Positions 1-60,276 of a DNA stretch of 60,276 nucleotides are shown here, one piece after another. Source of the DNA: Hydrolagus affinis. Taxonomy: Eukaryota. Numbering within the stretch: the first letter of the stretch is position 1; the number at the start of each line of letters is the position of its first letter. The position numbers and the translations under genes were made by a program. Below the pieces are notes generated by a model. It was not told the DNA's origin and did not search any database. It was given only the letters and a program-made list of their open reading frames with translations. Location of the stretch: NCBI GenBank assembly GCA_012026655.1, contig JAAILG010001905.1:1-60276 (forward strand), given 5' to 3'.

Positions 1-199
1 TATATTTCAGTGAAGAGATGCAATTAAGCAAACGGAACTCTAATTACTTAGAAAGATGAGACAAACGGATTGATCCTAACGTATAACCTACTGTGCAACA
101 TTTCATTGCCAAATGATTAGGAATGCATTGCACAGAAGCAAGTGCAGTGCATATGAATGTTTTCTAATCAAACACCAGAAAATTTCCATTTGTGAGTTA

Positions 200-470
200 C
201 AACTCAATACGGTACATGTCAGGATGATGTCCCAAAGTGCTTCACATAGCTGGCTGGGCACCCAAGCTGGAGAGGAGTTGAGGAGGGTGGTGGTGGGGGG
301 TGGAGGGGGAAAGGTGATCAAAAGGATAGACAAAGAGACAAATCTTGAACAGATCATTAAAATTGAGGGATGGCGGTGGGGGAAGGAAGGAGGCGGTGAG
401 GTAGAGGGACTCCTGATAACTAGGTGGGAGTTCCAGAGAGCGGAACCAGAATGACTGAGAGCCATTAATG
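200..470 (-). mobile_element. LINE2 3' fragment
   Basis: gggagttccagagagcgg (LWNS motif on the reverse strand), G-rich 3' UTR, and terminal catgtcaggatgatgtcccaaagtgc. Confidence 0.7.
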
Positions 471-849
471 AGACAGATCTGGATTAGCAATTGTGCAAAG
501 TACTCATTGAAATATTACTCACCCATTTGCCGAACTTCCAATAATTCAACAATGTCAAACCAAGCCACAACAACAACAACAAACAACCAAAACTACTTGC
601 ATTGATATAGAACCCATCACACAGGGTTGTAAGCCTCTTCTTATAATGAGGACATTAACTTGATGGATGATCAAGGAACAGAATGAAATGTTCTGTTACT
701 GCAAACATTAACCCATGAGGACACAGAGAAGAATGAAGGTGAAATAAAAAGTGCTGTATGGATAAATGCAACCTCCCAAGTGAAGGCAACTAGCTGGTAA
801 ATAAAATTTATTGACCTCCAAAGGCACTCAAAAGGGGAAACGTGCTGCT

Positions 850-925
850 GACCGTTCAGCGCTTTGGGACGTCCTCCCGACGTGAAAGGCACTATGTAAG
901 TGCAATTCTGTTGTTGCTGTTGCCT
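850..925 (+). mobile_element. LINE2 3' terminus
   Basis: cagcgctttgggacgtcctcccgacgtgaaaggcactatgtaagtgcaattc(tgt)n. Confidence 0.8.
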
Positions 926-3304
926 GCATGGAAGTACAGATCGTTTACCAAAGCTGGTATCACTCTTATTACTCAATTCTCTCCTGGGTGCAGTTTCTGT
1001 GATGCAAGTCCAGAGGGCAAAAAGATGAACAAGATCAGTAGACATTCAGTTTCAGACGATCAGCTCTTTTCGTGCTCGCTTGCACATCCCAAACCTAAAA
1101 TATAGTGGGTGGCGGGAGAGAGTTTGTCCATCATCTTACAACTACAATGCACATTTAGTAGCATTGAACTGCACTAAAGACTTTAATCCCCAACCATGAT
1201 GGATCCATTGTTTTTCAAAATACCAAGCCTTAGTTTAATGATAGTCCAATGATATGTGTTCTCTCATTGGATTATACATAATTAAATAGATTTTCTGAAT
1301 TCTACCAACAACAAAGACTATATATTCTTTACAGTACTGTATATAAATATATATACTTTTGGTAACGAATGGTTCACTCACTCCCAAGCAAGGCTGACCA
1401 ATGCTTTTTAACCTTTGTTTACAAATTTCCGTGGATGTATCACCTCATAACTGATAACGGATTATTTTTACGCTCTGGCAAAATTCATTGGGAAGTCTTA
1501 TAGACACCAAACAGCAAACTCAGGGAACACAAATTGTATACAATGCAAGAAAAAGAGCCAACTGTGCCACCTGGCGGTTGAGAAATGGAAGTGTAAAACC
1601 ATTTAAAGTACAACCAGTTAACTTCCTATTTTTCTTTAATGAATAATAATCATGCTTGCATTGGATTTAGAGCCTTTCATGTTGAGAGGACATCTCAAAG
1701 TGCTTCATAGGATTTACTGTAAAATGTTGTGGCTGCATGTGAATTACCTATTTTATTTACTGTCAAGGAATTCGGTAAGGTATTTACTGCGTATTCTGTT
1801 GTGCAATTTATTGGGTACGGTTGTCGTAAATTTTCCAACCAGAACTATTCTACAGTCAGAAGGATTCACCAATAAAGTTTGAGATATTCAAATTATATTT
1901 ATTGAAAACATGTTCAGTTATTCTCTCATGGGAAGTCAACAGATTATTTTTATTGAGTGGATTGGGAAAAGAGGAATGTCCATAATTGTCTCTCAGTAAT
2001 TTAATTCAATGAAAACAATTAAATTGAAACAGTAACACGCAAACATGTTGTCTCTGAAATTCAGCCTTTTGTAATGCAAGTATATGTTTCACTAGTAAAT
2101 AACAAGGCACTGTGCTTTATACAGAACATTTTCAGTGACCAGTATACCTGAAATAAAGCCAGATAGAAATTGGATCAGAATTTGTAATTGATTGATTGCT
2201 TACTCTAAAGTATATTCACTGCACTGAGTTGAGCATTTTGTTATATTGCATTGAATTATTTTGTTTCGAAAATGAGTAATATTTCTCAAGGCCTTACATA
2301 AGTAATAGCAATAATAAGCCTGGCATTTGATATAGCGACCTTATCATGTAATTGAGACATCTCTGTCAAGTGAATTGACTATATGTTTTGTGGGTGAAAT
2401 GTGCCACGGGTGCAAAATGCTAGGTGTCTCCACAGGGTCATAAACTTTGCCAAACGAATCATTGACACAAAGTTAGAATAAATAGTTAAGGTAGACATAT
2501 AATTTTGCACCCAAAAGTTAGCATCAAATACATTTTGGGCAAGTTTCAGGAAGTATCGATGCTTTGTCTTAATAATTAACTGAAAGCATTACTTTCTTCC
2601 TCCTCTCAGAAGGATTATTTTATGCGCTCTGTCAGTGAAACTGTTTAGAATTTACTACCAAAACACTGTTACAGCTTTCTTCTGTGACTCAGCTCAGCTA
2701 GAAACTGAGGCAAGACTGCCCCCAAACTTGTTGTGCATCTAAGCCTTTTACAACCACAGTTGGATTTAAAGTCTGGTCTCAAAGATGAAAAAACAAAGCC
2801 CTAACACACTCCATCACCTATTTCACCTCTATCATTCTGTTCCTAGTTTCTGATGATTTCTTTTTGTTTTTAACAAAAAGCTACCAGTATAACATCATAG
2901 CGATCACTCTGGGAAATCTAAACACTCTCTGCGTGCTCACCAGAAATCCTGAATGCAGCGGGGAGGCATTATTTGAAATTGAATCTGCAAAAAAAATACT
3001 GTGTCTTGACAGAGTATTGTGAGTAAGTATTAAACACTGCATTACCGAAATCTCAACTTGAGATTGCTGTACTGTTCTTCAACGCAGAAGGTGGGGGGGG
3101 GGAAATGGAACACTTTCACATATAATCTTTAAATCAGGACAGTTGAGAGCCAACACTACAGTGCTTTGAAACCCCTTTGGGGTCTGCTACTAAACAGGTT
3201 AATATGACACTTTAAATTCTTGTATAAAAGGCAAAAAAAAGTTTGATGGCTTCAGTTTTACATTCTCCACAAAGATGTTGCAACAATGTGTGAAATTCAG
3301 CCCC

Positions 3305-3585
3305 TCAAGTGTGTTCCTCCGTTCGATAAGATCATGGCTGTTGTGTACCTTAAGTCCAATTACTCGCCCTAGCCCCATATTATCCTTTAATACTCTGACC
3401 TAACAAATAGCTATCTATCTCAGTCTTGAAGATGTGAATAGATCCAGCAACCACAACCTTTTGGGGGAAGAGAGTTCCAGATCTCCACTACCCTTTGGTT
3501 GAAAAACTGCCTCCTAATTTCACTCCTAATGGCCCAGCTCTAATTTTAAGATTACGTCTCCTTGTTCTAGATTCCCGTACCAGAG
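3305..3585 (-). mobile_element. CR1-type LINE 3' fragment (degenerate ORF2 C-terminus and 3' UTR)
   Basis: The reverse strand reads as ESRTR..LKIR..SEIRRQFFNQRVVEIWNSLPQKVVVAGSI..FKTEID, characteristic of the CR1 ORF2 end. Confidence 0.8.
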
Positions 3586-5899
3586 GATTCCTCTACATTG
3601 AGATGTCAAGACTGATAGTGTCCCAGGTAGTGCCTGATCCTCTGAAGAGAGATTATGAACCATTTCATCAATGTCCTCCAAACTGTACTTTAAGCATGGA
3701 CGCTTTGATGATTAAAAACTAGAACATATAGTCTAACTGAAGTATATGTGCAACTAATTATCAATTTAATGAAGTCATGACCTGTCACAGTTCAATAAAT
3801 CTCTGCTGTGTTCCTTCCGTTGCTCACAGAAATAATATAATGAATTTATTAGGAGCAGACCATGGATTTCACTTGATAAATGTGTAGGAAATTAGCTTTG
3901 TGTGGATTAATGATATCAGACAAGGAAACTGTCTACTAAACCTAATAAAATGGAAAATATTTCAGGTCTAGTCACAGCCATTATTTAAGTCCAAAGGTTG
4001 CAATTCGATTGAACTGATAAGTAGCTTCAATATCTAGGTCTTCAGTGCCATTAGTTTGTCAGCAGATTTTTTTCCCCTCAGAGGAGAGGAACCAACACTC
4101 AGATAATGCAGGTGCAAACTGGCAGAGCCCAAGGCATCAAGGCCTCACCCTCCACCTCCCAAGGAAAACAAAAGACTCGATAATTATTGCCCCAAAACAC
4201 CAATAATGGACAAAGAATCTAATAAGTGAAGGATGAATCTGAGATTAAGATCCAATAATGTTTTTTATTAGTCTTTCACACGGAATATAAATATCTGTGG
4301 GTGGGGGGAATTTTCATAGGCTTTAAAGTAAACGCATTCAACTGTGTTAGCTTCATTTTTTGCAACTATTCCCACATATCCTATAATATTTAAACTTCAT
4401 TTTTATTTGCTGGGGCTATTTTTTCTCAAAAGCCTCCAATAAACTAATAGTACATGGGATGCCATTTCTGTATACAGTATGGAAGGATGAACTGAGCTTG
4501 GTTCATTTGCTGGCATTCTCGTCTCCAAGTGAGAAGGTCGTGGGTTTCAAGTCGCATGAGCTTATAGTTTATGCTTCCATTTTAGTATAGTCCTGAGAAG
4601 AGAAAGAAGAATTTCTCCTGGTGTTCTGGCTAAACTTCTCCAAGATAAAACAAAATGGCCATTCACTTCATGACTATTTGTGGGACTTGCGCAAATTGGC
4701 TGCTGAGTTCACCTGAAAGTACACAGTCACTACACTTCACACAAAAACTCCTACAAAGCATTTTGAAGTGATGAGGTGCTACATCAAATGCAAGGATTAT
4801 TTTGCCATCAATGTATTTGAATAACTGGTGTTAAAACAAACAATTTCCCATGATCCGTGTGTGTGTAGAGACAATGTGATATGGTTTGAGGGCAGAAAGC
4901 TGTTCTTTTAAAGATATGATAAATGTAACATATTTTGTAACCAAGTCGATGGACAATGAGATCACGAATATAATAATAATAATACATGTAATAATAATCC
5001 TTGCATTTGATACCAAGAGAAGTGAAGAATGCATTGCTAACCAATGCTCATCCCACAAAATGATTTCCTACAGCTGTACACCCAAGTCATTGCCTGAATT
5101 TTAAAGATCTGCGATACTTGAACATCTCAAACATGCTGTCGTCATAAGAATGTGATGAATTATTTCTTGAACTAGCTCACAGGCAGCACAAACAGAATAG
5201 TTAACAACCCAGAGAGGAATTTGAGCAATTATAGGAAGCAAAATACTGCAGCACTAGATATTTGAAACTCAACCCTGTAATTACTGTACATACATAATCT
5301 CTGTTTGTACCAATAGATGTTCATTGGAACTACATGAAGAGAATATTCCTAAGAATATTTCTTCAGGTTATTTTCTTCCTCAATTAAATCTTGCTTCAAC
5401 ATTGGTTTTGTAAGCTTTATCGGATTCAACTCGAGACCCATTGCCTGGAAGAATTGATAAGTGCACATTTAGCTCAGGGTGGAAGATCTATGCTGTGCTA
5501 GTACAGTACTTTCAAATAATGTGATAATGTGATGAATATGATTCCCAACTGTGGGCAGGTAGAAATTAAATGACTGCATTTATGTATTCAGGAGCATTGT
5601 TGAAGTACACCTCAGCTTGTAATATGATACTGAACATTAAGAAAGGAATTACAATTTTAGCAGATTGAGAACAGGAGGCAGGATTCATATAACAGCTTGA
5701 TGTTGCATTTGGAGGATAGTAGGTATGGTATTCTGGAAGATTGAGATCAAATGAGGCAAAGTGTCTTCCACTGAATCTCTTTTGTGATCTTGTTGATCAG
5801 CATAAATTTACAGGAAGACAGAGAAGTGAATTAATGTGGGTAAATTAACTGTGCAAAATATGGCGGGCAACTGGTGAGTGTCCCCTGACCCACCCACCC

Positions 5900-6160
5900 C
5901 GCCATTGGCGAGTGAGCCTTCAACGACTCTGCCCCCAACCTCTGGAACTCCATTCCGCAGTCCCTTCACCTTGCCCCCTCCCCAGCCTCCTTCAAGTCTC
6001 GCCTCAAGACTCTCCTCTCCCATCGGCAACTCTTAATAGCCCCCTTCCTTCCCTTCCCTGTCCTCAGTTTGGGTCTGAAGCAGTAACTGTTCAGCGCCTT
6101 GGCACATCCTCTTGACGTGAAGGGCGCTATACAAGTGTAACTTTGTTGTCGTTATTGTTA
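5900..6160 (+). mobile_element. LINE2 3' fragment
   Basis: gccttc...ctctgcccccaacctctggaactcc (SAPNLWNS), C-rich UTR, terminal stem-loop and (gtt)n tail. Confidence 0.85.
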
Positions 6161-9100
6161 GTGCGACAGGAAACTCTCTACCCCACCCAAAGATTAGTTA
6201 CTAAAAACATTTCCAAGTTGTGAGAGAATGGCCCTGAATCATTCTAAAGAATTGCAATGTTCAGCGCTTGGTGGCCACAAGTTTCATCTGAGATACTGTG
6301 TATGTAGAGTTAATTATTCTGCAGCAAGTTGCAATTACCTAAACAATGCCCTCGCACACATCACTTAATAAAACAATCAAATCATTGTTCTTTAGGTCTT
6401 ATGGAGTAAGACAGCAGCAAATTGACCTGGAATTAAATCTCTGTAGGAACAGAATTAATGGAACATAACTGTTGCATCTTTTTAATGTTATAGACAGAAA
6501 AAAATGGACCATTGAGAATGAAGCTCACGGGGTTACTGTACCCCTTTGAGAGGGTCTTTAAAGATGAACAGCATCTATTCGGCAGTGAGTGGAGTGGATA
6601 TTAAGTTCATCATCTTGTTTCATCGCGAGTACTGAGATTCCTGTACAGTCCACTACAACGCAATGGATCTCTCTCATGTGTTACTCATTTAAAAGGCCTG
6701 ATACAGTGAAACGCGTTTGAGCGGGGTCTAGAGTGGGGTCTAGCGTTTTGGGATTCGCAAATGGGTTGCCGTGGAGAGAAGTGTGAGAATCCCTTGGTAA
6801 GTTATTGCTCTTCAGCTCTGGGACGCAGCCTGCCCATGAGCTGGCCAGTCTCCATTGAGATGATTCATCGATGAAATGATTCTTGGCAACCGATCGAACT
6901 ACTCACTGTAGTTGCAAAATAAAAGTTTCTTGCAATCCGAGATCAAATTAACCACAAAAAGCCAAACTTCTCTCCAGAATGCAACGGAGCGCTGCACTGC
7001 TGGCTGCTTCTGCTGTCACAATCAGGCTGAAAAGTTGGTGCTCATTTTCGAAGCTGACAGATGTTAACACGTAAATTGGGAAAATTATACAGCTGCCAAG
7101 TGTTTTGCCTTTGATTGAGTGTATCTCCCATCTGAATACATCACAAATGGAAAGAGACATTTCCTAAGTGGAAGATTTGACTGCTGATGCATGAATGCAA
7201 CTTGTTGGCCACTCCATTTAGTGAACATTATCTGCTGTTAATAACTACATTTGCAAAGAAATCCGCTGCGTTCGCACACAGACCGTGGAACTGTATCCTC
7301 TGGAGGGACAAAGAAACTGCAGTATTCTTTTATGGGCATGATCTAGGAGTAAAAAGTTTATTGCACGTATAAATGGTCACGTACATGAGAAACTTTGGTG
7401 ACCAGGAAACTGAATCAGCAGAAAAGGAATTGATCAAAATACAGTACAATATTTCTAGTTTGTGTTTATCCTCCTGGCTTGAAAGCCGCTATACAAGTGT
7501 AATTTTGTTATGGTTGTTATGATTTTGATTCTGCCTCGCTACAGCTGCAATAAAAATAGTCAACTATGTTTTTTTATATACACACACGTACACACACCAA
7601 CCTTAACCCAGGTTTTTCTGATACATTTCATTAAAAAATTGTAACCGAGCACATTATTTCCATTGCCAAAGTTATCAGATCGTATAATGTGGCAAGAGAA
7701 AACAATGTTAATTGTTTTAGCCCTTTCCTATGTTGGGAATAAACTGCAGTCGCTGTCCTGTTTATATGTTATGTTCCTTTGGTTTACATTGGGACATGTA
7801 GGGCAAACTTGCAGTCATGTTCTCATCATTTTGATATGGTTATACATGATGATAAGATGGATAATTGCAGCTAACCCGCAGTGTTATTTATTAATATTTT
7901 AAGCACTTCTGTTATATTTTATCATTCAAAATAGATTTTCTTAACAAGGTAGTTACTATTATCTTTGAAGGCAATAGGGGCCATCATATATGGGATAGCT
8001 AAAATAGCAACCTGTTCATTTGCATCTCCATACTGCAACAGGAAAGCTTTCATTTACACGTGGAACTATAACTGGGTCACAAAGTGAAATAGAAGCGAGT
8101 GTCTAAAATTGGCACTTTTGATGGCAATTATAAGGCGTTGAGGTGATTTGTATAAAATAAAAGCAAGTGTACAACTGTGGAAAATGATATCTGTTCTGAA
8201 ACAGTAAGAGATTACCCTTATACGTGCTGGGTAGGAGAATATTATTGGAACTGTACAAGAGAATGGGTTCTCCAAAGCAAGTGATCATGCTCTTTTCGAT
8301 AGGGTTAACAGAGTAAAAAATACTAATGCTGTGGTAAAATACATTCTTCAAAATGCTCGTCCCTCACTTTAATAAGCACAGAAAGTATCACCACCAAAAA
8401 TAACAGCTTTGGTTATGAATCATAAAAATGTTTCCAACACTTTCCCTTATTTAATGGGATTGTGTTATTTCAACAGATGTTACCCGGCAATTCATCAAGA
8501 AAACTACCACAATCCTCCACGGCTTGCGGAATTAATGGATATTCTCAAGCAGACAATTGACAAACCTGTCCTTAAAACAAATGGTTAGTGGTCACAGAGA
8601 CAATACTACATAATTGTCAGATCTAACAGCAGGCTATCTCTGGCATATTCGGGGAGTTTTCTAAGTGTCATAATCTACAATAAAGATTGTTGTTCAAGGT
8701 AAAACATTTAGTAATTAAAAGTTTTCTGAACACATTCAATCATTCCGCTTTTTAAAAAAGTACCTAAAGTTTTTTTTTCGGAGATAAACATTAAAGGTGA
8801 TAAATAGAGTGAGAACTGAATCAATGGAGTTTCCAAACATGGATCACACTTTGAGACAAACACAAATCCTCGACGTCCAGGAAATACATTTGTTTGGAAA
8901 GGCAGACCAAATCTATTTGTATTTCGAGCTGTATTTCTGTCAGACCCAGTCACTGCTACATTTCTTTCATTCTCGCCTTCATATCCTCACTGAATGCATT
9001 TGAAGAGACAAAGTCACATTTCCTCTGAACTATGCAGTGTAGGTCCACTCTTTCAAGTAGGATTTTATTTAAATGTCTAGTAATCCTAGGAGTAAAACTT

Positions 9101-10243
9101 TTGTACTAGCAAGATGGAAGCAGTTCAAATGAAAGGCTGTCACAACTAGAATACTAAGTCGCAAATGCTTCAAACTGTTCATCCTTAGTCACTGTGCATC
9201 AAGGCTAAATTACAGCATTATACAGTACCCATAAATTGTGTTGTCAGTGCCTATTGTTCAACAAGTGTTACTTTTAATAAACAACATCATAGCGACATTG
9301 TGAACAAAATTGAATAATTTTATGTTGTGCAGAACGGTTATTTATCTTGAACAGAGCTAGGTCAAATAGCGAGAGGAAACCAGAAATGGGGGTGTATAAT
9401 TATAATTTTCTCTTTCCATACCAAAGCATGTGGGTGGTTTTATGTTGGGACTCGAGTCCATTTGGAGATACATTGATGCTCTCAAAACGATTTCGCTCAG
9501 AAACTTGCAACAAAATGTCACAAGGGAAGACTTTTTTAAAAAAAAAACTCTCTGATCTGGACTCCATCTCGTGTCTCAGCGCTGAAATCTGAGTATTTCA
9601 TCTCAGAATTAATACATATTTTCCAATCGTCTTGTTATATATAGGAGTACAGATATTCTTTAATACTATCAGGCTGCTTAACTCTTTTAAATGGCCATTT
9701 GAGTTTATATAATTGAATTCAAGCATCCTGTATTTCCTGCTTGTTTAACCACTTTTTACCTAATTTATTTTCAAAAAAAAGGAAGAAAATAAACCCAACT
9801 GTAATGACTCACTAGAGGCACATGGTAATAATGATAACTTATTAGAATACTGTTATATAGCTTAGTATAACTGCAAAGGCTCATTCTTGCAAAGTAAAGT
9901 ACAGCTCTTGAAAGTCTTACAGTCTTACATTAGATTAGGCAATTTCAGTACGAAAATACACTTCACCACAATAAATCATGAGTGAATCTGAACTTAACTG
10001 AATTTGAGACTTTGGGTGCAATTGGAGGGAAAACCATAATGAAATGATTCAAGTCAGATTGTTGGTGAGCAGAAATCTCAACAACAGTATATTTCTTTTG
10101 TGGCCAGCAGCAGCAGGATACAGTATTCGGATTAGGGAACTCATGTACAGAGAGATTAAACTGCGTTATTTATTACCTGCATCTGTTGCTTGGGAATGTA
10201 ACATTCCTCCTTTGTGCATATATGGCAAACGTGTGTGCAAGAT

Positions 10244-10576
10244 GGAGCTCCTATAGTTCAGTGGTTAGAGCACTTGCCTTGCAAGCGTGAGATCTGTGTT
10301 CGAATCCAGGCAGATCAGGGCGTAAACCTTGGGCAAGTTTCTTTATTCCACATGCCTAATAATAATTCTTCCAAATAAAAACACACACGATAAAAAATTG
10401 GTAATTTCAATCCACGATTGTTTATGGGACACTGCTGTGTGCAACTGGCTGCCGCGTTTCACCCACAAATATTCAGTCAATTCACTTTACAGTGTATTCT
10501 GTGAAGCGCCTTGAGGCGTTGATAAATTGTGAAAGGCACTATATCAAATGCAAGGACTAGTATTATTATTATTATT
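10244..10576 (+). mobile_element. Full-length tRNA-headed SINE (Deu-type core, L2-like 3' end, (ATT)n tail)
   Basis: A-box-like tagttcagtgg, B box gttcgaatcc (10298-10307), core ...gggacactgctgtgtgcaactggctgccgcgtttc..., tail atcaaatgcaagg(att)n. Many copies occur in the window. Confidence 0.9.
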
Positions 10577-10942
10577 GCTTGCAAAAAAAATCCCCCCCCA
10601 AAAAGGGTTCTATCATGATGGAAAAGAAACAAATGCTGGCTAATCCAACCCCAATATATACAGTCGATCAACCATGCTTCTATGTGAAGGTAATTAATTC
10701 ACTGATGGAATAAGGATGGTTAACATTGATACGTCCCATATCTGTAGTGGAATAGGTTCTTTAATTCACGTTGGATGACATTACTCAAACACTAAGCATA
10801 AGGTCAACTCTCCCTTCTCATGATATCAGCACAGAATTAAAAAGAGGTTTCTCAGTCTGCCAGGCAAGAATATTTATTGATGCGTCAGTCCTGGGTGACT
10901 TGGGATACTGTGCAATGCATTCAATTTACCATCAGAATCTTA

Positions 10943-11257
10943 TAATAATAATCCTTGAATTTGATGTAGCGCTTTTCACGTCTTCTAGACATCTCAAAGC
11001 ACTTCACAGAATATACTGTAAAGTGAACTGAATGTATATTTGTGGGCGAAACGCAGCAGCCAATTACGCACAACAGTATCCCACAAACAGTCGTGGATTG
11101 AAATGACCAATTTTATTATTGTGTTTTTTTTGGAGGGATTATTATTAGGCATGTGGAGTTAGGATACTTGCCCAAGGTTTCTCCCTGACCTGCCTGGATT
11201 TGAACACAGGTCTCATGCTTGTAAGGTGAGTGCTCTACCCCTGAGCTGCAGAACTCC
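10943..11257 (-). mobile_element. Full-length tRNA-headed SINE
   Basis: Reverse-complement copy of the 10244 element, including head and tail. Confidence 0.9.
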
Positions 11258-12309
11258 AGTTATATTGAAACATAAGGATATTCAATTTTTTTAAAATAGT
11301 CAATAAATCTCAATACAGTTCAAGTGTTCGCAGCTTTATAACAGAGAAAGCCATTTAATTAAATTACGAACTCCACAAAGGCTGCCCATATACACTGAAG
11401 ATTTGAGTTAGTGGGTTGAGGAAATTTTTTACTATGCAGGCAAATCAAAAGAAAGCTCTACAAACACAACCAGTTCTTTTAGTGAAGAATTGCGTTACAT
11501 GGCACCCTCATCGTTAGCATTGCAAACCGATGCTTTCAATCCACCTCAACCCATCTTGATTCACTTAATGATACACTCGTTAAATAGCTTAAGCATTCAA
11601 TAGTTTTTTGGGGGGTGTCAGCACCGACAGAAACCAATCACCAGCCTTAAGATTATCCAAACCAAATTGAGGATTCCAGGCATACATGAAAATTCCAGAG
11701 ATATTTATTGGAACGGAATGTACAATCTCTGCCTGCAGAGACACACCCTGCTTTTCTAATTCCAGACACTATCGCGGGCTGGTTAGCAAGAGCCAAGGCA
11801 CGATGAGCTTTTAATTCATCTTTAAAAACAACAAATGACAAGTAGTGCAGATTTCAACTCGACCAGGCGATAATTTTCAATACCGTGCTAACTCCCGTTT
11901 TGTGAATTAAAAGTTATCGTACATTTCCTTTCCCCTTGAGGTACCAAAATGCTACTCTTCCCTCAAACTCTGCGCAGGCGGTTCCCATAACAATATTTGG
12001 TTGCAAACACAGAGAATGCAATTTGATCTGCTGAGATGATGGAAAAACACATAGAAAAACAGATGGATTTCACAACAAGTACTTTCAAACAGTCACAACA
12101 ATGTGTGGTTCAATTTAGCCAAAACCTTGAGAGCTGTAGACAGACAAATTGAATAAAGTAGAATACTATTGTCAACTAGATTTAAAGAGACTGCTCAATC
12201 CACAGTGCTGTTATATTTCTTACAAGTAACCACGAGAAGCCTTACTTTATACATATTCCCCGGTAAAACTCCCCAACCAGATCACGAAGCAACAATTCTT
12301 CTGCATACA

Positions 12310-12414
12310 TATAACAAATGCAGTCCTGGTTAATCCATTTCATCCCAATATTAATCGATTGCATATTAATTCAATGCATTTTATAACAAATGCAGTCCTG
12401 GTTAATCCATTTCA
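12310..12414. repeat. 33-bp exact direct repeat, two copies with a 72-bp period
   Basis: tataacaaatgcagtcctggttaatccatttca at 12310-12342 and 12382-12414. Confidence 0.9.
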
Positions 12415-13780
12415 CCTTGACATTAATTCCAGCAAAAAACCACAAATAAAGCCCTTCCCAGCCCAACTCACATCAAACCTGGTAGCCTCCATTCTCCATC
12501 AATTCCAGCTTGCGGATACAGATGAGTCAACTCCCCTAGACAAACAGGCACTTCAGTATCATACAAGCTCCAGTTAACCCCTAGACAGCCACACGCAAAC
12601 AGGGATTTAATCTAGTCTCCGGGGAATATTTCACATGATGCCATAGGAAACATTTGAATAATATGAAGGAACCCTTCACATTTGTAATCTCTCAAGACAG
12701 TGAAAATAATTTAATACAAGTACAAAAAAATTAGAAAGCACATTTGAATACTATTTATTATAGTATCTGTACATGCTCCAGGTATGAAGAACTCTTAAAG
12801 TCTACAACTTTATTACCCACAGGTTTATCAAGTCGTTCTCACACAAGGAGTACGCTACATTCTGTAATATCATTCATGATTTGTATTAACATCTCCAAGC
12901 TTGCCCTTTCAAGTAAGTAGAAACAAATGGAGTATTCTGTGGGTTAACATTGACACTGACATTAATTAACTGTATATCGGAGTGAACCTCATATGGGGTT
13001 TGTGCATGACATTCCAGTTTTTATGAAAAATAAAAGTACAAATAAAAAACAACAACAATCATAAGCTTATACTTTAAAACTGGTTGAGAGATTAGTGAAA
13101 TGTGGCCAGCTTAATGTTAAAATAACTACTTTGTGCGTAAAATTCCCTCAGTTTTTTTTGTGAAGCGCTTTGAGATGTCTCGATGACATGATAAGGCACG
13201 ACATCAAATACAAGGAATAAGGATTGTTATTAGCTGGATCGCACTGCCTTGTGACACTTGCTCCCACTTCAGCCTTTCCAAAGGTAACATCAGAAATTAG
13301 TTTAATTGGCATGATAACCAATCAATTCAAAACACAATATTTTTTCTACAATAAAATCGGATGAAAACAATGACTTTCAGGCAGATTTAATTGATCACAC
13401 ATTTTAAATGAAATCAGCTGGATCTTTAAATGTGGTACTAAGTAAGTAAGTATCTGAAGTTTTTCAACTATTTATAGATGTAAAGTAGTATCTATGTTCA
13501 CAGAGCTGTACTTCTTTTTCCTATCTTTTTCACTTGTCATAAACCGTTTGGAATGTCTTCTTTGAGGAGAAAGGAATACATGACGTTGCTCCCAGGTAAT
13601 AGTGAGACACAATTAATCTACAGTACCTTGTATGTTTCCCTCTAACGGCAATATATTCTTAACTTTGGATGTTTTCTGCAACTTGCAACTCTGGCATCCT
13701 TTGGAGACATCAGTGTTAGCGACCAAAATGTTTTCATCAATTAGTTCTAGTTAATAATAATGTGTAAATCAAGGTGTATA

Positions 13781-13940
13781 ATAATAATAAACGCTGCATT
13801 TAATATAGTGCCTTATCACATCTTCTAAAGCGCTTCACAGAATATACCATAAATTGAATCGACTTATATTTGTATACAGGGAGAAATATGGCAGCCAATT
13901 GGGCATAGCAGTGTCCCACAAACAGTCTTGGATTGAAATA
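13781..13940 (-). mobile_element. SINE 3' half
   Basis: ataataat...gcgcttcacagaatatac...gtgtcccacaaacagtc. Confidence 0.8.
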
Positions 13941-16900
13941 TGAAACACCATTGAAAAGACAGCAATATAAATAGAAATAAATATTTAAATATAATATCAT
14001 GACTACCAACTGTGTACAATGTATTAAAACTGTAATTGTACAAATTGTACCATAGGTGGTTTGATGGCATTGCTGTGATAATTACAGTGCAATGCGAGAT
14101 TGTGTTTTAAAGAGATAGATTTATTTTATTTCTATCACTTTTATTCCCTGCATGGTAAATGCAAGTTAGGGACACAATCAGGATTAATCAACGCATTTGC
14201 CTCCTGGCCTGAGGTAAAACAAATGCACCTGAGTTTAATTATGTCTTATTACTAGTTTTAGAGAAAAAGAACATTGGACTGAATCATAAAAGCTTGGAAG
14301 AGGGACTTTCCTCACAGTAATCATTAGGCCCATTAAAAAATATTTGGGCTGCAGAGATAGCATGTGAAGACATTCCTACTATGACCATGATAACAATACT
14401 TAATGATAATCTGCTACAAAGCTTGCAGATTTCGTGCCATTTGTCCATTTAGCACCTCCCTGCCCATTAAAGCATTTAAACTACTTCTAGGCTACAGTAG
14501 AAGAAAGTGTCCATTGGAAAAATGGCAGCATAAATGTGCCATGAACTGGAAAAGAAAGCCTTAGGATGTAACTTGCCTCTTCCCCCATATAAATCACTCC
14601 GACCTGCAAGAACTTGGCTCTGAGAGAATCTCAGGTCCTCAAACACTTTGTGCAGTGGTCAGTCATTAGAAGTGCCTTCAATTAACTGTGAGATCTGCTT
14701 CACTTGATGAGTGTTGCGACAAGAATTGTCAAGTCAATTGTGCAGAACTTCTAGAAGAATTGCTTTTAAACATTTTAATCAACCTTAAAAGCATCAAGGA
14801 GCAAGCACACCCACCAGCATCTCAATTCACAACTCTCTCGGCCTCAAGTTTGCTATTCAACTGATTTAGCTATTATTTTGAGCAGAGCAGGACAAAAGGA
14901 AATTATTATATGCCCATCGATCACATAACTCACTGAATTATTTATTGTTCAATATAAAAAGTTTCAGAGGATAATTTAACAAATACTGGACATTCTGTGC
15001 GAGTGCTCTTAAAAGTATTGCAGTTTTAACTATTAATTCATCATAACAAATGTTGTCAGAAATGAAATACACAATGCCTCCCTCTAAGTAAGATGTAGAG
15101 CTTTGAGTTCAAACTTTTCTTTCAGTATCTAGATTGAAAAATCAAAAGGTTTAAAAATAATTTTACACAAAATAAAACACAATGCTTCGTGTGCCAACCA
15201 TTTTCTATACTGACATAGCTGAGCAAACACACACCCTAACCAGCTCAAATGTACTCATCCTTTATTCTAGCCTATTTCCATTGATTTATAAATAATTAAA
15301 CAGTAAGTTACATTGGAGACATTGGAGAACTTGGGCTAAGCAATTGAATGTGCTGAATAACTATAAGCATGTTGACATTTCAAACAAAATAATACACGAC
15401 TACAGTGCGTGGGCTTAATGGATGCTTAAAACCTTATCTTCCTCAATTTGACTCAGGGAAAGTTAGAACAAACCTATTAGGGTAGTTTGGAAGCCAAAGT
15501 TATGCTTCAGCTCTGAATTCAGTGCGTTTATCTTTTGAGGAGCTCACCTCCGCAGAGCAGAGTTTTTCCAGCCTGCGATTTGATATTGAACTCAGCAAAT
15601 CCAAATGCTTGGATGCAAGCAAGTGCAATAATTTTCAATTCATCACTTTGGGCCAAAAAAAAATCTTCTCTGGGAGTGACTTTTAATCAATTTCAACTGA
15701 TTTAACTCCAACAGTTGTCTTCTCTCATCACCTGCGGATAAATCCAACAAGGGAATTGAGTCTATAGATTCTTTGGCTGTCACTGTGTCGAAATGCTGGC
15801 TTCCGGCTTAGATGATGTGGGCTACTGATTGGATTTTCCCATTATAATCCCACTACGTGTCGAAAGCATGACACATGATGCAAATTGTTGTTGTAGTAAG
15901 CGCTTCGGGACACTACCCTGTGCGAAGGGCTCTATAGAAATGCAAGTTGTCGCTGTTGTTGTAATGCTGACCACAATTCCAGGCCACAACTGTGCATAGA
16001 AGAAAGATTCCAGCATTCGATATTTATCCATGACTTTACCTATAAATGTGCCCAAGGAGAAGAAAGTAAGTCTCCTTTGTACTTCACCTTACGTTTTACA
16101 AATTGCGAGACGGTTATAATAATTTACTTCATAATCTGTGATTAGGCCCATTCTTTACTTTCCATTGCTTACAATAGATTTTTCTAATAACTATCGAAAG
16201 CTGATGATCGATTGCAAAAATAATTGCACTGAAAAATTACTGCTAAAAATCTAGAAAAGTATTTGCTCACAATCAATAATATACAATCATGCCTGTAACC
16301 AGAGTTTAAAAGCTAGTCCTAAAATGTAAGCAATATTTCAAAAAAATCTGTCTATTAAAAGATGTAGACTAATTCACTCATTGATTTTGCAACATATACT
16401 GTACCTTCTGTCCCATTAAGAATTCTGTGCTTGATATACATCAAATTGCTGTACATTGCAGAGGGGAGCTAGTGAGACAGATTCAGAAGATGCTATTTAC
16501 TATATTTGCTCGATTTACTGGTCTCAAGGGTAATTTTTCTAAAGGAAAATATTGTTACATATTGTCCTGCAATTGAAGAGAATAATTGGTACATGCTTTT
16601 ACTAGTGAACAGTATATCTAACCTGACTGAGCAAGGCACACAATTGCAGCTCATCCCAAATTTTTCAGCCAAGTATTTCTTTGCACCCAATACTTCAGGT
16701 TGTCAATAATTTTGACAAATAGACAACGCAGATATTGTGTGCGATATCATGTGCATTTCCAGTGGAATAGAATTCCGCCAAAAAAAATAATAATTTTGTA
16801 ATCCTCCTTCATTAAAATCCAAGTACACGGTGAAGATCTTCACAAAAGTCATGATCTTGAGTCGGTGTTTATTGATTGACTTGCTAAAAAATCTGTTAAG

Positions 16901-17357
16901 GCAGCTATGCGGCATAATCGATGACAAATTCCGTCCGTAGCAATGAAACTCATCACATAATCACACATAAAAATAAACCTGAAGGCCAATTAAATGTATA
17001 ACATTTAAATTACAGTGATTTATTTAGCCCACGTAAATATCTGTGCCCCGTTCTGGCAGCCGAACCAATGTAACACAGCAGCTGATTGTTGCCAGGACAA
17101 CAGGAACATTTTGATGGGGTTTCACCCTCTTTCTCCTGCATTGCAACAGCAGCTCGTGATGTAACTGTGGTTAAGTGCCATACATGCTGATGATTTTAGT
17201 GGCAGCTCAATATTAGACAGGCTTTCCTGGCTGGTTGTGTAACAACTGTTGTAACACTACCATTAATCCAGCACAAAAAATAGTCTGTTGGAACTTTTGA
17301 CGGCTCCTTGCCGTGATAGGAGGAATGCCTATTCCATATGGCTGGATGATACGAGTT

Positions 17358-17511
17358 ATAATAATTACTATCCTTGAATTTGATATAGCGCTTTTCACGT
17401 CTTCTCGACGTCTCAAAGCGCTTCACAGAATATACTGTAAAGTGAATTGACTGTATATTTGTGGGCGAAACGCGGCAGCCAATTGCGCACAGCGGTGTTC
17501 CCACAAACAGT
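17358..17511 (-). mobile_element. SINE 3' half
   Basis: Near-consensus ccttgaatttgatatagcgcttttcacgtc...cccacaaacag. Confidence 0.88.
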
Positions 17512-18505
17512 TCACTGAAGAGGTAAAGGCGTTCTCAGAAATATCAATGACAACTTGCGTCCCAGGTACTGAAACTATACTAATGCAACCAAACAGTAGG
17601 TCTTACTTCAAAGTCGATCAGGTTACACAATCAATAAACCTTCCCCAATACAGAATTTTCTTCATGACAAAGGATTCTCAACTTTTTTTAAAAGTTTTTT
17701 TTTCCACTGAACATAATAATATATTTAACCCATTTTATGCATCTCACCTACTGGTGCTTGTTACACTTTGAATATATATTCAAATTGCAACATTATCAGA
17801 GGAATCAAGACCGCTGTACATTTACTACACCATGTAAGATGTTTTGGAGAGAAATGTCACCATATTCCAGTGCGGAATTAAATTATGTTATGAGAGGTTT
17901 AACCATTAGGAATCGATAGGATGGAAGCAATGGAGTAAATTGTAGAGTGAGTAACTATGATTAATTGGTCCAGAAACACTTATTGCTTCCATAATTTAGA
18001 AATGTAGTAATCTGGATTAATTAGAGTTGCTGCAGATGGTTTGGCTCCAAATTTCATTCTCTAGATAGTCATTAAGCAAGAAAAATACTAGAAGTGATCA
18101 CAATAAATTGCATGCATTTTTGGGGCCAGCAAACCTCTGGTGTAATGTATGAGATAATTAGGACACTGAGTTATGAGGTCAGGCGTCGAATCTAAAAGAC
18201 AAGTAGAATACAATGTTGTGTAAATTATGTTTATGGTGTTTTTAATTTGTCATGTTTGTGAGAAAGCAATTTCTGTGCAGAAGATTTCTGGCTGTAGTCG
18301 GAAATGCACAGGTTTGACTTGTTCCAAACCCTCTCCCACCTCCACCCCACCTTCCCAGTCTGTACTATTTTCAGTGGTCAGGAAGTTTCAGCTGATAACT
18401 TGTCAAACACAGTTTATATAGACACAATGGCCTCCGTTCTGCACTGTAGATTTCTATGTTTCCATCTGTGCAGTGGAGATCACAGATGTACATTTTAGAC
18501 CTTAC

Positions 18506-18561
18506 CTCATGTGAAGTTAAATGCCTGGACAGCTTTACATTTGTAAGGCAGTAAAGTCCCA
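18506..18561 (-). CDS. UNC13: Putative UNC13-like exon
   Basis: tttaattgtatgcag|TG GGA CTT TAC ... CAT GAG|gtaagg = LGLYCLTNVKLSRHLTSHE. Splice sites are strong, phase 1 fits the 19588 donor, and GLY recalls GLYGIDSMP. Confidence 0.35.
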
Positions 18562-19587
18562 CTGCATACAATTAAAAAAATGTAAAAAGTTTTCCCAATC
18601 AGATTTTGGAGAGTATGTGGGCAAGAAATATTGTGAAGTTGTGTAGCATTAAATTGAATTTCTCGCCTTAAGGAGGAAATGTCATTGCCCTTTCTCCCAA
18701 TATCTCTGGCACGTCATCTGAGCTTTCACTTTCTGTCAGGTAATTACTGTGTACACAGAAAACAACCCACTTCACAACTAGAAATGCAAAGAGAAAACAC
18801 TGGAGAAATAATGTGTTAGTAATAAGACTGATAAAATTGCAGAGCATACTTTTAGGCGCAGAAAATCTGAGAGGGTAAATGAACTGCAATGAAATGCTCT
18901 GGTCATTCGCGTGTGCGCTGCCTTTTTCTCCTCGACAAAGTAGACTTTCATACAGAGCAGATGTCTGCAGCAAAATAGAAGGATTTATGCATCCCTTCGT
19001 TGAAAATCCCCAACCACTTGTACATGTACATAATTAAGTTAGACCAAGTCATTTGTCATCATCTTTCCTCATTAGTCTGCCAACCAATGCATCCAAATAT
19101 CAAGTAACATCAACAGAGGATGCACAAATAAGCAGAAGCAATGGCAAAATTAAAGAGATATTCAACCTCACTTGAAAAATAGTTACAGTCACTATTGTTA
19201 TTCAAAAAGGAAAACCTCTTTCAAGTTCTCTGAACCACGCACAGCTGAATTATGGAGAAATCAATGACAAACAATATATCTGGGATCCAACTGCTTCTCC
19301 TTAGGGCAATGGCAACAGTGAATAATATCCTTAGTTTCAGTGCGCAACCATTTGCAAACTTGGGGCTCGTAAAACAAATACATATTTTGCAGCAAGAGAA
19401 TAATTCATTGAGCGAAAGGATAAAACATTCAGTCTCGGTTAAACCCAAATGATGTTTTACTCCTTTTGGGGGAAACTCTTCACCATTGACTTCTCGTAAT
19501 GTCGACTGTGATTTGTTGCCACTTTCTGTGTTGTCCACCTAACCTACCTACCCGCCATATTTGTAGTGCATTTGAATGTACGCTTAC

Positions 19588-19687
19588 GGTGTGAGTTATA
19601 CCAGTCTTGAAACCACCTCTTCCACATGGAGTCATAAGAGGGCTTCCGCCAGGGTCTGAGCTCCCCTTTTAATTTGCTGTAGAAAAC
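19588..19687 (-). CDS. UNC13: Putative next UNC13-like exon
   Basis: gccag|GTT TTC TAC ... CAC C|gtaagc = VFYSKLKGELRPWRKPSYDSMWKRWFQDWYNSH. The phase 0 start supplies V8 of the CaM motif, and SMW/RWF resembles SLWF. An alternative donor lies at 19617. Confidence 0.45.
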
Positions 19688-19901
19688 CTGGCAGGACACT
19701 GCAGCTAAAACCATGACCGTCCAACAACAAATGAAATGGTATCACAGGCTTCGTGATGCTGAACATCCCTGGAGAGACTGTAAAAGCCTGTGAAATATTG
19801 CATTTTAATTTTAAATGTATTGCATCTTAATTATCCAAACGTGGTTCCCAAAGGCAGCATTCCTGCTGTTAAATAAATTGTCAGAAAGCAAAACATCTTA
19901 C

Positions 19902-19965
19902 TTTTTTAATTGCTCTCCTCCATCTTGATCTTTCTATGGTGTTGATGCATACAATATCTTCATCC
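19902..19965 (-). CDS. UNC13: UNC13-like exon with calmodulin-binding-type motif
   Basis: tttcag|G GAT GAA ... ATT AAA AAA|gtaaga = [21 protein letters not shown] (cf. RAHWIRAVTKV / KANWLRAFNKV); 64 nt. Confidence 0.8.
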
Positions 19966-22900
19966 CTGAAATACAAACATAGAATGTTTTTTCCCCATCA
20001 TCAGAATTAGTTAGCACAAATTGACATGAAGCAAAATTTTCAATCAAAAAGTCTAATCAGCAACATTTAACACGACCAGGTTAACATGATTCAGTGTTAA
20101 CACTTTGTTGTACCAGATCATTAAATTCGAATCTATTTTGCTTTCCCCATTGTAGACAGAAAAATCGATCTAGTACCACAAAGTAAAATTTGCTTTCAAA
20201 GTTTTGGTGTTCATGCGGTTTCCTAAATCATATTTGGATTTCAAGCCAAACTAGTGTTGGACCTGGGGGTATATTGTGGTGTAAGATTTCACAGTAAAGA
20301 AAATAAAAGCAGGTTTGTCGAGTATACACAGCTGCATTCCTTAAGGTTAAGACATTAAGCACGAAATAGGTTTTATGAGATTTGAAAAACAAAAGCCCAT
20401 ACACTGTGATATAGAACTAAACATTAACTTCTAATTACAATCATTCAAAAATTTAGGAAGAAAAAAATATTTTTATTCACCTCTAAAATAATCTTATTGC
20501 TGTATCACTCTTCTCTCAGTGGACAAGATCGTAGAACTAAAATAATTCTCTCTTATATACGAGCTATATATATGAACCGCAATCTGTTGTTATTAGTCTG
20601 AAGCTGAGAAGACCAATCCTTACTACCCTCATGTCGAGATATTCCACCCTGGTCTAGATTCACTTTATTTTCTTACCGTTTCAGAACAAATTGCGAATTG
20701 TCTAATTCAATTTGGAAAACAAGACTGTTTTCCGCCATTCTACAACGAACTCGCAGGAAAAACAAAACAAAGGCCCCAAATAAAAATTGTACTGCATTTA
20801 AGAATTTGCCAAACTTTGCGTACTCTGAAATAATGATAAATAATCCTTGCATTTGACATAACTCCTTATCATGTCGTTGAGACGTCTCAAAGCACTTAAG
20901 AGAATACACTCTGAAGTGGATTCACTGTGTATTTTGTGGGCATAATGCGGCAGAACAATTGCATGAATTGAGTTGTTGAGAAAACAATATTAATGTAGGC
21001 CGAGGTGGAATTATTAGCACGAGATCTCTTAATTTTTCTCTGCAGCTATCCTTCAGCTACTCTTATTGAAATTGCCAATTTGTGTGCAACACAGTGCTGT
21101 ACTAGGCAATCTGTGGTTTAGTTCACCCTTCAATCAACTAGGCTGAGAGTGCCCCCAACTCATTTCCTTTAGCATCCTTATACTCTTTCGTCCCAGGCTT
21201 CATCTGATCAAGAATCGCACTCGAAATATGAATCAACCTGCACGGCTTTCTTTTTTCTGATTCATAGTGTTTAATTGTTTTTAACCTTCACTCCCTACGT
21301 GAAAGAACAACGTAACTCTTTGTTCACCCCAATTCATTTGAGAGCATCTTCAGAACGGCAGCTAGAACCTGCTGTCAGATTTCATTGTCAACTCGATATT
21401 AAACTAATTCAATGGTTAGGTGGGAGAGCCTGTCACCTTACAAATTCTCCTTTTTTCTACTCATCCATCACGTAGAGGAACAACCAAGGGAATATTTTGC
21501 TTTTGTTGGTTCACAATCATAAGCCTGGATAGAATTGGTCATATTTTCTGACCCAGCCCCACACAACGCAAGCATTGAGATGCAATATCGCTGGTGGGAC
21601 AAATCCTGCAAAGAAAGGCTGTAATACAAATCTCAAACTCGAAAATGCTGGTGGCTCTGTAATATATTATTCGCAAAGCAACTGGGAAAATGTGGCATTT
21701 GATGAAGCATGGAATTAGAGCGATGAATCTCTGTGCTCGGCTTTCAGAACCTGGAAAACCTTTGCCTTTCATTCTGCTCAAACGGTCAAAACAACAACAA
21801 GCTCTATCGCTAACTTCCGAATCACAGGGAGTGAAATGTATTCATTGTGATCCGACATGATTTCGTCCTGATCTCAACTTCCTGGAAACCTATTCCGGTA
21901 GTTAATTACCCTCTTGATCTATGGTATATACTGTGAATTTGATGGATCTGCGAAGTCATAAGGGAAACACTTGAATTTGCCAGTTTCACAAGATACACTG
22001 TACATCACAAAAACTTCACTGTGGTTGCGTACTGGAGGTCTTTCTGTCTGTATGAGAGAGAGTGGGTGAGTGCGTGAGTGTGAGTGCGCGTGAGTGAGAG
22101 TGCATGCATTTTGAAAAGAAAGTGAGTGAATTGGGTCTGGAATGTTTCAGGGCATATGTTGACAGAACGAGTGATACTTGGATACACTGCATTTGAAGAG
22201 GACGTTACTGGGAAATTGATTTTTCAGTGATGTTCATAAATGGAATGAGGAACTCAATAGAAACTCAGTTCGCTTCTGACTTTTAATAGCTGCAAAATCA
22301 TCTTTCCTATTTTGCGGGGCAGGTTTAAAATCCAGGTTCCAGAGCTGAAGGAACATTTATAGCTTATCGAATTGTGCATGCCCCAAGAAGAATTGCACTT
22401 ACAAAAGAAAATGTTTAGGGTCAAGCAAGTTAGTTAACATTAAATTTTCAATCCCACTGCAATTCAGTCTTCCTCCAGTCAATATTTATCCCTTAGAACT
22501 GCAGGAAGAATACTGCCAATCAATTTCCTGAGGCTGGTTACCTGTTACTTTTCATTCTTGGCATCTCTTTCCTACTCTAGATGACAATGACCTCACGCAG
22601 AGGCCAAGTTTTATTCATGCCAGTGAATTTCTGGTACCTAAACGATCTATCTTCAAGCACGAGATTAAACAGCAAGTGATGGAATTTGACTGAAAGGACT
22701 AGTATCAAATTGAAGAGCTGGGAGGGAGTGCAAAAGAGAATGGTAAATTTAAGAGATTTCTTCTTAGCACGTTAGAGGGTTAGGCATGTGGAAGAGACTG
22801 ACAAAAAGAACTACAAAAGGGTTTTGGAAACTTAAGAGGCAAAAAGTGAATGAAATAATGTACAATAAGTCACTTTGCTGCATAAAATACAAGATATAAA

Positions 22901-25900
22901 AATATTGTACAGTATATAGAAAAAGCTAAGCAAACAGTTGCAAGAGACAAAAGATTCAGGGGAACCCTGTGTAGAGGGCGCTATACAAGCGGAAGTTGTT
23001 GTGTTGTTGTTAACTTGCAAAGCACGTGCTTGTGAGTTATACATACATAATTTCTTCTCTCCCAGAGGTCTTGTGGCTGGGTTCATTAGGCTCCAGATCC
23101 ATTTTCAGGTCATCTTGGGAACTGCAGCTGCCACTGGAACTAACACTTTGGCTACAACAGGTGCTTTGCTCTTGGGAATCCTGGTGGGAGCTGTACCAAG
23201 TCGAGCGAGATTCACATTCACTGTCCATGGTACAGCTGTGCAAGGCTTCATTCTCACTTCCTTCAGAGTAACTTGGCTGGGAATTCTCATGGCTCAGGGC
23301 GGCTGATGAGGTTTGCCAGCTTTCCACGGAGGCACTGCGTTAAACCGTAAGTACATTGTCCACGTCAAATTCGAGGCAACACAAAAGGTACACATTGCAA
23401 TAGCTTTTCTCCAGTAAGCTTCGCAAAACCATATGAAAACTACAACATTTATTCTTTCAAAGAGCTCGTTCCTTCCTCGTTCATTTTTGGGGGCATTCAG
23501 GCCTAACAGGACAACCGTGATGTCAGTTCCCACTTGGCATGACGATCACAATATTTTTCTTCAGCTTATCGCAGTCTGAAGAAAATATGAGACCCAAGAG
23601 TATCATGCAATGGGGACACAATTTGACTGGTGGCACTCTTGCTTTTTAAGAACGATTAGAAATAGTACAGGGTTTCGCTCAAACTTAGATTCTAATTCTT
23701 AGAATAACGAGAGTGATAGTATTTACCCCATTATATAATTGATTTACTAAAAAAATCCTATCTAAAATAACAAATAACCTATTTATACCACACAGTTAGC
23801 ATTAATTTGACAACTTAGACGGTGGCTTCAAGAATCAAATTGACTTGTCAGCTTGCAGTATAAACCCAGGTTTTTTATAAACCCACAGCGATTTTAGAAG
23901 AAATTCAAAACTTAAAAAAAGTGAGTTAATAAGTTCTCCACAGCCCTTAAGCAATTCAATGTTATTAAAGAGCTGGCTGGCAGAAGAGCTCTATAATAGA
24001 ATTAATAATTAACCAGCGTTAGGCACCGATGAGCGGAGGTCTCCTTATACCCAGCCAATGCGACTCATATGGGGAATATAAATGATGTTCCCTACACCAA
24101 ATTACTTTACCGCTGGAAGCTACAGGAATCACAAAACTCTTGTATAAATCTCGTGGCTTTTGGAAGTTTTAAGATTATAGCTCTGCACCTGTGACCCCTT
24201 TGTTTTTTGAAATATCAGAAACGCAACTATGCAGGAAAGGTTCCCTTCAACAGACTTGCTTATCGAGAAGTTCTGTTGTTGCCGATGCTCTGTGATGCTC
24301 TGTATTCCAGATGATCGGACTTTCTGGCACATTGGATGCTTTTCTGAGTTTACTCATTGCTTCACCTGAGCAAGTTGTCCAAGCGCCTTGGGACGTCTTC
24401 CCAATGTCAAAGGCGTTATCTATACAAATGTAATTTTGTATTGGTATTTTATATATGAAGGTGGTGAACGAGCGAATCTATTCATATCTGAGAAAAAAAA
24501 AGTTGCCGTCCTCCTCCATTTGGAATTTCAGCCACTGATATAGTCGTTTATGGTTAAGAAACTGTATTGCCTCATCTGTTACTGTTTTCTAAATTAATTA
24601 AATAAGTTTGGTTGGTTCATGAAGAATTGAATGCGAGAAAGAGAGAGAGAAAGAAAATCACATTACATTGTATAATTATATAAACTGGGGCTTTCTGAAA
24701 TGATACAGTCACATAGATCGAGTGTCTCTGAAGATTCCCATCAATTAAAACAACATGCACATTTTATAATGGAAGACAGTGGAAGAGCACATGGGAAGCT
24801 CGTGTTTGCTCACTGCAGCAAAATAATTCAAAGAAAAATAAGATTAGAGCATGAGAAAACATAATGATTCTCCAAAGATGGAGCACTGGAAAACATATTT
24901 TTGAAGTCTGGAGTCTGTGCAAATACAGATGATTGGGTTTTTTCACCTGTGAGCTGCATAGATCATTATTTTAATAATCCTTGGATTTGATTCAGCTTAC
25001 TGTCCCACAGTACTGTGTCAAATCCTACAGGGTTCAACAACAACAAATTACATTTATAGAGTGCCTTTCATGTTGGGAGGACGTCCCGAGGCGCTGAGCC
25101 ATTAGGTCGGTACCCGAGCATGGGTGGGGAGGGATGGGGTAGGTGCAGGGGGATGGAGAGTAGGAAAGGGGAGAGAGTTAGGAGGGCAGCAGAAGACACG
25201 GTCGAAGAGAAAGGTCTTGAGACTCTGCCCCCAACCTCTGGAACTCCATCCTGAAGTCCCTCCGCCTCATCCCCTCCCTAGCTTCCTTCAAGTCTAGCCT
25301 CAAGACCCTCCTCTTCAATAGACTCATAGGCAATTTCCTTCCCCACCTCCCCCCACCCCCCCACCCCCCACTGTCCTCAGTTCGGGTCTGAATCATTGAC
25401 TTTTCATCGCCTTGGGACATCCTCCTGACATGAAAGGCACTATACAAGTGTAATTGTGTTGTTGTTGTTTGTTGAAGGAGGAAATGGAGGAAGCGAAGCT
25501 AAGGGATTGCGGGATGGAGTTCCAGAGTGTGGGGGCGGAGAGGCAGGGGAGTGTTACAATAGAGATTGTTATGATCCTCGTGCACAATTTAATAATAATC
25601 CTTGTATTTGATATAGCGCTCCCCACATCCCATCAACGTCTCATCAAAGTACACTGCAAGGTACAGCAATCATGTACCTGCAGTGGTACACCATATACAA
25701 CTCCACTAATAGGCAGGATGTGAATAATCAATTAAGGAGAAAGGGAGCGTTCAAATGACGTCGTTGGCTGTGGCTTTGATCTTGCAGTGTATGGATGTCA
25801 TCTGAACTCTGCGGTGGATTTACTGCATTTCACCAAACCCTAATATTTATTTTGTATGACGCATCACACAAAGGTGTGACTTAATGGCACATATAAACTT

Positions 25901-28900
25901 CTGACAGTTTGCCATCAATTCCTTGGATTCAGTGTTTTCAATAGCAACAGGACGATAAACACAGTGGATATGTGTAAGCAAGCCATGTAGACATAAAAAA
26001 GAGTGTAACAGCAACTTGTAATATTCGACCTGAAGAAGACTACAGTATTACCGAGAGTTGTAGAGTAGTGTGTTTAGCAACACGCTGTAAGACAGATCTG
26101 AGCATTAAGACAGAAGCAATGTGATAAGGCGCTATATCAAATGCAGTATTGTTGTCAAAGCTGAGCCAAACATATCTCTCCTCATTCAGCTGCCACCCAT
26201 TCACACTAACCACCGTCTTATACAGACAACGCTAGGCTGACCCCATACAGCTCCAGCTCAGATCAGCAAACTCAGCAGGGACCATGATTCGAAACCCGCA
26301 AGTTTCTGGTCTGTACGTTGCAGTTCTGTGTGAATAAGCCATCAGGGCTGGTAAACTTTATAAATATAGATATAGATATATATACTGTATATATATAGAT
26401 ATATATACTGTATATATATATATATAAAGAACAAAACAAGAAAGAAACACTATTTGCTTGGTTTGAGAATTAAACTTTAAATTTTGGATACCAATGCTAA
26501 CAATTTACCAAGGCTGATTAAAGTCAGGACAAGATTGCAGTGGGAAATGTTATTCGCAGAAGTCAACAGACACGTCGCCCTTGGCAAAGACAGTATCATT
26601 CTCGCTCAAGGCAATTTGTATTAGGCATTAATTCAGTTTAAAGATTTGAAAACTTTAAATGTGAAAACGAGGGGCCTGATATTCCAGTCGATAGTGTTCA
26701 ACCAAAAGCTGGCGTAAGTGAAATTGGAGTAGAAAGGTTGGGGTAGAAAGTATTACTGGTGTTACAGCTCCCTGCTTTGGTAGCATAGTGTTTCCATAGT
26801 TGGAGAGCTGTGTTTTTTCAATCCATTATTGAAAGAAAGTATAAAATATAAAAAACCCACAGATTCTGGTGCAGCCACGTTAAAAATGTGACCTTGTAGC
26901 AAATGTTCAAATAATTGTAAAATGATTTCCTTCGTATCTAAATCATACTGAAATTCAAAAGATGCAGGCGTATGCCTTGATTCAAGAGGTGAGAATGCTA
27001 CCAACTCTGCCAAGTTAACTGTGTATCCATTATAATGTAGCAAGTGAGGGCAGATAATAAAACTACTGTACATGTTTTATTTTCTGAAAATTCCTAGGTT
27101 TGGTGTGGAAGTATTTGTAAGAATATCAGTGTATTATGTAGGCAACGACTATCAATTTAAATAATGGCTCTATCTCCTACTTGAAATGGACCAGAAGATT
27201 CCCACAATACATTATACTGAAATGTACAACATGGAAAATTATTATACCGCCACTTCATAAGGCTTCAAGTACTAAAAGAGATTAATACTTTCAATAAACT
27301 GTTGTAATAGTGAATATTCATTGTTTTACTCTGAGAAATGGAGCACTCGCTATTACATCTTCAAAAAGAGTAAAATGAAAATGGAATATCTAATTCCGTT
27401 ATACTTCTGCCTGGACTCTCCGTAAATCTCGCTTCACTGACTCAGTCTAATAAATATGAAGGGTAGTCCATTTCCAGATCCCTTCATTATGTACAAAACT
27501 AAGGCATAGGAATTATTTTCACGGCCATAAAATCCTCAGTAAAAAAAAAACAGAAGTATTTTTTTAAATAAAAAAATTACTTTGTTCAAATGTTTCCAAT
27601 GTCTGATGTCAGAAAATCGATCACTTATTGCAGAACAAACACAAACCATAGTGTTCTCCAATGCCCTAATCAGTAAAGACACCAATTAGTGTGGCACAGA
27701 GCAATGGGTTTCAATCCTGACGTTGCTCAGTGTGGCAGATAGGGAGACTGCTGTCTATTTTAGTGTCCTGGGTTGGTATCCTGGATGGGTGGAGTGGGGG
27801 GTGGGTGTGGGGGTGGGGGGGAGACTACTGAGATTCCCTGACCAGGCATATAATAAACAATAATAATAACCCTTGCATTTGACATAGCATCTTATCACAT
27901 ATTCAAGACATCTCAAAGCACTTCACAGAGTTTGCATTTACCTACAATACACACACACACAGTCACTGCACAATAAATCCTATGAAGCACTTTAAGAAGT
28001 CTTGATAATATGATAAGGCACTGCATCCTATAGCAAGAATCAATATATTTTTAATTATTTATAGCTCCCAATTTCCTCATTCATATTTGGGGGTATATAA
28101 ACATCCACAAACAGTAATCGGGCTAATTATAGATCTAATACTACCCTAACACAAACTGAATTATAGTGTATGTTTCTGCAGCATTTTCTTATAACTGCCT
28201 CTTTTCTCAATGTTGTATATGTACAGAGCCATTCTTTATTTGTCCAGCTGGAAATCCATTGCTCGGCATCAAACACAAATCACAGCATAGCTCCCAGTTG
28301 CAAAAGTTTCAAAACCTTTCCAGTCTGATGTAAAAACTCCCCAGCTAGAAATTCAAACATTATTTCCCGCTCAGGAGCACAGCTCCATCGAAGAGAAAAA
28401 CAAATCACTCTCGCTCGGGAACACAGCTCTGACACACAAAAACAAAGCTGTACTTTGCTCACCAACCAATCCGCTGTACTCAGAAGTTGCCATCGAACTA
28501 ATCCCACCACCAATTGAGAGAGTTTTCAAAACTTAAAACAAGATGTCCAACTTGCGAAACCAACATTCATTGTAAGCCACTGGTTCTGTATTTCCATCCC
28601 TACATCGATCACTGTGAGCTACTTTTTACTCAACTGCTTTTATTCCAATTCTTCCAAATTCTTCACACTACCTGAACTTATTCCTAAAAGCGTTTGCATT
28701 GTCAACTCTTACATCGCCCTCGACATGTTATATGACCTGAAAGATAAGTTGATGAGCAGCCATAAATAATCTCGAGGAAAGAAACACAAATAGTTTTTAA
28801 AACAACTATATCTTTTGGTACACTATCGACAACAATAACCAAACACTTGCACTTATATAGCGTCCTCCACACAGGTAGTGACTCAGAGCGCTTAACAGTA

Positions 28901-31900
28901 GCAGAGCCTGACTCTGAGTGGTGGTGGGTGGGGGGGGGGAGGGAGGTTTCTTGGGGAAGGGAGGTGGGGATCAAGTGAGGGAGGTTGCCGTAAGCACGAT
29001 CGAAGAGAGAGGCGTTCTGGCGTGATTTGGAAAAAGCGGAGAAAGGGATTGAGGGAGAGTTCCACAGTTTGGGGGCGTAGTGGCTGAAAGCACGACCTCC
29101 GATGGTGGAGGCAGTAGGGAGGAGTCTCTTCCCTTCTCTCCCTCTCACACTCATTCCATGCCATTCCAAAAAATAATAAAGTTGGTCATTTCAATCCACA
29201 ACTGTTTGTGGGGCACTGTAATCCAGAATTGACTGCCGCGTTTCGCCCACAAATATACAGTCAATTCACCTTACCGCATCGTCTGTGAAGCGCTTTGAGA
29301 TATCTAGAAGATGTGAAAGCGCTATATCAAATGCAAGGATTATTATTATTATTATTAGGTGCCCAGGGGTGAAGCGATTTGAACACGAGTTTAAGAATCT
29401 TGACATCGAATGTTATCAAATTATCGTTTCAATATTACGGAGATAGTGCAGATTCTGGCATTAGAGTCATTTTTACAATTGTGCGATCTGTGTCGAAGTG
29501 ACAAAGTTGTTCGGAGTCTGGAATTCCTTTGAGCTTCAGTCCCCTCAAAATGGGAAAGACACATGATATGCGCAGACGTGAAATAGCCTCCACCAAAAAA
29601 AAATGCATCGAGTTCATTGTCCAAAAGTGCCTTTTCTGCTGCTACACAAACATTTACAGATGCTCTTAATTGCTAACTGTAATTTATTGCTCATTCTGCA
29701 CCCAATTCAGGAACTCTAATTGCAATACTCTCCTCATTATAATGTACTTTTGATTGGCTGCAAAATAACATGTTATGATGGGAGCATTCCATCAAAATAT
29801 AAAAAATATTGAAATTTTTGAAACCTCTTTGCTGTTATACAGAAATCAATATAAAGGAGATTTCAGTAAGAGTGTAAAAGAGGCAAACAATCATTTCACC
29901 CAAAAAAGCAATTACTTATTTACCAGCAATAATCATTCTCCTCAATGCATTACCTTCAAATTCTTGTGTGATTAAATATTTACCGATTGACGTAAATGGG
30001 AGACAATTTGCTCAGTTCAGACTGCTTTTAGTTATGGCTACCTTATGTCATGATAATTAAACACCTAGAAATCATGTAATCAGAAATCATTTTCAGTTTA
30101 ACTTTCATTCAACACAAACAGGCAGCAGGGAAATAGAACTAGTATCATTCATACATTTTCTGAAAGATAAACAATGTTACCTGAAGGTTGAGTAGTGTGA
30201 GCAGAATACGCAAGCTCTTTATACAATTCTGTATAAAGTTACTGGGTGGGTGAAAGAAATAATATTAATAATAATAATCCTTGCATTTGATATAGCACCC
30301 CTTTTCACCCCTTCTAGACATCTCAAATGTTTCACAGAATATACTGTAAAGTGAATTGACTGTATATTTGTGGGCTAAATGCGGCAGCCAATTGCACACA
30401 GCAGTGTCCCAAACAGTCGTGGATTGAAATGACAAATTTATGATTTTTTTTTGAGGGATTATTATTAAGAAAGGGACAAAAGCAAGGAATTTGAAGAAAT
30501 GTGGAATTTCTAAAGGAGCCCCTTGATACTGACAACACCAAATAAGGGGAAATAAATTGTGTAGGGTGATGCATAATTGCTTACCATTACCAATTGCACA
30601 CCACTGCAATTTACACCAATTCAATGTTCACTGTTCAACCGTTACCCGTCTTAAAATGCAGTGATTAGTAAAAGAAAATCAAACCAGCCTGAGGCTTAAA
30701 TGCTGTACATGATACTGAAAACTTCAATAATTTCGTGCAGATCTGCACGAAACATTGACTGACCATGGCTTTCAACAACACAGTCGCCTCTGATCTTCAC
30801 TCTCTCTACAGTCATAATCAAACCAAAAAAAAAGTGACATCTTGGACACGTAATGAACCATCTACCTTAATTCTTTCTTTGGTGAGAGTTTGCATTGGGT
30901 TTGGGGGCGCAGATCACCCGCTCCGGAACCAGACTTCAAATGCCCATTTCCTCTCTTTATTGACGCATTATTCGGATCGCTTCGGTAATCGCTATCTACG
31001 TCCTCACTGGTGCTATCTGTGGGAGCTGTGATGAAACAGAAATGTGAAGGTGAAACGATTGCGTTAACCAAATATTGGAATGATAATCCTTGCATTTAAT
31101 ATTCCATCGTTCCCATCGGGACAAGGTCTCAAAGCGCCTCACTGGATTCAATGAGAAGTGCAGTGGCTGTATGCGAATTTAAACATTGTGTCACAAATTG
31201 CCATAAAGCGAAGTTAAATATATGTCTTTAGGAGGAGAGAATTCAATAACGATTTCAAGCAAAAAGCCCTTTGGACTTTGTGGGCTGTATTCAGACCCAC
31301 TGATCTTTGGCTTCAAGTGACAAAATTCTTCAAAAGAACTATATTCCACCAATGGAACCGAACAGAAATAACATATAAACTACAAAAGCAAAATGCTGCA
31401 TGACAAAATACCGTACAATACTGCAATGCCCCCTGGAGGCTTTATGAAGAACTTCTGGTATGATATGATAGCATAAAATCATTAATGCTCACTCACCCAA
31501 AGTAAGCAACTGATCTGCACTCTCACCTTCCCATTGTAGGCTTTTATGTGGTACCACCCTGAGGCTTTTTACACCATTGAGGGTATTGCTTCCATGCATT
31601 ATTTTACATTAACATGATTTTTGTGCCACAAGAACATGTCTTTAAGGTAAGTATTGCCTAATCCTACAAAGTTTGCCAGCGTTAATGATCGACAGGTTCC
31701 CTCAGTATTTACATAATATATATTTTATATATAAAAATGGTCCATCATTATATCAAACTCTGTGAAGGTTTAGTTCGAGTTGAAAAAGAGGTGTGAGAGT
31801 GAGATGCGTTTTACTTTATGGTTAGTTATTAACTACATACTTACAACTCTGAGAGTCCAGTAAAAACAACTGGTTCTGGACAGCACCATTTTTAGAACAG

Positions 31901-34900
31901 ATAACCTTGTCATTTTTTTCCTGGAAAGTGAAAAGCAAATTCATTGTAATACCTTCACGCAAGATAGAAGAGCACCAACGGTTAACAAAACAGTAAAGTC
32001 TCAAAGGAATCGAATGAAGTATTGACTTTGCAAAAACAACAACAAATGTTGTGTAGTGCCTTTCAGTCAGGAGGACATCCCAAGGAGCTGGACAGTTGGG
32101 GATTTGGCCAAAAAAGGGGAGTAAAGTTTGAAACCAACAAAGGTAACAAAGTAAATTAACCTTATTCTGGTCACTGATGCGTCCGCAACATGATCATTGT
32201 GTCTCAGATGAAGGGATCGCGAACATTCCCTTGACCAACATACCTGTTCAATTTGAATGTTTATATCCTTAAGGCGCTTTATTAAGTTTTGAGCTTCATC
32301 CTCTGGGATTTCTAAGAAGTAAAACAAGAGAGTCACATTATTTTCTCTTGTAAAACAGTCACATAACAAAAGGTGCTTGGTAGAAATGTTATTACGTTTA
32401 ACAGTGGAAGCGAACAGAATTGATATCAATAATAGAAATCTTCAATACCCTTCTTTTAATGGATTATATAATTCAGCCACCCAAGATCTTGGCAAGATTC
32501 ACAAAAGTTGATTAGAATTATTGATAACCAATTTTTAACCCTTAGAATGGTGGTAAGTCTACAGTGAATCACATCTCGGCTTAAACAACATAGCTCTACG
32601 TATTGATAAATCCAATATTAAAGGAAATATCTCCTCCACAAACTATTCCCAGCTTAAGTTTCCTCATCATTGTACTTGTTTTTCCTGGGCTCGCAGTTCC
32701 TACTCTCACCTCCAGCCCCATCTCCAGCGCTCACTTGCCTCCCTAATCCCATAGGATGTCATCGTTCTGTGAGAAACTTGGCTTCAGTTACGACAGGCCT
32801 TTACATTGCATTCAGCTAATTTTCTCACCTTCTGTCGAACCAACTACCATTCTTGGTCCCCATATTCAACCTCTCCCTTTCCTCAGAAACGCTCCCTTAC
32901 TCATTTCAAAACTTCTTAAAGCAGGTATCTTTTCAACTAACTACCTCCCCAGCTCTAAATGTTTTTGCCAAGGCATCAGCAACACCATTGGTGAGCTATA
33001 TGCTCACCCCTCACCATTCGCTTTTTAAGACATGCCAATCCTTATTTGTATTTGTGATTAATGCTTGATATTGCTTTTTAGAATCATCAAATGGTGTAAT
33101 TTTTCAATTGACCCTGTGTTTAATGTGGTCAAGGTGCTTTTTGTGGCTTGGTTAAAAGCCATCAAAGCCTGTTTCCAGTATTGGGTGGATGTTGCTTTGT
33201 ACAGAGATGTATGCAAAGCAGATAGATGGGCAGATGACTCAGGAACGGTCAGAGGAATACAATATCTAATGAAAGATCATGTAAGTTTAGCTAAAATCTG
33301 TTGAGCCACTAGATAAGCAAATATCAACAGAACCAAAGAACATCAGCGCAAATGTCCCACAGCAGAGTAGAAGATTAATCGTGAGAGACAGGAAATCCAT
33401 TTTGATTGGATCACAAAGCATCATTAATCTCTCTAATGACTACTATTCCACATCTCACGGCAAGTTATTTGGACACATTCATCAAGCTTGTTACAATGAG
33501 TACTTCACCAAGAATGTTATTATTTTGATTACTGGCAGATATTTTTAATTGCTTGACTCTGTTTGATGAGAAGCCAATGCTTCAAGCATTAGCTCAATTT
33601 AAAACTAGAATATCTTTAAAAGAACATTTATTCACTGCAAAATATCTTTTACTCCTCTCTATCTCTTCAAAGTCATCGTGTGTTGCAGAAAAATGTTCTA
33701 TAAATAGCTTTATCTAGCATGAATTTGAGATGAAGTATTCATCAATAAATTGGAAACTAGAACATTATTTTAAACTTCTCTCTTTGCTTACACAAAGATT
33801 ATACTGCTTAAAGTAAATTCACTATGCCTCCAGAATAACAACAAAATTGGGAATCCCAAATTAAGCGTACAGCTCCAAAATTATTTTCCTTTGTGTAGGT
33901 GAATATGCATAATATAATCCTTCCATTGGATATTTTGCCTTATCACATCTTCGAGATATCCCAAAGCGCTTCACAAGAAAATACTGTAAAGTGGAGTGAC
34001 TGTGTATGTTGTGCGCGGATGGATGTGCGTGTATGTGAATCGAGCCCTGCCCAATTGAGAGCATGTGAAAAGCTCTGCTAACTCTGGCCAAATGCCTGTC
34101 AGTTTTCAACATTATTAGAAAAAGATGGTCACATTAAATTAGCCTCTTAAATGTTCTTGGCCAGTGCGTTGACCTTTCAAGAGACTACATTCATCAGAGA
34201 TTGGATCAATTTGCACCATTCCACAAGATGGTTTGCCAAACAGGTTCACGGTTGATTTCTTCTGCTTTTCACGTCCCAAACGCAAATGAAAACTCGGCCC
34301 AAAAAGAATCTGCCCTTTTTCAAGACTGAAGCCATCTGTATATATGTATTATTGAGTATCATTGTAGGTGTTAGGCATTTGAGAATCAAGCCATTTCTTA
34401 TATCGTCCTGTAGCTCAGTGGTTGGAGCACTCGCCTTACAAGAGTGAGACCTGTGTTTCGAATCCAGGCAGGTCAGGGCTAAACCTTGGGTAGGTTTCCT
34501 TACTCCACACGCCTAATAATAATCCATCCAAAAAAACCCTACAATAAATTGTTCATTTCAATCCATGACTTTTTAATGGGACACTGCTGTGCGCAATTGG
34601 CTGCCGTGTTTTACCCACAAATATACAGTTAATTCACTTTACAGTACATTCTGTGAAGCGCTTTGAGCATCTAGAAAATGTGAAAAGCACTGTATTAAAT
34701 GGAAGGATTATTATCATATTATCATTAGTAGCTTTTCACATACCAAACATAAATCAAACTCATTCAGCAGAATAAATCTCAAACAGTATATTATTTGATT
34801 GAAAACAAACCTTACCGGCAGGTAATTCAAAGTATATATCTAATAGGATTTTGTGAAGTGTTGGATTTTCTGCTCCACAAATCTCATCGTTTTTCACAAG

Positions 34901-37900
34901 AACTTCAGAATTCAAAATCCACCAATCCCCAAGTCCTTCCTAAAAATAAGTATATTATTATATAACGTTAACACTGAATTTGCTGTACTTAAGTGCCCTT
35001 TTGATTTGACAAATTCTGCTGGAAAAGGCATTGCAAAAAAAACAAAACTGCTTTATAAGTTTTAACACAATAGTTAAAAGTGTTAACTCAGTGTGTGGCA
35101 AGTTTCACAGACGATAACATCTCCTTACATGAAATTTATACTACATATTGGAGTGCATTTCAAAACATATTTATACCATGAATTGGATTCTTATGTCTGA
35201 ATTGCAAGGGACAACTTTAAAGAAAGTGTTTTAGAGATGAACAAAGAACCATGTGTCACTAAATTACACAGTAATTTAAGATGAAACTCTATTTGATACC
35301 TTTTCTCTGACAAATTAGTGTGTAAGACACAAAAAACTGGTCTTGTGGATATAAACAAAAAAGATTAAGAAACAAAAACACTCCGTGACGTTTACCTCAG
35401 TTGAGTAGTTGATTGTTCTAAGGGGAATCCATGCAGTTCCTAGTAGTGTGTCCCATATTAAGCCTTTGTCCCAGACTTCGACAACAAGACCCTTGTCTAA
35501 GTCGCTTATCTCACTGAACAAGAAAGAGAAATACAGCATATATGAAATCACACATTTTAAAAATTAAAGTCCAAATAACACATCAATTTATGCTTGAAAT
35601 GACCGGCAAACTTTCAAAACATCACACTTTCCTTTCGCCACGCACCCTCACAGACCCTAACATCCAAATCTATGATCAAAGGCGCGTTCTTCTGCAAATG
35701 AAACTAATTTTGGGAGATAATCAGAGATTCAGCATTCAAGTTGTTCGAGCCAGGACACAAAGACTGTGCCACTGAAAACATGAAAACTTACAGGACAGAA
35801 AGAAGCCATTTGGCTCATCGGTGTTGGCTCTCTGAAACAACAACAACAAAATTGCACTTATATAGCGCCTTTCACGTCAGGAAGACGTCCCAAAGCGCTG
35901 AAAGAGCTATCATATAATCCAATACGCCAGCCTTTTCCTCACACCCATTCACATTTCCACAATGATCTCTGAAAGCAATACCAATAATGAAGCTTTGCAC
36001 ACGGCTCCGCCAGACTGTTGCCCTTTGTGTCCGGACGTTTGAACGCAGTTGTTTAACCAGATTTGTCAGAAGGTTGAAGTCACGAGAAGTTTGTTTGCTG
36101 ATCCTCCCATACAACTACCAGCCACCAAGATCAGTTCACGGTATAAGTATCCTCCTTAGCTTTGCTCCACTCCACATTAGTATGTGATTGTTCGACTGGT
36201 TGTAAAGGTCCCAAGTGACGTAAATTTAAGCGGTTCTAACCTGATAGGCATTGCTCCCCAGCACAGAATTGCCCTTAATCCACCACTGAGTTGGTAATTT
36301 AATTCACAGTCTAAAGATCATTGTTGTAAGAAAGGAGAGATTTACACGGGCACAGCTGTGAATGCTCTGAGATTGATAGTTACATCACGTAATTGAGAGG
36401 GAGAGAGAGAGAGTGAGAGAGAGAGCGCACAGAGGAAGCTTTGCTGTGTGTCTTGGTCAAGATGCAATTGATGTCTAAAAGGCAAAGAGTGTTCTCTTTC
36501 CCAGCTTGGAAAATAAATAATTGATAACATTTTTGAGAACATACTTCTACTGTATTATAACACAGAAAGGCAATCAAAATGGCTTGGGATGATAATGGTG
36601 TTCCAATAGAAGAACTCTTATACACACAATAATAATCCTTGCATTTGATATAGCACCTTGTCACATCATCGAGGCATCTCAAAGCGCGTCACCGAATAAA
36701 TAAACTGTCAAGTGAATTGACTGTATATTTTTGTGGGCGAAACAAATATATACCAAACCTGGGAAGAGGTGACTTGTGGCTGAAACTGTGGTGTCATATC
36801 GATTACCCAATGTGTCAAAATTAAGTGATAAAGGTGTATCGAATGCAAGGGCTCTTTATTTTCTGCGGTAATAAAGCACAATGATATGCTTTTAAAAAAA
36901 ACATACAACATGTAATCTTGTTCCCACTGAGGTTCATTTCCTCGTCTTGCCACGGTGGTGCTCGTCAGTTTTTGAACCTTTAGAGTTACGTACGTGTTAA
37001 ACTTGTCTGGAAAATAATAAGAATGTTATACACACAGGATATTGTAAATTATCATTCCCAAGGTAAAAGGAGACAGAATGCTACTGTATAGAAGTTTGCA
37101 GCTGCCTGTGGCATTGGAAAGCAACAACAACAATTTGGATTTATATGGATTTATATAGCGTCCTCCATGCCGGACGACGTCTCAGAGCTTAAAGCAGCAT
37201 TCGGAATATAATAATAATAATGATAATAATCCTTGCATTTGATATAGCGCTTTTCACGTCTTTGAGACGTCTCAAAGCGCTGCACAAAATATACTGTAAA
37301 GTTAATTGACCATATATTTGTGGGCGAAACGCATCAGCCAATTGCGCATAGCAGTGTCCCACAAACAGTCGTGGATTGTTGCATTGTTGCATGTTGTGTT
37401 ATATACTCATTATATATGTGACCTCTGATATACAGAAAAAACAGAAACCACTGCAAATGGTCAGAGAGACCCGGTCGTCAGCTACCTGAGCACATGTACT
37501 ATAGCACACAGGAATAGTGTTAAGCACAAACTAGATTTACAATTTAGGAATCTAAACCAACAATAGAGTACATCTTTTGTCAACAACGCTTTGAAATGCA
37601 TTGTTCCTCATCTGAGAGTTGAACTTGTGCATTATTTAGTGCCTGAGCCGCCTATTTCTGCTTCACTTCATCTTGGCTCATAGATTCTTTTCAATGACTT
37701 CCGTATAGAGTGGAGTCTGTTATAAGGTGGTAATACGGGTGGGAGAGAAGGACGTCATATTATATCCATCAGCGCATTAACGACCAACTAGAACAACAAC
37801 AACAAAATTACATCAGGGTGTGATCGCTGGTCAGTATTTTTGTCGGCTCCATCTATGCTTCAGACATGTCGAAAGGTTTGCAAAAAGGAGAATTTATCAC

Positions 37901-40900
37901 ATTTAAATTCCAGTTATCCACAAGATAAGTTAATTGTTCTGGTGCTTATTACAAGTGCTTAGTGAGTCCCCTTTCATTATTCCACATTCCTCAATGTGCT
38001 TATTCTGTCCTCCTTCAGAAAGGCCTCCTAATGTTTTACCTCCTGCAGATCATTTATAAATTAGTATAACATTTTCCTTCTCCCAGTTCAAGGTCATTAT
38101 TCTGCACCAACTCCATCAACATATCCGATTTCATTAGTCACTTCCTTAGCAACTTGATGCAGATAAATTCGGTGACTTGTTTTTTTTTGGATAGGAGTAA
38201 ATTATTCACTCCATTTTTGACACATCATGCATCAAAATATCTTTGGAAAAAAAATCTCACTGACCAAAAAAAAGACACGGAATCAGAATTCACCTGCAAT
38301 ATTTGGAAATAAACTTTCGATCTTTGGCGAAATTAAGCAGAATGATCCACTCCATAATGCAAGAGTAGAAAAAAGAAGTTCAGTTCAACATGGCGGGCTG
38401 AATCATAAGTAAAACAGGCGTACAAATGGCCAATCAGATAATGTATCTAGAGTTTACTTGCAGATTTTAGAAACTAAGCTGTAATTGTCCTTCCCATCAA
38501 CCCTGTATACACAGCAGATACTGCAAATGGGAATTATTTTTCAACAAACATCAATCTGTGCAGGATCCCCACTACTCCTGATATGTGTTGGCTTCTACAG
38601 CAGGAGATAGATGAGATGAACTGCATAGGTATAACAAATTACTTTCAGCACATCAATATTCACTGCCATTTTAAAACAAGTCCTTTTTGAAAGGTTTTCA
38701 GCTGCGGCTATTGTGTACCCAGATCCTGTCCATTAGAAGCCAAATGCAAATTCTCATTGAATCCCCAAAGGTGCCGTGCATATTATAAAAGGAACTATAG
38801 TACTTGTATTCAGAACAAGTATTGATCTGGGGTTTTATTTGGCAAATTGCCCCAGCTAAATTTTGAAACTTTGAAATCAATAGCATGCGGGCTAAGACTT
38901 CCATTGGGAAACATAACTTCCAATTCGTTTTACTTTTATGCTCAGTACAAAGAAAATAAAAACAATTATCTTCTATCTCAACATTTTATTCAAATTAATG
39001 TATAACGCACACATACAAATTGGGACACCGCTGTGCGCAATTGGCTGAAACAATTCACATCGATGCATAGGTAGTTTCCACAGGTTTGGAGGTTATAAAA
39101 TTCTGCACGAAGATGGAATCTCGGTTAGAGATTTCGCAATAGGTGCGAAAAGAATGAAGAATTTACAAAAATAGATCTTTGTTAGTGTAAAGTGCTCGTA
39201 TAGATTTTTCAATTTCAAACTGGACACACAACTCCAGAACTTTGATATATTGTATGTTTTACCCGTAAAAACAAATATTGGCATTCAGTAAAAGAAAGGT
39301 GAAAAGGTGAGAAAGAGATAAAGAAAACTCTTACCAGATGGACCATTCAGCTTTGCTCTTTTAACTGGAAAAATGAAACAACTGTTAGTACATCGCAGTT
39401 CTGTCAAGCATTTTTTCCAGATGGTCATTCCGTTCTTTGATTCAGTTATTAATTTTAGATTTCATCTGTTTTGTGATACAGATGGGCGGGCCTGCCAACA
39501 CTATTCCAATAATTCATACAATCACCAACATTACAATTTACATAGCACCTTTCACATCAGGGGGACATCTCAAATTGCTGCACATATAGATAGCTCACGA
39601 TCCTGATTTGATTTCACCGTGATCAGCCCATTCATCACAGTTCCAATGAATTCCTTCCATTGCCACCAAGCACACTGCGCCTTTTTAAATTTGGAAAAGG
39701 TGTGGGGGGAGAGGTTAAGAAGGTTGGTTCAAAATTTTAATAACTGTTTCACACAACTGCAAGACCCTAGGATAGATTCAAAACAACAACTTCGATTTAT
39801 CTAGCGCTCTCCACACCGGACGGTGTCTCAGAGCGCTTCACAATAGCGGATCCCGGGACCGAGCCAGGGGCAGGGGTAGAAAGGTGACCAAAAGCACGGT
39901 CGAAGAGAAAGGTCTTCAGCTGGGACCTGAAACTGAGAAAAGAGGGGGCGGGGTGAAGGGAGTGAGGGAGGGAATTCCAGAGCCTCGGGCCGGCTGAAGG
40001 CCCGGACGCCAAGGATGGAGCGGAGGATTCGGGGGGACATGGAGGGGACAGACCCAGTAGAGAGCGAAGGCAATGGGAGCTGGTTTGAGGAGAGAGGAGG
40101 TCAGAGAGGTAGGGGGGGGTGCAGAGGACTGGAGGGATTTGAAAACAAGGGTGAGGATCTTGAAGTCGATCCTCTCGGGGATAGGGAGCCAGTGAAGTCT
40201 GGCACTGGGATAATGGGGGAGTGAAGTTTGGTGCGGGTGAGATTCACCAATACTTCAGTAGAGTTTAGTCATTCATTGAAGCGAACCAACCAAATTACAA
40301 ATAACGCTCCCACTGCTGGTTTACTCCTTTTGCTATTTTTGACGTTTCCTAATTTTCCTTCGCAAAAGTCTTTCAATTAAAGTGATGGGAATATTTATTC
40401 ATGCGTGGCATCTGTCCCAAATTAACTTAAGATGCACTCAGCCGCCCGCATTGCATTCCTGCTTTTCAACTGTCCATTAACACTTGCACAGGTTTTCTTT
40501 TGCACATTGTCTTAAGTAACGGAAACCAATGAATGAAAGTAATCAAGAAAATAAGCTTTGCGTTCATTATCATTAATATTTAATGGATTGACTTGGGAAC
40601 TTTATGGGAAGGGGAAAAAATGCTTTGGCTGAGCAGCTACAGCTAAAGAGAGTAAATTTCGACTCTGCATTCCCGCACTCTCTGAAACCCTGGAGTTGGT
40701 TGAATAATGCCATCAGAACTGTATCAAGAGTTGCATAAATTTTGGCACCTCACAAACAGAGGTACCTGAATCCATTACTTTGATTGCAGGAAGCAGTTCA
40801 TCAAAATTCTGTGTTTACCATTTGACACTTAAATGAATGAGGGCAAATGTAAAAATGTCACCATACAGGTTTACACCAGAACGAAAGCTGAGTCATTATA

Positions 40901-43759
40901 CGCATTCAGTTTTTGACCAAAGTCAGACACTTGGGGCTGCCCATCTTTGGAAGGTTTTGTTTAGGTTACTCTCATTTGCAATAGTTTTTGCTACAATTTT
41001 TACTTTGCATAGATTTGAATGGTGTGAACTGCTAGCTTGCGTATTGCATAGCTCCACCTCATGCTCTCGTTGATTATGAACGGGCTGTAAATCAGACTGT
41101 GTTTTTTACTGTAAACCTGTCAGAACAAATCATCGTTGCCATTCTCTGTAGTTAAGGAAAGCTATTTACACATTACCCATTACAGTTCATAAATATTTCC
41201 TTAAAAGTAATAATGGGTCAAGTCATTGCATCAGTAGCTTCCTATGTATCTCAGTAATATCTACTTGAATCCACCAAAATATTAATATGGTCCAAACGTG
41301 GAGGTGTAACAGTGATATTTCCTTTAGAAGTGACAGGCACCTTGGTTTCTTTACCCTCCCAAGTTTTGTATTTTACATGTTTTGTGTTTTCGCCATTCTA
41401 TATTCTTAGACATCAGCTAAGAATTTACAACAGAGAACTTGATACAGCACTCTATCAAATGCACTTATTATTACAGTACAAAAGTGCACAATCAGAATAA
41501 ACTAAATTACACGAGGGAGCTTTTATCTATCATCCTCAACGGTATTTGTTTGGTATATGTAGTTTGTAAACTTTGTTTTTTGATGCAGAATGTGTGACGT
41601 GCTCATTTCTGATAGGATCATTCAATGAAAAATAATAATAATCATTTGAGGATTATTATGATTGCATTTGATATAGCGCCTTATCACATCATTGAGACAT
41701 CTGAAAACACTTCACAGAATACTGTAGGTTGTAAAATGAATTGCCTGTATTTTGTGGATGAAATGTAAGCATTAACCTAAAGGTCAGACAAGGCAATCAA
41801 CTTTTTGAAATTTTGCACTATGTCGCAAATGTGTCAGGATGGGTGTTTCCTAAGAACAACAGTTCTGAGCAAAAGTTTCCAACAGTTATTTCCTATTGTC
41901 GCAATCCTAACTGAAGGGGCAAAGAGATTTTAAAAAAAACAAGAAACAGGAATAATGCATGGTTTCAGTTTGCGAATTTAACCTTTCAGATGGACCCTTT
42001 CGGTCATTTTGATTTAATAAAATGTTAATAATACGAAATTGGAAAGGCCATTGATCCCGGTTATGTAATCTCCTCGGGCCAATTCACTGAGGAGCAAGTC
42101 CACACACACAAACAGTAATTTTACGTCAGGATGCAGATTGCAATTACAATCTAATTGACTGCTTACACAACATGATGTCATTCAAGCCCCCTGGCAAGAT
42201 TACGGTGGAAAGGATAAATAAGGGGAAGAAAATTCTCGTTAAATAACGAAGAAAGGAGCTAGAGGTGAAAAAAAATGTTTTGACATCACGGGTGTTAAAA
42301 CACAGAGTACAAAATAAGGAGTAACATCCGTGAAAATAATAATAATCATAATCCTTGGAACTGATATCGTGATATTGGAACTCGACGGGATTTTACTGTG
42401 AAGTTACTGTACATTTTTAAAGCAAACGTGGCAGCCAATTTGTGAATAGCAATGTCCCGCAAACAGCTGTGAAGCGAGCAACCAATTTTTAACAGGAGTG
42501 GGTGAGGGTAGGATTGCCAGTCAGGAGACGGGGAGAAAGAAACTCCCTTCTCTTTTCTAATAGTGCCGCAGGGTGTATCAACATCCACCTGAAAGGGGCT
42601 CAAACATCTCATCCAAAGGATGTTATGTCCGACAGATCTCACAACAACACTGATGGTGGGTTGTTGGGCTGGCTGGCTGGCTGGTGGGGGGGACTGCAGA
42701 TATGTTATGGCACCTGGAATAATTAGGTGGAGAAGTCTGTGTGATTTACAGAGGTAAGCAATTCGTTATTTGGTGAAGTTTAGCTGTAGCTCAGCTGCTG
42801 TCACCCTTGGCCCTGGTGAGAAAATTCCTATCACATCTCCACCCAAATCAATCTCTTTGTCCAGTACTGTGGACAGACAGACACCTATAAACGGGTGGGG
42901 CACTCATTATAAACCTCTCCCTCCCATCTCCCAGGTGGAGGAAACTCCCTATTAATGGAGCAGGGTTAAATAATACAATCGATAGAAGCAACAGCAATAA
43001 TATATATGTAACTGTGTATAGATATATATATATTTAAAAAACACACGATGTGGGAGGGAGGGGGAGGGAGAGAAGATAAAGGAAGTTCTGTCCTGCAAAT
43101 CTGTCTGGGACTAGGGAGTGAGTTGAATCCCAACCCTGACACTTGAGCTATTGTTCAGAGGCAGGGAGCATCACTTTAAAGAGACAGTGGATAGAGACAG
43201 ACAGATTAGATAGACTACCTTCTCTGCTAAGAAACTCAGAGGGACTGTGAAAGACCCATTATTTAAGCTTATATATAATATATAGGTATATATATATATA
43301 TTTAAACACTAAAGCATTCCCACAAGCACCTGCCCATCACTCTCTCTTATATAATAAGCACAAGAAACACTTTTCACAAAAGCATTGACCAGGACTGACT
43401 AAACTAAATCAGGAGAGGACCTTGGGTGGTGGGGAGGTAAACAATTCTGAGTTTAACTCCAAAAAGTTTTTTTAAAAACAAGTACAACACGGGAAACCTG
43501 TCTCACACATGACTTACCAAAGCAACCAGAGTTAATTTGCATTCTTTTTAACGTGGAACTGGAAAGATACAGATCTTTTCACATTAAAACAAAATTGCTT
43601 TGTTTAAAAAAAAGATGGAATTGTATTTCCAGAGAGTTTAGACTCTCCCTCATTCCCCCCCCACTCTCTCTCCCCTCTAAATAAAAGACAACTGTAACTA
43701 CTCAAAAGTTTGGAAGTATTGAAAGTGAACTATTTACCTTTTGCACAGAGCAGTGACAT
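19902..43759 (-). CDS. UNC13: Munc13/UNC13-family protein (C2A-bearing, UNC13B-like but divergent), 5' spliced CDS; 3' part not found in window
   Basis: Exons of 22/30/100/118/124/68/76/160/288/(63)/64 nt join with compatible phases: [36 protein letters not shown]...[12 protein letters not shown]...EICG...[12 protein letters not shown]...DSDYRSD...[10 protein letters not shown]. These are the diagnostic Munc13-1/ubMunc13-2 N-terminal motifs. Confidence 0.9.
20677..20739 (-). CDS. UNC13: Putative UNC13-like cassette exon (63 nt, symmetric phase 2)
   Basis: Pyrimidine tract, then gtag|A ATG GCG GAA ... AAA CG|gtaaga = [20 protein letters not shown]. The frame is compatible but I see no recognisable homology. 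Confidence 0.45.
20831..20965 (-). mobile_element. SINE 3' fragment
   Basis: aataatccttgcatttgac...gacgtctcaaagcac... Confidence 0.8.
23047..23334 (-). CDS. UNC13: UNC13-like exon 9 (Ser/acidic-rich linker)
   Basis: gcag|T GCC TCC GTG ... ATT AT|gtatgt; 288 nt open, phase 2 to 2; Ser/Glu-rich with an HSC motif as in the Munc13 linker. Confidence 0.75.
25035..25550. mobile_element. Cluster of LINE2 3' fragments in alternating orientation (- 25035-25220, + 25221-25473, - 25474-25550)
   Basis: (aac)n tail at the left, (gtt)n tail at 25455-25473, and LWNS motifs in both orientations. Confidence 0.82.
26358..26427. repeat. Compound (TA)n microsatellite
   Basis: tatagatatatatactgtatatatatagatatatatactgtatata... 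Confidence 0.9.
28829..29125 (-). mobile_element. LINE2 3' fragment (second subfamily)
   Basis: The reverse strand encodes [17 protein letters not shown]...LFDRAY, the typical L2 ORF2 end. Confidence 0.87.
29170..29357 (+). mobile_element. SINE 3' portion
   Basis: ttggtcatttcaatccacaactgtttgtggg ... atcaaatgcaagg(att)n. Confidence 0.87.
30265..30470 (-). mobile_element. SINE 3' portion
   Basis: Reverse family consensus. Confidence 0.87.
30866..31025 (-). CDS. UNC13: UNC13-like exon 8 (DSDYRS motif)
   Basis: cacag|CT CCC ACA GAT ... TTA AG|gtagat = [26 protein letters not shown]..., matching Munc13 DSAVDDRDSDYRSE; 160 nt. Confidence 0.87.
31845..31920 (-). CDS. UNC13: UNC13-like exon 7 (linker)
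   Basis: tttccag|GAA AAA ... AGT T|gtaagt = [25 protein letters not shown]. Phase 0 to 1 bridges exons 6 and 8. Confidence 0.75.
32244..32311 (-). CDS. UNC13: UNC13-like exon 6 (helical extension after C2A)
   Basis: cttag|AA ATC CCA GAG GAT GAA GCT ... GAA CAG|gtatgt = [23 protein letters not shown] (cf. DIPEEEARYW); 68 nt. Confidence 0.9.
33912..34020 (-). mobile_element. SINE 3' fragment
   Basis: ccttatcacatcttcgagatatcccaaagcgcttcac... Confidence 0.7.
34405..34724 (+). mobile_element. Full-length tRNA-headed SINE
   Basis: gtcctgtagctcagtggttggagcactcgcc ... ttcgaatccaggcagg ... ggattattat. Confidence 0.9.
34816..34939 (-). CDS. UNC13: UNC13-like exon 5 (C2A C-terminal part)
   Basis: ttttag|GAA GGA ... 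GCC G|gtaagg = [41 protein letters not shown]; 124 nt. Confidence 0.94.
35396..35513 (-). CDS. UNC13: UNC13-like exon 4 (C2A)
   Basis: ttcag|T GAG ATA ... ACT GAG|gtaaac = [39 protein letters not shown]; 118 nt. Confidence 0.96.
35837..35905 (-). mobile_element. LINE2 3' terminus (similar stubs near 15885, 22965, 24380, 32037, 37122, 39520, 52430, 54550)
   Basis: (aac)n aaattgcacttatatagcgcctttcacgtcaggaagacgtcccaaagcgctg. Confidence 0.85.
36395..36425. repeat. (GA)n microsatellite
   Basis: gagagggagagagagagagtgagagagagag. Confidence 0.85.
36628..36743 (-). mobile_element. SINE 3' fragment
   Basis: aataatccttgcatttgatatagcacc...gtgggcgaaac. Confidence 0.82.
36907..37006 (-). CDS. UNC13: UNC13-like exon 3 (C2A)
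   Basis: ttttccag|AC AAG TTT AAC ... ATG TT|gtatgt = [34 protein letters not shown]; 100 nt. Confidence 0.95.
37208..37378 (-). mobile_element. SINE 3' half
   Basis: (aat)n ccttgcatttgatatagcgcttttcacgtc ... cacaaacagtcgtggattg. Confidence 0.88.
39335..39364 (-). CDS. UNC13: UNC13-like exon 2
   Basis: ttttccag|TT AAA AGA GCA AAG CTG AAT GGT CCA TCT G|gtaaga = [10 protein letters not shown](D); 30 nt. Confidence 0.9.
39781..40240 (-). mobile_element. LINE2 3' fragment (about 460 bp)
   Basis: The reverse strand encodes ...[15 protein letters not shown]...[14 protein letters not shown]; (aac)n tail. Confidence 0.9.
41650..41770 (-). mobile_element. SINE 3' fragment
   Basis: ttgcatttgatatagcgccttatcacatcattgagacatc... 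Confidence 0.75.
43738..43759 (-). CDS. UNC13: UNC13-like coding exon 1
   Basis: ATG TCA CTG CTC TGT GCA AAA G|gtaaat = MSLLCAK(V), the typical Munc13 start MSLLC; 22 nt, phase 1. Confidence 0.9.
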
Positions 43760-44530
43760 TCTGCTCTCAGTAACTCAGCAATATACAGTACAGGAGTTGA
43801 TGATTCCCTCTCTCTTGTGTGTAGGTTACAAATGAGCTTGTGACAGAAGGGCACACAACTTCAATCTGTAACGAGGGAAACAGCCCCATTCATTGACTGA
43901 CACGCAGTTTAACCAGTGACACTTTCTGTAAGGCTGAGAGACTTTGCCTGCAACTAAAACAAACAACCTGTTTAACACCAATCGATTCCAGCTACTGTAT
44001 AGGCGGAGACTTTGGCAGCCCAAGTGTCTGCCTGTACCTGCTACTCAGTTTCTCAATCACTTTCTCGCCTGTGTAAGCAGCTGAAATATTCTTCTGTTGT
44101 TTCCTTGAGTAATCGAATAGCATTTCTTCACCTCACCACCCTTTCGTAACTAATTGAGAGGGTAGAGGCGGATCAAGGAACTCCTATAATAATAAGAAGA
44201 ATCCTTGGGGGGGGGCTCATATGGAACTTTATCACATCGTTGAGACGCTTCAAAGCGCTTCGCAGAAAATACTGTAAATACTGTAGATTTTGTGGCCGAA
44301 ACGTGGCAGCCAATAATTGCGCCAGGCCGCGTCCCACAAACAGTCGTGGATTGAAGTGACCAAATTAAGTCTCCCGTGGAACCATTTTCCCCAACAGAAG
44401 CAAATGAGGCAACACAGGCCACCGGGAAAGGACGGGAAGGGGAAGCAACCGGCGCGGAAATAAAATAAATACCTGATAACAGTAGAATCCAATCGTGGAA
44501 AGTGTGCAGCACAGAGCCCAGTTGCGATGC
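43760..44530 (-). promoter_or_regulatory. Candidate promoter/5' UTR region of the UNC13-like gene
   Basis: Immediately upstream of the ATG. Locally CpG-rich at 44230-44530 against a CpG-depleted background. Confidence 0.3.
44187..44370 (-). mobile_element. SINE 3' half, CpG-retaining; an opposite-orientation fragment lies at 44537-44625
   Basis: gagacgcttcaaagcgcttcgcag...gtcccacaaacagtcgtggattgaagtgacc. Confidence 0.8.
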
Positions 44531-45065
44531 CATCGATCAATTCACTTTACAGTGTATTCTGTGAAGTGCTCTGAGACAAATTGAAGATGTGGAAAGTGCT
44601 GTATGAAATGCAAGTATTATTATTGTACTGCAAAGCAGATTGACTGCATATTCTGTGGGTGAAATGTACACGGTTTAACTACCTTTCTCCGATTCTCCTT
44701 TGTGACAGTCAACAACTCACATGAACCGACAAATGGCAAATGGTGTACTCACCTGAGGATTTCAGAAAGACAAGGCGACATGGGAATAGAAATCTAAATA
44801 TCGAAGACAGAGGTTGATTTCAAAACGTTTCAGACGTTTGGTAACACACACAAGCAAATGCACCACGGTTCGATATCAGAGAAAGAATATTAATCGTCAT
44901 GTGTTTTTAATGAATAATTCTATGGAAGTGATTTGTGCAGTTTATATGTCCCAAGCTTTATAATTTTGCTTTCTTTCTTAATTAATGTCACTTTAATGAT
45001 GTCTGTAGGTACATGCAGCATAATGGACAAATCTAGTGGCATTTTAAAATGTGTTTATTCCTAGT

Positions 45066-45355
45066 GGAGTCCTGTAGCTCAGTGGTGAGAGCACTCGCCT
45101 TGCAAGTGTTCCTGTGTTCCGATTCCCGGCCAGGGCGAAACCTTGGGCAAGTTTCCTCGCTCCACACACCTGATAATAAACCCTACGAGGAAAAAAACAA
45201 TAATAAAATGGTCATTTCAATCCATGTCTGTGCGCAATTGGCTGCCGCGCTTCGTCCACAAATATACAGTCAATTCACTTTGCATTATATTCTTTGAAGC
45301 GCTTTGAATCATGTAGAAGATGTCATAAACGCCTCATCAAAAGGATTATTATTAT
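45066..45355 (+). mobile_element. Near full-length tRNA-headed SINE
   Basis: ggagtcctgtagctcagtggtgagagcactcgccttgcaag head, core with an internal deletion, and att tail. Confidence 0.88.
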
Positions 45356-46584
45356 CCCAAAGAAACTTATCGCTAATTGTTTATCAAATCCTCTGTTCAA
45401 AATGAATAACTCATGTTTTCTCTCTTGAAATGTTTCTTTTATATTGTAAGTATGTTCTGGTATTTTCTAAACCAGTGCTTACTTTAGATTAAAGGATCGC
45501 AAGGGAGCTAAGGGTAAAGAAAATGGGCTTTGTTAGGAAAAGTGCTCCATTCCTCATGTCAGATGTCAATATTGTTTCAAACAGTCAATACAAACTGCAA
45601 ACTCTGTCAAGTTCTGAAAGATGATGTTTTATTAATTTAAAGATAAGATGAGGGTTTGAGATTGGCCAGAAGGGGTTTAACATGGATAACGCATTACCAT
45701 CAGCACACTTCACCCCGATGACAGATAGCAAAAATGATCAATTATTTCAAACAAATTACACTGAAAACAATATCAATCTCACTGTCAACATTCATTGACA
45801 ATATTCATTGAACCTAGACAAGGCAGTGTGATATTACTGTTGTTTTGGTCATCCAGATTAGTAGAATTTGGAATTTGGAAAACATATGCTGAGAAAACAA
45901 ATCTTGGTACAAATTGGTGCAGTTTCAGATTTGAGTGAATACCGTACATGCCACGTTTAATTAAACAGGAGAATCATTTGCTGTGGTTTCAATCTTTAAT
46001 TACTTGCTTCCTTCACAAAAAGCTTTCACCGAATTACCCACCAACGTCAGAATAAAAAGAAAAAGATAACAAAAAAGAGAGCAAGTACTTTAAGAACAGA
46101 TTTCCAATACTCTGAGGAGTGAGTAGTAATGATCTGCGGAGAGAGACACCCAAGTACTTGCCTAACAATCATCATCTGTTTCAAGTCAATTGGGAAAAGT
46201 GTCTGGGGGGAGAGAAAACTACACCATGGCAGGATCCCAGGGGGATTCAGAAATGCAAGGCAGATGTTATTGTGAGCATTACAGATCACTGAGACATCCA
46301 CAGAATGCTGCTCTTTCTGTTTTCAAAACGGGTTAATATTTAGAGATCATTTTAACATATTCAATTATTCCCTGAACATTGGAAAAGGCAACTTTTACTT
46401 TTTTTAAAAAAAAAGCACCTGTGTTTTCTGTTGTTGCTTAATCATGTTTATAAAAACACCGATGTGCAAATAAACATCAAATGTGTATACTCTGAGGGAA
46501 ACAGATTTTACTGGATTACTCAACCAAACATAATAGATTGGCCGCTGCCTGCAATAATAATAATACTAATCACTGATTGCAAGT

Positions 46585-46860
46585 ATAATAACAAAGATTT
46601 TTACGTCTTCTAGATATCTCAAAGCTCTTCACAAAACCTACTGTAAAGTGAGTTAACTGTATATTTTTGGGCGAAACACTCCAGCCAATTGCGCACAGCG
46701 GTGTTTCACAAACAGTCGTGGATTGAAGTGACCAATTTTATTCTTGAGGGCTTATTATCGGGTGAGTGGAGTAAGGGAAACCTGCCCAAGGTTTCGCCCT
46801 GCCAGGAATCTACCCCAGGTCTCTGGCTTGCGAGAGCTAGAAGACTTACTAGTTACTCTT
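46585..46860 (-). mobile_element. SINE, diverged near full-length copy
   Basis: Core gccaattgcgcacagcggtg...gtcgtggattgaagtgacc and ...aacctgcccaaggtttcgccc. Confidence 0.85.
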
Positions 46861-47989
46861 CATTTTGCTTTTTGGTCACTCGTTTGTCTGACACATGCAG
46901 GAACTGAACGCCATTCCCTCCCTGGAGAAGGGACACATCTTGGTTCCCTAATTCCGAAAAGTATTAGACGCAGGTTGGCAAGAGCCAAGGACGTGTGCGT
47001 ACAAAATAGTAAAATGTTGGATTTTCTAACTCCTCACCCCACAGGAAACCAGAACCACACCAACTACACCTGTAAATATCCATATAGGGATCTGAAAGAT
47101 GCTGGAAACAGTAGAGAGTGGAAACTGCTGCAACTTTCCTTACCAGTAGGAATAATTATTGTAACTATACATACTACTTGTATTGGAAAACCTCACTTCT
47201 AAAAAAAACAACTTTTTTTTATTGCAGTCTGCCAGTGCATGTAATGTGTGCTTACATACTAGTGCCCTTATCTATGCGTTTCACTTCAGTGTTTGAGCAT
47301 TGTAAACACACCTCGGGGAGTGCGAATGTAAGGGTTTTTGCTTACTTTAAAAAAAATCTGTACTTTTTGTACTGAACTTTCTGCAGGAAGTGAGTGGAAG
47401 CACTCTGCAATATAGATGCACTGTAATAGTTCATGCATGATCTATGAGCGAAGGGCAGATTTGAACCTTTCCCAATTACCACGCTTTCTTCTGCTCTCGT
47501 TCCCTGGTTTTACACATATGCAAGTACTGTATTTTAACTGCCCAAATGAGTCACAGAAAGTACACTTGCATTTCAAACGGTAATATATTGTGTATGTGTT
47601 TGCTAAGCTGGGCTGTGCTTTATTCAAGTCAGAGATAACTTGAAAGAGAGAGTAAAAAAAATTGTGGCTCAATGGACTGGGTTGTTAAAATGGTGCATAT
47701 TTTAAAATCTTGTCACAATTTTTATGACCTAACGGCCATTTGATCAATCACATCACAGTGAGTATGTTTGATGATTAGTGGTCTCAATATGTTCTCACTC
47801 TGTAATTTGATGGCCTGGAGTCATAGCTTAATGGCACTCACATTCGTGATGTGAATGGTAACAGGTTCGTAATAATCTTCTAGAATATGAAATGAACTGC
47901 ACAAGGATCTTAGGCAAATTGCATGACCTTTTCTGTGCATTAAAATTAAACAACAAAAACGTAGTTGTAGATCCACAAAGTACGCAATA

Positions 47990-48240
47990 AAATTTACATT
48001 TACACAAGGGCCTTTTATGGCAGGAGGATGCTGGCTGAGTACTTGGGGGGGGCAGGGAGGGTGGTGGGGAGTGCGGGGAGTCGAAGAGTGTAAGGAAGGT
48101 GGGGGAATGGTAATCTGACACTGAAAATTGAGTCATAGAGACAGGCTTTGAAAATGGAAGGGAATGAGTCAGAGGGACTTGGAATGGCATTTCCGAGAAC
48201 GGGGCAGAATGGTTGAAAGCTTATGGTAAGGAAGGACATG
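47990..48240 (-). mobile_element. Degenerate LINE2 3' fragment
   Basis: G-rich UTR, gacaggctttgaaaatgg, terminal aatttacatttac. Confidence 0.65.
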
Positions 48241-48787
48241 AACTAGATCAGTGTTTTCTGAGGTGAGGGAGCAAAACAAGCCAGCTAAGCTCTTTGAGGC
48301 ACAACCCTGTGTGGAGAGCAAGTTGTTGTTGCTGAAGGGTTGCAGGATAGTAAAGATAGCTCCCATTCCGATTAACGCTTTCATTTCTAAAATTCATTAA
48401 AACTCGAAAGGCACTGATATTTCATATCTGGGGAAGTACAGGACAATGCAAGGATTTACTGCAATTTATAGTTTATCAGTGTGTGATTTGAGGTTTAATG
48501 AACGTTGGAAATGTAGACATTAAGCGGAATGGGAGCTATCTTTATTCATTCAGGAAATCATCGAACAGAACAATGGTAAATTTGGTGGTAATTGAAGCAG
48601 CAATTCTTAACCATGCATCATATGAATCACTGGAAAGTTCAATATTTCTATAGTTTCCAGGACATACTGCACGTACATCGGGGGTAGAAATGGTAATGCA
48701 AGTTTTTCTACAACACAAAAGTGTCTTAATTTTCCAGGAATTCAGCATGATTTTATACTTTAACTCTTTATCTATCACTTATGCAGT

Positions 48788-49038
48788 CAAGGGTAAAACC
48801 TTGGGCAAGTTTCCTTACTCCACATGCTTGATAATAATCCCTCAAGAAAAAAACCCAATAATAATTTGGTCAGTCGATCCATAGTTGCTTGTGGGACACT
48901 GCTGTATGCAAATGGCTGCCACGTTTCGCCCACAAATATACAGTCAGTTCACTTTACAGTATATTCTGTGAAGTGCTTTGAGATGTCCAGAAGATGTGAA
49001 AAGCGGTTTATCAAATGCAAGGATTATTATTATTATTA
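48788..49038 (+). mobile_element. SINE, 5'-truncated
   Basis: aaaaccttgggcaagtttccttactcc ... tatcaaatgcaaggattattatt. Confidence 0.88.
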
Positions 49039-49617
49039 ACTCCTTATATTGCAATGCTGAAAGCATCCAAATACATAGTTCCTGGCCTCATGTGCTGAAA
49101 AATAAGGAAGTATTTTCTTTTAAAAACAAAGCTAATTAACTCTGCTGTACCTCATACAACTACTTAGCCTGGTATTTGGTCAGGAAGTGCTGGAAAAATA
49201 AGGAAGTGAAAAGAAGAAAAAATTATGAACTTTGGGAATATTTTTTTCCCAAAACGACAAAAATCCACCAGGCTTCCTGCTACTGATTACTTATCAGTGA
49301 CCACAGCCAAATGTGTGTCTGAGTGTTTCGGAAGGACTGAATCAAGTTCAACTGTGATGAACAGCTTCCAATTTTCGACCGCATTTTCCTCCACTGGGAT
49401 ATACAACGCCATTCACATAGTTAAAAGTCTCAAAGTGCTTTTACAGAGGTGCAAAGCGACATTAGCTCATGCAAGGTGGGATTTAGAAAGGGTGGGAGGG
49501 CCAAGGCGCAATCAAAGAGATAAGTTTTTAAGAAAGTTTTTGAAGGTTGAAAGCAAGGGTGAAAAGTGGAATGATTTAGGGATAGGACTCCAGAGAGTGA
49601 AGGCAAAGTGGCTGAAT

Positions 49618-49885
49618 GATAACAATAATCGTTGCATTGAATATAGCGCTTTTCACAACTTCTAGACGTCTCAAAGCGCTTCACAGAATATACTGTAAAG
49701 TGTATTGACTGCGTAGCTTGTGGGTGAATCTCAGCTGCCAATTGCACGCAGCAGTGTTCCACAAACAGTTGTGGATTGAGATGACCAATTAATTTTTTAA
49801 ATAATATATTGCGGGATTCTTATCAGACATGTGGAGTAAGGAAACTTGCCCAAGGTTTCGCCCTACCTGGAATCGAACCCAGGAT
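49618..49885 (-). mobile_element. SINE, 5'-truncated, abutting an L2 fragment (about 49440-49617)
   Basis: Same family consensus in reverse orientation. Confidence 0.85.
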
Positions 49886-52800
49886 GATCACCGCATTGTT
49901 GATGAGGTGAATAAGGAAGTATGACCACAGGAAATCACAGAGATAAGGTAGTGAAGTGTGTGGCAAGTCATTGGAAAGTTTGAAACAAGGAACTTCAAGT
50001 CAAATTAATGGATATGAATGACAGGATTGCAAACTGCGGAAGCCACAAATTATTCCGCAAAATAATCAAAGGGAGGTAACCATGGGAGGAAAGTTAAAAA
50101 ACAAAATAAAAACTACCATGTACAGTACTCCATCCTGAGCAAACCACCAAATGTCGGGGAGTAAGAATAGTCTTCTGAGCACAATCCATTACCCAACTAA
50201 CACTGTGATATATCAAAATGAGCGAGTGAATTCCTCAAGGCAGTAGTGGAGGAAGTTATTTCCACAAGCCTTTCAGTTAAGCATTCCAGACGGAATCATG
50301 TACTGAGTTCGAAATCCTTAAGGTTCTAAGTTTTCAAAGTTTCGGTCCTGCTCATAAATAACTCTTCTAATATGCCAGGATAAGAAAAAAAAATTATTTG
50401 GGTGTGTTTGTAGCAGCCATTAATTGGAACCAGCAGCTGATTGATGCGTCTAATAGGCAGAAAATAATAATAATACTTGCATTTGATATTGCGCCTCAGC
50501 ACGTCAAGACATCTCAAAAAAGTTTGGTGTGAGTTTCACTTTATTGTACAGTATTACATATCTGCAAATGCTGACACATGACTAAAAGGTATGTATGCAA
50601 TGTAGGTGTTCCATTGGAGGCTGCACTGATAACACAGCAAAGGCAAATAAGCAAAACCATTGCAAAATTTCCATGGGCATATCCTTATATACCATAATAC
50701 TGTACCATAATTCCAATGAATGTGTGACCATTTCCACTAAGAGTCAATGATAAATGAATCTGTATTTGGATTTTGATAATGCGCATTCCTGTTTGCAGTA
50801 CTGTATTGAATCACCCTTTTAAGTCTTGAATTAATGAACTGGAAGGTCGAACAGAGCCTGGCTCTTACGTAATACGCTTTTAGTGTAAGTGTTGACGAGA
50901 AAAGGTGATTTAATGTTTCAAATTAAAACAGAAACTCGCATGTAAGTCTGGTCAAATATTTGGCATGCTTACATTATCTTTGCTGGAATTAAATTATCTT
51001 TACTGGAAGCAGGAACATAAATGTGGTGCTGTTATTTAAAATGAATGGTACTAGTGGAATGTATTCTGAGCAACATTCAAGTTTGACTGGTTCAGAGTCT
51101 TGCCTTATTGGTATGAAACCAGCCCAATCTATTTCGCAAAAGCAGTTTCACTGGATATGGAGAACGCTTCCTCATATTTCTGCTTTCCTTTAAACTCGAG
51201 ATGTGGGCATGTTGCAGGGTGACAATTGTGTTATATTCCAGCCTTGAGTCACTCATTTCTACAGTGATTTTATTAACATGAATAAAGTGCGAACATATTT
51301 GGAGGGATGTCATCTTTTTCCCCTCAATTTCTCCTGTTTGTGAGGTTGTGAGCCTTTTACTGGAGCAATGCCACTCACCCGCAGCATTTGACTAAAGTGA
51401 CCACTTTACACACAAGCGTTGGCAAGTTATTTGAGAGTGGGAGCGCTTCATTTGGCTCCTGTCTCCCTCCAGAAAGTCATCGGTCCACATCAATGAAATC
51501 AAGAGCAACAAAAATCAGTCAAATGCCATCTTTGGAGCTGGATGCGATGGAAGCAAATTGGAGAAAAATCACCAGAGAGAGAAAAAAACACTGACATTAT
51601 TTGTTTGCAGTGGATGTGAAGCAATTTGTTGGGATACATTATACAAGTGGATGGTTTTTCATGAAAGCAACTTTGTTTGCTTGTGTGGAGGGCGCTATAT
51701 AAATGCAAGTTGTTGTGGTTTGTCTGTCTAAACTCTTTTTAAAAAATGTTACCATTGGTACTCATGATTTCAGTCTTTCCGTCCAAATTTCCAAAATTAC
51801 ATTTGCCTCGTAAATTCCGAATTAATTGTAGAATGAAAATCACATTCGTCTTGTAAATTAAAAAAAATCTTTTAATGACGCTTTTGGTGCAAAGGTGATG
51901 TCTACAATTTAAAGCGAAGGCTGTATAGAGATTACAAAGTGAATCATTATCCTCCTAGAAATGACTTGCCACATCACTCGGTGTCACATGCCCTCTTGTG
52001 GTGAGTTACTATAACAAATCCTTTATGACTTTGCTGTTTGTTGGGACATTGCTGTGTGCAAATTGGCTGTTGCACGCAGGCCTACAAAATGGTCACAACT
52101 CTTCACAGCGAAAATCACGTGAACCACCGATGCATCTCAACGATGCAATACGGTGCGAGATCAAACGCAAGGATTATTATCCAAACAAGATTATAAAGCA
52201 TGAAACTCCACGAGTGGAAGGAATTTAAACTGCAACTGTTGGAAAATCTGCAAGAAAAAACAAAAAAAAACAGAAATCCTCAGCAGGTCAAACATACCTG
52301 AAAGAAAATAATAGTTGCATTCGATAATAGCATGTTTCAAGTCAGAAAGACATGTCAAGGGCACTTCACAGGGTTCAGTGTAAAGCTGTATTTTTGTAGG
52401 TAAACAATGTTAAGTTCCATCTATGTATCAACACCTTGGGACGTCCTCCCGACGTGAAAGGCACTCTATAATAAGTGTAATTTTGTTATTGTATGAAACT
52501 TCCACAAACTGAAATTGTGCACATCTATCTATTTGGAATTCAGTGTAGTTGAATTTTTTAAAAAAAATTCTAAATGCATGTGGGTCTTTGGCCAACAATA
52601 TGCATGATTTAAATGCTGTAAAAAAAAGACTACAGCGAACACAATTCCTGCTATATACTGCCCAACTTTATTTATTGCTATTGCAAACCTCCTACGGACA
52701 GAATTATATATAGGTTTTAGCTTGGCCAGAAACTTCCCACCATAGCTCTTAAATGATAAAAAAAAATCAACAGGGTCCAGCAACAAGCAGACAAATTCTA

Positions 52801-53369
52801 CAATTGAAAATGCCCGAGAACAAATTTGCATCTTGGTCACAAGCTTTTAAGAGCAGTGTTGGATTGTTGCTGGTTTCCATTCTCTCCCTCAGGGAATGAA
52901 TACATTCAATATGGAAACAAATTTCAAATTGGCAAGTGAAGTTCCAAAGGGGAACCACTTAAACTTAGGGACCAGAACTGCATTATTGTTGCCTACAAAT
53001 TTTAACGCAACCATTCACATGCACCACTTGTTGTTATAAGAGCAGCATGCACTAGTTACTTAATCACATAAGAGTGTTTTTAGTATATAAATTTCTACAA
53101 TACATGCATTGCACAATCATAAATAGTATCACAAGTCATGACGTTTGCAAAAAAAAAAAACTAAATTTTAATGTAACCTGGACCTACACAAGTTTAGCTA
53201 CGAGTACCTTCACTAGTAAAGAATAAAAGTAACTCTAAGAGGCCAGATTAAATACTATAACCATCAACGATTTAAATCATGCACAAAAATTTCAACCCAA
53301 TGGCACTCGAAATGGAAAAACCCTTTGGCGCACAAAAAACCCAAATGCATTCAGTTTGGTTTAAAGGGG

Positions 53370-53375
53370 TTTATT
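53370..53375 (-). terminator. Candidate polyadenylation signal (AATAAA) for PDIA3; alternatives at 53610-53615 and 52667-52676
   Basis: tttatt on the plus strand about 250 nt past the stop, followed on the minus strand by T/GT-rich sequence. Which site is used cannot be determined from sequence. Confidence 0.45.
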
Positions 53376-53626
53376 GTTCAAAATGTACAAAAACATTCAC
53401 CAGTACAAAATAAGACCAAAACAAAACCTGAATATTTCTGCCCCTTTGCGATTCAGTAACGTGTCAATAGTGCATGTTAAAAATTTGATACAGAATGGGA
53501 CTAGAATGGCCAATTATGGATTTCTCTTAGAAAGTGACTACACCACCACCACCAAGCCTGGTTCCAATTACTTCTTGCATATCCCAATAGTTTCCACGGA
53601 TGAGGTGCGTTTATTGAGTGAGCAAT

Positions 53627-53743
53627 TTACAACTCTTCCTTCTTTCCCTTCTTCTTTTTCGATTTCTTGTCCAACTCCACAGTGGGTGGGTATTTAGCTT
53701 CTTTCTTCAGGTAACCAAGTAAGTCATTTATCTCACGCCCTCC
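53627..53743 (-). CDS. PDIA3: PDIA3 last coding exon (Lys-rich tail, KEEL ER-retrieval signal, stop)
   Basis: aag|GGA GGG CGT GAG ... GAA GAG TTG TAA; [38 protein letters not shown]. Confidence 0.95.
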   Translation of the reverse strand, partial: GGREINDLLGYLKKEAKYPPTVELDKKSKKKKGKKEEL

Positions 53744-56700
53744 CTTGGATTAAAAACAGAACTATAGTCAGTGCAAAGTCTACCTTCAAGAGAATTTGTT
53801 CCAAGCAGCATTAACCTACACTGGATACTCACTATGTCTAATATTCCATCCCCAGCTATTTTTATTTCAACATTACAGCAAACTCACTTGTTAAACAAAC
53901 CCACTAATGTGGTCAAAATTCCTCTCTGTTTGTTGCTGAAATTAGTATTTCCACTGGACAGAAGTGATAGAGAAATTGCACAGGGATGGGTTTTCAACAG
54001 ACCAGGCTTGCACTTCGATGGATAAATCCATCGATAAGACATGGAAAGCGCTGTATAAATCTAAGGATTATTATATTATTATTATTATTAAATGCATTGA
54101 CCTTAAAGATGCTATAAAACGTTTTCATTACATTTAGAGAATGACCCTCTGGGTGATATTTTTTAACCCTCAAAACAAAGTGGTGAACCAAAACTACTGC
54201 CATGTTATGATACAAATAATAGTTGCATTACACCATTATATTAAAAGAAACATTAACTAGAAGAGGAAATTCTATAAGAAAGCTGAACTGAAACTTTCAA
54301 GCGAGAATGAAAATCTCAGTTCCACCCTTGCTACTCTTTTGACATTATAGAGATGATACAGAAGTGGGAGTCATATGCAGATCCTACATACACTAGTACT
54401 GTACATGAAACAAGTTATTTGTTTTTGTGGATGCAAGACGTACCTCATATTTCTTTGGACTTTGCTTTTTGCCCATTGGGGAAAAATAAATTGTCGGGAA
54501 CCTAAAAGTAAAACAAAAATTGCATTAAGTATTTCAGAAAGAAATAAAACACCAACTTGCATTTATCTAGCGGGGCAGCATCCCAGGAGCGCTTGGAAAC
54601 ACTTGTAAAATTTAAGATTGAAGCATTCCAAGTTGGGTTTATTTTGTTCTTACCCTCGGACTTCATACGGTGAAGGCACATCATTGGCTGTCGCATCCAT
54701 CTTAGCAATCACAATGTTGGGATCATCTGCCAACTGTTAAGATAGATGGTGTTAAAAATGTATATTTTTTTAAAAAAAATTAAAGATTCATTTTGCTCAA
54801 TAGCTGGGTTTGGGTGCAGAACACATTCCAACCTTCTCTCCAAGCTCTTTATATTTGGGCTCCAAACTCTTGCAATGGCCACACCAGGGAGCGTAGAATT
54901 CAATCAGCACATCCTTGGTGTCGTCGTTCACAATTTCATCAAAGTTTTCAGCTACCAGAACCTACAAGACGGAAACACTTGTGAAAAAGAAGCAAGCAAA
55001 TGCAGCAGGAGTTCCATTTGTGTAAGAACATTTCCATAACTAATTGATCATATAATCCCTTGTAAGCGCAGACTTTGTTGACAGGGTTTCGGAAGACAAA
55101 TAGCCAATGAAGTTTCCTTGGAACTAGAGTATTGTTCTTCAGTGCACCGTAAGGCCTGGAAAAGTTCTGTCTCATTTCAAGATGTACAACAACTCCTAAC
55201 CCCTTTTGACCCAAAATCTATTTTGGAGCTTCTCTGTATCGCCAGTAAACATTTAATGGAATTCAGGATTGGATCGAGACAGGTTAAACAATTTAGAAAA
55301 ATGAGTTGCTGACCTAGCAGCTGTGGAAAGTGATACAATACAAATTTACACTTATATAATAACTTCTTTCACGTTAGCAGGACGTCCCCAGGTGCCTAAT
55401 AGTGTTGGCTTAGCGCTTGAGTGAAGGTGGGAGCCAGGGGAAGGGAGTGGGGGCCCCCCCAAGCATAACAGTTGTATCTCTAGGCTGACAATTTATATGG
55501 ACACTATCCTGAGGGTTAATACAAAAGGTTTTGGAATGCTAATCATATTGCTTACAGCACAGAACAAAAGCTAAATGCAAGCATTATCAATAGGGTTTCA
55601 CACATGTATTGTGGTGAGAGGAAGAGAAATGTAGGACAAGGACACTATTAAAGAGGTATTCTAAAACAAGGAACCTACCTTCACAGGCCCGTCATTGTTT
55701 TCTGGAATGGGCTCAGATTTCAGGTAGCGTTTCAGCTTGCCATCAAAATAATCCTGAAGGAAAACTTCCAGGGCTTTGCCATTGCGGCTGAAGGGATAAA
55801 AATAAATTAGATTTGTGCCACCAAATTTGTGCCATTGTTCACAAATTTTCTGCTCTTTACCAAAAGCTTTCATAATGCTCCGACATTGCCTGTTCAACCA
55901 TAGGTGAGCAATTGCAGTCAAGTGCAATTTTGTCCTCCCTCCATACATCTCCAGTAAATTGGTGGGTAGCGATCAGAAGATATTCCCCCCCCACCCCCAA
56001 CTTATGCAAGAGGTTAGGTCAATTTTAAGGGGCTTTGTTTCACACCTGCTACCTCAGCAGATCAGGCATTGAGGACTAGACATTCCTGATCTGTGTGGCT
56101 CAGCCATTCACTGAGTGAACTTGCTGAGCTCTAAGGAAATCCCACACGCAATTTTGACCTCTGTTCTTACAGTAGACCTTCTGATTTACTACAGCACAGT
56201 AGTCATACAGCAAGCTTTTCACATGCTTCGGTAACAAAAATGAGAAATTGTGCATTTCACTGGTGTTATTTCAGCTTCGAAGTTTACTATAGTGCACCCC
56301 ACAGACTCCATTGCATTTAAATCATTTTCTAAAACCATTTGCTGTCCTGTCCCACTTGGTCACAGCTAAAGCTTCCACTGATAAAGCCACTTTAACACAG
56401 TGAGGTGCAAAGGGGGCTCTTCATTTCCTGCTACAAGATCCCGCAGAATACTTACGTGAACTCCTCATGCATCACGTATTTATCCCCCTTGGTGGTTTTG
56501 ATCGCCACCACAGGAACCTCACCAGAGGCAGTGTCCAAGCCGAATTCTGAGATATCGTGGCTGAAGGATTTGTGGTTGGCAACGGCAAAGTTCAACTTCC
56601 GACCAGCATCCAGGAATTTCTTGGCAATGAGCATAACCCTGCATAATTGGAAACACGGAAGAGAGAGTTCAATAACCAAGCCTAAAACACAAGAAGCATG

Positions 56701-59523
56701 GACAAATAAAAGACGTAGTCGTGGAGGCACATGGCTACAAGAGGAAGGCAAAAACTCAGCAATAAAGTTTTTTTTTTAAAAAAAGTCAAAAAATACCATC
56801 ACTACATTCTACAGAAAAATCTGATGAACTTTGTGATGTTTCAACATAAGGCATGATATGTATAGATTGTCTATTATTATACCAACCATCCTGTACTTTA
56901 AGTCATATATTCAGTTTGGTGTTCAATTATGGGCATTTGTAGTGTTGTGCAGAAACCAGATTGGGTAATATAATCGGTAGAAAGATATTTATCCCATTAC
57001 TTCCTGCCACAGTTCTGCCAATTAATTTAGTTATTGTATGGGGAATAAAACAAACTTCATTAGGTCTCTCATTTGATCAAATCAGCAGGTTGAAACACAC
57101 TGACAAATAAATACCTATTTCTCCAGTAGTTGGAACCCTTCGGATTTTTCTCATAGTCTACATCGTAATAAGCCACGAGCATATCTTTGTTCTTCATCTG
57201 ATCTTTGTTATCCTCTGTCATGTGGGGGCAGATACCAAAGCTGGAATTGAATGAAAAAAAATAATTGAGCTTCAAAACTCTGTTCCTGCAACATCAGTTT
57301 TAATTTTACAAAATTAAAAGTAACTATTTGGGGGATTTTCTTTGGCTGGCAGTTGATGCAGAAGCTACAAATCTCTCTTAACACAAGTCGCAACTCAACA
57401 CACAAGAACTACTTTTGATCAATGCCATAAATAATCAGTGCCCATGCCCAGAGAAATAAACCATATCAACAACAACAAAATTACACTTGCATAGCACCTT
57501 TCACGTCAGGAGGAGGTCCCACGGCGCCGGACAGTCAATGTTTCAGACCCGAGATGGGATCGGGCACGGGGAGGGTGGAGGAAAGGGGAGGATTTGGGGT
57601 GACCGATGGGACCATCAAAGTGGAGGGTCTTGAAGGAGGCCAGGGAGGGGGCGAAATGGAAGGACTCCCAGGATAGAATTCCAGAGGATAGGGGCGTAGT
57701 GGTTCAAGGTTTGTCTGCCAATGGTGGGGCAGGTGGGTCGGGGTACATGGAGCAGGCCAGAGGGTGGACACGTTGGTAGGGAAAAATATAATGCTAGAAA
57801 TGAGTTATAGAATCTGGACATACATGTTTTCCTGAATAAATGTTTTGAGTTTTGCATTGGTGAACTTCCCTTCCGTGTACTTCACAATGCTGTCCTCAAA
57901 CTTGTTTGCCAGTTTTGGAGATCGGAACAAGAGAACAGCCCTGTCAAAAAAAAAAAGAGAGTATTTTACAGAGGGTTTTAGTGAAGACAAATCCAGTCAC
58001 GTTCTTAAAACAATCCATACATTTCGCTTCTGATCACGGAATTAAAGGAGTTACTGAAATCGAGGAATATTCTGAACTAACGTTTGCTGATGAAGATAAA
58101 AGAGCACAGGAATGAGAAAACTTGACCCATCCATTCACTCCCAGCGCTTTGTAACAAGATGCTGACTTCTGCAGAGTCAAATAATGGGGTAATGAATCAC
58201 AATGTCATTGCTTGGGTGCAACACAACCGCTAGAATGCCAGGAAGCCCAGTACAGAAGTGACAAAACAAATGTGATACAGAATACCGACTTCCAAGCCTA
58301 AAATTATCACTTAGAAGCCTAAACAAAAAGATATAACCTAGAAATATTTGTGTGGAATCACATGGCCGTCATAAAAACCATGCACCTCAGTGGGATAATC
58401 AGGCTGCTCTTTGGTTCTACGTCAATGCAGTGAGAGCTAATAGCTTCATAGGAGAGAAGAGGAATGATGGGACGTTTACTGTTAAAAGACAACTGGCAAT
58501 CAGACCCACGGAATAAAATCCTTAGTCATAAACAGCCACCCAGCTTTTCAATGAGCAGGTACGAATAAGTGATTTGGTACCTACTCATCATCAATTTCAT
58601 ACTGCTGAAGCAAGTCTTTTGAATTGGTTTGCCCAAATCGATAGTTGTCCCTCTGTGCATTTGCTGTTTTAGTGAATTCTGCTTGGGAAGCACTGCCGGA
58701 ATCCGCAAAGAAACCTGCACAACAGAAATGACAGATTAATATTTTAAAAATTAGCCTTTGCTAATTCAACATCAAAGACAGATTTCCACAGCACTATGTG
58801 TTTGGCAACGAGACATCATTCCTTCCCAGTAAAATGTTAAATAGCAATCCCTCTCCCACATCCCTCAAATCTGCGGGTATGTCCAGTTTATTGTAGGTTT
58901 TAAATCCCAGCTGAAACATTGTAGTTAATGGGAACAAACCAAACGCAATCATCAACAAGTTTTCTAACCAATACAAGACTATTTAGTATTAAGGTAACCC
59001 CATGATTTTCATTTAATTGGCAAAACGGATACTGTCCCAAATTGCAATGTGCATTAAACCGATTGATTAGGCAACAACTCTCACCAACAACAGAGCCATC
59101 GATATCACTAATAAAGGCTTCCAATTCTTCGGCGGTTTTAATTTCTACAGAGCTAGGTCCTGCCTGTTTCTTGAGAGTGGTAACAATTCCATCTATGCAG
59201 AGAAAACACATGGATGAGGGTTACTGCTGTGTTCTAAAGGTGTGCAAATCAACAGACACGAGTACCCTGCAATGTGCAAGGATATCTTGGATCATGCCAT
59301 TGCCAGGATTGCAGCCATCACTGACCGAATAACCTTTTGAAGCAGTGCGAGAATCTAATATGTGATGAATAGTTGAATGGTTATTTTCATCAAAGCAGCG
59401 TTTACCTGCTGTTCTGGGTCCGTCATAATCACCAGATTCTTCACCATCGCGGAATATCTTCAAGGTTGGGTAACCACTGACCCCAAACTTGTTGCATGTT
59501 TCTGTATTCGCAGTGCAGTCAAC
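53627..59523 (-). CDS. PDIA3: Protein disulfide-isomerase A3 (ERp57), spliced CDS exons 3-13; 5' end (exons 1-2) outside window
   Basis: Eleven GT-AG exons join in frame to give [29 protein letters not shown] ... [22 protein letters not shown] ... KKGKKEEL*, matching vertebrate ERp57 throughout. Exon sizes are 118/108/130/117/126/183/109/129/80/58/117. Confidence 0.96.
54444..54501 (-). CDS. PDIA3: PDIA3 exon 12
   Basis: tag|G TTC CCG ... TAT GAG|gtacgt; [19 protein letters not shown]; 58 nt. Confidence 0.96.
54654..54733 (-). CDS. PDIA3: PDIA3 exon 11
   Basis: cag|TTG GCA ... CGA GG|gtaaga; [27 protein letters not shown]; 80 nt. Confidence 0.96.
54833..54961 (-). CDS. PDIA3: PDIA3 exon 10 (a' thioredoxin active site WCGHC)
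   Basis: tag|GTT CTG ... GAG AAG|gttgga; [43 protein letters not shown]; 129 nt. Confidence 0.97.
55335..55460 (-). mobile_element. LINE2 3' terminus
   Basis: aatttacacttatat...tttcacgttagcaggacgtcccc. Confidence 0.7.
55679..55787 (-). CDS. PDIA3: PDIA3 exon 9
   Basis: cag|C CGC AAT ... GTG AAG|gtaggt; [36 protein letters not shown]; 109 nt. Confidence 0.96.
56456..56638 (-). CDS. PDIA3: PDIA3 exon 8
   Basis: cag|G GTT ATG ... TTC AC|gtaagt; [61 protein letters not shown]; 183 nt. Confidence 0.96.
57115..57240 (-). CDS. PDIA3: PDIA3 exon 7 (b' domain)
   Basis: cag|C TTT GGT ... AAT AG|gtattt; [42 protein letters not shown]; 126 nt. Confidence 0.96.
57466..57770 (-). mobile_element. LINE2 3' fragment in PDIA3 intron 6
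   Basis: (aac)n aaattacacttgcatagcacctttcacgtcaggagg...; the reverse strand reads [17 protein letters not shown]. Confidence 0.87.
57824..57940 (-). CDS. PDIA3: PDIA3 exon 6
   Basis: cag|G GCT GTT ... AAC AT|gtatgt; [39 protein letters not shown]; 117 nt. Confidence 0.94.
58585..58714 (-). CDS. PDIA3: PDIA3 exon 5 (b domain)
   Basis: cag|GT TTC ... GAT GA|gtaggt; [44 protein letters not shown]; 130 nt. Confidence 0.93.
59085..59192 (-). CDS. PDIA3: PDIA3 exon 4
   Basis: tag|AT GGA ... GTT G|gtgaga; [36 protein letters not shown]; 108 nt. Confidence 0.95.
59406..59523 (-). CDS. PDIA3: PDIA3 exon 3 (a domain, C-terminal part)
   Basis: cag|GTT GAC TGC ... GCA G|gtaaa; [39 protein letters not shown]; 118 nt. 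Confidence 0.95.
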
Positions 59524-59652
59524 CTGGTTACGAGAAAAAGCATGGAATATAATGTTAGAGAAAAAAAACATTTATTTCACAAACTTTTAAATAGGAATTT
59601 TACATAGGATGCTCTACGAAACACAGCTGATTCCAACAGCACCTACATAATA

Positions 59653-59948
59653 AATAATAATGATCCTTGCATTTGATATAGTGCTTTTCACATCTTCTAA
59701 ACGTCTCAAAAAGCTTCACAGAATATAGTGTAAAGTGAATCGACTGTATATTTGTGGGCAAAAGGTAGCAGCCAATTGCGCACAGCATTGACCCACAAAC
59801 GGTCAGCAATTTATTATTTTTTTGAGGGATTATTATCAGGCATGTGGAGTAAGGAAACTTGCCCAGGTTTCACCCTGACCTGCCTGGAAACAAACACAGG
59901 TCTCATGCTTGTAAGGCAAATGCTCGAATCACTGAGCTACAGGACCCC
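59653..59948 (-). mobile_element. Full-length tRNA-headed SINE in PDIA3 intron 2
   Basis: Reverse copy with head (ctgagctacaggacc) and tail (aataat...ccttgcatttgat). Confidence 0.9.
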
Positions 59949-60014
59949 TCTACATCTTAGATGCTACATTGAAATCACCATGCATTCCTATGTCATTTTA
60001 ATGCATCAGGTTGA

Positions 60015-60061
60015 CTGTGTAACTGACACATCTGTGTAACAGTTACATCTGTGTAACTGAC
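60015..60061. repeat. 17-bp tandem repeat (about 2.8 copies) with an internal inverted repeat
   Basis: ctgtgtaactgacacat / ctgtgtaacagttacat / ctgtgtaactgac. Confidence 0.8.
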
Positions 60062-60276
60062 CTCAATCAGTACCAGTGACCTCCAATTTTATTTTTTCAA
60101 AATACAGCTTCGAAACTCAAACTATAGTGTTAAAATGAAAAAGATGGCCAGGTGACTGCTGGTGACAGCATTTTGCTCACAAAGTGAAATCAGATGCCTT
60201 TTATGAGTGAAGCATGAAGGAAATGACATTAGCAGTATTTCCTGCAAACATTCCACAGTAACAACAACAACAACAA

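Follow-up and report, generated by a model that had tools for sequence, protein, structure and literature searches.

A probable ancestral, C2A-bearing alternative N-terminus of UNC13C downstream of PDIA3 in the chimaera Hydrolagus affinis

Ten exons that lie downstream of PDIA3 in the chimaera Hydrolagus affinis are very probably a real, intact and ancestral alternative N-terminus of UNC13C. This module encodes a C2A domain, a linker and the start of a calmodulin (CaM) site, and we infer that it is joined to the UNC13C core in this species; in sharks, rays and birds, gene models or assembled contigs show the joined C2A form.

The stretch of DNA that we analysed (hereafter, the window; 60,276 nt, 38.6% GC, contig JAAILG010001905.1) holds two genes, both on the minus strand. 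The neighbour was identified by comparing one of its exons with PDB structures: PDIA3 ranked top (E 3e-33), above PDI and PDIA4. The original prediction had placed an UNC13 gene about 9.9 kb downstream of PDIA3 on the same strand, and the measured gap from the PDIA3 stop (53627) to the UNC13 ATG (43759) is 9,868 nt; the motifs it cited for the UNC13 exons are all present on the minus strand where it had put them. The features are as follows:

53627..59523, minus strand: 3' part of PDIA3 (ERp57), whose 5' exons lie past the window end; not part of UNC13C
43738..43759, minus strand: exon 1, 22 nt, coding, ATG at 43759
39335..39364, minus strand: exon 2, 30 nt, C2A
36907..37006, minus strand: exon 3, 100 nt, C2A; bears N30K and K32T
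35396..35513, minus strand: exon 4, 118 nt, C2A; E52, E63, W65 and D72 retained
34816..34939, minus strand: exon 5, 124 nt, end of C2A; E128 retained
32244..32311, minus strand: exon 6, 68 nt, post-C2A helix (RIM-binding in Munc13-1); E137 retained
31845..31920, minus strand: exon 7, 76 nt, linker
30866..31025, minus strand: exon 8, 160 nt, linker
23047..23334, minus strand: exon 9, 288 nt, Ser-rich linker; skippable in frame
19902..19965, minus strand: exon 10, 64 nt, positions 1-7 of the CaM-site helix; phase-0 donor
4558..4646, minus strand: possible alternative terminal exon, matching the tails of two short Callorhinchus milii RefSeq models

The ten exons of the module (43759 to 19902, minus strand) splice to 1,050 nt, or 350 codons without a stop, with AG at all nine acceptors and GT at all ten donors. 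The product runs from C2A (1-131) through the helix after C2A and a Ser-rich linker to the first seven positions of the CaM-site helix. Exons 1 to 5, at 22, 30, 100, 118 and 124 nt, have what we take to be the sizes of the corresponding UNC13A and UNC13B exons. Exon 4 by itself matches the C2A domain of rat Munc13-1 (PDB 2CJT; E 5e-14), some isoform models of C. milii and sharks lack exon 9, and exon 10 ends in a phase-0 donor equivalent to the one from which sharks and birds splice to the shared pre-C1 exon. Neither the core nor the large Munc13-3 exon was found when sought within the window, and no further part of the gene turned up in the remaining 19.9 kb. A linker exon of ~42 codons that shark, skate, reedfish and coelacanth models have between exons 8 and 9 was sought at 23334-30866 (minus strand) and not found, nor is it in C. 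milii models; it was possibly lost in holocephalans.

Identity and phylogeny agree on the class to which the module belongs. Over its full length, the spliced product shares 82% identity with a C. milii protein, and its C2A domain is 92% identical to that of C. milii; exon 4 taken alone is 92% identical to C. milii and 77-82% identical to its counterparts in sharks and rays (11 matches among 136 candidates). These values point to a holocephalan other than C. milii. The N-terminus had originally been judged closest to UNC13B; that holds between the two named classes (72% for UNC13B vs 65% for UNC13A, ray UNC13A also being at 65%), but not overall, where the UNC13C-linked class is nearer (92%). 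In a C2A tree of 60 rows chosen by the analyst, which contained no chondrichthyan UNC13B and no cyclostome, the window is sister to C. milii (99/99) within a 25-row clade (100/99) that stands apart from A, B and the invertebrates; UNC13A forms a separate clade (98/87) that excludes the window, and B and C are weakly sisters (88/65). The unnamed A and B rows of this tree were labelled by eye, and the labels agreed with the nearest named sequence in 21/21 cases. Forcing the window together with UNC13B, the constraint that the AU test covered, cost 71.9 lnL and was rejected (p-AU 5e-96). By tree, AU test and identity, then, the module groups with N-terminal modules that are joined to UNC13C cores. 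The ESM Atlas clusters returned only the label ‘UNC13 A/B-like C2’, Chordata. The top C2A match in a search of proteins of 451-2,000 aa, P0380 (Fundulus), was set aside because it is of B type, with part of its C2A present twice.

These results bear directly on whether the locus is simply this genome's true UNC13A or UNC13B evolving fast, an outcome that the original prediction had named as the one to overturn its proposal and that we consider extremely improbable. RefSeq does call the shark orthologues ‘unc-13 homolog B-like’ or ‘A-like’, and the shark and ray orthologues, which are full-length from C2A through C2C, are mostly named ‘B-like’; however, grouping with UNC13B is rejected, the UNC13A clade is separate, sharks and rays have UNC13A as separate proteins whose C2A is 94-95% identical to that of mammalian A, and the core to which the module is joined is C-type.

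The assignment of the core comes from orthologues, the core lying outside the window. A search with the core of the Heptranchias C2A form found, among the best 120 of 3,583 matches, that species' own canonical UNC13C (2,218 aa, 100% identity) and, after it, UNC13C proteins at 85-89% from coelacanth, gar, reedfish, amphibians, birds and a marsupial. The phylogeny of the C1-C2B-MUN-C2C region that had been proposed as a check was built from 34 analyst-chosen rows (LG+G4; 35 were picked and one was dropped for a fragmented alignment), without chondrichthyan UNC13B or cyclostome sequences: eight C2A-bearing forms and ten canonical UNC13C proteins make up one clade (100/100), and A (100/100) and B (99/98) stand apart from it. 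By the same tree, mammalian UNC13C (Munc13-3) is the same gene as its module-bearing relatives. The cores of the C2A form and of canonical UNC13C were compared in 13 same-species pairs and are 99-100% identical in 11 of them; the two exceptions, C. milii (95%) and emu (91%), come from UniProt models whose junctions are irregular. In all 11 clean pairs, one of which (reedfish) is represented by a linker-plus-CaM form without an annotated C2A, the two forms enter the same pre-C1 exon. Three full-length C2A forms were also recovered from Logan contigs of 5,241-5,940 nt, a size that fits spliced mRNA and suggests that these are not gene predictions. Canonical UNC13C of ~2,200 aa is present in sharks and C. 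milii as well, and there the large Munc13-3 exon shares the core; UniProt models that run C2A into part of the large exon place the C2A module before it.

The proposal that UNC13C has kept a C2A/CaM module is thus supported by both trees, by the AU test against UNC13B and by the same-species isoform pairs. The wording ‘long form’ did not survive, as the module takes the place of the canonical large exon as an alternative beginning and does not lengthen the same protein. The competing proposal, a fourth UNC13 ohnologue or a local duplicate adjoining UNC13C and lost in mammals, could draw on the roughly equal distance of its C2A from A and B, on its clade of its own and on the annotation of the module as a separate gene in many species. 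Yet every core found attached to the module is the canonical UNC13C core of the same species, letter for letter, and no species among the proteins compared has a second C-like core; we therefore find a fourth ohnologue unsupported and regard it as very unlikely.

We propose that UNC13C has two starts, like UNC13B. An upstream promoter near the 3' end of PDIA3 would drive exons 1-10, which would splice past the large Munc13-3 exon into the shared pre-C1 exon to yield a C2A-CaM-C1-C2B-MUN-C2C protein of about 1,450-1,630 aa; a second, downstream promoter at the large exon would yield the canonical ~2,200-aa form. The C2A form would act as a vesicle-priming factor like Munc13-1 or ubMunc13-2, recruited and activated by the RIM zinc finger, as the retained E52, E128, E137 and following helix suggest; tuning by Ca/calmodulin is conceivable and uncertain, motif position 8 being changed. 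The module would be ancestral to jawed vertebrates and fast-evolving, with the RIM-binding face lost in tetrapods and the module itself apparently lost in mammals. UNC13B (ubMunc13-2 and bMunc13-2) offers the parallel: like UNC13C, it has two N-termini on a common core, one a C2A-plus-CaM form and the other a large-exon form (PMC5379939). The UNC13C module differs in that its core is C-type, its C2A evolves much faster and its CaM exon ends after motif position 7. Furthermore, part of the UNC13C large exon has a match in a B-type protein (E 3e-6, in a coiled coil), and the large-exon forms of UNC13B and UNC13C are described as having a coiled coil in common (PMC5379939). Together with the layout described in that source, the match suggests that the two-start arrangement probably predates the split of B and C. 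The large Munc13-3 exon has been reported to resemble L1 ORF1p (bioRxiv 10.1101/2024.04.25.591049); with the coiled coil common to a B-type protein, domestication of such an L1-ORF1-like sequence would likewise predate that split.

A different reading of the same exons is that holocephalans express the UNC13C-derived module solely as a short, stand-alone C2A-linker-CaM protein of 260-380 aa with an alternative last exon, a decoy that would tie up RIM, the C2A domains of other Munc13 proteins or calmodulin. In the short cluster of C. milii, all four members stop after exon 8 or exon 10, the module is annotated as a separate short gene in many species, and a tail exon is recognisable at 4558-4646 (minus strand), where two frames match (68% and 83%) and both acceptors are present. 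However, the second of these frames has a stop in the window, and the tails vary between models and between species; in sharks, rays, reedfish and birds, the full-length join is made from this very donor, the phase-0 one at the end of exon 10; and short and long forms can coexist. Split annotation is also to be expected across very long introns. We consider an exclusively stand-alone form unlikely and favour an N-terminus of UNC13C that may in addition have short ends. RefSeq holds only short stand-alone models for C. milii, the joined models being UniProt predictions with irregular junctions. Read-through of the exon 9 donor (23047, minus strand) gives the short ending of two Logan skate-like proteins, and in one RNA run seven molecules end at 23006; intronic polyadenylation past this donor is possible. 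In three RNA runs, all from one sample carrying a different organism code, reads fell in 4/4 exon-holding and 1/5 exon-free bins of the nine low-repeat bins, at a depth below 2, a weak hint of transcription; mapping was swamped by repeats, and no exon-exon joint of the module is among the 15 read joints listed, beyond which there are 16,930 more.

The residues known to mediate binding by Munc13-1 were mapped from Lu 2006 (PMC1472246) and Camacho 2017 (PMC5436228) onto an alignment of 51 rows, 15 of them A or B. Numbering is gapless with respect to Munc13-1, whose C2A structures (PDB 2CJS/2CJT) match the C. milii orthologue without gaps over residues 1-152 (E 4e-62). The window retains Y23, S33, E52, E63, W65, I70, D72, E128 and E137, and is changed at N30K, V31L, K32T, L131A, Y140N and W141L; E128, E137, K32, Y23, W65 and D72 are each retained in all A and B rows (15/15). 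On the RIM face, E128, E137 and the helix that follows are present in the sequence of the window, as is E52, which sits at the RIM interface (PMC12597829). Among the C rows from chimaeras, sharks, rays, ray-finned fishes and coelacanth, E128 is found in 20/20 and E137 in 19/20; the lungfish row has lost E128 and retains E137, and E128, E137 and the helix are absent from 11/11 tetrapod rows. The tetrapod rows mostly keep the other face, with K32 in 10/11 and Y23, W65 and D72 in 11/11. The window has four of the five residues of this homodimer face (K32, Y23, E63, W65 and D72); K32, reported as central to the homodimer (PMC1472246, PMC5436228), is T. This substitution occurs in the window alone among the 51 rows: C. 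milii has K, and sharks and rays have K or R in 11/11. K32T may impair the homodimer switch in this species, and K32T with N30K is either a natural variant with weakened dimers or an error in the sequence. Divergence of the C-type C2A is high throughout (ray vs gull 62%, caecilian vs gull 57%, overall 57-66% identity) compared with 88-95% for the A and B C2A domains over comparable spans, so the C-type evolves far faster.

The CaM site of Munc13 proteins has been described as a hydrophobic 1-5-8-10-26 pattern (PMC9282427). In the window, W1 and I5 are encoded by exon 10, the donor falls after position 7 and the frame stays open for six codons of the intron before it reaches a stop; position 8 is therefore expected from the shared exon. 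In sharks, the next exon supplies A and L at positions 8 and 10; V8 is present in A and B and retained in reedfish X4 and coelacanth. Judged from these residues alone, the chimaera form is likely to be recruited by RIM; the chances that it is weakly self-inhibited are evenly balanced, and perhaps, with much the same chance, it is sensitive to calmodulin.

The original prediction had confined retention of the module to cartilaginous fish, and this proved too narrow: RefSeq joins the C-type C2A to the core in birds, in UNC13C isoforms of ~1,400 aa. A C-type C2A is also present in mormyrids, eel, halosaur, coelacanth, lungfish, caecilian, salamanders, frog, turtles and skink, and in a sequence that matches the reedfish linker; the named teleosts that have it are only osteoglossomorphs and elopomorphs. 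The module is often annotated as a separate ‘UNC13A/B-like’ gene. In 5/5 species that have both records, namely Latimeria, Ascaphus, Rhinatrema, Protopterus and Pleurodeles, the separate-gene module and UNC13C are on contigs of identical size, and in Ascaphus their locus tags are adjacent. Among the best 120 of 1,804 proteins of 451-2,000 aa, 42 were C-type (11 chondrichthyan and 31 bird) and none of these was mammalian, the seven mammalian rows all being UNC13A; among the best 150 of 755 representatives, 32 were C-type, one of which, at 44%, is probably misclassed; 12 of the 32 are named, and none of those 12 is mammalian. The module thus appears to have been lost in mammals, on negative evidence that is weak, as a diverged or short remnant could rank lower, and that is backed by the mouse literature, where the large exon is reported in all UNC13C variants (bioRxiv 10.1101/2024.04.25.591049).

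A tentative reading, to which we give slightly less than an even chance, is that ancestral UNC13C made a RIM-regulated C2A-plus-CaM Munc13 that then decayed stepwise: fishes would keep both faces, tetrapods would have dropped the RIM face and kept the dimer face, and mammals would have lost the module. Birds would then express a RIM-blind, self-inhibiting Munc13-3 that resembles the engineered E128K/E137K mutant and could poison Munc13-1 by heterodimerising, and the absence of C2A from Munc13-3 would be a mammalian peculiarity.

Munc13-3 is described as having no C2A or an unrelated N-terminus (PMC5436228, PMC9282427, PMC5379939), and the Munc13 field regards it as C2A-less. RefSeq and UniProt entries named ‘unc-13 homolog C isoform X’, ‘B-like’ or ‘A-like’ in sharks, rays and birds already encode the isoform, often misnamed or split into two genes. 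We found no description of a C2A-bearing UNC13C in the open-licence full-text literature, a scope beyond which most subscription journals lie; the nearest mention is of UNC13C isoforms without the L1-ORF1-like large exon in three non-mammalian species (bioRxiv 10.1101/2024.04.25.591049), in a source whose Fig. S6 or datasets may show the C2A exons. The isoform is thus present in automated annotation and apparently undescribed in the literature. Should a third C2A-bearing Munc13 exist in most lineages of jawed vertebrates, the priming toolkit would have shrunk, not grown, toward mammals, and studies of bird, frog and shark synapses would have to reckon with an isoform so far unrecognised. Natural variants separate the two functions of C2A, the RIM face being lost in birds and K32 in this chimaera, and the homodimer/RIM switch could therefore be tested without designed mutants. 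The module likewise accounts for a group of database genes that have been misnamed ‘UNC13A/B-like’. The finding is at the level of isoforms and evolution and brings no new mechanism.

Elsewhere in the window, 34404-34476 (plus strand) gives a weak tRNA-like Rfam match (31.8 bits) at the margin of a very high-copy repeat, probably the head of a tRNA-derived SINE; the window contains many copies of this bordering repeat. A short AT-rich tandem repeat (period 23, 2.7 copies) lies at 26365-26426.
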